A stretch of 64,000 bases of DNA from Amoebophrya sp. A120 (Eukaryota > Protista > Dinoflagellata), in NCBI GenBank assembly GCA_905178155.1, contig CAJINV010000004.1:938629-1002628 (forward strand), written 5' to 3'. The translations under genes were made by a program, and so were the position numbers. The notes under the pieces are model-generated. The model saw only the letters and a list, made by a program, of their open reading frames with translations, was not told where the DNA came from and ran no database searches. This document shows positions 1-64,000 of the stretch, one piece after another (position 1 is the stretch's first letter; every line of letters begins with the position of its first letter).

Positions 1-1453
1 GTCAACCAGAGAGGTTGAGCTGCTCCGTCTGCGGCGCAAGATCGCCATCATTCACGGTAGAAAAACCTCGCAGTTTAGACGGAAGAACCACAGGTCACTT
101 TGTAAAAAGAAGTAGGCAGGCGAAGGATTTAAGTACTTATTTTCGTGAAGGACCGAAGGACGACGCAAGAAGATGCTACTCGTGCTTAGTCCAAAACCGA
201 CACTTCCGCCTGGCAAAAGTACAAGCGCCACCCGTACTACTTTTATTTCAACCGATCTCCAACTATCATGAACGTTTTACGCACGACACATCCACGTGAC
301 CACGACTCATTCAGCGCATAACAGCATTTAGATGATTCTTGGCCGAAGAACATCATGATCATGCAACATAGGTCAAGAAGATGCTGCGACGGTGACTGTA
401 ACCGCGACAGCACTCTTAGTCCGCATGGTGTCAATCAACGACACGAATGTGGTTTAAACTTTTTTTTTCTTTCCAACCAAAATCAAACATGTGCGTGCGA
501 TATTTTTTGTCTCGTAGTTCTATGAGAGGAGCAAGAGATGTTTTTCGCAGTACTAACCCATAGATATTATTATCACCCTTCTTTCCCGATTTTCCCAAAT
601 TTGTTAGCTGCTAAAAAATGACAACTGATTTTTCCGATTATTTGTGTAAAAATCTGATGACCTTATTTCAGTGGGGTATAGTGTATTCTAATTTTTTATT
701 TTAGGGTATCTATAAAATTTTCAACCAAAGTCGTCCGTCCTGCTTTCTAGTCCTCCTGAGTAGAATTTTAACCACGTTTTGCACGTGACACTACTGCGCT
801 ACAATCTTCTTACACCGGCAGGCGGACTCTACTTCCACACATAGTTGTGATTTGTTTTATGCATTGAAACCGAAACGTCCTATGTCGTATGTATATGATC
901 TTCATCCCATACCCCGTAATTTTATCAGCATGCTTGCTTCTTTCCTCTGATAGTATGTTTTCATCCCATGAAGTAGACGATTATCCGCTATGCAAATGCC
1001 GTGATTTTAACAAGTTGGATAAACGAGAAACTGAATATTGTATTTATTCAAACAAAACATGGGCAATTCAAGGTGAGTCTATCCTTCTAGAGGCTGTTGT
1101 GATGTTACAGAGAGCTGCTCACCAAAAATGGCGAACAGCTGATCTTCGCACCACCGGCTCTTGCAGAGATTCATCTCGACGGCCGCCAGCATGATCATAA
1201 CCTCCAAAAACGAAAGTAGACAACTACACCAATGCCGATTTATTTTGACGTACTGTCTTAACCACCCTATTGAATTGCCTCGATTGAGTTCTGACGGTCG
1301 CGTAGTATGGTGTGTTGGTTTCTTTTTGAAGTTAAAGTTTTCTGAAACATCATGACGAGATGATGATTGTTTGCTGCGCATGTACAACATCTTTGAACTT
1401 CTCTCGAATATCTAGAGAGCCTAATTTCGTACATCTGTCCAACTAACCGTGAT

Positions 1454-4400
1454 TTATTGGGTCCCAAAGGGCCGCATCTGCGCAGCGAAATCCACAAATC
1501 CGAGTCGGCGGGACTGGCTGCCGGCGAACCGCTGCCAGAGCAACTCGATCTCCTTGGTCCGCACGTTCCGCTGCTCCAGGATGGCTTTTTGGAAGTCCAG
1601 GAAGGAGATGTATCCCTTGTCGTCCGACATCAGGAGGAAGGCGTCCAGCAGCGCGGTATATCCTGTGCAAAAGTATCGTACTAGTAGTAATCCTAATCGC
1701 AGTCATGCATTACAAATTCTCTTCTTAAGGTAAACCCGCATCACAAATTTTATTTCCCATGCTGAGAAAATTTGTCATGCGATTCATACTAGAACGATAT
1801 TTTTGCAGTTCATACGGTAGACAGCGCGTCCACGTCCATCATGAGCATTTTCCGGAACCGCTCCGTGTCCTCGGCCGCGTCGATTGCGAACTTCAAGTAC
1901 TGCTTGATTTTGTGCTTCTGGGTCAAGGTCAACCGGAACTCCGTGTCACGGTCGTCGCCGATCAGGTTGCAGCGGAAGGGCGTGTGTCAACTGTAAAAGT
2001 GTCTGGGTCTGGTGGAAGAGTCATGCTGTTTTTGCATGACGCAGGAGGTCTGGCATGGAAGCTCTAGCATCACAGGTCTCGAGAAGCTTCCGCCATGCTG
2101 AATCCGCATGACAGATCCCCCATTTTGGTGACAGAAAGTGGGCAGTTTTTGCTACCCGTGCATGAGAGATGTTTCTGTCTTCTGAAATGCGCATCACAAG
2201 TTTGTATTCTTCCAGACCCAAACATTTTTGCAATGCATAGCGTGCGGCACACCGAGCAGGTCACGGAACTGCAACCCTCCATGGTGCGCTGAACCTGTTT
2301 TGGTAGAGTGGATGGGAAAGAATTGTGTTATTCAAAAACACTACATACTCGATCCCCCGTACAAGAAGAACTTTATTACATGCACTACTGTCTCGCTAAA
2401 TGCTAGATGGGAAAAATCTTCAAATCACGATATTAGTACCCTCGTTCCGCAGCCCGGGCAGGAAATGGTGGATCGCACCACGTACAAGACGTTGAGGGCC
2501 TCGGCGTCCTTCATCTGTTGCTCCACGTGCGCAGCCTCCTCGGACTGCTTCGGAAACAGCACGTGCGTGAGCTCCGCGAGACTCAACTGGCCCTGCTTGA
2601 GCTTGGCCGCGTCCCCCTTCTTCAAATCGCGAAACAGCTGGCACACGCCGGAAAAGGTGCAGGGCAGGTCGGACCCGTGCATCACCTGCCACACGTCCGT
2701 GTCGGCGATGTAGCCCTTCTGGTACCGGTCCAGGAACTTAAAAGCCGCTTCCAGGTTCACGCCCGCCTGCCACAGCTGTTCTTATGCAATACAAATTTGT
2801 TGTTCATCCTGCAGCCACGCGTAGAAGTACAAAATGCATATCAAAATTTTTTTCATTCGCCAGCTTAGAGAATGAGTGCTGCTTGTCATGCTGAATAGAA
2901 TTCTTGAAGGCGGTTTTCATCATAATGCAGAAACCGGAATTATATTATTTCTACGTCATGTGCGGGATGAATCATCAATTTTCCTGTGGATAGCTCCTTC
3001 TCGGACTCGATCAAATGGTCTACGTCCATCATTTTGCACATGCACTCGACCACCTTCTTCAAGTTGATCTTCTGCCGCCGCTTGGTCATCAGTTCGCCGG
3101 TCTGGAACGAGTCGGTCGCCTTCGGGGTCTGCGCGTAGATCACGGATTGCGGCTCGGGCGGCGACATGTAGGTGGACATGGACTTGGGCTTGTCCTCACC
3201 AATGTAGGAGGTGGTAAACATGTTGTTGTTCTCGTTTTCGAGCACCTGTGGGAAATTTTTGGGATTATAGGATTTTGCGAATACAAATGAAAATGTTGAG
3301 TAATAGGAACGTTTGCTACTTTTGTAATACAAGTCGTGCTAGTACGAATGATGCTTCTTGTCCGTCTTGCAAAGAAGACCTACAAAATCAAAAATCTGAA
3401 TCTCGTCAAGGGACGAGACAGCAGTAGGAATGCATTCTACCCGCGCGCTAAAAAAGTACTTCGTAAAAATCGTATCTCATCTGACATGAGAAAAACCGAA
3501 TCGCAACTACACTCCTAAATAAATCAAAATGATCTCAAGAGTAGATGATGATTTTCTCTAGTCCTACACAAGCAAGAAGGACGCATATTACCGTAGAATA
3601 TCCGCCCGCCACGTTGGTCGCGGCCGCCCGCGGGGACGTCAGGCTAGACGTGTTGCTCATAAAGGAAGTGTCGTTGCCCACATTCGTCGACATCATGGAC
3701 ATGTTGTTCGTCTTCCGCGGTGTGCGTGGCGACAGTGACGCCACGTTACGCGGAGAACCAGCTCCGGACCGCGCGCAAAAGCCGCCGGACACGTCGTTCG
3801 CGTACGGGTTCTGCTGGACAGAAATGGTCTTGATCGCGCGGGGAGACAGCAAGTCCGCGTCCTGCGCGTTCGTATTGCATTTGAACGTCGTGCGGCAGTA
3901 GTAGCAGGTGACGTTGTTGCACGCGCGAAGTATGAAAGTGCAAAAGATGTTGAACTCGTCCCCGTCGTGGTCCCATCATTTTTTAAATTTGAACGGCACA
4001 GAAGAGCAGCAACCAATCGAAAGTAGAAAGGCGGACGTGCAGAATCAGCTTCACAGGTAGTTTTTCCTGACTGTACCACTCTACTGCTATCCGATCACGC
4101 ACTCCAGATTGTACCACCAACCACACCACTTACTTCGTCAGCAGTTTCTCTTGCAAGGAGCTATAAGCAGTGTAGAGCTGCAAAAGCAGAGCAACATGCT
4201 GACTGAATTTGAATTACGTTTAGATTGGTGTTCAAAAATTTAAATTTTCCGCATACAAAAATAATGACGGGCGGAACCACCTAGGGAGACGAGTTGTTCT
4301 ACTCCCCTCGCATACCGCCCTCGCGCTGCACCATGGCGCCGCAGCCGGGGCACATGGTGGAGAAGTTGCGGACGTAGAGCTCGTTGAGGTACGCGTTGGC

Positions 4401-5974
4401 CTCCTTGGACTGCAGAAACTTGTCAAATTCGGCGAAGGAGAGAATGTATCCTGTGCAAAAGTATCGCACTCGTATTGCATTCATGCATTACAAATCTTCA
4501 TCTTAAGGCAAATCCGCATTACAAATTTTATCTCGCATGCTGGGGAAATTTGTAATGCATTTATACGAGTACGATACTTTTGCAGTTCATAGCATGTCGG
4601 TACCAGAGAGGTTGACGCGGTGAAACAGCTGCTCGACCTGGTTGATGGACAGCAGCTCTTTCACGTCGCACAGCAGGCGGCACACGGCCAGCACCGACAC
4701 ATGCGTCACCCCCGGGGCGGAAGACATGGACTGCAGCCAGGTGAAAGCGCGCTGAGCAATGTGTTCACGGTCCTCACGCCATTCGTACCTGTGGTGCGGA
4801 GTCAAAAGGAAAATTTGAATCCCTTGTTTGTGTTGGTGGACGAACCAAAAATTATAAAGGCCTGCCTTGCCAACGTGGCTGTCTTTTTCTTTTCTGCTCA
4901 AACAAATGTGGCCAGAACAACATAAAGATACGCTCTTTCTGATCTTACTAAATGACTGTCTCGACGTAGTGCAATGTGTGAAGCCATCCACCTAGGTAAA
5001 CATAATAAAACGTATTTTCGAAGAAATCGAAGTACTCTAACAAGCGCTTGCGGCGCAGCGTGAGCTCCTCGTAGAGGGCACATTCCTGCTCCAACAGCCG
5101 GATGAAGTGGTAGCCTCCGTCCCGCCCCATCTCGCGCTCCAACATGGAGCTGGAGCGGCGGCACATGACCAGGGACCGGACCCGCTTGTCCTCCCGGGGC
5201 AGGACGAGTTTCAAAAAACCTTCGTAGCGCAGCACCCCCTCGCCCATGGAGTAGTGGTCGATCAGGTTCTGCAGGTCGCGCTCGCGTATGAACTGCAAAA
5301 GTATCGCACTCGTAATGCAATACAAATTACAGCATGCAAAATGGAATCTGTGTGTAATGCTGCTTTAGCTTGAGCAGGAAGTTTGTGTTGCATGACTGCG
5401 ATTAGTACGAGGAGTGCGATGCTTTTGCAATGCATATCGCGCAGCAACGAGGTCTTGTAGTACTGCCGGGTCAGCCACACGGTGATGTCCTTCGCGGTCA
5501 GAACGCCGGAGGTCATAGGCTTCAGCTGCAACGTATGCATTTTTGCAAATACCATGTCTTGGTCGAGTCTGGTTCACTTCCTGTGTGGCGCAAGATTTAT
5601 TTTAGAAGGACACCAAGATCTCCTGTGAAGATGCATGGAACTACTGAAGGGTCGTGGCGAGTCTTTTCTCCTGTACTTCTAACGGAGCCCTTCATATTAG
5701 CTCGGCAATTATACAAAGAACTTATCATGCTCTCGACCTGTTGGCATACCTAAAAAAGCAAATAAACCAACAATTATCGTCTGCGTCATTCTTCCACCAG
5801 ATTCAATGACATGCACAACATGATTTGCAGTTGATACAGAGCCTTGAAGGCCGTGTAGGGCTCGAACTCAGGGTCCTCGCACATGCGGGCGCGAATGAAA
5901 TCGCACTCAGCCTCCCCATCGGCGGCGACCTTCAGCAAGCCGCTGATGATCACTTCTTCACGCGCGTCCAACAT
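1454..5974 (-). CDS. Multi-exon EF-hand-like protein with two IBR/RING2-like Cys-rich Zn fingers
   Basis: ATG at 5974 (MLDAREEVII..EFEPYTAFKAL) and TAA at 1454. Removing the introners and GT-AG introns joins the ORF pieces in frame; junctions near 4790-5035 are less certain. EF-hand-like loops: FLDRYQKGYIADTD, LMSDDKGYISFLDF, SGTDMLSFAEF. Zn fingers: CPGCGAMVQREGGACNNVTCYYCRTTFKC and CPGCGTRVQRTMEGCSSVTCSVCRTPFRC. Confidence 0.75.
1659..1814. mobile_element. Introner family A (non-canonical intron)
   Basis: TATCCTGTGCAAAAGTATCG...CGATATTTTTGCAGTTCATA; perfect DR CGGTA (1654-1658, 1815-1819); removal gives DALSTALLDAF. Confidence 0.92.
1985..2239. mobile_element. Introner family B
   Basis: TIR core TGTCTGGGTCTGG / CCAGACCCAAACA; perfect DR GCGTG; removal gives CSVCRTPFRC. 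Confidence 0.92.
2295..2439 (-). other. Canonical GT-AG intron
   Basis: GTACTAAT...AAACAG on the minus strand; joins CPGCGTR to VQRTMEGC in frame. Confidence 0.8.
2783..2992. mobile_element. Degenerate introner
   Basis: TATGCAATACAAATTTG...AATTTTCCTGTGGATA; DR GTTCT/GCTCC; removal gives ESEKEQLWQAGVNL. Confidence 0.75.
3246..3591 (-). other. Canonical GT-AG intron
   Basis: GTAATATG...CCCACAG; joins GGYST to VLENEN in frame. Confidence 0.65.
3931..4314. mobile_element. Strongly eroded introner (tentative)
   Basis: Starts TATGAAAGTGCAAAAG and ends CATA; DR not recognisable, but removal plus 5 nt restores the Zn-finger spacing QREGGAC. Confidence 0.5.
4447..4591. mobile_element. Introner family A
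   Basis: TATCCTGTGCAAAAGTATCG...CGATACTTTTGCAGTTCATA; DR GAATG/GCATG; frame restored. Confidence 0.92.
5287..5436. mobile_element. Introner family A
   Basis: TATGAACTGCAAAAGTATCG...CGATGCTTTTGCAATGCATA; perfect DR TCGCG; removal gives SLLRERDLQN. Confidence 0.92.
5534..5836. mobile_element. Degenerate introner
   Basis: TATGCATTTTTGCAAATACC...GATTTGCAGTTGATA; DR CAACG/CAGAG; removal gives FKALQLKPM. Confidence 0.75.
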
Positions 5975-7316
5975 TTTTTGTCTTGTACTATTGCGGGGTG
6001 CGCAAAGTTTAGTTAAACGTTGACGTAGATGGAAGAGAAAGAGGTAGTTTTTTTCAATTTGTACACGTTCTTATTTCTTGTTGCGAAACTTTTACTCTTG
6101 CGACTTGTTCTTCGTCAAACTTTAGAAGTAGAGAGCTAGACCCGCTTCTGGGGCTTCAACTTCTATTCTACTCCTCAAACGAGAGCAGAGTGGCTACGGT
6201 TTTTGGGATTTCGAAAAATTGAAACGGTGAGCGATAGAAAAGAAATTCCAGCACGATGTTCGCTTCCCAGAAAAAAAAAACCGCCTATTACTATTTCCTC
6301 GCTCACAGAAACAAAAAACAAAACAGACTTAAACTACGAAGGCGTGTGACCCGCCTATACGTAACTCATCCTTGTGACAAAATTGCAGCGGCACATAAAA
6401 AAAAACTCGAAGTGCAACGCGCTCCGTCAACTGTTGACACTCAGGTCGGAAAAAAAACCTTTCGGAAAATTAAAGCCTCTCTCATCTTCGTGTGCATAGG
6501 TATAATTCCAGAAAGCAAGGTGGATTTCATATCGGTTGAAAAAAAAAATGCGCTCAACAAAAAAAAGCTCTTTCGGAGGGTATCCGCATAGAACAATTGA
6601 TACTTAGGTGAGCGTCAATATTGCCCCCTGGCGGGGAGCAGGACCGGCTGAGCGAAAGCCTGAGAGTTTTTTTGGATGAAAAATAATTCGGTTTTTCATT
6701 TTCCCGAAGGCAAGAAGATTTTTTTTTTTTGGAAAAAGTCCAATCCGATGTCCGTTTGGTGTGCACGAAACAAAGTATTTTGTGTACGAAAATCGAAACC
6801 GAGAGCTTCTTGGAACGAGGTCGGTGCACAACCGAAGTTCAAGTTTAGCCTTGTATGAAGCCGAACGACTTGAAATAATTGTGTACTGTTGTACGAACCG
6901 AAGGTACCAGGAGGTTAAGGCATGATTTAGGCTTCACTATTGAAGACCGAGAAAGTAATCGTGGTCAGTTCGCAAAAGTAAAAGTAGCCATCGTGTACGT
7001 AGTTGTTTTTTGAAGTGGAGATCGTTGTAACCGAAAGCCAAAGACTCGCACAGTATCATTTGAAATCACATATCGAGCTAGCAACTTGTTTTTTCGCCTA
7101 CGGCTTCACACTGCCATACACTACTGGCTCGCATGAATAAGAATATGCTGCATATTCGCATTAGTCTTGCGCGAATGTGAATGTCGAATCATGATAAGAG
7201 ACGACACAACGATCGTTCTCCGACTGTTGAGAGTCGTCATGGTACTTCGGTTGTATCAAATGATCTTGATGCTCTTCTTTGCCTACTTTCAAAACTGTCG
7301 CGTCCTCTTCCCTTCA

Positions 7317-10300
7317 TCACAGTTCATCCTGTGTCCTTGTCATACGCGCATTCGGCGCCAGGTTTATTGCAGGTTCTTTCATTCTATCCACATCAACAAT
7401 CGCAGAGCCTCGCCTCAGTGACGTGCTTCTTGCTGGAATCCGCACACGAAATTCGCGCTCGCCGAATCCGCTGATCTTTAGCAAAAAGCGACGAGCTGTA
7501 TTCCTACCATAACCAGCCTCTTCGTTTCTCCTGGTCGCGTTATTTGCTGCGTGTGCTTCCTTTTCAACACGACCACCCTGCTGCTGTGGTACTTCTCGCG
7601 TCCTAATCCTATCGCTATCGTCGTCTTCCAAAAGCAACGGCAGGGGAATTTCCACCAAATGCGTAAAAAACACCCGGCCTGAATCGATCGGCTTCCTTCC
7701 TTCATCCAGGAACGCCCAGCCGTAACTCGTCGGGTGGATTCTTGGAATTGTTAGAACCTGCTGCTTCGTGCTGTTTCGCGTTGTGGCTGGAAGATCTCCG
7801 GGTCCTCCTCGTCGTGGAGAAGATGTGGTGCTACTACTCGTTTCTTTATCCGCCGCGTTCTCTAGCATCCGTAGCACTTCAATTTTGTACTTGCTTGGCA
7901 ACGGTGCGCCCGTGGTTGCGACGGGCGTGCCGGCCGACGGCGCCGAGGGGTGCTCGCGAAAAAGGTTCACCCAACTCAACTTGAGGAAGACTTTGCGGTC
8001 CGCATCCTCGGCGGGTGGCGCGCTGCTGGCCAATGATGTTTGTTGGTGAGAAGAGTGGACTCCATCTGTTGGTGACAGCAGACTTCTTTGTCGCTCCTGC
8101 ATCAAGAACTCCTCCTCTCCGTAGTTCCACGGAACGTCCCAAATGCGAACCGGATTGTGAATGTGATGGTGATCATTCGCATTTGATGAATCGCGTTTCT
8201 TGTTTCTCTTCTTCTTTTTCTTCTTTCCCGTCCTGCTCTTGTCGTCATCCCACTCGTCTGGCGCCGCTGTAAGCTTCACGAAGCCCGGAAAGGCCGGCGA
8301 ACTTGCGGGAGGGTCGATTGTATTCGTTACCAACATTGCATGTGCATTATCGCCATTTGGATTTGCGTTTAGTCCGCCATCGGTTCCTTGTTCATCTTGC
8401 AAAAATATCTTCACTTCCGCCAAGGGTGGGTTGCAACAGTTATTTAGCTCAGGAGGTTCTTCTACTGGTCGGGGTGAACCAGCTTGCTGACTCTGTCCCC
8501 GTCGCTCACTTCGAGTACTTGTTTCCTCCTCAGAGTGGACGCGCTCTCGTTGCCGCGTGGCCCGGTCCCCCTCTGAAGATGTCGCAATCGAAGCTCCTGT
8601 TCTCCTCTCAACATCGTCAAGATCCTCTCGATTATCGTCGAAAAGAGCAGCAGCAGCTGCTATCTCCTCGTCATACTTCGTCCCACTCCGCCCTGCAAGC
8701 CGCTCGAAAAACACGTGACTCTGGATTTCCGGGCTCTGCAGCTTCCGCGCGAAAAAGTTCTCCTCGTTGTTAAAATAGTTTTTCCAAATGATGTCGTTCA
8801 CATATTTTTCGGAGGTTGATTTTTTCTTCTTCTTTTTCATCTTCCCTGGCTTGACCTTACTTGGCGAGGCCGTCGCGTTCTCGAAGGATGTCAATGTTGT
8901 GTAGCTGCTCTTCCTCTTGGCAGAAGCAGTTGTTCCCAACCCGCTGTTCTTGGCGGAGCAGGTCCTCTCGGCTTCGCTACCAGCAGCCATTGTAGAAGTA
9001 CTTTGTGCATCATCAGCCGTATGATCTGTAAGATCATCTTTTTTACCCCCTTCTAGTACCGTCGCGCCATCATCTAGCTCGTGTTCTTCATCTGGTCGTA
9101 ATGCGCCCAAGAGAATGTCATCCAACATCTGTGGAGAATTGGTCCCAATTGCGTCCAACTCCCCGTGGTACCGAGTGGATTTGTAGTTGCTGTTACTGGC
9201 CATGTATGAATTTATGGAAATTTCATGTCTGCGTCCTCGTCCTCTGGAACTCCAGTGCGAAATTTTGGTGCGCAGAAATCAAGTTGCACATAGAAAAATC
9301 TGTCTTGCCATGTGAGCACAGATGAAGTTGTAGCTGCAGACCACTTGCGAGGTATTGCAAAATCTACATCCCAAAAAATGGCTACGCAGCCTTCCAGGAT
9401 AGACGAGATGAACCAGAAAGACAGTTTTTGCATTGGATACCATCACCACACCGTTGATGTGCAGGTTGGCGTTCACCATCTTGTCGCAGTGGTTAGGCGA
9501 GTGCCGGGATCCTCTGCAAAAGTATCAGCACTCGCACAGGTCGTAGTTGCCTTTATGCAGGACAAAACACCTCTCCCTAGCCTGAATCTGTACGACAGAA
9601 TTATAATTTCCTTTCAAATAAATGCAATCTCGCCTTCTAGTACGATATTACAACTTTTGCAATGCGTAGCCGCAACGCCTGCACCCAGTAGGCCTCGTCT
9701 GATTGGTATTGGGCGAGAGCGTCCCGAATCAGGAAGATTGCGGTCTGGCGTTGCTGGAGCGTGGGGAGGTAGTGATAGGAAGTAGAAGTCGTCCTTCGGG
9801 TGTAAAAATTTCTTTTTCTACTTCTAGAGGAGGCAGCGCCTCCTGCTCCCGCGCCAGAAGGAGACTCCTCGTCTTGTCCGATGTCCACATCTTCAAACAT
9901 GCGATCTACGCGTTGCAGACGAGCTGTCGCTCTCTGTACTTCTAGCTGGAGTTCGTCTTTTTCTGCCTGCGGCGGTACTGCATTATGACCAGCATCATGT
10001 CCTTGTGCGCTGCCTCTAGTTGTAACACTTGTTCCAGCATGAAAGACGTCTTCGAACCCGTTGTCTCGTCTTTTCCACTCCACATTTTCCTCGAACGTCG
10101 GGAACAGGACAAACTTGTTTGCTATGCAATACAAATTTACCCGCCCTACACCTAAGTACAATTCCAAATGCCGACACTGCTGCAATATGACAGAATTTTT
10201 TGCGCATCAACGAGCAGGATCATACTCAGATTGACAAGGTCCATTCGTGGCACCAGATTTTACTAAGTAGTTCTTCTTCATCTTGGCATCGCAGTTTGTG

Positions 10301-12857
10301 ATGCATTTTGAAGAACGTGTACTCCGGTCGAACGAGTGCATTTGCATCGCATATCCGTGCCGCTCGTCGTGCTGCTGACCCAGTACTCTTCGGTTGCAGG
10401 CAAAAGTTTGATGCCGGGGGGAAGATTAACGTCGTTGAAATCTTGATGAAGATTTCGAGGAAGAGTGGAGGCGGCTTTCGTCGATGTCGACGCAGCTTCT
10501 GCCTCACGACCAGCGGAGGTCCTTGCTTGTTCCGGTTTTTTACCGGTTGCAGTGTCAACATCTGCGTCTTGTTCCCCGGCGGCTCTCTTTTCTTCGACAT
10601 CCTCGCTCTCCAGTACTTCCTCGTTCAACACGAGCACCTCTGCCACCTCCCGCACAAAACTGCTGCTCCACACACCCCACTCCGGCCCGCGCGCGGATTT
10701 TTGCCGAAACCGCAGCGGCTTGTGCATCTGGAGCTTGCCGTGGAGCGAGTTGAAGGTCAAAGATTCGTCCACGCAGGAGAACCCGAGCGGCCGGGCGCAG
10801 TGCGCCTTCCAACACGCATCCATGGCGATCAGGTTGTAGCCTTTGAGCGGCCGTAGAAAGGACTCGATGTTTTTCCGCAACACCGCATGGGTCTCGCTGA
10901 TGTGGATCCAAAAGTCGAAGTCGACGTCTGATGTGCGAGCCGCAACATGAGGGCTATCAACGGTAAAAAGCGGACCGGACCCCGAACGCCCTGCAGCGTC
11001 GTTTGATGATATGGTAACCTTGGGTGAGTTTTTCTTGTCTGAAGATGCAGCTCGGGCAGCTCCCGCCGTTGTTGAAAACCAGGCCGCAGCGAAGGCCATC
11101 CCGTAGAGTTTCGTTTTCAAGAGGCTCTGTCCGCCCTTGGTGATCCGGAACTGCCGGGGCAAAACAACGATGCTATTTGTCGTCGGTAGAAATTCGTTTC
11201 CGTTGACCCTGGCAGCGAATTCTGACACTTGGGCTATTTGCTCTGCAGTCATCTTTGCGTCCAGGTGAACCAGAAGGGTGTGTTGATGTCGTTGGGTTTT
11301 TGCAGTTGATGTTGTGCTTCGGCTTTTGATGTTCGCTCTACCTTTGTTCCCTGTGGCAGCTCGAAGCACGACTTCCGTTGGCATTCCGTACATCAGGGGT
11401 CCATAGAGATTTTTCAGAGCGGCTGGGTTTTCGTTCAAAGTGAGAAAATAGAATATGGAAGTAAGTAAGTAGCGTCAGGTTGGGAATTGGCCAAGGGGAA
11501 ATGTATGACTTTTCACAAGTCAAACCGATACAACTCAACCTCCAGTCGAGGACGAGTCGGGGTCCCCAATGATTTTATATTTCTTTCCAAGCGGCGCCTG
11601 AATGATTTTCGAGACGCGGAGAAGTCGATCTGTCGCACCCACTGTATGTCGAGAAAAAGTGAGGGCTTTTGTTAATGACTCTTCAGTCCACTCCAACAAT
11701 GGTGCAACGCAGACGCTTCGGCTTAAGGAGCCTTGCATGTTGCATTTCATGCACACACTCCTGCATCTTCTCAACTTTTCAAATTTCCAACCTGAAGACA
11801 CTCCCATAGAAACGATGCGCACGTCGTCGTTTGTCGACGTCAGTCGCCTGCCGCTGCTTTCCCGTGGAGGACCTTCACCTTGACCAGCAGTGGCTGATGA
11901 AACAAGTTCATCTGTTTTGCTGTTTCCCCCAAGAGCTGCGGGGCTCTTGCAGTGCGCGGGTACGGAAATTTCGGGGAAACATTCGAAAAAATCCAAGTTC
12001 AGCGTGTTGTCCCGGAGATGGGCGCACTTCGGATAAGACGCAGCTTCTTCGTAGAGTTCCGTGCAGTAGAAATTCAACAGTTTCTCCACACAGTAGGAAT
12101 CGAGGTTTATCGTGCTGGCCGTCGTGGTATAATTTTGACTCGAACTTGTTGTGGCCAATGGACCTCCACCGAAGGCACCACGATCAACATCTAGATAGGT
12201 TACCTTCTTCCTGGCGAAGTGTGCGAGTTCCGCTTTCAGATCTTTCCGTGCTGCTTTGCGGCACTGTTTCTGGTCTATACCAAGTGTCGAAGCGCTCTTT
12301 TTAATCTTACCAGGATTGTAGCTTTTCTTATTCTTCCTCTTCGTCTTCGCAATATCATCTTGCTCCGCCCTTCTGGTTTTAAAATCGTCGGCCGTCTTCT
12401 CTGTCATCAGCAGTTTTGCTAGCTGCGTTTCCAGGCTGCTCACGGTCGGAGGCGGACGGCGCTTTGGCGTGTTGGTGTGCGGTGGCTCGCCGCCAGCAGG
12501 GCCTGCGACGGCGACGGCGGCTGTGGGATCGTTTTGTTTTTGTTCCGCATTTTTCGAATCGGAATTGTCGCTGCTGACTTGTACCACTCTGGGGGCGCCA
12601 GGAGGTGCGTGACGTTTGATGTGATGGTCTGCTGAAGCCTTAGGTTGATGCTTCCTTGCGGCAGCTGCCCCCGCTGCGGAGGGCCTTGTTTTTCGTGGCT
12701 GAGCGTGACCGCCGCCCACGGAAGACACAACGCTTCTCGAAAAAAGCAACGCAATGGTAACCAGCACGAAAGCGAAACTTCGGGCTGCAAGGCGGATCGT
12801 GCAAGTCGCAGGACCAGCTCCTGAAGAACACCAAGGGAAGCAAGAGTAGTTCTCCAT
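7317..12857 (-). CDS. Large hypothetical protein with N-terminal hydrophobic anchor and low-complexity regions
   Basis: ORFs 11535-12857, 10278-11438, 9637-10185, 9279-9479 and 7317-9203 join in frame after removing one GT-AG intron and three introners. N-terminal segment FAFVLVTIALLFS. Confidence 0.65.
9205..9439. mobile_element. Degenerate introner
   Basis: TATGAAT...TTTTTGCATTGGATA; DR CCATG/CCATC; removal gives NGVVMASNS. Confidence 0.78.
9508..9668. mobile_element. Introner family A (eroded)
   Basis: GATCCTCTGCAAAAGTATC...CTTTTGCAATGCGTA; DR GCCGG/GCCGC; removal gives VQALRHSPNH. Confidence 0.8.
10123..10353. mobile_element. Degenerate introner
   Basis: TATGCAATACAAAT...ATTTGCATCGCATA; eroded DR TTTGC/TCCGT; frame restored (SGTDKFVLFP). 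Confidence 0.65.
11423..11539 (-). other. Canonical GT-AG intron
   Basis: GTTGAG...ACCCAG; joins SSSTG to AALKNLYG in frame. Confidence 0.55.
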
Positions 12858-13329
12858 TTTGTCGATTTATTCACTAGAACTTGTGCTTGAACTTGAGCTC
12901 TCCCTCTCTCAAAAACAGAAAACTTCAGCACATAATTGGCAATAATATGAAGATCGCGCCCGGAGGGCGATATTGGTAACCAAATGCGTGCGCGAAAATC
13001 TAACCAGCGCGAAAGCCAAACCAGCCGCGCGGCGAAAGCGCGGCCCTGCGGGCCGCGCTTTCGCCGCGCGGCTGCCACCACCATTTATTTTAATTAGAAT
13101 CCCACTTCTTCTTGAAGAGTACCGCGGAGGCCCACTGTTGCCCGCACTCTGGAGCAGCTTCGGACGCACCTTATCAACACGTAGACTAGGGTCCACATGT
13201 GTCGCTTCCAGAACATGGCCGCGGCCGGGTGGGATGTCAGTCGACGCTGCTAGTTTTAGTGCGCATAGGTTGAAAGTAAGCATCGCCATCTATCGCGGGT
13301 CATCGGGGGCTTCCGGATTCACATTCAAA

Positions 13330-13445
13330 GCTTATCGCAGGAGCCTGCGGGCCGCCGCGGGCTCCACCACTTCCCCGCGGCCCTAATTAAAGGGCCGCGG
13401 ACAACTACTGTCGCCCGCGGCGGCCCGCAGGCTCCTGCGATAAGC
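13330..13445. repeat. Long inverted repeat with nested hairpin
   Basis: 33-bp perfect arms 13330-13362 and 13413-13445 enclosing CCGCGGCCCT-AATTAA-AGGGCCGCGG. Confidence 0.9.
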
Positions 13446-13471
13446 ATTGAAGGCGAAATCCGGTCTGCTAT

Positions 13472-13845
13472 TTCGCAGCGGGGCATCCTTTCTAGCCCCC
13501 TGCATGACAAACTGGCCACCTGGCCAGGGAGGTATGTGGCAGAAGGGGGCAAGCCCCCCCCCGGACCCCCCCCATCCACCTTCGCAGCGGGGCATCCTTT
13601 CTAGCCCCCTGCATGACAAACTGGCCACCTGGCCAAGAAGGTATGTGGCCGGGGGGGGCCCCCATCCACCTTCGCAGCGGGGCATCCTTTCTAGCCCCCT
13701 GCATGACAAACTGGCCTCCTCGCCAAGAAGGTATGTGCCCGAAAGGGGCAAGCCCCCCCCGGACCCCCCCCTCCTCCTTCGCAGCGGGGCATCCTTTCTA
13801 GCCTCCTGCATGACAAACTGGCCTCCTGGCCAAGAAGGTATGTGG
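13472..13845. repeat. Tandem array of four ~68-bp cores with G/C-run spacers
   Basis: Core TTCGCAGCGGGGCATCCTTTCTAGCCCCCTGCATGACAAACTGGCC...AAGAAGGTATGTG at about 13472, 13581, 13671 and 13778. Confidence 0.92.
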
Positions 13846-14102
13846 AAAACCGCAAACCAAAGAACCCGGGCCGGGCCACCAAAGTCGGCCATTTCAGACC
13901 CGGGGAAGATGCCGAATTTCTGCTCACAACCCAGGGCAAATGGGAATTTTGTGACATACCCCCGCCCGCTTCTAGTGCGGTTTTTTTTTCCCAATCGCGA
14001 TGGTACGGCGCAAGCGCGCGCCCGCCGGACCGCCCTTGGTGGCCAGTTTCTAAGCCTGCCGAGGGTTCTCGATTTCTTTTAGTTTTCGCGTTTTTTTCTG
14101 GT

Positions 14103-14444
14103 TTCTAAGTGGCCCCAGCGACCTGCACATATTTACCGCCCGCATCTGACTGGCAGTTTTGAAGCCTGCGGAGGGATTGCGCTTTTGCGCAATTTTTCAT
14201 CTTTTTTCATTTTCTAAGTGGCCCGGGCGACCTGGACATTTTTACCGCCCGCATCTGCCTGGCAGTTTTGAAGCCTGCGGAAGGATTGCGCTTTTGCGCA
14301 ATTTCTCATCTTTTTTCATTTTCCAAGTGGCCCCAGCGACCTGCACATTTTTACCGCCCGCATCTGACTGGCAGCTTTGAAGCCTGCGGAAGGATTGCGC
14401 TTTTGCGCAATTTCTCATCTTTTTTCATTTTCCAAGTGGCCCGG
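14103..14444. repeat. Tandem array of three 109-bp units
   Basis: Unit TTCTAAGTGGCCC...GGATTGCGCTTTTGCGCAATTT...TTTTCAT starting at 14103, 14212 and 14321, with a partial copy at 14430. Confidence 0.92.
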
Positions 14445-15929
14445 GTGATCTGCGCAAAATCCGACGATTGCTTCCCCCCACGTTATAAAGCAATTTTTCG
14501 CCATTTTTTTCCAACTTTTTCCAGTTACGAAGCGGCCCAAGGCTTCCGAACAGGTCGCGGGCCTGCTGCTCCAACGCAGCTGGCCAGCGGGCGGAGCAAA
14601 AAATAGTCCGCCTCTTTTTCAGATACTAAGTGGGCCAGACCGCAAAAATGCTCTTTTTTCACCTTCTCCCGCTTGGTTTCTGCCGTTTTTGCGTCATTTT
14701 TGACCTCCTGGCCATTTTCCCATCTGGTCCGCTTTTTTTCCCTTCTCCCGCTTCATTTCTGGCCATTTCCCTGACCTTCACGCCTCCCGGCGGTTGCCCT
14801 ATATGGTAACGGCAACTGCCTTCGCGCTGCGTTTGCTAAGCAATATCGCAAGCGCGCAGAGCGCGCGCGCCGGCTTCGTGGGCCGGCGCGCGCTCTGCGC
14901 GCGCGCGCGCACGCATTTGGTTACCAGATCACGAAAAATACGTCACAGGTTGTTACTAAAGTAGACCTTCCAACATGATCACTGCGACGAGACACAGCGA
15001 TTATAACCCCAGCAACTACAAGCAACGCCCTGGACTACGGCACGACAGCTCTCCTTTAGTATAGTTGTTGCCCAAAAGATGAACGAGGCAGACTGAGAGG
15101 TTTTTTCAAAACAGGAAAGGCTCTGCGTGCCTGCCCAAAGCAGACAGCTGAAAAAAAACATAACGGATGAACCGTGCGATGGCGACCACTCTCGTCGAGC
15201 CGAGGCCGTGGAGAATTGATAGGGATCATGCTGGTCCGCACAATTTTAAATGAATGGAATTCAATTTCAAAACGTGTTTGCTCTGCGGCAGTAAGTTTTT
15301 TAAGGTGGCTCTTACCGAGCTACCGAAGAAAAAGATAGCGATGACATTGGGGGCTAGAAGGTGTCGACGTGATCTAAGTAAAAATGTCATGGACAGTCCA
15401 TCATGCGTCAGAGTCGAGGTCGAGGATTTGTGGAAACTTGGAAAGCGTGGAAAATGTAAGTGAAGCTGAAACAAGCATGGTATACAATATACATGTCATC
15501 GATCTATCTTCATCTCAATTAGAATTTTTAGGGAAGTATAAGCCTGTCATGCAGGTCTGGATTTTGTCGGCGTAGGCGTTTTTGAGGTGCAGGTTGTCCA
15601 ATATTTGAATTTGTTCGCAGGTGAAACGTACAAAGAAAGATGCCCAAAGAAAAAGTAGTGAGACGTAGTGTGACTGCAACCAAACCTAGTACGATTTATT
15701 CTACTGCTAGTTCTAGAAGAAAAAATGATGGGAAAAGATAAAAGTTATACATACGGGCTTTGCGATCGTCTTCGTCATGGTCGTGGTGCATCTGCATGCA
15801 ATAGCAATGGCAGTTCGATGAAAAAATATGAAAAAATAATCATGTACTTCCGTGTATTTTCTACAGCAATTGCAATCAACTCATTCGTGCCTTGATAAAG
15901 CTCATAATCACAACTACTCGGCGCTACTC

Positions 15930-17342
15930 TTACTTTTTCGAACATGCCGTGGCCCCGGTGCCAGCAGTGGCTGCGGCGGCCGCCCGCCTTTTCATGTTGA
16001 ACTGCGAACCTGGACAGAGGATCGATTGGCGAGAATGCATGTTCAGGGCTTCCTGGCTGACAAACCACCAAATGCAGTGTGGACAAGGGAATGGGTATAA
16101 GGGATGTCCGCTGTAGTCCACGGCTGCGGGCATCACTTTCTCCTGTGGTTTTTTGCCTTTCGCCATGGACTTCGACTCCAGGGCAGGCTCCGCACGCACG
16201 ATAGGAGCGGGCGTGTGCTGGTTCGCGCTAGGCAGAGGCCCCGGCTGCCGACTTGGGTTCCTCGCTGCTGGAAGCGCGGTTTCATTGTTTTTGCTGGCGT
16301 TTTCGCGATAAGCATCATCAAGGGCCCTGAGATTCTCCTCATTCAGGTAGCAGCTCTTCGTACTCATTTCCGGGCAATAATTTTCATCGCCACGCGGCAC
16401 TCCAACGTCTAGGCGTGCACCATTGTTCAGCTTGCGCGCTTTGTTCGCTTCGCGTGCTCCTTGCAAGCTCTCCGGACAACGTAGCAACTCCATTTCAGAT
16501 TCTGAGGACGGATCGGCCGGGTGATCGGATGAAACTGTACGACGCGCCTGCCGCAACTCGTTGAGCGCTTTTTTCTTCTTGGGGCTGTTCTTTTTATGTA
16601 CCCGCAACACGCCCAGCAGGATCTTCCACTCTTGCATTTGTTCCGCGTGTAGCTTTTTCAGAACCTTGTTCACCTTCGGCGTCAGTTTCCTCCTGACCGG
16701 GAGGTTCTCCTCGCTGTCGGCACTACTAGTGTCTTCAAGGTCCGCGCACATACTTTCGTCGAGCTCCAGCCTGGTCCGCCTTTCGACACATCGGGTCGCT
16801 TTCCAGTCGTCCTGCAGGATTTTCCTCAGTTCACCCACTGTGAAATCCGCGGCCTCGAGTTTCTGCGGCTGCGACAGTCGCACACGCCCCCCTCCCAGGC
16901 AGGGTTTTTGGCAGTACCTTGCTGCCACAGCCACCATCCGCTCGATCGCCCTGTAATTCGCGTGCTCCTGCTTCGTGAGTTTCAAATTGAATTTGAGTCG
17001 AACGACCTCCTCAACGTCCACTCCGGTGTCGTCGTCCTCATCTTGAAACTCCAGCGAATCGTCGGGCGAGTACTTGAAGTGGACCCACGCGCCCGCACTG
17101 AGGAGTTCGAACACAATGTCGACGTGCCCCGCGTCGGCAGCAGCGATCAACGGCGAAAGGTCCTTGTAGGTGCCCTCTTTGACAAAACAGGAATGGTCGG
17201 TCCGCACCATCCCAGGTCGGTACCGGAAGGCGTTCGCGGCGTCGGGATCGCTGTCGAGCAACGCCCGGATCTTTTGGAGGTTGCCATCCCTGGCAGCAAT
17301 CACTATCGGTGGCTGCGGCCAGCCATAAAGAGGATCGGACAT
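15930..17342 (-). CDS. Ankyrin-repeat protein with C-terminal C2H2-like Zn finger (no introns seen)
   Basis: PIVIAARDGNLQKIRALL; SPLIAAADAGHVDIVFELLSAGA; CPHC...H...CP. Confidence 0.8.
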   Translation of the reverse strand: MSDPLYGWPQPPIVIAARDGNLQKIRALLDSDPDAANAFRYRPGMVRTDHSCFVKEGTYKDLSPLIAAADAGHVDIVFELLSAGAWVHFKYSPDDSLEFQDEDDDTGVDVEEVVRLKFNLKLTKQEHANYRAIERMVAVAARYCQKPCLGGGRVRLSQPQKLEAADFTVGELRKILQDDWKATRCVERRTRLELDESMCADLEDTSSADSEENLPVRRKLTPKVNKVLKKLHAEQMQEWKILLGVLRVHKKNSPKKKKALNELRQARRTVSSDHPADPSSESEMELLRCPESLQGAREANKARKLNNGARLDVGVPRGDENYCPEMSTKSCYLNEENLRALDDAYRENASKNNETALPAARNPSRQPGPLPSANQHTPAPIVRAEPALESKSMAKGKKPQEKVMPAAVDYSGHPLYPFPCPHCIWWFVSQEALNMHSRQSILCPGSQFNMKRRAAAAATAGTGATACSKK

Positions 17343-17497
17343 GCTTTTTATTCTGTTCGGTAACTAACTTCTTTATGAATATATTTTGTTGTTTGCGGAG
17401 GGGGCGCGAAGAACTTTCTGTATCAAAAAAGAGTGTTGCTGTTGCTTTTCAATTAAAACTTGAAGATGAGGAGCCTACAACTTAAATCAAATCTAGG

Positions 17498-17528
17498 AAC
17501 CCTAAACTACCCTAAACCCTGAAACCCT
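17498..17528. repeat. Degenerate telomere-like (CCCTAAA)n tract
   Basis: AACCCTAAACTACCCTAAACCCTGAAACCCT. Confidence 0.55.
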
Positions 17529-18096
17529 TCTGCGAGGTCACAACTTAAATGATATTGCTTACTTTACCTTCACGGGGGGTCTTCAATTTGTTTTCGGGGA
17601 ACTGTAGTGCGCACATTGAATTCAAAATCACGAAAAACTCAAATATGAAAAGCTTTGAACTTACTACCTACGGACACGCACGAGGATAGCAGAATGCAAC
17701 AATGCCTCAGACCGATAAGCTCAAGTAGCATTCTACTACTGATACGTCTATGTCATTTCTCTCCAACCGAGTGAAAGCGTTTCTTCATCTTTTTCTTTGT
17801 TTTTCTCAACGACAACGTACGTTTTTTACGTCTTGAACGAGCACAATGAACAGCGGAGTAACACTGCAAAGTAGCGGAATAGAAAACCACGCTCACTTAG
17901 TTGTAGGCACTTTCTGAGGATGAAAATTTTGGGCCAAGGAACCTCGTGTCTTGCTCCAACAACTCCATGCCTGCGTGTTCTAGATTGGGCTTTTACAACA
18001 TGCCACTTCCGTAAAAATGTAAGTGGAACGCAACAAGTAAATCTTCAAGCTCAAGGAACTTGACTAACAACACGCGTGCCTCGCTCGACTTCGAGA

Positions 18097-18666
18097 TCAA
18101 GCCGCCGAAGTGGAACTCGGTGTTGTGCTTACTTGTCCAGACACTGCAGAACGAGAAGACGATGCAGCAGACTGCTTTCCTTGTTTACAACCAGGCAGGT
18201 TTTTGGAAGCTCCTGCGCCGGCCCCGGTTGCGGATTTGCTTGTGCCAGCAGCACCTGCCGAGGACGAGGAAGAAGCCGAAGACGTAGGGGTGTTGTAGGG
18301 GAGGTCCTTCTTCATTCCTCCTTTCAAGCTGTCCCCCTTGATGGTTTTTTTGTCATTGTTCTTCGCAACTGTCTTTTTCATCTGGTTTCGACCTTGCACT
18401 TGCTTATTTCCCGGCCGGAGGGGGCCCAACGCAGGCTTTTTCTTGGACTTTTTCAGCTGCGCGTCTTTCCATTCTTGCCTTTTCCGCTTTGCTTTTTCTT
18501 CGCCGAGAATCTGAAAGGCTACTTGCTTCTTGCTCGAGAAGTCGGCGCCGCAGAGCAGCTCCCCCTCGTTCAGATCGGAGTCGCCAGACTCGTCGGAGTC
18601 CCAGTCAAAGAAATCGGAGTCGCAGTCCGATGAGTTCTCCGGGTTGATGTAGCTGAAGTAACCCAT
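18097..18666 (-). pseudogene. 5' partial duplicate of the ankyrin gene at 24037-26193
   Basis: MGYFSYINPENSSDCDSDFFDWDSDESGDSDLNEGELLCGADFSSKKQ is almost identical to the start at 26193; the ORF stops before the ankyrin repeats. Confidence 0.65.
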
Positions 18667-19656
18667 CGTGTTTTATTCTTGTTGAAAAACACCAGCTTCA
18701 GCCTGCGAGAGATTCTACGTCTGCCACTGCCTCCCTCCGACGACAAGAAGGGTAAGACTAATAACTTTAATTTCTTCTGAGGTACGTATTGAAATTCCGG
18801 GAGACCAAGCCATTGTTCGACTTTAAAATACCTTTCTGGTAACACGTACTGCTTAATAGTTGTCGCACAAGGAACAAAGGGATCTTCCTCGATAGCATTG
18901 ATGAAGATCAAGATTCTGAATTTCGCCCATGATCGTTGCAGCGCCGCAAGCAATAAACGCAAAACCATTAAAACAGGCACTTCCGCATTTTTTCAAGCGG
19001 CAAGAGCGCTTTGCGCGCGGGTGACACTTTGGTTACCAGATTAACTCCTGCATTAATGAGAGGACCATCAACAACAAGCAAGAACATCACACAAACCGCT
19101 GCCAGAAGAGGCAAACAAATGATCTCCAAAAGGATAAACAGCCAACTCCCCCAAGAAGGACGAGTTGCTGTTTTTTTGTATAAAATCATCGACCAAAATG
19201 ATAATGAAACACCACAAATAATTGTACAGGGTAAATCCGATCTCCTCGGGCCGCAACTTGACGGGCAGTTTGAGCCGCTCGTCTCGTAGCTAACATAGCA
19301 CGAAATGTTGAGGACGGCCCAAAAAGGAAGTGCATACCTGCTAAGTAGCACAACTCTACAGCGTGTAAAAATGCATGTAATATCTTTTTTATCTTATTTA
19401 TCCGCGTGGCAGGTAATGCTGTGTCCTGCAGGCTAATACAGCTCTACTTGGATTTGGTTTCACTTGGGAGTTAGTGTTGTTATCAATACGAATTGCAAGC
19501 GGGAACGAAAAGTCAATAGGCTAAGTTGAAGAAGACGACGAGAGCAAGTTTTCTTTCGCTTTCGCTAGAAAAAGAAAATCCATAGCTACTTACATTTAAT
19601 AGATAAATCGTATGTGCTAGTCCTCTACACCATTTCAGCAGGAGGAGCTCTTCGCC

Positions 19657-22600
19657 CTAGTAGTGCTTGTCATGCCATTCCCACCAGTACACGCTGGTTC
19701 CGTTCTCTGTTTGGTTCCACCCCGGAACGTGGCCGCATATGAGCGGGTCCCTCCACGTGTGCGTGCCCCAACTGGTGCTGCACTGATCCCCAACGTACCC
19801 GTATTGTGAGGAAAAATCCCCCCTCCCCATCATGTTGAAGTGGAGTAGACTTGTGGTGCTGATTTGTGGCCACGAATCACGAATCAGCTTTGTATTGCAC
19901 AAAATGCGTAGCGGTATTTATTTCTGAGCCTGTTCGGGTATGCAGAAGGCTTGCTAGCAATTAGGCATGGCAAACAGGTTTGCAGCAGTCGAACGCGCAT
20001 GACAGACTGGCTGTGGAACGAATGCGCCACAGGGCTCCCATTACCTTATAACCAAGGGGTGGCCACAAATCAGCATCACAAATTTCCATTTTCACATGGT
20101 TAGGGGTGGTTTTTCACCTTGATAAGCTGTTGGCAAAACCTGGCCCGCGCGACGCATACTTAGGAGATGTAGAATTAATATCCCAGAACGTTTCGTACAC
20201 GAGTCGAATATTGGACCCACTGCTGCTCAGGACTTGCACGTAATCGTCTGGAACGCTTCCGGGCATTGGGGCAAAGCGAAAGGAAAGTTGGTACATAATT
20301 GGGAAGAACGGCAACAGAAAAACGCACACAATGCCTGCGACTTCCATCGCATAGCAGAGCTGCGGCACCACAAGGCTCACCCCTCCCTCGTACGGCAGGA
20401 AACCAAGACTGGAGCGGCCCCCAGGTCGTGACGCTGAGCCAGCTCGCACGGGACCACGTGCTTGTCGCTCGGATGGAGGAATCAAGTGAAGGTACGCGCA
20501 CAAGATCAGGAATGCAGTACAGAAGATCCACGACAATAGCACAAAAACCGCCCGAAAACGGAAAATGGTAGGTGCCCACTGCGGACGCCAGGACTGTTCC
20601 CACCCACAGAAAGCGTTGCCCGTGCCCTGATGGATCGCCCAGGACTGCAGTTGCTTTTCGTCGACCGCATCCTGTTCGCCCACTCCAAAAATCGCTGCCG
20701 CGAACGATACTCCTTCGGTTTGGGTAAGCTGGTAGGTCTCGAAAATTAGCAACACCGCAATCGACAAAGGGGCACACAGCGAATGTATCCCGATCTGCCA
20801 AAGCATGTTGCGCGCCCGGTAGTACTCCACCGCGTCCTGTGGTTCGAGATCCTCGCGCCTGTTTCCCTTCTGTTGAAAAGCGCGCAGCAATGCAGGTCGA
20901 AGACTCCCCTCCGTGTCAGCAGGAGCCGTGGGCACAGCGGCCGTGAGTAACAAACCGATGCTATCCTGAGTAAAAACGTACCCACGCCAGAGTTGTCATG
21001 CGACTTTGCCATGACAGGAACATTCGTGATGCGCAACCCCATGACAGGCATTTTCAATCGTGTTTGGGAACTTGTAATGCTGTAAACAGGATCAGCAGAT
21101 CGATTTGTGATGCGGCTTTCCTTGCTAACTTGCACTACCCTACGGACTGAAACTTGTCATGCGTGACTCACAAAACTCCTAGGTTTGTGTTGCAAAATCC
21201 CCATCCTGACTCTGGTGTGGGTACGTTTTCACTCAGGATAGATGCACGGAAAAACCAACCACACGACACGAAGGAGCATCTCCGCAGAGGACATCGAGGA
21301 CATGTTGAGCATCGAATACTCCGTAAACATTCCGCCTCCGCTGTCGCACCAAACTGGATATAAATTTCCAGTAATGGTGTATTGCGAGAGGAGAACGCAC
21401 ACGGTGTGGGTAACGAGGCAAGTAGTCCAGACCTTTCCCTCGGTGCTGTCTTGAAATTGACAGACACTCGACAGAGTTCCCTGAGCCGCGAAATCGTACG
21501 GCAAGAGGATGCACTTTTGCCGGAGAGGTCGCTCTTGGTCCTCGCCATGCTGTTCTACTTTGCGGAGGCGGAGCCCGTCTGCTGGAGGAGCGTCTTCGCC
21601 TCGCTGTTCGCTGTGGACCTGAACAAGCCGCTCCTCGCCAGTAATTTCGTCGCCGCGGCCGCCCATTCGACGTTCTAGGTCAACACCGCGATCCTGTTGA
21701 TCCTGCTCGTCAGTTTCTTGCGGGAGGTAGATCGCGGGCGGGAAAAACAGCAACTTCGTGGGCAGGCTCAGGCCTACCAGCACCACCACGTAGCCGATGA
21801 CGAGAAGGGCGGCCGAGAGTACGAAGTCCTTGCGTAGGATCGAAAAGAGGTACGCAATGTGGTATTGCTGGATGATCTCCGCGACTGCGCCGGCACTGGC
21901 AATGCGCGCCGCCGTCACGTTCTGGGAAACTTGCTGGGCATCCAGGCCGTTTCGCAGTTTCAAGATCGTCTCGCTCTGCTCCCGCGTCGTCTCTTCTTGG
22001 AGGTCGAGCTTATTCCCGAGTCGACGCACGAGGTCCTCCAACTCTTGCACTTTTCGCTGCCACACGACAGCACTTCTGCTCGTAGGCGGATCGCCGTGGT
22101 CTCCTGGGTATCCTGTGCAAAAGTATCGCACTCGTATAAATGCATTACAAATTTCCTCAGCATGAGAAACAAAATTTGGAATGCGGATTTGCCTTAAGAA
22201 GAAGATTTGTAATGCAAGAAGTGCATTTATACGAATACGATACTTTTGCACAGGATACTGGGTAGGTGCTGGGCGGCGCGCCTGGTGCCGCATGATGAAC
22301 AAGCGTCTGCTGCTCTCGCTGGCGCTGGTGAAGATGTTGCCCGTTCATAGTACCGTCGCCAGCAGTTTCGCCAGCAGAAACGAATGTAGTCGCGCTACTA
22401 GTACCTCCTGACGGCGTCGGGGACGATGTTCTTGAGGGTTGCGGTTGCCCCTGCTCAGCCGTCACTGCAGATCTTCCTGCAGCTTCACCTCCTTCCAGAA
22501 ATGCAGATGCAGGATCTCGCCCATTTCGGGACGTCAGCAGAGCCTCGGAGATTTGCTTCTTCTTCGCGGAAAAAACGCGGGCCAAGCGAGTAGCCAGAAG

Positions 22601-22969
22601 TTTGCCCTGCTGTTTGTCCACCTCTTGTCGTCCTCTGGTTTTTCCAGTCAACACGCCATCTGCTGCTACTGTTCTTCTTGATGTGCACAGGTGAAGGAAC
22701 AAGCCGAGGCACCACAGCAAACCCCGTCTCTTCAACATGCCCCGGAAAAATTTCTGCACTTCCACTTGCTCGCTGCGTGCTCGCAAAGTCGTTGTACTGG
22801 GCATCAAGCTCATTCTTCTATGGTTCGAGAACGCGGAGGAATTGTGCAACGAAATAAAAAACACCGCGGCGCCTCCACGTATTTCCCTCTTCAACGAGGC
22901 TTCCTCGGACCGATCCCGCACTACCGTTGAAAACCCGCCTCGATCAAAGTTTGTCGCGGAAGAGGTCAT
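19657..22969 (-). CDS. Hypothetical multi-pass membrane protein with a coiled coil
   Basis: ORFs 22157-22969, 21229-22302, 20114-20953 and 19657-19902 join in frame after removing three introners; several hydrophobic segments; start codon uncertain. Confidence 0.7.
19802..20124. mobile_element. Introner family C
   Basis: TATTGTGAGGAAAAATCCCCC...GGGGTGGTTTTTCACCTTGATA; internal IR GTGGCCACAAATCAGCA; DR ACCCG/AGCTG; removal gives FANSYVGDQC. Confidence 0.78.
20962..21240. mobile_element. Introner family F
   Basis: About 32-bp TIR TATCCTGAGTAAAAACGTACCCACGCCAGAGT; perfect DR GATGC; removal gives FPCIGLLL. Confidence 0.92.
22109..22257. mobile_element. Introner family A
   Basis: Perfect 20-bp TIR TATCCTGTGCAAAAGTATCG; perfect DR CTGGG. 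Confidence 0.95.
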
Positions 22970-24036
22970 GAGAAGGGTTCATCGGCTTCCTCAAGATTGC
23001 TTCGCGTCGTTGTGTAAAACTTTAGTGAACCTTTTTTCGATAGTGGTGGAAAATTGGAAGATACAATAAGCACGAAAGTCCTCTCTTCATTTTCCAACAT
23101 TTTCAACGGAGCGCCTTCGTTGCTCAAGTAGTTCCTGTACCAAGTACTTCTCAATGCCAACGCTTGTTGTATTAAAGGTAAAGTAACTACGATAGACGTT
23201 TTCGAGTTTGTCCTCTCCCCTGGAGGGACAAACGAACCAAGGAAAAAAGGTCCTGCACGTTTGCGATTTGTATTTGAATCAATTTTGTTCACTGTGAATG
23301 ATAACTTGTTCGCCCGTAGAGCATTTATTTTAAGCTGGAAATAAAGACCGTAGGCGTACTAGACTCCAATGGATATCATATCCGGCACGAATGTGGTTGC
23401 AAGGAAAATTATCGGCGTCACGATCGTGTTCGGCAAAGAGGAGCCTAGAATTCTGTCTCTGTTATGCATCTTTCTATCACGATCATATAGCTACAGCTAC
23501 GCAATGAAGGAAATAAACGAAATCGAGGACGAGGTGGACGAGCGGTTGAAATCTTTACGATTGAAACTGCAACTACGAGGAAATTTTACGGTTGAAAGTT
23601 TTACGAATCCCATTACGAGGACGAGTCTCGTTGCACTTACGATTACGATTGTCCTCGGAGCTTGCAGCTTTGGCTGTAACATAAGACTACGACTTCTTTA
23701 CAATAATTCACGACGCAGAGACATGGAACAAAAAGCTAACCAGAAATAACCAAGAGAGCAGGAAACACGACATGTTCTCGTACTTTTGTCAATTTCTTTT
23801 TTCACGTTCACCGCACCCTGCAGGCGGTCCACCTCCTTTTGTATTTGTTTGTAATGGGAAATAACATCTCATGTGCGGAAAAAAAATTCAACCAAGTGCG
23901 AGCGTTTCGAACGTCTCTTGATGGAGACCTCCCAACATCAATATCCGACTTACAAAATAACACAAGGACCACGAGGACCTCCCGGCAGATCATAATGTAC
24001 GTACTGCAAATGTTGTTCTTTTAGGGGGAACAGCAT

Positions 24037-26193
24037 TTACCTGGAGGCTGAGCTTGAAGATTTTTGTCCCCACGAGCTTGGTTCTTGTGGTGACGGGAAT
24101 GACCAATGGGACTGGTGATGAAAAAACGGTTGCGGAGGTTGCGGATAAAAGGCTGCCGGCGGCGCTTGATGAAAGGGAAACGCTTGCGATTGGATTTGCG
24201 GCTGAAATGCGTGTGGTGGCGGTGGAAAAAGTAACACTTGATGTTGAGGTTGAAAATTAAAAACTTGCTCTGCGGGTCGTGGAGCGTGCGGATGAAAAAA
24301 TTCGTTTTGCGGAGAAGGCTGCGCGTCTCGGTTCATCCAGTTTTGGGGAATTATGTTGTTAATGGCACCATTCGCCTTCTTCCCGCCTCGCTGGCACCCT
24401 TCTGGACGAAAGCTCGCCGAGATCGGGCACCGCTTGGACATTTCTTGGTGCGCGGCCACCGACCCTGCACTTTGGAAGAACGCTCTGCAGCCCATGCAGC
24501 GGAACATCAACGGACAATTCTCCGTCTCAGTATCAGTGGCGGCGTCTCGTTCCTTCTCAAAAATGTCAGACGCAGAAGGCGATACAAATGGTGACAACAG
24601 CTGCAAAGATGACGCAGCCCCAGACCCTGTCCCCGCGGAGGACGAATTGCACGCTGCCAGAGCCGCCCGTAGTTGTTCGTCTAGCGTGCGTCCGTCTTTT
24701 CCCGTCTGGTTCTTTTTCTTCGTGTCGTTCACTACATCAACATCGTGCGTCGAAAGCACAAAAAGCCGATTATTTCTGACATACGCTTTTTTCTCATCAG
24801 CCGATAAAATGGAACAAGAGCCGTCACCAGCCTCGTCGTCTCCAGCAGGATTAGTTGCACTGCTATGCGGCTCCTGAACTGGTTCTATGCTCGCTTTTGC
24901 CAAAGCGGTTGTTGCCCTCCCCAATTCGGCGGCATCAAGCAGGCGAGCCGCCCGGACGGCCGCAGTCTCTTCTTTCCACCTTTTCATTTCCTCTTCAAAA
25001 ATCTCCTGCATGGAAGTCGTTTCCGCTACGCGCTCGGCTAGCTTGTGCTTGCGCTTCTTCGTGGTAGAGGTGACTTGCACATCGTGCTTCTCCAGTACCG
25101 CCTTCAGTTCCAAAGTCGTCAGTTCCATGGCGGTTTCCTTTTTCAGAGGTTTGTCAGGAATCTTTTGCTCCCGCAAAGTGTCCGTCGAAAGCGGTTTCAG
25201 AACCGCTGCGAACTTTTCCGCAACCTTCAACATCCTGAGAATCGCGTCGTACTTCCCGGTAGAGTTACACCGCTTGTACTCTTCCTTCTCCGGTGCAATT
25301 TTTTGTCGCCAGATTGACCCAGCCGCAGTGGCGGTGCACATCAAACTACCAGGCATCTTCCTCTCCGCGCCCGCGTTGGCGCCCCGAATAAGCAACTCCA
25401 GCACCATCTCCACGTGGCCCTCTCGCGCCGCGGCGAGCAACGGGGTGTCGTCCTGCCATCCAGGTCCTTTGCGACGGGCCTCGACGTTGTCGTCCTCAAG
25501 GCGCTTGCATGGGTGCTGGTCGAGAATTTTCTTTACAAACTCCACATCCCCATCCCGTGCGGCTTGGACGATCCGCGGATGTAGTTCGTCGGCCGGGTCG
25601 TATGTTGTACTTCTTGCGGGGGTAGAACAACAATAACTCGCGCTGCTTCTATCATGTTCACCTGCCAGCAGTGTAGTCGTGGTAAAGCAAGACGCAGACT
25701 GCTCCCCCATCAAGGGCCCCTCTCCTCTGCCGGACAGGTTTCTTGAGTCTGTCGTGGCTCTATCAGTTGAGGCTCTCTCCTCGTTTCCCGCCATTATCGC
25801 TTTACTTCCAGCAGATGCAGCAGGAGCAGCAGAGGTGTTTATTTTAGTTTTGCCGTCCTTTTTGATGGTTTCTTTGCTTCTCCCCGTGGTGGCAAGAACA
25901 GCCTTTACTTTCATCCCGTTCTTTTGATGAAGGCCGTGCACTTGCTTCCTCTCCGCACGGCGGTCCAGCGCTGGCTTCTTCAGCTGCGCGTCGTTCCATT
26001 CTTGCCTTTTCTGCTTTGCTTTCTCTTCGCCGAAAATCTGAAAGGCAAGTTGTTTCTTGCTCGAATAATCTGCGCCGCAGAGCAGCTCCCCCTCGTTCAG
26101 ATCGGAGTCGCCAGACTCGTCGGAGTCCCAATCAAAGAAGTCGGAGTCGCAGTCCGATGAGTCGTCCGGGTTGATGTAGCTGAAGTAACCCAT
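24037..26193 (-). CDS. Ankyrin-repeat protein with acidic N-terminus, C2H2-like finger and Q/P-rich tail (no introns seen)
   Basis: RIVQAARDGDVEFVKKIL; TPLLAAAREGHVEMVLELLIRGA; CMGC...H...CP; ATG at 26193 chosen by comparison with the copy at 18666. Confidence 0.8.
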   Translation of the reverse strand: MGYFSYINPDDSSDCDSDFFDWDSDESGDSDLNEGELLCGADYSSKKQLAFQIFGEEKAKQKRQEWNDAQLKKPALDRRAERKQVHGLHQKNGMKVKAVLATTGRSKETIKKDGKTKINTSAAPAASAGSKAIMAGNEERASTDRATTDSRNLSGRGEGPLMGEQSASCFTTTTLLAGEHDRSSASYCCSTPARSTTYDPADELHPRIVQAARDGDVEFVKKILDQHPCKRLEDDNVEARRKGPGWQDDTPLLAAAREGHVEMVLELLIRGANAGAERKMPGSLMCTATAAGSIWRQKIAPEKEEYKRCNSTGKYDAILRMLKVAEKFAAVLKPLSTDTLREQKIPDKPLKKETAMELTTLELKAVLEKHDVQVTSTTKKRKHKLAERVAETTSMQEIFEEEMKRWKEETAAVRAARLLDAAELGRATTALAKASIEPVQEPHSSATNPAGDDEAGDGSCSILSADEKKAYVRNNRLFVLSTHDVDVVNDTKKKNQTGKDGRTLDEQLRAALAACNSSSAGTGSGAASSLQLLSPFVSPSASDIFEKERDAATDTETENCPLMFRCMGCRAFFQSAGSVAAHQEMSKRCPISASFRPEGCQRGGKKANGAINNIIPQNWMNRDAQPSPQNEFFHPHAPRPAEQVFNFQPQHQVLLFPPPPHAFQPQIQSQAFPFHQAPPAAFYPQPPQPFFHHQSHWSFPSPQEPSSWGQKSSSSASR

Positions 26194-26869
26194 CTTGTCT
26201 TTATTGAAATAAGAATAAGTAACAAAAACTACCTTTGGCTGTAAGTGCGTCCACGACCACGACTCTACTTGTACTGAGAAGTAAATATTGCAATCGACCA
26301 CAGCAGGCCATTAACCTTTGAAATCCTTTCTTCACCTCTTGTATGTTGACATCGGCGAATAATTCATGATTTTAACGTCGGGGGGCGGTAAAAATAAAAA
26401 TAAAAACGTAAAACTTGCACCATTGTTCTTGTCATTGTCCTCGTTGTATCGATTGGGATTGACGCTAGGGCTTGCACCAGAAAGTAAAGCAATTCTCGTT
26501 GCCATTGTATGTTCGCATTCGGTGAAGAACAAGTAGTAGGTTAAGATACATTGATTCAGAACTGCGCCAACACGGGTTTGAGCGTACTAAGCTCAAAACA
26601 TGCATCTTCAAATTTGTTGAGGACAACACGAAGAACACGGCTACAAATCATGCTGGCCACCGGCCTGACCCGGCGTATTCGCAGAAGCGCAACTAGTTCG
26701 AACAATGTACTTTATCTTGGGCCGCTTCTGTCAATGGTCTGTCATTTGCGACCATCTGTGTTTTTCGCGTCATTTCTCCTCGTAACAAGAACAAGACGAA
26801 TAGCGTTTTTACTTCTCCGAAAAAGATGACGAGCACCGTCCTTCTCAACATCTCCATCATTTCTTGCAA

Positions 26870-28918
26870 CTATGGTCGCGGGAGGCGCCCCCTGAAGGCG
26901 TTGTCTTCGTGGTTCACACGATACGCAGACTGCTCGTCGCTCGAGACCCAAGTCTCACCGCTTGGGTTGTCGGGTTTCATTCGCGAAGCCTGGCGGTTGT
27001 TAGGAGGGTTGCGGGGCAGGGATTTGCTCCCGGGGTTGTAACGGGGGGTTACGGCGAGCTGATTCAGCTGGTTTTTCGCATCCTCGACCGCCACCACGCG
27101 ATCTCTTGCTGCAGCTGCTTCGGCTCTTGCAGCTTCGGCTCTTGCAGCTTTGGCTCTTGCAGCTTCGGCTTCCTCGTCTTCCAGTCCTTTGTCCGTCTCC
27201 CGTTGAAACTCTTCCCACTCCCGGTCTGATTCTTCGGTAGATGTGCCGCGTTCGCGGCCGGCGCGTCCACAGTTACAAGATGAAAATATGACTGGACACA
27301 ATAACAAACAACTGCCATTAGAGTGATCTTTGCTGTTCGCGCCCTTTTTAGGCATGATCACGCAGCAATGTTCTTTCCTCTTTCTTGGATTTTTTTGCCG
27401 CGATCTCATGAATTCAAAAAGCAACACGCAGACAGAAGATTACGCGCCACTTCTTGAATGTGCTGCGTGTTCAAGCAGAGGCATGGCGAAGCGCCTGCGT
27501 TTTTAGCCAGCATGCCGGTATTTTTTTGAAGAGAAGTTGTTATATCATTTTGTCCATTCATACAAGGAAGCCACCTGTTCCACATGGAGCTTGCACGCAG
27601 CTCGAGAAAAGAGCCTTCGGGGGCCTCGGCGTGTGCAGTAGTTATCCCGGCAGTCGGAGAAACTGTCGCCGCGGTGGCTCTCGTCGCCATGATTTGCTTC
27701 GTCCACATGCGTAGGGCAGGATTGTCATCGCAAAATTTTGAGTCATTTCACAGCATATCCATATCCATATTCGCAGTCGTGCTCGTGCAATTCTATTCAA
27801 AAATAACATGATCGGCAACGTCGGTTCCGGAAACCGAAACACAGCATCTTCCATGTCGTGCACAGGTTAGCTTTTGCGCGGGGGCAACATATTCATACAT
27901 AAAAGGAAAACTATCACTTGATGAGACAAAACTACTTTTTCACAACCATATGCACTCGCGTTGACGCCGTCGGGCATTTGCTCGGCGCGGGGGGGGGGGC
28001 AACCGCAGCGGTGCTGTACTGGTCCATCAGACAGGGACACTCCTGCTCACTCAGCTTCCCGTCCCGGTTCTGATCGCGCGCGACGAAGTAGTCGAGCAGG
28101 CCGTACTGGTAGGACACCACGACGTTCTCCGCTCGAGCGGTGAAAGTAATGCCATTCACCGGGTCCGCCAACATGCTCACTATCACTTTTACCTGAGAGG
28201 TATACAGATGTGGCAATCGGGAATGAATGCCGGGACTGCAACCCAACATCAGATCTTTTCTACTTATGGCATTTTGCAGTCCTCGTCGGAGGTATTTGGT
28301 TTAACTCTATATAGCGGAACAGACAAAAAAGCGCATGATCACCAATTTGTTCATCACCTGCGGCGCCGGGTACCCAGCGTCGACCAAAGCTTGCTCCTGT
28401 TGCGTCGCATCGTGGTCTTTCTCTTTCATCAGAAGCTCGTACAGGGCAGCCTTGTTAGCGGCAGAAGGGTGAGAAACAGTCGGTGGAGAATGCAGATTCG
28501 TAGTTGTCGTGGGGCCGTTAACGTTATCTGAAAGTGAAATTGATATCAGCATATCATTCTTGATTCTCATTCTTCTTCTTACAGCTAAATGTCCTTCTTA
28601 CGTGTCCGCATGAACAATTCTCGAAAGAAAATTGAAGTAAGTATCTGCGAGTTGCAACATTCATGTACCGGATTTTCCGCGCAGATTTCCGGACACTGGA
28701 ACAAGCAGCTGGAGAAACTGAAACGCGAGGAAAGGCCAGGCAAGGAGACACAGGAACCCTGCCCTCTTCAGGTGGGTGGAAACCAAGAAGTTGTACTGCC
28801 GCGCCATCTTCTTCTTCTTCGACCGGGTGTACGTAGGCTGATGAGGTTTACCTGCTCGTCGGGGACGGGGGGCTCTTCTTTTCGAGGAAGTAGAAGTACT
28901 AGCAGTCCTTGCTCCCAC
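26870..28918 (-). CDS. Hypothetical protein(s) with signal anchor, EF-hand and EAARA repeats; exon structure unresolved
   Basis: Hydrophobic FLCLLAWPFLAFQFLQLLVP; EF-hand loop DQNRDGKLSEQE near 28040-28076; GT-AG-like junctions; may be two genes. Confidence 0.4.
27117..27170. repeat. 15-bp coding minisatellite (AEAAR)
   Basis: GCTTCGGCTCTTGCA, about 3.6 copies. Confidence 0.8.
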
Positions 28919-29608
28919 TTGTTCAACTTCTACTAGTCATTCATTTTTATCGTCTTCCTCTCCGGAGATACAAATCATTAAATAAAGTCTCAATTCTACA
29001 GCTAATTGCTTGTTGTGGAAACGGATACCCTTGTCCTTCTCGTGAAAAGAAAAAATAAAAAACGCACGCATCCACTACGTATGTAAGTATAAGAAAAGCT
29101 ATCTTCACACCGCTCGACGCCCGTGCGAGCGCCTCTCAAGATTCATCTATTTTTCGTTTTCCTCAAAATCAGAAAATTCGTACTCTATTTCTATCTCTTT
29201 CCCCCCGAGAATACCGGTCGTCGACTCGAATAAATTAAGGAATACGAGAAACGATAGTGATGACCATTTCATGAAGAAGAATCAAACCCTTACATCACGA
29301 CGACCTACAATGCTCGAAAGACAGAGAGCACACAGCACGTACAACGTCGACCAAAGAGGAATAAGCATGACACCAGCTTTTAGACAGGGTACCGAGGATG
29401 TTAGTGTTACCGATGGACGCATCGTAAATCCTTCGCCCGTTTGATGTTCTATTTGTCGCTAGATGTAATGGAGCTTGCGTCTGCCTTTGCTGGCGTAAAG
29501 AGACGCTCCATATTATATCTCGTTCCAGTCGACCAGACAGATGGCTGCAAGAACGTTGACACGGCGGGTTGTTCACATTTACTTGTATATCGTTTTTGTT
29601 GCAGTCTG

Positions 29609-32600
29609 TCACACCCTAGATGGTGCACCGCTTCCTGCCAACCCCTCTCTTCTCCGAATTTCTTCCGTAAAGACCTTCAAGTCATCCCTTAACCGCAAGT
29701 TGTCCTCAGTGGTCGTTGCGAGAATTTGCCGTAACTCCAGCAATTCGTTCTTCAGATCCGAATTCTCAGCCTCCAAGCGTTTGTTTACTGCAACCGCCGG
29801 CGGGTTTAGCAACGGTTGCAAACTTCTGTTCAACGCGGTGAAATTTGCCGTTTGAAACGTCGTCGACGCGTGGGCGAGCGAGGTCGCTGCGGACGCGGAG
29901 GATTGGGACACAAAATTTTGAAATCGCCGACGCATTTCCAGCAGGTGCTCTGAGTTCTGCAAGTAGGGCGCGACCGGCAGATCTTGATCTACGGCGAGGT
30001 CGGTGCTTGTTGATAGAGCTGCCTCATCGGGAGTAGATGAGGAGGCGCGCGGCGAGGTAGGAGCAGTTGAGGGTCGCAGCTGCGGGCCTGCTGTTGTTAC
30101 AGTGGCGCTTGTTGTGAGCGACGATGACGAAGCTGCGGGATTATCTGCGATGCTGGTTGCAGTGACAGTTTTCTGTGGCGAAACAGAAACTGCACGCCGG
30201 GAGGTGGCGGACAGAGTAGGTGGAGGTGGTGGCGGTACACTTGCTCCTGCAACCACTGAAGATTCCCTCTGCTGTAGTACAACACTAGAATGGAGCTGGT
30301 TCTTCGCTTCCTGTAACCCTCGGACTTGTGTTTTCAAACTTTCCACGAGACTCTTCAAGTCCTCGATGGTCTTCGCGTCGCGCTGCTTTTGCCGATCGCA
30401 GGCCACGTTCGCCTCTTCCAGAGCGGCGCGAAGGGCTTCTACTTCTGCAGCGGACGAGGGGGTGTTTGGATTATCTCCCGCATCGTGTGCGATAGCGATG
30501 TTGTTGTCCTTGGCAGAGGTCATATTGCTGGTTTTTGTAGGCGCCAACAACCCAGCAGACCTATTGTCTCCTTCCGATTGCTGGAAAAGCGGAGGACGGG
30601 GGTCACCGACCACTCTAGTCAGCGCTTGCAGCGAGAATTCTTCCAGCTCAGCCAGCGGCGAGAACTGGACGAATCCGATGCCACCAGACAGCTCTGATCC
30701 TCGTCCTCTGTTCTGGGATAGAAGTGGCGGTGGCGAGGACGCAATGGTTTTTTGTGCTGCTTCGTCTTCGAGCCCACCGTGCAGCGCTCCGCCAGCTGTC
30801 GTTATCATTTCCTCTGATGTATTTGCCGTTCCCGTTGCCCGTGCCGCCTTTAGCTGTTGCTGTGCCAGTGTCTGTACCTGTAGTGATTCTACTCCTCGCA
30901 TTACCCTAGCAAGAAAGTCCTCCTGCAGCATCCTACTTCGTTCCTGCTCCCACCGGCTCACCGTACTGCTTAACTCCGCCTTTTGCTTGCTCAGCTTCCA
31001 CACCTGCTGCTTCAAGCTCCGTAACGAGTTCTCGCTGCTCGCCACTGTCGTTTTCAGCACAAAGTTCTCCCTTATGCATGTGTAAATAGGTCTGGGTCTG
31101 GAAGGCGAAGGGTGCAAACTTCTCATGCTGATTTTCTATTATATAATTTCACCTTCTCTGCGCAATTCACCCATAGAGTGAACGCGCGCGCAACCAACGG
31201 AAGCGAATGACGTGCAGAAGCGCGTCGCAGTGATAGTCGCAAGACCTCGAGCGACAGTCACAATGGCAGCCAAGAGAGAACCCGGCCGGCACAACGAGCT
31301 ACGGGTAGCAGGCCATGCAAGCCAGGCTCTCGACCCCCACAGAGCCATGCCCCGGACATAGAGGTGGCCCAAGCCGCGAGACGCGACTGGGGCCGCCGAA
31401 TATCTTCCCCAAATGCGACTAAACAAAGGGGGCAGCCCGCACTGTCGGGGACAGAGAGCAGGGCGCACGGGGCGGCGTAGCAAAGTAGCGAGGCTTGTGG
31501 AATCGTGCCGGGACATATCCCCGCGACACAACCCGGGAACCGGGTGAGGATAGTGGGGGCGTGCTCCCAAATGTGACTAAATAAGTAAGGCCCGGGAGGG
31601 TTCCGCGGTCTCCTCTCGTGGCGGAAGCAGCACAAAGCACTGCGCGACCGACCACGCGTCTCGGTAAGTAGACGCTATCTGTCGTAGCTGTGTTTCGTTT
31701 AAATTTCGCAAAGGCCACAAAAGCGTCCCCAGGCCCGTTGGATGAGTCAGGATCTCCTGGGAGACCCCGAAGCAGGAGAAGAACGAACCTGTTCACAGAA
31801 GCAAAAGAGCATCTATGCAGCGCTCCCTCTCGCCCCCACACCAACCGCTGAACCCCTCGACTGCGTCGACTGCATTCAAGCAATCAACACCGGCGGACCG
31901 ACGCCGAGGAGCGAAGGACGGAGTCGCGAAGCCGATAGGCCACGCTCCTCAGCTCTCCTTCCGTGTCAGCACACCTGATACTTCCACACGAAGTGCTACC
32001 TACAACATGCCCTGCAAGATGTAAGCAAGCATCCATGTGGAAGCTGCAACGAAGGCGTCACGAGCTCCGAAGAGCAGCAACAACGACGTCGCGGACGCCC
32101 AACCCCACCCCAGCACCCGCAGGCGACGTCATCGAAGTCACACGCGCAGGCGAAGGCACACACCAGCAATAACCTGCGCCCCAGGCATGCGACCCACTGC
32201 TACAAACCGCCGCGCCTGCGGGGCTGTGGGGTTGCGCGTCCAGGGTGCTGGGCGGTGTGGTGTGAGGGCTGGCCCTGGTACTTAATATATCTGCGTGCCC
32301 ATCGGGCACGCAGACCATTGCGTTTCGTTTCGGTGACTCTATTTGTAGTCAGATCGTAGTGTGTATGTGATGCGGCCCATCGGGCGGCCCCTGCCATTGG
32401 CAGGGGCTAAATACATGGCGCGGGGGTGCCTTGTTTTTTGCCTCGTGTTCCTGTGTGTCTGTCTGTACTTAGCCCCGGCTTATGACCGTCGGCGCGATCT
32501 TTTGCCGGCTGCGGTAGGTTGCCGCTACACTGGCCCCGGACCCCTGTGACAGGGACCTTGCGGGCATCGCCCTAGTAGGATACCAGTGGCTATTTCACAG

Positions 32601-35600
32601 CCTTCAGTGAGGCCTTCCCATCGTAATGGACCGCGGCGCCCCCGCTCGCGCGAATCCATTTACGACAGACGAGCGCCTTGCTACTGCATGTCTGCCGCAT
32701 CGCGGCGTGCATCGACAAGCAGAATCGCGAAGCGCCCGCGACACACAGAGCGGCAGGCCGCAGACGAAGCTGCGCTGTTTTCCGATGTGTCTTGCCGATA
32801 GCGGGCCTGGCCAATAGGCCAAGATAACGCCGGGCCTGTGCCCCTAACGGCGTGAAGAACCTCTGCTACACCCACATCGTGGGCAGTCGGGTTCTCCACT
32901 CCCCGGCCAGTGGTGCTCGCGAGAACCGAGAGCGCGTCATCGACGTGTGTGTACCACTGAACGGAGATAGCCTGGAGGGTAGTCGAAGAACGCGAACTCT
33001 CTCTCCGCACTGTGAGAGCTGCACAACAACTTCCTTCCCACCGGGACATCACCCCCTGTCAGGATAATGCCCTGGCGCTCGGCGGTAGGGCCGAGCTACG
33101 TGCACACGGCAAGGCGCACGCCGTCTGTTCTGACCTGCCCATGGCTTGGGCAGCTCAATGGCAACGGGACCACCGGAGCTCTTTGCTTGCCGCACACTGC
33201 ATTGATCCACGCTAAGGATCGGCAGCGCCGGAAACGACAAGGCGGAACTGCGAAGCAGAACCAGAGCGAAGGCCTGAGGCGCACAAGTACGCCTCGCTTT
33301 CTCATCGAGACACTCCTCCGTCAAATATCCACTCTCCGAGAACCGAAGAGACGAAAAAACGCAAAATCTAGGCGAGCCAAGACAATGCGGTATTTCTGGA
33401 AAAAGGACAGAGACCCAGCCGAAGCTGGTCGACACCGGGCAGCCAGCCCGGTGTCGGAGTGTGCAACCCTCTTGCTTGATCATGTGAACTGATATAATCG
33501 CTACGCGACGCATATGGAACAGATACAGAGATGAGTAGAAACCTGTTTTACATAGAAGAAGGCTGCACAAGGTGCGTAGTTCTTGCCTCTTGGACGAGAG
33601 GGCATTTCTTATGCAGGCTAGGCACGGGGAAGCAGCCTCTGCAGAACTTCTTAATCTTAATCTTATGCACATGCTATATGTGTGCACCTGCACTCATCCA
33701 AAAATTCTGGCAGAGCTGGCAGATCCAAAAACCACATGACAAACTCTACTTCCACTCCCAACAAAAATATTTTTTGCAATCCATATCCCGCATCTGCTCC
33801 TGTTGCTCGCGAACCTGCTGCTGTAGCTGCTCATTCTGCTGCTCCAGGGCTTTCAGCTTCAACTGGTGGAGGCTAGTACTGGATGGGTTCTGCTGGTGCG
33901 GAGGAGGAGGATCTGCACGACCGTGCTCCCCACCTGCAGGATTGTTGTTCGCCCCGTTAGTCTTCATCGCTTTGCTCGAGCTTGAACTTGATTGACCTCC
34001 CTTGTTTCCCCCGGTCGTCGTCCCTTCCTGCTCCGCGACGCGCTGGGCGAGGCGTCGCAACTGCTTGGTCTGCATCTCGAGGACCTCGTTAGCGCGGAAG
34101 AGCTCAGTTTCCAACGTGCGAATCCGCAATTTGTGCTCGAGAACGGCTTCGGAGGCGGAAGGAGAAGGACTCGTACCACGATCTTTCTCGCGGTCCTGAT
34201 TCAATGTAGAAGTTTCGTCTTGTTTTATTGCGGTACTTGATTTACTTGGAGTTGGCTTGGCACCGGAAGATGAAGTAGACGAGGTCGCGCCCTTCTCGGT
34301 CGCGGCCTTTTCGGTCGCGGCGCCGGCGACAAGAGCGACGTCTTCAGCAGGTGCTGCTGTACTGCTATCCTCCGGCGGCGGCTTTTGGAGGGTTTCTTTG
34401 TCCGCAGATGAAGATGACGATTTTTCCGCACCAGATGAAGATGAATGAAGATTCATTGACACGGGATGTTGATCCCCGTCTAGTACACCTTGCGCGGCTG
34501 GAAGCTCAAGCTGCTCGTGATCTTTTTCCTGCTGCTCCTGTGGCATTGACGCCGCAGTACCAGACGCAGCAGCAACTATCCCGGCGGTATTCGTTGCCGA
34601 ACTCGCCGCGGTGCAGCTCGTTTCCGCAGTTGTACTAGGGGAGGTCGAAGCTGAAGCTGCATTAGTACTCCCTGGCGGAAGGTCTGCTTCTGTGTCATGT
34701 CGTTCCTCTCGCACCTCGAGAAGAGGTGTTCCCAGCAAGTTTGCACTTGCTGCTTTTCGGTCAGCAGCAACACTTTGATTTTCTGAACCACAACCAGGTT
34801 CTTGAGGAGTATCAACAACTACCTCAAGTAGATCTCTCGACGACAACGCTTCGTTGCTTTCCTCCGTCTTTGCGGGTGTCGTCGTGACCCCACTGGCTTC
34901 GTCGATTCTCTTCGACGTCTCCTGACCAGACTGTGCATCTTGTGCGGCCGGTGGTGCAGCAGCTACGGAAGTGGTCGAAGATTCATCTACTGCAGCAGAA
35001 GGAACATCAGCGGAACAACTACCACGTCGCAACTTGTTCCGCTTTTCTTGTTCCCGCTCCTTCTCGATGTTTCGGTAGTGCTCCCGCGCCATTTGCATCG
35101 CCTCCTGTTCCTGGGAGACCAGCCCGGCCTGGTAAACCTCTTGCATGGTGTGCAGTTTCTCCTGCAATTCTCGCACTTCCAGCTCTAGTTCCCTGTTCTT
35201 CTTCTCGGATTCGACCTTCTCCTTCCGTAATTCATCCAATTCTACGGCGGCTTGCTGGTTCGCTGCACTCGAGCTGCTGCTATCACGATCCTGATGCACC
35301 ATCAAAATTTTCCGCTTCTCGATCACTTTTGGCGGGGGCGCGGCGATCATGGCGGATGGTACTATCATGGATGGGTCAGCACGACCACGGCTTGATGTCG
35401 CAGTTGTTGTGCCACCAGCAGTTGTGACGACCCCTGCGCCAAGCGGCTGCGAAATGAACCCAGCCGCCACCTTTGCGCGATTTGCTTCCAACAATTCCGG
35501 CACTTTCTGCAGCTGTCGCGAGAGTTGCTGGTTCTCGTGCTTCAGGCGGAGCATTTCCTTCTGGAGGGATTCGAAGTCCTCGCGCTTCAGCGTGTGCCCA

Positions 35601-36010
35601 TGCGTCATCAGTTGCTGCCGGGGGGAGAGCAAGGCGTTCGTTTGCGGAGAGCTTGGCACGATGTGGGGGAGTAGTTTCTGCATACTGTGTTTCATCTCCT
35701 CCCGCGAGGCGCCGGCCGGCACTGGAATCTTCAGCGGCGATGTAGTTAGGTGGGTCGAAGTAGAGGAAGCAGCAGCAGCAGTAGTTCTTGCACCACCAGG
35801 AAGGGTCGTGGGTGAAGAACCTCCTGCAAGAACGACATCTTCATTCGAGGGAAAATTATGCAGGTCTTGCACGCCGGTTAGCGGGCGGTAGGAGGTGTCT
35901 GCGGCCCCCTCGGACTTTGTATCATCCGCGTCGGTCTCCGAAGAACCTCCACTCGAAGTGACCGAGGGGGACGAATGACTGCTCGTGTTAGACGATGAGG
36001 ACGTCGACAT
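29609..36010 (-). CDS. Coiled-coil, S/T/A-rich hypothetical protein (two large exons)
   Basis: ORFs 33746-36142 and 29609-31126 join as QQEQMRENFVLK when 31073-33785 plus one DR copy is removed. Confidence 0.75.
31073..33785. mobile_element. Family B introner enlarged to 2.7 kb by a nested insertion
   Basis: TATGCATGTGTAAATAGGTCTGGGTCTGGAAG...TTTTTTGCAATCCATA; DR TCCCT/TCCCG. Confidence 0.8.
31148..33491. mobile_element. GC-rich nested insertion of unknown class
   Basis: Flanked by ATATAAT at 31141-31147 and 33492-33498; composition differs from the host intron; no intact ORF. Confidence 0.6.
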
Positions 36011-36928
36011 TTTTTTGGCGTAGTAGTTGTAGAGGGTGTTGCGTTGCCCCTTTCTAGTAGCGTAAAGGTAAAGACAAAATGTATGAGTACCAATAAGAAT
36101 AAATGCGCATTCCGTGATAGAAAACGCGTGGCTTGTTTGCATCGTTGTAGTTTAAGAGATTTTGATTTAGTAAAAACTGGATAATGCTACCGAAGTGGCA
36201 ATGAAAGCCTATCCTCAATCGTAACTAGCCAACAGAAAGTAGAAATTTGTTCCTCGACGAGACCACACTCACTAGGCTGCTTCTATCAGCAGCTCCTGCC
36301 CACCAGTGCTGCTGTCATAATTTTCTGCCCGAAACTTCTTCTAGCACCGTGGTCGCGGCCCCAGGTTGTTGTATCGCCCACTCTAGTATCGCGAAACTCA
36401 AATACTAGTATGCCAAGGTGAACATGAACGCCCACTGATTTCTCGGAGTCGGACTCATCGGACGCTATTTTTGAGGTCCCCTGCTGCAGTAGGAATTTTG
36501 CTTATAATCGTGTTTCATTTCTTCCTCAGCTTTTTATACACATTTTCATGACATCAACCACGTCAGTCGTGTCGTCATTTTGACACAGCCGAGAAAGTCT
36601 CATCTGCTCGATGTCTCTCGTGCGTGGAGGTCAGCGCGTAACATGTTGATCCACCACGGCTCACTGCAGAACCAACTGTCTGCTACACGTACTTCAACTC
36701 GGCTCGCCAACCACACGACGTATCTGAATCTGTATCATCAATCAATCAAACCAATAAATTGTCGCCAAAGGCTTATTTGCAATCGAATCAATTGTCAAGT
36801 AGAGGCTTTCAATATCGAACTGGAATCGGAGTTGTACAAGAGGCTTTTTTACGCGAGTAAAAACTCAGGTCTATACAGGTTTGCAAACTAGAACGTAAAA
36901 ATTAAGGTTGATACAAGACGACTTTCAT

Positions 36929-39900
36929 TTAAAAAGCGTAGTGTACTTCTGACTGTCGCAAGAGCTGCAACTCAATAGGTTCTGTACATTTGGCTATGAT
37001 GAAACCAGTAGTATTGTACAACATGGAGCTCATATAAGAAGAAAAAAGTTCGTCACGATCACTCATGGGCATTTTTGCAATACAAAAAATGCCTGACATG
37101 CGTAAAAATGCATCACAGCCAAACTTCATACGGGATTTCCCTTAGTGGTTCTGCAATACGAGGAAAAGTTGTGATGTTCAAAAAATGTGTAATGCAAAAC
37201 CTCCAAGATAGTGACTGTGACAAACTTTCTTCTCTCCATAGCTCAAAGTCGCCATGCTATTTCCTATACTGTTCCCACACCCAATGTGATGTTTGTCGTG
37301 CCAAATCATACAAGAAAAAGGCACCGCGATAGCGATGCCCGCCGAGTTGTGTCTACAATTTTCAAAACAAACAATTTTTATTGCACTATGACAAAAAATT
37401 CAAAGTTTCTGCTGCGTCCAAAGTTCAAATTGTCATCGGAACATCAGCAAAAAAGACCTTCACCTTGCTCAGAAGAGTATAATTTCTTTGTCCCGCGCCA
37501 GTTAAAAAGCCTAGATGCAGGCCCCCTCCTCTCGCGCGAAAAAACCCGTCGTCTTCAGCATTCGTGTACTGCGGTCCCGCGTTAACGGCGAGTTTGTATT
37601 GGGCACGACAAAGGGTGGTTTTTTATCCGAAACCGTGGGCTATGGATTGCAAAAGCATCGCTCCTCGCACTAATTCTGTAGTAGTGATTGCATTACAAAT
37701 GGCTCAGCGTGGAGACAGAGGGAATATGTCATGCTGAGTTGCCTTGGGAAGAAAATCTGCCATGCATGATTGCGAATATTACTCCGAGTGCGATAGTTCT
37801 TTTACAATCCATATGGGCGGTTTTGCGTGGATGAACTCGATGTCGTCCTTGGTTTTTTCGTACTTCGTATGCATTGCAAACATGTCTGGGTCTGGAAACT
37901 TGAGATAGTGATGCGAGTCAGGGAACTAGTATAGTGCGCACACTGTAATGCACTGCCAAGCATGACAGAGTTTTCCGTGGCTTCGTGTTGCGTACTCCGC
38001 GGCATGAGACACTGCGTCTTTGCATGACATTGACAGACAAGAAGAGCGCTTTCTTGCGGCCACGCAATAGTACAGAACTCCGAGTCACACCAGTCATGCC
38101 GGACCAGCATGACAAATCTCGTCGCAATCTCCCAGACCCAGACATGTTGGCAATCCATATTTCGGGATGGGTAGACTGGGCCAATATCGTGGGTCCTTCT
38201 TGTCTTCGCGGGGCACGCCCACGATGGACGGCTGCAGGAACGGCAGGGTTTCTTGGTGGTAGTCTGTTTTGTTTGTGAGAAAAAAAACCTTGAGTTTGCG
38301 TTTGCGTCCAGGTGAAAAATTACATGTGCGAATGTTTATCCACTGTCCGAGCACAAGATGAGAATGAGTGAACTTCCGATCTACATAAAGCATTAATTTT
38401 AATAAAGCATTAACAGAGAAGTAGATATTGATCTATTCTTGAAGTTTGCCGATCTTGATATCTTTGCCGGAATAGTACTCGATGCATTTTTTTATCCTTC
38501 TTTTGCTATACAAAACAGAAACATCTTGTCCTTACCGTCGAACCACTTGCAGAGCTTTTCTTTCTCCTGCACTACTATCCTGTGCATCTGGTCTTCGGTC
38601 AGTAGCCTCGAGTCCAAGTTGATGCGGTATCAGGGATGAAAGAGTCCTACGCTTTTCGCAGCAATATGGTCGGCCTGTGCTAGTTTCACATGCAAAACAA
38701 AAGAAACCGAACAAGTTCGTAAGCTGAAGAAGCTCGTTGCTTTTATAGAATCTTTCCTGCTTCTTTGTCTGGGACCAGACATTTGTGTCGCTTCTGTTGT
38801 CGCGGCTATTTAAAGTTCTGCATGCACGAGGAGATCGAAACAACACTGTCCGTCCAATTATCTGCCACGAGGGAAAGATTCATCCAAAGGGATATGTGCG
38901 CCAGGTCGTCTAGTCTTGCTCGGAGGAACTCGCTGAGGTCGTACCTTCAGTGTGTTATCTGTTTCTTCAAGATGAAACTGGAGAGCACATAGATACTTAC
39001 ACTTAGTAGCTACTGCGTGCCTGCGCACGAAAAAAATCTTTTGCAAGACAGAGCCACAAACCAAAGACAATAAAAAACATCAACGAGAAAAATACCTCAT
39101 CTGTATCACCCCCACCAGCCTGTCCCGGAGCCCCTCGCGAAAGATAAATTTGTGTCCGATAATGGAGAATAGCACGTCGTAAATTGACGTTGGTAAGCGC
39201 TTTTTTCGGTAGTGCGCGGGGTTGTCAGTCTCCATGTCTGCGGTGGCTTCACCCATTAATGGTCCGAGCTCTTCCAGGTCCAATATGGCGTTCTCAACTC
39301 TTGCATTCTCAACTGTTACATGAATTTGCGATGCAAGAATGGCAAGAGTCAAGGGGCCAAGCTTGCTGCTTTTGCATCACAGATTTGGCACAGATTTAGA
39401 TGCTGTTTAGCCTCTCGGAGATTTGTCATGCGAAGCAGCTTGACCGTCTGGCAGTGGCAGCTGAAGGTTGTCTTGCATGACAAATTCATGTAACAGTTGA
39501 GAATGTAACGTTTGAGAACTCCATATCCAAGTTCGCGACAATATGCAGAGCCTCGAATTGTGCACCCTTTTCCCTGTGATAAGAGAGAGCAAGAACGCTT
39601 AATATTTCCTCAAGCATGATTGCAGCTGCAGTTACACTCTTTGTTCTATCTCAGGAGATCGAGATGGTGATGACCTGATAACATCTTCAAGTGTCGTGTC
39701 CGAGAAGTATCATTGCATAAGCCATAAGAATGCAGCCAAAAACAAGTTTTCCAGATAGTACCTCTTCCCGCGGCTCCCGCCACTGGTCGCTTCCATAAAC
39801 GCCCGCACGTAATTCGTTTTCAGGGTCGGAATTCTTGGCACCGGCAGAGAAAACGCCTCGATGTCGGCCAGGATCTCACTCACCCGGTGCGTCTTGCAGG

Positions 39901-41624
39901 AAAAGTCGCAATACCAGGAGAGAAAAATCTCCTCGATCATCACTTCCAGCTTGTCGTTGTAGCTTATCCTCGCCATGTGCACATCGTGCTTGTTGATCTG
40001 ATTTGTATCATTTATTGTATAAGTGTGCCGTTCCCGTTGCCGCGCAGCTTTTGTTTTGAACATAACAAACCAATGCACAGAATTTGAACAGTCTGACATG
40101 ATATCTGTATCTTCGGTATAAAACGCCATCGTGCATGAAAAACTAACTTCCATGCAGGAAAATGGAGAACAACATGCTCAAAGTGTACTAGTACCATCAG
40201 TGCTTTTCTCGGGTCGCAGCTCGCAACGAAGTCCATGAAAGTTTCGTAGCCCTTGCCGAGTTATCAAATGCAAAAGTGTCTGGGTTTGGAAGATTGCCAG
40301 GCTTGTCATGCATATTTTGCATGGTTCACAACGCTTGTAATGCATGCCCTAGCATCACTGAGTTTTAGATGGCTTCCTGATGCCTATTCCGCATGAGAAA
40401 CGCCGTCCCCGCGTGGCACAAACTGAACTCCTCTTGCTAGTCATGCAATACAGATTTTTTTGGAATCCAAAAACAGCATCATAAGTAAGTTACCAATTTC
40501 CAGACCCAGACCTTTTTGCATTTGATACGAGTCCTCTTTCGAGCTGTTCGAGTAAATCATCCACCACCTGTGTCGGGTCGTACAGCTGTTTTCTTCTCCT
40601 CACCTCGAACGGATTGTCGCACGGGACGCGCTCGCACTCCTGGATGCCGAGCGTGTGCATGCCCTGGATCAAGTTCGCCAGGGAACTGTATGCATTGCAA
40701 GAGTATTACCGCACTCGTACAACTGGTGATATTACTTATTGCATGAGAACGATCAAAATCGTTTTTTTGACCGCCCTGCATGAAAAACTCAAATTGAAGT
40801 TTATTAATTTATTTGTTCCTGAGGAAATAAATTTGCAGAACATGCGAATCCTAGTACCACGTACGTCAATGCGCATGCGTTTCTTGCAATCTGCATAGGC
40901 AGTAATTGTTGTCGATTTCGCACAGCGCGGAGTGGAGCTTCAGGAGAAAGCGAAGCTTGAAGTAGAACATGATGGATTGGAAGTGAATCGTTGGCACTTG
41001 CGTGAAGCACTCGGCTGTGTTCACATTTACCGCCCCGCGGACCGTGGGTGACAGGGGGAGGAACGTGAAACTCGGATTGTCACCGATCACGCAACGGTGG
41101 ACCTTTATGTAGCATGATTTTTTTTGTGTGATTGTTTACCCTGTTCAGCATTACAAATGCATGCTCTGCATTGCCAAAATCGGTATGCAGGCTCAAGCTC
41201 TTCATGTTGATCTTTACAGTACCATAGATGCACATCTAAAGCAGTGAAATGCACATGTACGAAGCAGCTCTCCTCGTGGTGGTGCACCTCTACCCTGCCC
41301 GGGACGCGGACCCTGTACGACGTTTCCCCGTCGAACCTGGAAGCCCACAGCGATTTCGCGTTAAAAACCGTCATATCCAACTCTCGGAACAGGGCGTCCA
41401 CCGTGAGGATCTTGCCCACATTATCATAGGAAAAAGCGTTAACGTTAACGGAGTTTGTGATGCAGTCACGCATCACAAAACGCGCCCAAATTTGTTATGC
41501 ACAGCATGCATAATAGGCAACATTTGTCATGTATACCTGCAATCTATGAAAACCGTTAACGTTAACGCTTTTTCGTCGGATACACGTCCGGCTGGTGCAG
41601 GTCAGAGCCCCGCCGACGCTCCAT
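36929..41624 (-). CDS. Multi-exon hypothetical protein (3' end uncertain)
   Basis: ATG at 41624 (MERRRGSDLHQPDVGKILTVDALFRELD); seven introners whose removal restores frame locally, plus probable GT-AG introns; full exon chain not resolved. Confidence 0.55.
37033..37240. mobile_element. Introner family E
   Basis: TATAAGAAGAAAAAAGTTCGTCACGATCAC...GTGACTGTGACAAACTTTCTTCTCTCCATA; perfect DR GCTCA; interior resembles 44094-44299 in inverted orientation. Confidence 0.85.
37641..37813. mobile_element. Introner family A
   Basis: TATGGATTGCAAAAGCATCG...TTTTACAATCCATA; perfect DR TGGGC. Confidence 0.88.
37868..38159. mobile_element. Introner family B
   Basis: TATGCATTGCAAACATGTCTGGGTCTGG...CCAGACCCAGACATGTTGGCAATCCATA; DR CTTCG/TTTCG. 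Confidence 0.92.
39284..39525. mobile_element. Introner family D
   Basis: TATGGCGTTCTCAA...TTTGAGAACTCCATA; perfect DR TCCAA; related to 45293-45535. Confidence 0.92.
40262..40527. mobile_element. Introner family B
   Basis: TATCAAATGCAAAAGTGTCTGGG...CCCAGACCTTTTTGCATTTGATA; perfect DR CGAGT. Confidence 0.92.
40689..40897. mobile_element. Eroded family A-like introner
   Basis: TATGCATTGCAAGAG...TTCTTGCAATCTGCATA; eroded DR AACTG/GGCAG; frame restored. Confidence 0.65.
41422..41582. mobile_element. Introner family G
   Basis: TIR containing GAAAAAGCGTTAACGTTAACGG; DR CACAT/CACGT. Confidence 0.9.
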
Positions 41625-43408
41625 TTTACTAGTTGACAAAAATTTTACTGAAGATAAGTACACAGTTTCTTTCACTTCACTTCTGCGGGACCGCTCCTTT
41701 TGCTTTTGTCTACGTACTTCTTTATCTTTTCGTTAACAGCTATTTTTTCTACTTGTACTTCTATACAGAGGACTCCGACTTCTGAGACTGACACTGACTA
41801 AAAATATTGATTTATTGAAGATTCCACAATACCGAGTCGTGTCTTTTGTCGAAGTGGTCCCGCTGCTTGCGTCCCCCACCGAGTTATTTGCCTTTGAAGC
41901 AATGATAATGACGGATGGCGCCGCCGTGCGCTTATTGCCCCCCTTCCCTTGTGCAAAAAAAAATTCTGGAGATTGAAGAAGGGAAACTAACATGGATATT
42001 ATTGATAGCGAGTGAAGAACCCGAAGAACGATCGAGTTGAGCGACGACGACGACGAGGTTGGTCCTACTGCGACTTGCGTTTTGCAACATCTCCAGTTGT
42101 ACTCTGCCTACTTCAAGACGACCGATGAAGAACTGCTCTGCATCGAAAGCGAAACAAGAATGCGTCACAAACATTCAAGATATTTAGCCGCCGGGAAAGA
42201 ACAAAAAACGAACGTTAGATCTTCACCGATATGATCAAAGAACAAGTGAGATCAACAAATAAAGAAACACAGATAGCGTATCCCTTGATGAGATTCTTCT
42301 TCACATGATTCTATTTCAGCCCCATCCGAACCAAACTAGTATACAGTCGAAAGGGGTTTATGTTTTGCAAAAATTTAAATTTTTTCCCGGGTTACGGGAG
42401 GGGAGAATCAAATACGTAAAGTGGCCTATATCCGTTTCCGTTAACTCAACATGCACTTCTCAAGTGGGAGCAGCAGCAGTATTGTCGTTGAGTGCGTATG
42501 CGTTGTCGTTGTCGTCGCGAATATAATCACTAGCAAGAAACTACCGGATAGGTAATATGATGCGCGAGCGCGACCAGCGAAGCGTCTACCAAAAGCTGAC
42601 GCAAAAACAAGTACAGCGTCGGCGCGTGCAGGTTCGAAGGCAGGCCATGCCTTTCTTGATCTTGCACTCTTGCTTTTGTAAAAAAAAAGGTGGTATGGCG
42701 GGTCTGGGTGGAGGTGAGGCACTACGAGTCGGCTCTACTGCTACGCATATCAACTCCGTAATACTGAAAATGCTGCTACATTTTCTGGCATAAGAGTTTC
42801 ATTTTGCGTGGCTGCGGGACCGAGGGAATTATGCATGAACGAAGGTACGATTTTGGGGCACTTGTTCTGTGGGGGGTTCGTCCTCTTGGGTTTTACTTTA
42901 CGTGCACTTATGCTTACTAACGGTAAATAAATCACTCAAAAATGATGTTGATGTTAATCCTAAAAACGAGAGAGAAACTAACTTCGCGAGTTAGCGACAT
43001 GGACATTGTGATTGTGTATGATTAAGTAAAAGTTTGCGTGTATGGAAGTGTGCACCTGCATGCTTTGTATGCTATTTGTTTCTACGACTACAAGTACTGA
43101 TTCTTAAGTAATACCGAACTGAACTTCTATCTAACTGACGTTTTTACTAGACTCGAACGACGTATGAATACTAAACTCAATAAAAGCAGAATTCTCATAC
43201 TTTACCGTGAATACTAGACGTGTTGCAGTGAATTTTGATGTGTTAATCTTAAAAACGAGAATGAATAGAACATAACAATAACGCAGCGTGGAGGTTTTAC
43301 TAGCCGCGGCGGGTTTGTGCAGTCAGATTCAGAATTTGAAAAAAATCCTACGTAGAAATCATAAACGACCGTCATATTATCGCTCTGAGCCCGACAATAT
43401 CGGACCGC

Positions 43409-46400
43409 CTACATTCGCGTGGACATCATTGTCACTCCCTTCGCGCCTTTGAATCCCTTTCCCTTACCCTTGCCGAATTGCTGCATGGAAATTTTATCGC
43501 AAGGAAAAATTCCCCCGCCCCATATTGACGAGGTAGGTTTTCGAAAATTTGTGTTGCTGATTTGAGCCTGTGATCCACCTGATATCCGTAGGCCAGCCGT
43601 CGGTGTTGCTGATTTGAGGTCACAAATCACGTTTGTGCTGCAAGAAGACAAGGGCAGCAGCTTCCGTCCCATTATGGAGGCGGTTTGTCATGCTGTTGAG
43701 CCAACATCACGGACGCTTTTCATGCTAAGCGCCTAATTCAAAGCCTCTCTGCTCAGGCTTGATATGGGTCTGCAGTCCTCTCCAGCAAGACAGATATGAT
43801 TTGTTTTTGTGTACTCAAATACAGCAACACACATTTCGCTTTCGATATGGGGAGGGGGGATTTTTCCTTTTGATAGATTTTTGCGTTTCCGTACTGCTGA
43901 AACGCGAGCTCTTCGGCTTTCTGCTGCAGCAGTAACTTCTCCTTCCCCACCCGCAGGCGGTTCTGTTTGTTTTTCACCCATTGGCACACGAGGTCCGTCC
44001 GGCCCTGCCACAGGCGGAGGCGCTTGAAATTCTCCAAAGCGATTTTGTCGGATAGAAGCAGCGTCTGCTCGAACGCGGTGTCGTGCCCCCCGTTATCCAA
44101 GAAAAAAACACCATCACAATCACATGTAGGAGGTTTTGCATCAGAAATTTCTCTCGCATGCCAAATTTTTCTTGTATTGCAAAAACACAAAGGGAAATCG
44201 CCAATAACTCTTGACTGTGATGCATTTTTGCGCATGTCAAAAATTTTTGTATTGCAAAAATGTGCAATAGTGATTGTGATGGTGTTTTTTTCTTGAATAC
44301 CCGTCCAGGAGGTGGTACAGAGAGTACAAAACCGGCGCAATATCAAGAAGAAAAATCCCCCCTCCCCATATCAAAGCGGAAATCTGTGATGCAGATTTGT
44401 GGTCACAAATCGGTTTTGTCATGCTAGAAGGGAAAAGATGCGGACTGTAGTACTGGGTGGCGTGGGGAAGCCTTGCATCTTCAGCATGACAGGAAGCAGC
44501 TGGAAGTGGGAACCAGCATGACAAATTGCCTGCAAACGAGGCCACAATTGCGGCTCTTGGCCTTCTAGCATTACAAGTCGACTTGTGTACTCAAATACAG
44601 CATCACAAGTTTCGTTTTCGATGTGGGGCGGTGGGGGCAATTTTCGTTTTGATACGCAAACTGCTTCTCGAGCACCGCGCGCTTCGCCCGCTTCAGATAC
44701 TGCTCCGCCTCGTTCACCAGGATGGTTTTTACCTCCATGGGCGCCGTCGTGTTTACCGCCTTCAGCCGGTGGATGTCTTCGATCACGTGCTGCGTGTACT
44801 GTTTCAAATGCGTCGCGTTCTCTTCCTTCTGTTTCTCGATCAAAGACAACCGCACCGAGTTCGTCGTGCTTTTCCACTTCAGAAAATCTTCAAAAATCTG
44901 CCGCGTGGCCTGGTTCAAAGTTTTCGTACTATTATTCCCCACTTTCGTGATCGGCAACAACGTGAAGTAGAGGAAGTTGCACATCAGCTGGGCTTTCAAA
45001 ATCATGAACTGCCTTTCCAAACTCGACAATTCGGCATCTAGTAGATGCGCCACGGTCCGCTGCGTCTCCGCGTAGCAGTCGAGCAGCTGCTCGTAGTCGC
45101 TCGTGTCCTCGGCACTGTTGCTGTTCACTTTCATCTGCGACAACTGCGACTCGTAGATCAATTTCAGCAGCGGCTTCAGATCCTTTGTCACCAGGTTTTC
45201 CTGTAGTTCGCGGTTATCCGCCACAAACTCGGCCAGCACCGCGACAATCCCGTCGAAACTCATGGCGTCCAGGTTCTTCGTGGAAGTTGCCGTATGGCGT
45301 TCTCAAATGTTACATTCTCATCTGTTACACGATTTGTCATGCAAAAAGAGCACCAATGTTCACACGGTGAAGCTACTTCGTATGACAAATTTTGGAAGGG
45401 CTAAACGGCATGGGAATGATCTGTGCCGAATTTGTAATGCAAGAGTTGCAAGATCCGGCCTTTGCTTTCCCTGTGGCCATTCTTGCATCACAAATTCATG
45501 TAACAGTTGAAAATGTAACAATTGAGAATCCCATATGCCGCGTGCCGCACATGGGTGTCGAACGCCGCGTTGCGCAACCGGATGGCCAACTGCTCCATCT
45601 CTTCCAACGTCTCTTCGCAGTGGGCGTAGCTGAAAAAGTCGCGCTTCTTGATGGGGTACCTCTGCTCGAACAGGTTCAGGCAGTACAAACAGCAGTGCTG
45701 CCAGGTAGTGGTGGAACCGTAGAAGAACTGTCCAGCAGCTCCTATTCTCGAGGCATCCACTTCTTCGGCTTGATCTCCAGCTGTTGACAATATCGCGACA
45801 CGCTGGGCCGCCTCGGTGGCCGCGGCTTCCTGCAACACGCCTAGCAGCAGGGTGAAGGACGATTTCGAATCCGCAACGTACTTCTTTACTACTTCCTGTC
45901 TCTTCTGCTGATACCTTTCCAGACATTCCTTCCGGTCTGCGAACCCGAATCTATTGTTGTTTGCCGTGGATAAAGTACTTCCACCTGCGGAGGTCTCTAC
46001 TTTCAGTTTTCGCACTAGCATGCCGCGCACCAGCGCCTGGATCCGCTCGGTCGCGGCCACGTAGCGCTTTGCCGTCTGCAAGTTTTCGTACCCGCGGGAC
46101 CTCTGCACGCGGAGAAACACGTGGGTCTTGCCGACCAGAAAGTCGTCCTCCTTCCGCGTGGGAAAGTAGTGCTGTTCCAGCACGTCCTTGCACAAATTCG
46201 CCGCGTCCGCGTCCGTGAGACGCTGGATGCGCGAGATGGAGGCGGAGAGTGTTTTCGTATGAACTGCAAAAGTATCGTAGTCGTACTAGTATACATTGCA
46301 TGACAAATTTCCTCAGCATGAAGACAGCTGCAATTTGTCATGCTGATTTGCCTTGGGAATGAGATTTGTAATGCATGACTGCAATGACTACGAGTACGAT

Positions 46401-49400
46401 ACAGATACTTTTGCAGTTCATATTTCGACGCTTTCCGTGACTTCCGCCTACCGGAGTTTTTGTTCGTTACCGGCGCCTATGCATTGCAAATATGTCTGGG
46501 TCTGGAAGAGGACAAGTTTGCCATGCACATTTTCCATGATCCATGATGTCTGTGATGTATGCCATAGCATCACAGATTTTTTGAGCGCTGAGCAATGCGC
46601 ATCCTGCATGACAAATGCCATCTCCGCGTAGCCAAATTTTGACTCCTCTTGCTGTTCATGCAGTACAGATTTTTTTAGCATCCAAATGCAGCATTACAAG
46701 TTTGGCTCTTCCAGCCCCAGACATTTTTGCATTTGATAGCGCTTCGGTCTTTTCCAACAACGCGTCCGGGAAGGCGACCAGGCTGCGGTATTTTTTCAGG
46801 AAATCTTTCGTCGTTAAATGCAAGTCGAAGCTGCTCTGGCACACCTTCTGCAACTCTAAAATGCCGAGGCCGGCCAGCTGCTTCGTTACCATGTCCGTGT
46901 CGAAATTCAAAGCGGCCTTGGCCGGATTCGGCTTCACGCACATGCAGAAAAACAGTTGGTCCGCCTTCGCCGCGTTCTGCATCAGTTTCAGCAGCTGTCG
47001 CAGTTCCTGCGCGAAGATCATGGTCTTCGGCTCTGACTTCTTCACCAACTCCGGGTCGCTGTCGTGGATCACGCCGAGACCGATTTTCGGCAGCTTCTGC
47101 TCGTACTTGTGAAAGTCCAGGGGGGCCTCGTGCAGAAAGGCGTCCAGCAACGACACCTGGCCTTTTTCGCTCGGCGGGACGTCCTTTTCCAGGTCCGCGT
47201 TGAAATTGGCGAGGCAGGCCTTCATCTCTGACAGGACCGAAGACGGGACGCGGCAGTTATTCGCGATGAAGTTCTTCGTACTGTAAGCGATCACCTGCTT
47301 CGATGAAGTTGATGCACTAGAGTTTTTGTCTGTCGTGGAATTAAAAGACTGCGGCGCGTAGTAGCCCGCGTAGTGCGCGATGAGGAAGGTGGAAAACTTC
47401 TTTTCGATTAGCTGCTGCCTGCCTTCCGCCGCGTTGTCGTCCTCCTCACTGCTGTTCTTCTCGTCACCGCCGCCAGCGGACAGCATCTGCGACTTGTAGT
47501 GGTAGGTCGCACAGAATTCTTGCCACTTGGTCAACTTTTTTGACGGCTGTTCTGGCTTCAATGGGGACATAGTTGTACTATTATTTGCGCTTAGTTTCTC
47601 CTCCAGCTTCTTCAGCAGGGCAAAATCGGAGCTGGTCGTTGCGTTCGACATGGATCTGCGCGCGGTTTTGGTGCTGATCTGCTTGTCGGCATGATCGCAG
47701 TCCCCGGGGAGGTTGTCGGAGAGACGGACCATGTTCTGTAAAGTAACCTCGTCTAGCAGAGGGATGAAGTCGTTTTCCAGGAAGTTCAGAAAATTTTCGT
47801 TGCTGTCGTAAAAGGACCGGGATGACTGAGTAGAGAGCTCAAGTTTTTCCAACCCGGTTTCGTGGCTGCGTTCGAACTCCCGTTTGAGCAGTTGAAGTGA
47901 CTTCTCTACCTCGTTCACCTCGAAAAAGCGGCGGAGCGTCTCCGCCGCGTAGTTCTTCAGAAACTGGTCCAGGGTGTTTTCCTGGACCGACTCGAACCCG
48001 AAGGCGTCCACGAGAAGCAACTTTTTCACGTGCTGCAGGTCGTATTGCTCCGTTTCCACCTTCATGCTCTCGGGCAGCTCTGACATTAAAAGCAGTTCCG
48101 TGTTCATCTTGGTCTTCACGAAGGTAAAGATCGACTCGTACAGGTTAGCGGCAATCCCATCACGGATCCGGAGAACGGAACTGAGAGGATTTTTTGACGT
48201 TTTTTCATTTTTGTGCATATTAATGTGTACATAATGGAATTTCATGCTGGTCGGTCCTCTTCGTTTTACATTTATCAATCTGGTTTTTGGCGTTCACTTC
48301 TTCACTTGAAGAAGAACGACCTGTACATAAACCGATAGGACATCTTGATAGGTGGCGCTGGCGCTGCGGCGCTCGGATATTAAGCTCCTGGTCCTGCTCG
48401 TCACACGTACTAAATCTACAGTACCTACCGCTGATGTGATGATGATCACAGTGGAAAACCAAAACCAAAACGAAAAGCACTAGCACGTCCGTAAATATCA
48501 AACTTTAAGCATTACTGTATTCCCCTTGGTCTGCGAATCGGTTCAGCCGTGCCTGACTTCTTGCTTTTCTCTACCAGGAACAGGTCCTTCAGGACATCCA
48601 CATCTTTCAGCCCGAGCAAGGCCGTCAAGTCCTCAAGCGCCGCGAGCCCCCGGGCCGTTAAGCTCACTGCTCCTTGTCCACCTTCTGTCGTATTCATCTT
48701 GTCGTCCTTGTTGCCATCCGTGTTGGAGGGGGCTGCGCTACTAGTACCGCTGCTGCCACCAGCTGCACCAGCAACGACGTCGATGTTACCGATCTTGAGG
48801 ATGACGTTGAGCAATTTCAAAATCCCGCCCAACTCGGTGTTGCTCACGTTGTACTGCTCCAACAAGCGCCGCATGTCCAGAAACCGGGCGCAATTGAGCA
48901 GGTCAGCGTTCGTCAGCTTCAGCATGGTCGCGTCCTCGTCGGGGAGGAGCATCAGACTCCGCTCGTCGCCGTCATTGGCGTCCTGCTGCTGCAGGTCCGT
49001 GTTCATGTAGCGGTACTGGTTTTCCGCGTGCACGCGCAGCTCTTCGACCACTGACAAGACCCCCAAGTCCTGGTCGCATTTCAGCATGCAGTTGCGCAAT
49101 TGCGCCGGGTGGATTTTTCCGGAGTTCTCCTCCACGATGCGCTGCTCCAGTGTGTCGTCGATCACGATCGCGGAATCCGGGTCCAGCGGAAACTTGTCGT
49201 TGTCAAAGGCCTTGAGCTCGGAAAACTTTTGGATGCACTTCAGGTACGCGAAGAAGCAGGTGAGCAGGTGGAAGTTTGACTCCCCCGGGTTCTGCTTCGC
49301 GACCTTGTTGGCCTCAAAGGCGTAAGTCTTGTTCACCGTCTGCGTCACCAGAAACGGGTACCGGGCCAGCACTTGCTTCTTCTCCTCGCTCAGCATCGCA

Positions 49401-50548
49401 TTTTGCACATTGCTGTTGCCAGTACTGTAGAAGTCCTCGTCTCCTGCTACGCCCCGGTCCTTCGCCCGAGTGCCCGGAATGAAGAACGAGCGGAGGTTTT
49501 TCGCGGAAGCTGCCGCTGCTCCACCCGGAGACGCCGCCCGCTTCGCCTTCTGCTTCGGATAAGCAACTGTAGACTCCAGGACGCGGCTGAACCTGTTGTT
49601 TTCAATTTATCTTTCGGTGGACGTGGAGGACAGAGCTTTGGTTTTATGTTAGTTTCGTGCTGTTGGACCTTGTTTCTTTCTAGGTCTACCTCTACTGAAG
49701 GAGCGGCGTCTCAATATAGGCGGCAAAGAAAAATATTTCATTTGATATTTCTACTCGGCGTCGGTTGCCCCTGCGTTGCCTCTCGGGGTGAAAAAATATC
49801 TGTCATGAACTACGCTAGAGCGATTCTTTTCGTACCTGTTTCCGTCCTTATTGCGCACCGTGCTCGTGTTTCCGAAGAAGCCCAGCACGCGGCCCGTGTT
49901 TCGCATCAGAAACGTCCCCCGGGGACCGTTTTTGTGCAGCTTCGCGAGTTCTTGCAGACAGAGATTCAACTGGCAGGACTTTCCGCTGCCACTAGTACCC
50001 TGGAACAGCAGCGCGGAATAGCTGGCGTTCATCGCTGCACCAGAGCTGCCGGCGAGCGGGGAAGAACTGCCGGGCCGCACCGTGCCCACCGCCTTCATCA
50101 AAAAGGCGTTCAGGATCCGGTCTGGAACGATCACCGGGTCCGTGAACGGGTTGAGAAACACTAAAGTGTTCTTGCCGCAGTTGGTGTAGCACAGCCCCGC
50201 CTCCAGCCGCTTCTTCAGGTAGTGCTGCGTCAACGCGTTGGACTGGATGAGCACGTCAAAAGCCGGGTTGGTTACCGCCAGCTGCTCCTCCTGCTGGTTA
50301 TACTCGGACACCTCTTCGGCGAAAAATTTCCGGATTTGCAGGTCCTTTTCTCCGGTCTTACCCTGGTTCCGGTTCTCCCGAATGGCCGCGTCGGAGTGAA
50401 TGTGCTCCCCGCCCATGCTCACCGTGTAGATGATCTTGCCCTTGTTGGTCTCTGTAATGTCCAGCACCTCCGCCAGCGTAAACCGGTTCGGGTGCTTGCC
50501 CGGCACCCACGCGAACCGCTTGCCCTGCATCGCGGACGGTGCAGACAT
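43409..50548 (-). CDS. Divergent myosin heavy chain (motor domain, one IQ motif, helical tail)
   Basis: CYTNCGKNTLVFLNPF; P-loop GTSGSGKS; FGNTSTVRNKDGNR; switch II DAFGFE followed by NTLDQFLKNY; FLIAHYAG; CVKPN; VGKTHVFLR; IQALVRGMLVRK; tail ends GKGKGKGF...RM stop; six introners plus GT-AG introns. Confidence 0.9.
43495..43875. mobile_element. Introner family C
   Basis: TATCGCAAGGAAAAATTCCCCCGCCCCATAT...ATATGGGGAGGGGGATTTTTCCTTTTGATA; DR AATTT/GATTT. Confidence 0.9.
44094..44299. mobile_element. Introner family E
   Basis: TATCCAAGAAAAAAAACACCATCACAATCAC with a matching inverted end; perfect DR CCCGT. Confidence 0.92.
44341..44654. mobile_element. Introner family C
   Basis: TATCAAGAAGAAAAATCCCCCCTCCCC...GGGGCAATTTTCGTTTTGATA; perfect DR CGCAA. 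Confidence 0.9.
45293..45535. mobile_element. Introner family D
   Basis: TATGGCGTTCTCAAATGTTACATT...AATGTAACAATTGAGAATCCCATA; perfect DR TGCCG. Confidence 0.92.
46258..46422. mobile_element. Introner family A
   Basis: TATGAACTGCAAAAGTATC at both ends; perfect DR TTTCG. Confidence 0.93.
46478..46738. mobile_element. Introner family B
   Basis: TATGCATTGCAAATATGTCTGGG...CCCAGACATTTTTGCATTTGATA; DR GCGCC/GCGCT. Confidence 0.92.
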
Positions 50549-51598
50549 TTCAGGATATATATTTTTTAACAGGAATTATCTGCTCTGAGATGGGTTCCAG
50601 CTCTGAAAAAAAGAAACGGGGGATAAAAAAAGGGTGGTCAACACTTGTTATACACTGACTATCTTTTGTAACGCGGATTTAATGACGAAAATGAATCAGT
50701 GAGAAAAGTATTTTGATTTTTGAGCGCTTTCGCTTTGGATCAATGGGTGAACGAAGTACGAGAACGAGACACGACGCGTGACTGATGACGGGGGAGAACG
50801 ATAGAGGTGGAAAACGAAAAGTACGACGACGTTACGAGGTAAATGATGATAATGATATACGAGGTGGACGACCACGTGTCTGAATGTGGGAGCAGCAGGA
50901 GGCACGACGAATGCTATACGCGGTGAGGACGATAGTGTTGGTTTTCGTTTTGTCTTCTTCTTCAATTCACACGACAACGGAACGAGAAAAAGAACACAGG
51001 GATAAGCGGACTGCGTCTCTTTTATCTCAAGAGACCTGCTCCGGGTCGTAAAGCTGTCGGTGTATTACAGTGATTAATCGAACCATAGCTCCTGAGTGGT
51101 ATCATCTTCATCATCATCTGTTGTACGGCATTATTCATTTTGAGTCATCTCATTTTTTCGTGACCACAGGGGGACCACTTCTGTGGAAACATTTTTTCTG
51201 TAGTTTCCGCTTACAACTATGCTCAATTTCATACACTTCTTTGTCTCTCCAGTTGCACTAGTTGTCAATGTCATTCTGATTTCTTTTTCTTGTCTTTGTC
51301 TTTGCTTTCGATGTTACAGTCATTTATAGCGAGCGCAACCAAAATGTAAATGATTGCAGAACTATCTAAGTCTAGCAGTAACTACCTCCACGAGGCACGA
51401 CATACAAATTGAATCACAACGTGCTACCAAAGACGAGACCACGAACTGATCCACCGGTTGTTCAGACATGTAGTGGACGTGGTGAAATCATCTTTTTTAA
51501 TACCAAAATCAGTACCATTACCATCCGTGTCGGTATTCTGTTATTAGCCCTTGCCCTTTTTTCCTTTCCTTTCGCGAGGGCGACGAGAAAGTCCTCGA

Positions 51599-54500
51599 TC
51601 AACTCATGGCCCCCGGGCTAAAGCGGTGAAACACATGCTCCAGGCGCATTTGCGACAACGACGCGCGTAAGTTGGTTGATGTCCCTTGTTGCGTCGTGCT
51701 CATGTTCCTGACCACCTCGCTGTCTTCTTCCTGCTGCTTCTCGTAGCTGTGGAAGAAATCCAAGAGAACCGCAAGATCGAGCAGATTCGTGTTCTTCAAT
51801 TTATTGTTCCGCGCTTCCACCGGTTGTGAAGAGCCATCAACCGGAGTGTAGCTGTCGTTTTCCATGTGGTCCTCCTGTTGCGACATCAACCCCAGTGACG
51901 GAAACTGCAGGCGCAGTTGCAAATTTGTCCCGGTGCCGTTAATGATGCGCACATCCGGGTGCAGTTTTCGCAGTTCTTCGAGGAAATCTTCTAAGACAGC
52001 AACTTCCGCAGCAGAGGTCGTTGTGCCAGCAGTATTTTTGCCAAGTAGACCTCCTGCTCCATTTCGACGGCCCCCAGAGATGAGAGACGTGGACATCGAC
52101 ATGCCTGATAGTGTACTACGAATCTTCTCGCGCTCCACGATGGCCTCATACCCGCCACCGTAGACTTGGCGCAGCCGGTTCACCGAGCCCAGACACCGCC
52201 AGCGTCCCTCCACCTGGATGGCAATGCGGTGACAGAGAAACTCGGCCTCTTCCATACTGTGTGTGGTCAAGATGCACAAGGTTCTGTCCAGTTGCACATA
52301 CTTTTGCAGGCACCTCCACAAATTTCGCTTGGCCACGGCGTCCATTCCCGTAGAGGTATGCACAGAAAAAAACCCATCCACATCCAATTTGTCATGCAAA
52401 ACACGTATCAAGTCATGTGCTTGCCATGCAAAAAATGGATGTGGATGGGTTTTTTTCTGTGGATAAGAGGGCTCGTCGAGAAAAAGCAGCTTCGGCTTTG
52501 ACAAGAGCGCAATCGCCACGCACGTCTTCCGCTTGTTTCCGCCGGAGAGCTGGTAGCACTTCTTGTGCAGGTAGGGCTCCAGGTCCAGCTCTACGATCAA
52601 GCTCTGCATGCGCCGTTTCAGAAAAGACGCGTAGGTCGTTGAGGTAGAACTTGTTGCTCGGGTAGAAGTAGTAGCCGGACGAGCGCGTGAAGATGAAGGC
52701 TCTGTCTGCAGCTCCACTGCTGGAGGTGGTGTTGTACTAAAATCGGCTTCCGCAGCGCGCGTGCTGTTGTTTTGCTTCAAGCGGCGGTAAATGTTGAGGT
52801 TCTCCAAGACCGTCAGCTCGGAGAAGAGCGGCGTATCGAATTGCGGACAGTACCCTATGTATTCGTAGGGGACTTTATCGTGGTCCCGGGACGACGAAGA
52901 GCTCTGCAGCAGTCCGGGCAGGATGTACACTTCGCCCCTCGTCGGGGTTTCCAGGCCCAGCATCATCTTAAACGTTGTTGTCTTTCCCGCGCCGTTGAGA
53001 CCCAGGAGGCCGAAAATTTGGCCGCCTGGTGAAGATCCCGCTGAGCTCGAGGACGAGGCTCTAGTGTTCGTGGTAGTACTTGAACTCGAAGCCGTCGACG
53101 CGGCGCTGGCAGTTGTGGAACTGCCACTGGTCAGGCTTGTCGCAACTTCGTTGTTCGCAGCTCTGTTTTTGAGCGGCCCCACTCCTGCTCCTCCTGCGTC
53201 CAGCGCGCCAAAAAAATCCACACCGCAGACGGCCTTTTTCTCTTGCACCTTGCTCGAAATGCTTCGGTCTAGCGAGTAAAACGTCTTTTCCAGATTGTGC
53301 AATACCAGGTAGGGGTGTGACGAGGATTGTGCCGCACTAGGAACTACATCTTGTTCCCCGCCCTGAAAACCTCCTTGATGGTGCGCCGAGTGTCGAGAAG
53401 AATCTGAATCATCCTCTTGTTGCCCACCTACTTCTAGTGCCCCTGAAGATTGTTGTACTAGTTGCGAGGACCCTGGTGGAGGAGTTCTATCCCGCCCTTG
53501 CTCTGACTGTTCTTGCTGTTGCTCCTCATCTTCTACTGCAATAGATGAAAAATCTCCCCGTTGTCCCGGGTCCTGCCTTTGAAACCAGCCACGAAACAAA
53601 CGGTAATGCAGCCAGTTCTTGACCTTTTTGCGTTCCGCCACGACTTCCTGGTCTTCGTCCTCTGGGATGTTTTTTACTCTGGTGCCCTCATCCTCTTGCT
53701 CGAAGAGAGCAGATTGAGCTTCTCGTTCTCCTTCTAGAAGAACCCGGTTTGTACTACTGACACCACTAGAAGTTGTACTGAGGACATCGTTTTCGTTTCC
53801 CCCAGGTAATTGCGATTGCTTTTGTGGTCCACCTTCTAGGCCGTCCACCGTCGCGCCTGCACTAGAACCAGTTCTTGCACGACTGCTGCTTCTGCTCTCG
53901 TCTCCTTGCACGAAGTTGTCTGCGTAGGCCGGCTGGTGCACGTGGACGAACGCCGGGTTGGTATGAAAGAGTGCGGAACTTCCTCCCATTCCTCGTTGTC
54001 TCCACACCCTAGAGCTACTTCTACGCCGGCCGCCAATGAGCCGGTTCCAGCAGAACCGCTTAACGAATAGCAGACCACGGCAAAACAGCATGGTTGACAG
54101 TTCCAGCAGCTTGCGGAGCAGTCGGGTTAGCAGAAAAAAGCAAAGTGTAAGGCTTCCGGTGCAGAAATAAAGCGGTAACAAACAACATCTTCTCGAGAGG
54201 GACGCGAGTCTGGTCGTTGTTATTTTCATCGCTGGGAATCTTGTTCGTGCAGTAGAGTTTTGGTTTTCATTATCCGTTGTTCTTGCAGCGGCCGTTCCCG
54301 TCGTCATGTTCCAGAGCAGGAGCAAGTACGCGAAAAGCGAGACTGCCAACAAAAGCAGCTCGTCGCCGATGGTCAGGAACTCCGACAAAACGATTTCCAC
54401 TGCGCGGTCGTATATGCACTGCAAAAGTATCGCACTCGTAGTAATCGCAGTTATGCATTACAAATCTATTTCTTAAGGCAAATCCGCACTACAAATTTAA

Positions 54501-57500
54501 TGCTAAGTCAATTTGTAATGCAATTTATACTAGTACGATAATTTTGCAATGCATATCGTACACCCGCTGCAGATTCCCAGTCGCGTCAATCCCGCTGAGC
54601 TGCGCAAAGTAGTGCAACACTTCGGCCCTGTTCAAGTGCAGCTCGATGGGGCTCTGCAAAAAGTGCACGAGTTTCTTTTCAAATAAATCTTGCTCCTCGG
54701 ATAGCGGTGATGTACTACTGGTTGACGAAGCAGAAGTTGTGCCAGCAGCAGTAGAGCTAGCCGCCTCCAACAGAATGTCGCCGAGTTCCCCACGCTCCAC
54801 TAGGTAGTGGAACAGCTCGTCAAATTGTGCGTCTTCGAGGTGGACGACTGGCGGGGCGGGAGGGTTAAGAACTTCTGGGTCGTCCTTATCGTTTTCGTTC
54901 TGGAGGTCAGATGAAGGAGATGAAACTTCCTGTTCTCCATGATGTGGCTCTCCTGTCTTCGTTTCCGCATCCGGATTCGTAGCAGCGTGGTAGTCTGCTT
55001 TATTGGTCCCTTGCTGCGGCCGCGGAGGCCTTTTGTTCTTCGTCATCTTCGCACTAAAAACATCCTCGATCTGGCGCTGCAGGAGCAGTTTCAGGGCAGG
55101 CTTCAGGTGTGCGAATGATATGGACGACCTAGGTGCTGGGCTTGTAGTACTATGCGAAGATGCAGAATCAGACGTACCAGTGCTACTGCCCCCTGCTGCT
55201 GCTGGGATCCAACCCGAACCGCCCGCCTCGTCCTGGTGGGTACTACTTTGTTCTACTCTACTCCCAACAACTTTCTTCCTTTCCCTTACCTTGACCACGT
55301 TTCGCAGCACCTGTCGCACCTTTTGCAGCACGCCTCGGTAGGGCTTGATTGGATCGGCCCCGTGGCAGCAATCCAGGCTCTTTTCGATCGATTGCAGTTT
55401 GATCGTATACAGTTCCTCCTCGCGGTTGTTGTTCACCGGATCCTCTCCTTTCCTCCCCGCCGCCAGAAACTCGCTCATCAACCGGCAACCGATTCTTGGA
55501 TCAGATTCTTGCGAAGAAGTTTTCGTTTTCCCCCAACCGGCTTCCGCTTTATTTTTCTTCCCATCGGAAGATGAAATAGCTCCACCATGATCTTCACTTC
55601 CACGGCCAGCAGCTCCTAGCCGACAAGTGGAAAAAGTGGCGCTTTGCATCACGTGTGGCAAGACAGCATCCATTGGGCGTACCTTGGGCAGTACGAGCTC
55701 ATCCTCGATGCTTGTGCTGGGGGAAGATGAGAGCGATGAATGTGATTGCTCAGCAGATGTTAACCCTACCGAGACAATCTCTTCCAAAAGCGGGAAGGTC
55801 GCAACATGGGTCGACGTTTCAGCGGTTTCATCAGTTGGTGACGTCCTCGCTCCTGCTTTTTCATCAGCATAAAAGACCGCGCTCACCTATGGAATGCAGA
55901 AGTATCGTACTAGTATGAATTGCATTACAAATTTCCTTAGCATTACAGTTGGAATTTGTAATGCGGTTTTGCCTTAGGAAAAATATTTGTAATGCATGAC
56001 TGCAATTACTACGAGTACGATAATTTTGCACAGGATATCACCAGTCCGGGGTTGATCTGCTCCGCGATCCGCAGCATGGAAACTCTATGGATCTGTCAGG
56101 ATTGAAATCGCTAAAGTTTAAATGATTTGTCATGCAAAAAATGCAAGGCATGAAGTGCCTGTCTTGCCGGCATGGCAAGTGAGGCAGATTGTGACCCTAT
56201 TTAGGGTTTGGGATAGAGCTGCCAAAGGAGCATGACAAAAGCAGTCTCCTGTGCCCAAACAGCATGACAAATTGGATTCCGGTGCTCCGAAAGTTTGTCA
56301 TGCGCGGCTTGGAAATCGGTCTTCCAACTGGTACTATCCATTTGATGCATGACAAATCATTTCAACTTTGTCGATTTCAAACCTGACGCTTCCATAAACT
56401 CCGCCGTTGGCGTACACCGAGCTCTTGACAAAGTCCGCCCACTGCAGGAACAGCACCCCCTTGCGAATCGTGAGTTTCAGCACCGCCTGCAAAAACGGGA
56501 AGCTCGGGACCAGCACCCCGCCAATGGTCGCCAGCCCCGCCTTCCAGTAGGCAATCGGGACGGAGAATACCGCCGGGTGTTCCAACTCTTCCAAGTAAAT
56601 CGCCTTCGACCGGTCGCTGTGCTCGCAGTGCTGCTCATTGTCGTTCCAGTGGCAAAAGTAAAACCGGTCCGTGTCGCAGTCCGTTCTTCTGTCGATCCGC
56701 TGACGGCTGAAAGAAAGCGCCGCGAGCGGTTTGTAGTAGCTGCAGACGGTGTCAATGCGGAACTTGTGCGGGTTTTGGGAGTGCGTGAGGGAGAAAATTT
56801 CGAACGAGGTGAGGGAAAACGACACGGCCACGAGGAGGAGACCACCAAAGAAGTGGTAGAAGAACAGAGACAACGCCAGCGTGTCCGAATTGTTGTTGCT
56901 GTTCATGTTGATCCCTGTGTTTTTTGCCCCTGCTGAGGACGCTGCACGACCCCCGGCACCGAATGAGAGTTGTTGTAGCAGTCTCCCAAGGTATCCGGTT
57001 AGTGGATTCACCGTACTAACACTCTCACCATTCCACGAGGTTCTTCGTGTTGTCGCAGCTCTTGTTCCGCCGGCCACTATAGAACAATTGCCGTCCTGTC
57101 CTTGCTCTTCTTCATATACTTCTTCACGACCCGCAGCACGACTTCTACTACTGCTGCCGGTGCCGCCCGAGAACGCCCATGCGCGGCCGGATTCGGAGCC
57201 AACGTAGGCAATGAGTACCGCGACCATGGAGAAGAGAATCGCGAGCAGCAAGAAAAGCAGTCCGTAGAGGTTTGGAGAAAGCACGAGAACAGGCGTAATG
57301 GTGTCACTAGAATTAAAAACATCTTCCTCGGAAGCAGAAGGGCCCAGAGGCGCGGCACTTGATGTTCTCGGTGACGAAGGACCATTCTGAACTGCACTAG
57401 TAGATGCAACTACCGGAAGATGGCTCTTGCTCGTGTTAATGTCCTCTGTGAGTTGGTGTTGCTGCGATGTAGAAGACGCTTGTTCTTCTGGCGACGAAGT

Positions 57501-60500
57501 TCTTGCGGGAATGAAGTAGTTCTTCCTGCTCATGTCTCCTGTGTAGAAGTCCTCAACATCGAGGTCCACTAAGGAAAAAATGTCCACGCCCCCGACCGTG
57601 TAGCCGACGGTGAGGAGCAAGCAGACAAAAGAGAACCAGACGTAGTCGAATACCAGGTTGCCGATCCAGTACTTCTTCAAACTCACGCCGGCCAGCAGGA
57701 TGTGCAGCTTCCACTCCAGCGCGCGCTCGTTTTCGTTGAAGAAGACCACATTGAGGGTGAGCAGTGTCAGGATGAAGAGGTTAAAAACCGAAAGAAACGC
57801 CGCGGAAGGGATGAGCGGCAGAAAAAAATTCTTCAAAATGTGGTCCATGCCGACAGGATGAGCTTGCATATCATTAGCACTTCTGCTGCCAGCATCGCTT
57901 GAAGATGCCTCGTCGTCCAATGCGTTTATTTTTTTTCCGGGAAAAAGTGCGTCCATCGGGAAGACTTGCAGTGTTGGTGGCAGTACCTCCGCCCGAGGAA
58001 AGCTGTGCTGCAATAACGAGCTACTTGTACTTCTACTTGTTCTGAAACTAGTTGACAAAAGTCGTTGCGATGTTGGAAGGACGTCCTCGACGTTGCGGGG
58101 GTCGACATCTCCCCCGGCTATCTTCGTGGCCGCGGCCTTTCTGCTTCTGCTATGTACAACTGACTGCGCATCATGATCCTCGTTTTCGACTTCCGTGGCA
58201 GCAGCTCCAGCCGACCACATGCCTCCTCGTGCAGCTTCTTCCGCTTGTTTTGCTTGTGTCCAGCTAGTGTGAGCTGCAGCTTCGAGGGAGGATTGCAACA
58301 ACTGCAAGGGCGTGCCGATTGGGTTGGTATTAAGGTTGTGGAAGAACGTTGTTTCTGTTACCGTCGTAGGAGTAGGACCACGATCTTTCCCTCCTGCTGA
58401 AGGTCCTTCTTGTCCTGTTCTTTGAGAAACATGCTTAGACAGCACAACTCTCTCTTCTGTCAGCACAGCCACCTGCAAATCCGGGGACTTGGGCGGAAGC
58501 AGGCGGATCCGCGGTGTAGGTTCTCTTGTTTCATCGAAGAAGGACATGAAAGCTCCTCCTGCTCCTGCGCTAGAAGTTGTACTTCTAGAGCTGTGGGCTC
58601 CTTCCGCTGGATACGCAAGCCACGGGCGACCCGGCAAAAACGTGATATAATCCATGAAGTGCTGCGGAGCGGCACGACCTCCGGCATAGTTGTTGGCTTC
58701 TCCTCGTGCAGCTCTTGATCGTTCGTTCTGTGGAGCCCCTGCTCCAGCTCTTTTACGGGAAATTATATCTCCGTTCGTCCGCGCCAGCATACGAAGGACA
58801 TCCCGGTCGCACCCGTTCAGCCACAGGTCTGGAACGTGGTCCAGATACTGTTGCGGAGAAGAACCCCTCGTCGTGTCTCTTTCAATTCCATGATCTCCGC
58901 TGCTGCTAATGTTTTCAACATCACCAGACGAAAGACTATTGCGAGAGAGCTGCGAAAAATCCTTCTCGTCATTCCGAATAATCCAACAATCGGACTCCTC
59001 GTTTCGGTACGCCAGTTGCACAAAATCCGCAGTGTAGGGCCGCAGAGATGACGAGGACGACTGGGAGGACATCGAGGGAGGTGGTCCCTCTTGATGTGCG
59101 AAGGAAGAGAAACTGGAACTAGAACTACTTCTACTACGAGAACCTTCCTGGTATTCATAATTTTGCTCCACCTCCTCGTCGTCGTCCATGTTCTCCCCGG
59201 ATTGAAAAAAACCCTCGCCCGTAGCAGACAACGCTCGTATGCGGAAGATTTTCTTCCGACTAGCACTGGCACCTGGGAGTCGATTCGAAGTACTTTTGAG
59301 CGTCGTCCCTCCGAATAGTGCCGCGAAACGACCCACCGCGGGGTAGTAAGTAGAGGACCCATCTGCTTTATTCCCTTCTGTCGTCGCGGACTCGGTCTGC
59401 TCATCAAGAAGTTGTTGTGCTGGCGCTTCTTCATTTTTTCCTCCTTCGCCCACCATTATGTTGCCACTGCTCTCGTGCATCAGACCGCCCGACACCGGAA
59501 CATCCAGCCCGACCTGTTTTTCCCCCAAAACTTTTCCGTAGAATTTGTTCTGCGGCTTGACCACTCTCGCACTGCTGGAGCTACCCAGTTCGTAGAGCCG
59601 CTGGCGGATGAGTTTGTTTGTCCACAGCTCATTGTCCGCGTGTTGGAAAAAGGCCTTCGCCTCATAGAAGTCGGTTTGCAGCAGTTCCTCGTACTTTTTT
59701 TCCAAAAAAAACCGCAGGCCGTCGTGAAAAACATTGAAGCCGATAAGTGTGAACAGATTCTCAAGCAGCGCGTGCTGCGTGTCATCGAGGTTGTAGTGCG
59801 CAAGCGGGTCTTGTTGTTGTTCCGTGTGTTCTTGAGAAGAAGAGGTGGTGCTGGGGGTACTAGTCGTTTCAGTTTGTCCGACCACACGATTAGAATTATG
59901 GTCGTCGTGTGCAACCACGTCGACAAACAGCATACTGGGACTGCGCAACAGCAAAAGACGGAGCTGTGTGTATGAGGAGCTTCCGGCGCTTGGTGCGATG
60001 GAAAACTGTGTCTGTGGCTTATCGTCACTTGTACTCGTGGTCTTTGTGCGAAGAAGATCAGTGACAGTACTCCGCTCCAACTTCGAAGCCAACTTCTGTT
60101 TTTCCTCCGCCAGGAAAAATGTCACCGGTAGTTGCGTTGGAACCGCAACCGGTGCAAGTAGAACCGGTGATCCGTCGGTGGTCCTCGCCCTTGCTACAAC
60201 AATATTGAATCTCTTCTTCACCTGTTCCCAAGAAGGCAAGAATTCTTCGTGGAAGAACCTTCGCCGGGCCAACTTTTTCTCCGCATCGAGCAGATCCATG
60301 CGTCGCTCGAGTTCCGGTAGCAGGACCGTGGTCAAGTCGTGCGGAATATCAAATGCAAAAATGTCTGGGTCTGGAAGGAAGCGAACTTGTGATGCGCATT
60401 GCACAACATAGACAAATCTCTCATGTATAGGCAGCAAAAGGCGCCCATTTCCTGTCACCAAAATGGGGGATTTGTCATGCGGATTAAGCAAAGCGGAAGC

Positions 60501-63500
60501 TTCTCGAAATCTGTGATGCTAGGGCTTCCAAGACAGACATTTTGTGTCATGCAGAAGCAGCATGACAAAAATCTGCACTCTTCCAGACCCAGACATTTTT
60601 GCATTTGATACTGAAACGCGTCCTCGCCTATCTCCTCCCGCCACTTCTGAAAGGCGGACAAAACAGCCCTCACGTCGACTTTTCTTTTGGAAATCATCTG
60701 CTTCTCATTGATCTCGTCGATCTGGAGTTGCAGCAAAACGCCCGGCTTGGTCAGCCGCGGAGCCAGGAAAACGTAGTCGAGCGGGTTCTGGGCCAGGGCT
60801 TCGTAGAGGAGATCAAACTGCTTCTTTTGCCTCGGATCATGCGCTGATGTGTTCTCTAAAAAGCTTTGAGGATCATGAAGATTTGCATCTACTACTTCAC
60901 TACGAGCGGCAGAGGAATCCGAATCCTTCGGTAGTTGCTGTGCTTCAGAAGTAGTTGTCGTCGATGATGACCTTCTCCTGAGAAGAAGTTCTTTGGCGGC
61001 ACTCAGCCCAACCGTTGCACTACCCACTCCGTCTTCAACTACATCTTTCTCGGATGATTTTTTTTCGGCTCCTTTGTCCTCTTCTACCTGCGTTCTTGTA
61101 GTTGAGGTAGTTGTACTAGGGGACGACGACGAGGACAGTTTGCTTTGCCACACAGCCGCCAGGTCCGCCACGCTCGGCGCTTGCTTCAGCAAGGTTTCGA
61201 AGCTGCGGGGCACAGGTTCGTCTAGTAATTCCTCCATCCGCCGGAACAGCAACTGCTCAAACGCTTTTTTATCGCGGAAAGTTTTCTGCAAAGCGACGAA
61301 CAGAAACCACTTGTGGAACGCAACATCGGACACGGTTTCGTCTTGGATTAAGGCTTCCAACGGCTGTTTCTCCTGCAGATGAGGCCGCTGTGCCACATCA
61401 ACGCGGCTTTCTCGTAGCAGATTCTCGTATTTGTCTCTTCCGCTGAGAACTTGGATCTTGTCCAGCAATGTGTTGGAGCTCCTGGCGCCAGCAGGTGAGA
61501 AAAAAACGCCAGCATTTCTTTTGCGAGAGGACCCAAAAGAAGCTGTAAAAAACTTGATCTCCGAAGAAGATTCCACCGTTGCTATGAGCGAATCATTTTC
61601 AAACCAAATCTGCAGAGTCGTGGCGTGGTCCGACATCAAGTCACTTGTGGCAGCTCCTGCATGAAGATCTTCATGTAGTTCTTGCCCCCGCGGGGGCCCA
61701 CTGCTCTCGCCAACAACATCTTCGCTACTTCCAATGCTCCGTATCATTGTCAACCGCGGGTCGTTGAGGTTCACGTATTTTTGTTTTGGTTGGGACTTTT
61801 TGGTTCTTGTCCCGCCGTCTTCTACGAAAACTGTTGCGTCGCGCGGTGAGGAAGAGGACCTGCTGGTGGACCACCTTTGATATCTTTTTTCATCTTGGGG
61901 ATCAAAATCGAAAGTAGGCCTCATCAAACTCTCATCCTCCACGATGTTGACGTAAACGCCACCGAGGTCCAGCTCCAGGCCTTCGTGCTGCTTCTTGGCC
62001 CGCCCTTGCTCCAATGAGACGTTCTCGTCTGGGTACAAAACCTTGTCGATCAGCTCCTGCGAAAAGGTATACTTGGAAGAACTCGTCGTCGACGCCGGAT
62101 CCGCCACAGCCGCGAGCATTTGCGACGGCAACAGCTGCTGCAACTGCTTTTTCAACACGGGAGCGATCTTTTCAGGTGCTGGAGGGATGAACGGATTTTG
62201 AGTGGCTGCATTTTTCGCGGTTGTTGACTTTGACGGTGTGCTAGTAGAGTCCGCGGCATTTTCAAGTGGAGACACTTCTCCTTCTTCAACCTCGTCGTAG
62301 TTTTCTTCCACAACCGCGACGCTTCCCAACGCCGCGCTGCGACAACAGCGGATGATCGTCTTCGCTGCGATCCTGATCGGCATCTGGTAGTACTGGGCCA
62401 GCTTGTAGACGCCGCTTTTTGAAGAAATAGCACCACCTCCAGTCGTACTACTCGTCCCTTTCGTGGCCGCTGCAGAAGTTGTGGTCCCTCCAGTGGTGGC
62501 GCCAGGATTTGTTTTCCGGACTCCCTGAAGTTCGATTCGCGGCGCCATCTCGGTCTGCAGCAGGTTGGAAAACCAAATACCGAATGCAAAAATGTCTGGG
62601 TCTGGAAGACAATGCAGGTTTGTCACGCTTGTCTGGCATGACTCTCAAATCTGTGATGCATCAGCAGGAAAAGAGCCTCTTGCCTGTCATGCAAAAACGC
62701 AGCTTGTCATGCGAAAAACGAAACACACAACAGCACAAAAAACTTGTCATGCTGGGCTGCATATTGCAGTGCGCCGAGCCACCATTCGCAAACTAGCATC
62801 ACAAGTTTCCAGACCCAGACACTTTTGCAATGCATACCAAAGCTGCAGCTGCAACGAGTACAGGCGTTGGCTTTCCACAATCCTCTGAAGATGGAGCTGA
62901 TTATAATTTTCCTCTCGTTCAGTAGGCAGATGTTCATGTTCTGAAGCTGACATTTGTGCTGCCGTTAGAAATGCATCATTCAAAACGGCGTCGTCGTGTA
63001 TCCAGTCAAGAGGCGAAATGCCGACCACCTCCTGTCCGTTGTCCAGGTTGCAGCTGCTGCGCTCGGTTTTCTGCAAATCGTGTTCGGATAAAGACTGCAA
63101 CATAGTTTTCAAAAACAGTGCTTGTTGTGATTCAGATTCTAATCGATGCTCGACACCTACTTCGCTCTTCGTTCTTGTTGTACCCATGCCGTCCAGTAGT
63201 TGTTCTCCTGTCAAAGCAGTAGCTCGTGTAGTCGCGGCCCCAGCAGCACCTCCGTGCACAAAACGACCCAAGTGGTTCTTGCCACTACACCGTGCCCACA
63301 AAAAGTTTCCCGGCTTGAAGGTAAATGGCTGGACAGCGCTGAAAAAAGGACGTGGAGGTGGTTCGGAGGACTTATTGTTGCGGCCCTGTTCAAGACCTCC
63401 AGCAGGTCTATTTCGTTCTTTCTCGTCCTCTATTCTGTTTCTCTCCCCGACGCATGATCCCGACCCAGGCAGCAGCTGCAGGAGCTGCCCAATTCGTGAA

Positions 63501-64000
63501 GAAGATGTTGTTCCACGGCCGGCCAAATGCTGCATCATGCTGTGTCGGTGTTTCATCCTGCGGTCCATAGGCTGCATGATTTCCTGCAGTGGGAAGTAGC
63601 AGACGCAACACAAAGCCACGAGAAAGACCGGGAAGCTGAGTTGCACAAAGAGACTGGACTTCGTGCCGCGGAGGAACAGGTAGAGCCGGCGCTTGACGAG
63701 AGTTTTTAACAGCTTGAAGGTCCGCAAGTACCGCCGCAAGCGTGGGCTGCGAGTAAAAATCATCGTGAAAAAATTATTAGTGTTCCAGCAGGCAGAGATG
63801 AAATTAAATCGTGGCCACAACCTGCTACGGTGTCGCTGTTGGTGCTGACCATAGTCAATTATATCGGCAAGATTTCTTCCTCCAGCATCACGCTGCGAAG
63901 ATGAAGAAGTCCTCACAGTATGCTCCGTTCTTGTATGAAGATCGTCTTCAGCTTCCGCATCCGCCCGCATGGAGCCCGCCAAGTCGGCGACTGGAAGTTG
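51599..64000 (-). CDS. ABCA-subfamily ABC transporter, 5' end outside the window
   Basis: Walker A GLNGAGKTT; IGYCPQFD; signature LSGGNKRK; Walker B/D-loop LFLDEPSTGMD after introner removal; TTHSMEEAE; membrane-domain motifs LVKRRLYLFLR and LLAGVSLKKYWIGNLVFD; six introners; frame open to the window edge. Confidence 0.92.
52357..52465. mobile_element. Introner family H (in-frame, within the D-loop)
   Basis: 29-bp near-perfect TIR TATGCACAGAAAAAAACCCATCCACATCC; perfect DR AGAGG. Confidence 0.95.
54413..54555. mobile_element. Introner family A
   Basis: TATGCACTGCAAAAGTATCG...CGATAATTTTGCAATGCATA; perfect DR TCGTA. Confidence 0.93.
55888..56037. mobile_element. Introner family A
   Basis: TATGGAATGCAGAAGTATCG...CGATAATTTTGCACAGGATA; perfect DR TCACC. 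Confidence 0.93.
56086..56396. mobile_element. Introner family I
   Basis: TATGGATCTGTCAGGATTGAAATCG...CGATTTCAAACCTGACGCTTCCATA; perfect DR AACTC. Confidence 0.9.
60347..60610. mobile_element. Introner family B
   Basis: Perfect TIR TATCAAATGCAAAAATGTCTGGGTCTGGAAG; DR CGGAA/CTGAA. Confidence 0.93.
62578..62836. mobile_element. Introner family B
   Basis: TACCGAATGCAAAAATGTCTGGGTCTGGAA...TTCCAGACCCAGACACTTTTGCAATGCATA; perfect DR CCAAA; removal gives QLWFSNLL. Confidence 0.92.

Follow-up and report, generated by a model that had tools for sequence, protein, structure and literature searches.

A regularly spaced motif inside non-aligning introner families of Amoebophrya sp. A120 is a candidate DNA-binding array

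Introduction

Introners of the marine parasite Amoebophrya sp. A120 were previously documented by Farhat et al. 2021 (PMC7789003), and the elements analyzed here are the same. In the available text of that report they carry inverted repeats composed of TAT, 7 nt and at least three A residues, short direct repeats and non-canonical junctions. The movement of tens of thousands of repeated A120 introns without a recognised transposase, and their splicing without U1, which was not detected in A25 or A120, are stated there as open questions; the authors, who detected no transposase in A120, argued against general mobilisation by transposases. Among 40 of the 58 A120 rows given by Gozashti et al. 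2025 (PMC12130899), most are labelled 'TIR DNA, Unknown', and family 38, which has ORFs with homology to LTR elements, is listed as 'Ginger, 5-bp TSD, TA/TA termini'. The available parts of both reports describe no internal shared motif or spacing.

Arrays of sites inside the ends are known from other transposons. According to the part of PMC6188088 available, the subterminal repeats of IS607-family and hAT elements are helically phased or variably oriented and are bound by the transposase, and IS1535 has four 9-bp direct motifs about 20-60 bp from its end. We group the Mu enhancer with these arrays for its likeness to the arrangement reported below. In contrast to the hAT and IS607 arrays, the A120 motif spans many non-aligning families, has a pitch of about 16 bp and alternating orientation, and lies in spliced introns; the target site duplication (TSD) is 5 bp in A120, compared to 8 bp in Tol2 and none in IS607. 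The non-conventional introns of euglenids have TIR hairpins that join non-canonical ends, TSD-like repeats and a suspected MITE origin (PMC11282704). However, their end motif is CAG/CTG, unlike that of A120, and no internal phased array is mentioned in the available text of that source.

Results

We analyzed a window of 64,000 nt, which includes a 186-aa ABC exon that is 100% identical to an Amoebophrya sp. A120 protein. Its introners have TAT...ATA ends and a 5-bp target duplication. The first-pass annotation had claimed that a GCAT(G/T/C)ACAAA motif recurs in both orientations in introners and is rare in exons, and had called for an enrichment analysis. The recurrence proved to be real and stronger than claimed, with 46 exact GCATNACAAA sites (25 on the plus strand, 21 on the minus strand), 39 of which lie inside 24 TAT...ATA introners (5,282 bp; 7.4/kb). 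The density outside introners is 0.03-0.04/kb. The rarity in exons held as well, with a single exact site in 30.8 kb of coding frames; one further site lies in the other non-coding DNA (24.5 kb), one in an eroded element, and four in tandem repeats of a separate TG...CA element. For the 24 elements, Markov models of orders 1-3 predicted 0.2-1.3 exact sites, compared to the 39 observed. Eight of the ten positions cited as examples carry exact GCATNACAAA or TTTGTNATGC sites, while 56125 should read 56126 and the site at 41523 differs from the motif by one mismatch. Position N of the motif is G, C or T and almost never A, and the core was refined to GCAT[G/C/T]ACA followed by an A/G-rich tail. 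Altogether 102 sites were found in the 5,282 bp, 47 on one strand and 55 on the other. An Rfam search returned no match, and we found no description of the motif in the literature. The elements and introns are as follows (positions in the window).

1659..1814, family A introner: TAT..ATA, exact 5-bp TSD; sites 1707 and 1738 at a distance of 31 bp, site 1771 inverted
1985..2239, family B introner: TGT..ATA; four internal sites, all on the same strand
2783..2992, eroded introner: one internal site; removal of element + 5 bp gives an open minus frame
4447..4591, family A introner: sites 4485 and 4516 form a pair, site 4549 is inverted
5287..5436, family A introner: opposite orientation
9508..9668, eroded family A copy: a single weak site remains; removal with + 5 gives the longest open frame
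19802..20124, family C element, candidate intron: TSD eroded; cited site 20073, 32-bp pair
20962..21240, family F introner: six same-strand sites in three pairs (31, 33, 31 bp)
22109..22257, family A introner: sites 22142 and 22206, both cited
27723..27950, old non-canonical intron: eroded ends, no motif site; spliced, joint 27719-27951, 233 nt skipped (one contig, sample X1)
31073..33785, introner with B-type left end: nested 2.4-kb insert at about 31139-33515; spliced as 2718 nt (element + 5); the 336 bp of the introner proper contain two weak sites
37033..37240, family E introner: spliced, 213 = 208 + 5
37641..37813, family A introner: spliced, 178 = 173 + 5
37868..38159, family B introner: spliced, 297 = 292 + 5; its strong sites all lie on a single strand
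38628..38894, old TAT..ATA intron: lacks a strong site; spliced, with 272 nt skipped (38622-38893)
39284..39525, family D introner: spliced, 247 = 242 + 5
40262..40527, family B introner: pairs at 32 bp and 31 bp, close to the two ends
40689..40897, eroded A-like intron: one weak site; probably spliced, judging from the length of the contig and the bin depth, with coverage of 282 of 654 nt
41422..41582, family G introner: spliced, 166 = 161 + 5; sites 41454, 41470, 41491, 41523
43495..43875, family C introner: within a myosin gene
44094..44299, family E introner: six sites, 15-17 bp apart on opposite strands and 32-33 bp on the same strand
44341..44654, family C introner: three pairs at 32 bp
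45293..45535, family D introner: includes the cited site 45485
46258..46422, family A introner: sites 46334 and 46365 form a pair
46478..46738, family B introner: pairs close to both ends
52357..52465, family H introner: a single 32-bp pair on one strand; RNA joint 52351-52466 (109 + 5)
54413..54555, family A introner: within an ABCA-type gene
55888..56037, family A introner: sites 55955 and 55986 form a pair
56086..56396, family I introner: sites 56126, 56230, 56262, 56294, 56347
60347..60610, family B introner: cited site 60560
62578..62836, family B introner

The elements fall into nine families, A to I, which had been described as unrelated. This is true of their interiors: once the motif and the 15-bp ends are masked, there is almost no similarity between families (few isolated scores at the z 6-8 threshold), whereas similarity within families is mostly z 10-60. 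The cross-family exceptions are a chimeric copy, a single short match in simple repeats, and sporadic HMM matches (1-3 sequences, E about 5e-5 or weaker). It is not true of their ends, since TAT[C/G]-N6-AAAA termini and the 5-bp duplication are common to all nine. The inverted repeat of TAT, 7 nt and an A run with a flanking direct repeat agrees with the description by Farhat et al.; the direct repeats in the available text of that report (PMC7789003) are variable at 3-5 nt, whereas here the TA..TA and 5-bp signature is uniform in each family examined. TIRs, a TSD of fixed length, many dispersed copies and no coding capacity make the elements MITE-like. Summed depth over elements in DNA run X5 was about 1,000-70,000, compared to about 30; these values fit many copies and are not a copy number.

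The most informative feature, which the first-pass annotation did not contain, is the spacing of the sites. Same-direction sites lie 31-33 bp apart in 8 of the 9 window families (20/24 elements), and this distance accounts for 25 of the 49 same-direction pairs within 60 bp (look-elsewhere p = 0.0018). Opposite-direction sites are 15-16 bp apart. In the consensuses of eight families, 24 of 31 adjacent-site distances were within 2 bp of 16, 32 or 48, and in 5,000 random placements no period accounted for more than 21. The sites thus follow a grid of about 16 bp, 31-33 bp being about three helical turns. Family D is without a 31-33-bp pair and has only opposite-strand spacings of 46-49 bp. Spacer length is maintained while spacer sequence diverges. 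Polarity differs by family (A and E inward; B, C, D and I outward), as does the distance to the ends, and this variability does not fit a rigid end-binding site. Placement of the sites on a lattice of about 16 bp is new here.

A 638-kb sample of a second assembly contained 412 elements, of which 360 were held out after dropping 52 that matched the queries. The motif was present in 355/360, at a density of 5.4/kb in elements compared to 0.15/kb in sequence without element homology. Same-direction pairs at 31, 32 and 33 bp numbered 153, 77 and 49 and were found in 9, 11 and 7 families, respectively, there being 14 held-out families with at least three copies. A putative 'family 14' of two identical motif-less copies was rejected as a separate family, being one locus on a duplicated contig. 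Among all 412 elements, 407 start with TAT and 5 with TGT, and 335 have an exact 5-bp TSD. No TSD of 6-8 bp was seen with a finder that required 5 bp with at most one mismatch, an exact 6-bp duplication occurring in 0/412. Frames were restored by removal with +5 in 308, +4 in 275 and +6 in 282 of the 412, which is non-discriminating, so gene orientation was taken there from the longer open frame (196/412 oriented). With respect to the transcript the sites are symmetrical: strand counts in held-out elements were 331 and 372, site positions are mirrored at the 5' and 3' ends, and in 21 of 172 oriented elements all sites share a strand, the sense strand in 10 and the antisense strand in 11. In viral contigs the bipartite pattern gave 29 single matches (16 distinct), 1/29 with element-like ends; these matches are chance-like.

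Parsimony on 304 copies showed that the core columns change at 0.29 times the rate of other interior columns on internal branches and at 0.50 times on terminal branches, while the middle base N changes at 1.15-1.22 times that rate. Neither CpG nor base composition accounts for this conservation. By age quartile of terminal branches in the 638 kb, which mix post-insertion and transposing history, the ratio was 0.57, 0.56, 0.44 and 0.48, with no rise to 1. This constraint leans against the transposase-binding array favoured below, for which the motif is expected to decay after insertion, and leaves room for a host or splicing role. A masked-HMM analysis of neutral decay (core/decoy up to 0.97 in old copies) was dropped because heavy masking misaligns diverged copies. 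Site density drops as TSDs erode; within the young element set it does not track the TIR score.

RNA contigs skip the element plus one duplication, for six elements in one comparison and for one (52357) in another. Removing the element and 5 bp restores frames of 3711 and 1094 codons. Spliced introners with sites on one strand only are 37868 and 52357. The spliced old introns, of which two joints are shown and one is inferred in a single sample, have 0, 0 and 1 weak site. The raw RNA runs X8 and X9 returned 0 and 4 reads, respectively. An RNA cis-element such as a branch point or enhancer would have a fixed strand and a fixed position with respect to the splice site, and both vary here.

No transposase domain was found among the 22 ORFs of the window or, for the second assembly, among 295 of its 442 ORFs, the other 147 being the shortest (140-171 aa). 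The ORF scan yielded one RVT_1 ORF. No autonomous partner with shared ends was found in the window or the 638 kb; four long TIR-bounded elements considered for this role are nested insertions, with ORFs that appear non-coding by eye.

Discussion

The proposal that a single trans-acting factor reads the motif is supported by the conserved core with a free middle base, by fixed spacing across non-aligning families and by the held-out replication. Of the two kinds of factor that had been suggested, a transposase or other DNA-level reader fits better. An RNA splicing mark is disfavoured by the lack of strand preference, the spliced elements with sites on one strand only, and the old introns spliced with 0-1 weak sites. 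Retention in old introners, proposed earlier as a way to tell the two apart, gave a divided answer: those weak sites speak against splicing, and the terminal-branch constraint that does not vanish leaves some room for it.

We consider it probable that the lattice is a double-stranded-DNA binding array for one transposase that moves all families. Like subterminal arrays, the sites are repeated inside both ends, conserved and regularly spaced, and transposase binding is predicted on this structural basis. A multimeric protein would bind the phased sites at a distance of at least about 35 bp from the ends, and would assemble or capture both ends in the manner of subterminal repeats or a transpositional enhancer, so that family-specific TIR stems would be free to drift. 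Because of the TA..TA ends and the 5-bp TSD, we propose that an integrase-like DDE enzyme of the Ginger2/TDD, IS3EU or IS481EU type may cut and insert. TDD-4/5 (Ginger2/TDD) have 5-bp TSDs, and the A120 elements fall in the 4-5 bp range, but they lack the TGTNR termini of Ginger2 (407/412 start with TAT). They share TA..TA termini with IS3EU/GingerRoot but not the 6-bp TSD, and TNT..AYA termini with IS481EU of T. vaginalis but not the TSD of 4, 15 or 25 bp. TAT..ATA ends and a 5-bp TSD are combined in no single one of these groups. Copies that lose sites would stop spreading, so that each family that succeeds would retain the motif. Once an element has been inserted, its terminal hairpin and TAT/ATA tips, rather than the motif, would carry splicing, and the motif would decay. 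The needs of an introner would then be separated, the lattice likely serving jumping and the ends splicing. The phased 10-bp site offers a bait for the missing protein and a signature for finding an autonomous partner, and the data suggest that the 1,954 published IR families (PMC7789003) could be clients of one machine.

An unlikely alternative is that the lattice is occupied by a host protein, DNA-binding or architectural, instead of the transposase itself, and that the elements use this protein as a cofactor to assemble their ends, gain access to the germ line or escape silencing. All DNA-level evidence fits such a protein equally well, no transposase is known from A120 in the available text of PMC7789003, and orientation and end distance are free, as in enhancer-like sites. 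However, the motif is nearly absent elsewhere (1 in 24.5 kb; 0.15/kb in non-homologous sequence), where host sites would be expected. The four exact sites in the unrelated-looking TG..CA element at 13502-13808 would also favour a host protein, but they are a single ancestral site that was tandemly amplified.

We give a slightly smaller weight to a DNA-bound protein, either a host protein or a domesticated transposase, that marks introns on chromatin and recruits U1-independent co-transcriptional splicing. Strand symmetry is expected of a DNA mark, constraint persists on terminal branches, 355/360 recognisable elements keep a site, and U1 was not detected in A25 or A120 (PMC7789003). Yet strong sites are missing from the spliced old introns at 27719-27951 and 38622-38893, the sites of the 2.7-kb intron are all weak, and 40689 has a single weak one. 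In addition, only 3 sites were counted in the 1,075 bp of five eroded elements of the window, compared to 102 in 5,282 bp, and one motif-less element retains a TIR of 17/20. Similarly doubtful is a double use, in which the lattice would be the landing pad of a transposase-derived protein that serves both the mobilisation of many introner families by one enzyme and, as a DNA-bound flag, U1-independent splicing of new insertions until the end hairpins suffice. If true, it would amount to a DNA-encoded, strand-blind intron mark.

An action of the motif in RNA, with opposite-facing copies extending the hairpin or a splicing factor reading one strand, is very improbable. Folds predicted for 70 elements give motif bases a pairing probability of 0.77, compared to 0.59 for other interior bases, and 42% of the motif nucleotides have their partner in a different copy of the motif. 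Pairing, however, needs neither a common sequence across families nor a same-strand spacing of 31-33 nt. The covariation term of the family A consensus fold is unfavourable (+1.88), and the sole double change in its motif stem is at the free base. Together with the mirrored 5' and 3' positions and the 21/172 elements with one-strand sites, the spliced elements with sites on a single strand largely refute this reading.

Just as improbable is that the sites are functionless relics of a module of about 42 bp from a common ancestral element: the end signatures common to all families would agree with it, but the core is conserved 2-3.5-fold over neighbouring columns with the middle base free, masked families do not align apart from sporadic matches, spacer length is kept while spacer sequence has diverged, and the within-family rates rule out relics as the sole explanation. 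Common origin with later selection is compatible with a transposase-binding array. A faint inverted vestige in mid-spacer, a weak hint only of one ancestral module, exceeds shuffled spacers in 12 of 13 families, yet with negative scores.

Anatomy and splicing of the elements

A search that did not use the motif identified 24 non-redundant elements of 109-381 bp in the window (one inner match within element 39284 was discarded), which start with TAT (one TGT, one TAC), end with ATA and are all flanked by a 5-bp target duplication (TSD) with 0-1 mismatch. The nine families (A-I) together show both insertion orientations, within minus-strand genes. This anatomy equals that of the published A120 introners in the available text of PMC7789003, and the elements themselves are therefore already known. 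Over its 186 aa, one exon of the ABCA-type gene matches a protein labelled Amoebophrya sp. A120 at 100% identity.

Taking out each element plus 5 bp joins the minus-strand frames into 3711 codons (ABCA; six introners, 51599-63770) and 1094 codons (myosin), and removal of 4 or 6 bp does not fuse these frames. In spliced contigs of one sample, the element plus 5 nt is exactly absent at 31068-33785, 37027-37239, 37636-37813, 37864-38160, 39279-39525 and 41417-41582, and 52352-52465 is also skipped in this way. The RNA label of these runs is the tool's guess, yet they show spliced RNA, because the joints listed for the same sample include at least seven GT-AG introns, besides at least two old non-canonical introns. 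Since the public protein matching the C-terminal exon has 864 aa compared to the 3711-codon frame, the public annotation probably fragments the ABCA-type gene. Element 52357 with its TSD measures 114 nt, and the frame stays open if it is retained. In families A and B (e.g. 1659, 46478, 54413), the first 10 bases occur as a few alleles common to both families; left and right ends pair at positions 1-3 and 8-14 and are often unlike at positions 4-7, which suggests end swapping or free positions.

The motif is concentrated in the elements

The window contains 46 exact sites of GCAT[G/C/T]ACAAA on either strand, 39 of them in the elements (5,282 bp). The remaining seven comprise one in coding frames (30.8 kb), one in other non-coding DNA, one in 19802, an eroded element, and four that belong to a tandem repeat within a different element. 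The motif coordinates cited in the first-pass annotation were exact in eight of ten cases, with one off by one and one a variant, and its impression that the motif is rare in exons was borne out. The sole coding site (10295) lies inside a possible eroded introner, 10123-10352, whose boundaries the frame test did not fix. The other non-coding site, GCATTACAAA at 41148, lies inside the GT-AG intron 41103-41260, which also holds, by eye, an apparently eroded TAT...ATA element and is possibly an introner turned canonical intron. A matrix trained on the window reads [not G]GCAT[G/T/C]ACA[A/G][A/G]T, with 3-6 sites in most elements. Masking leaves nearly no similarity between the families, apart from isolated scores at the threshold.

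A query combining two sites with an element end matched 74 stretches in metagenome_contigs, every one of which belongs to a single assembly (JACKZZ01 contigs). Merged, these stretches span 638 kb, in which the families of the window recur at about 75-94% identity. They contain 412 elements (3 of them exact duplicates); after dropping the 52 that matched the query, 355 of the 360 held-out elements carried a site and 346 two or more. The exact-site density was 5.4/kb in held-out elements and 0.15/kb in sequence without element homology, and the middle base was G in 506, C in 265, T in 234 and A in 13 sites. Because these loci were selected for an adjacent pair of sites and sibling copies have common ancestry, numbers of families weigh more than numbers of copies; the selection bias does not affect the window. 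With motif and ends masked, links between the large families reduce to a single chimeric copy, a short simple-repeat match and scattered HMM hits.

Spacing and conservation of the sites

The window has 49 pairs of same-direction sites separated by up to 60 bp; 25 of these pairs are spaced by 31-33 bp, and they occur in 20 of the 24 elements and 8 of the 9 families (random placement, 8 families in any 3-bp window, p = 0.0018). Held-out pairs at 31, 32 and 33 bp number 153, 77 and 49 (9, 11 and 7 families, respectively); the peak after these, 67 pairs at 39 bp, stems from 2 families. In the consensuses of eight families, 24 of the 31 distances between adjacent sites fall within 2 bp of 16, 32 or 48; across 5,000 random placements, the best period never exceeded 21. 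All eight 15-16-bp steps join opposite-facing sites, and a forward-reverse-forward triad occurs in three families. About 31.5 bp corresponds to three turns of B-DNA, and the spacing therefore points to a protein on double-stranded DNA. Distance to the element end and polarity differ by family, and among held-out sites only 3 are centred at 20-34 bp from an element end, sites nearer than this having been left out by design.

Simple shared descent with neutral decay does not by itself account for the motif. In a parsimony analysis of 304 held-out copies from 8 families, the core columns (GCAT.ACA) change at 0.29x (internal branches) and 0.50x (terminal branches) the rate of other interior columns, a spacer rate that misalignment may inflate, while the free middle base changes at 1.15x and 1.22x. 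The core slowdown is equal for strong, weak and CpG bases. Terminal inverted repeat (TIR) columns change at 0.49x and 0.81x.

Transposition or splicing

The first-pass annotation had proposed either a transposase-binding site or a mark for intron removal. We favor the former: the lattice is probably a subterminal array bound by a putative transposase. The claim that the motif occurs in both orientations was confirmed, with 55 sites reading GCAU.ACAAA and 47 the complement in window transcripts, and 331 versus 372 in 172 oriented held-out elements (10 sense-only, 11 antisense-only). Held-out site positions mirror each other at both element ends. The spliced elements 52357 and 37868 have strong sites on one strand each, opposite to each other. 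The terminal-branch core ratio is 0.44-0.57 in every age quartile, which counts against a purely transpositional role but cannot decide, because with 638 kb sampled the terminal branches include unsampled transposing ancestors.

A splicing mark acting at the DNA level is unlikely. Retention in old, eroded introners, which had been suggested as a sign of a splicing role, is low: in the 1,075 bp of five eroded window elements there are 3 sites, versus 102 in 5,282 bp of elements. No site reaches a score of 10 in the old spliced introns 27719-27951 and 38622-38893, the 2.7-kb spliced intron has weak sites only, and 40689, whose splicing was deduced from contig arithmetic, keeps a single weak site. 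Of seven canonical introns in the window, five lack a site; the other two have one each, weak in one intron and strong in the other. Relaxed held-out candidates carry 1.3-1.5 sites/100 bp at 0-1 TSD mismatches (n = 26), 0.8 at 2 (n = 16), 0.4-0.5 at 3-4 (n = 25) and 1.0 at 5 (n = 8), the most mismatched groups including false end pairings. As for action in RNA, copies of the motif are often predicted to pair with one another, but covariation is absent.

Comparison with known transposons

No transposase was found in the ORFs of the window or in those examined in the second assembly. In the portions of PMC10045372 and PMC2836005 available, integrase-like transposons resemble the elements, with their TA..TA ends, 5-bp TSD and lack of target preference, but no group matches them fully. 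In the accessible parts of PMC12130899, Copia/Gypsy homology is given for ORFs of A120 family 38, and Dataset file 8 lists the family as Ginger, with TA/TA termini and a 5-bp TSD; the main text describes it as being without typical Ginger termini. IS607, hAT and Mu have phased or variably oriented subterminal repeats or a remote enhancer (PMC6188088, in part), and by analogy the introner lattice would be a variant of such arrays. The cis-grammar is real and appears to be undescribed: GCATGACA/TGTCATGC had no match in the supplement text of PMC7789003 (figures S19-S25 are images) or in 12 of 14 supplements of PMC12130899 (40 of the 58 A120 rows of its table), and no report of the motif was found in the available text of these two papers, PMC11282704 and PMC8151067, or in literature searches on Amoebophrya introners, transposase, splicing and the literal 10-mers, most subscription papers lying outside the search.

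Other features of the two assemblies were as follows.

Window, 12974-14926: intergenic element of 1.95 kb whose 21-bp TIRs (TGG...CCA) are perfect; besides internal palindromes it has two tandem arrays of about 100-109 bp, and one of these contains GCATGACAAA in four exact copies (13502-13808). Another end of this type is found near 19038.
Window, 15930-18670 and 24037-26193: a local duplication, seen as near-identical stretches (e.g. around 18500-18670 / 26000-26190) in two related regions of ankyrin-repeat genes.
Window, 31139-33515: 2.4-kb insert nested in a spliced introner, a repeat of unassigned class; RNA contigs of its own cover it, and their loose ends come from other loci. A Pfam search of its 7 ORFs gave 0 matches.
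Second assembly, L063:3-3335 (minus): 1111-codon ORF with reverse transcriptase domain PF00078, a retroelement.
Second assembly, L048:11878-14817 (merged coordinates), L035:4446-5417 and L051:1547-2930: 1-3-kb introners with nested unknown repeats, their end TIRs and 5-bp TSD intact.
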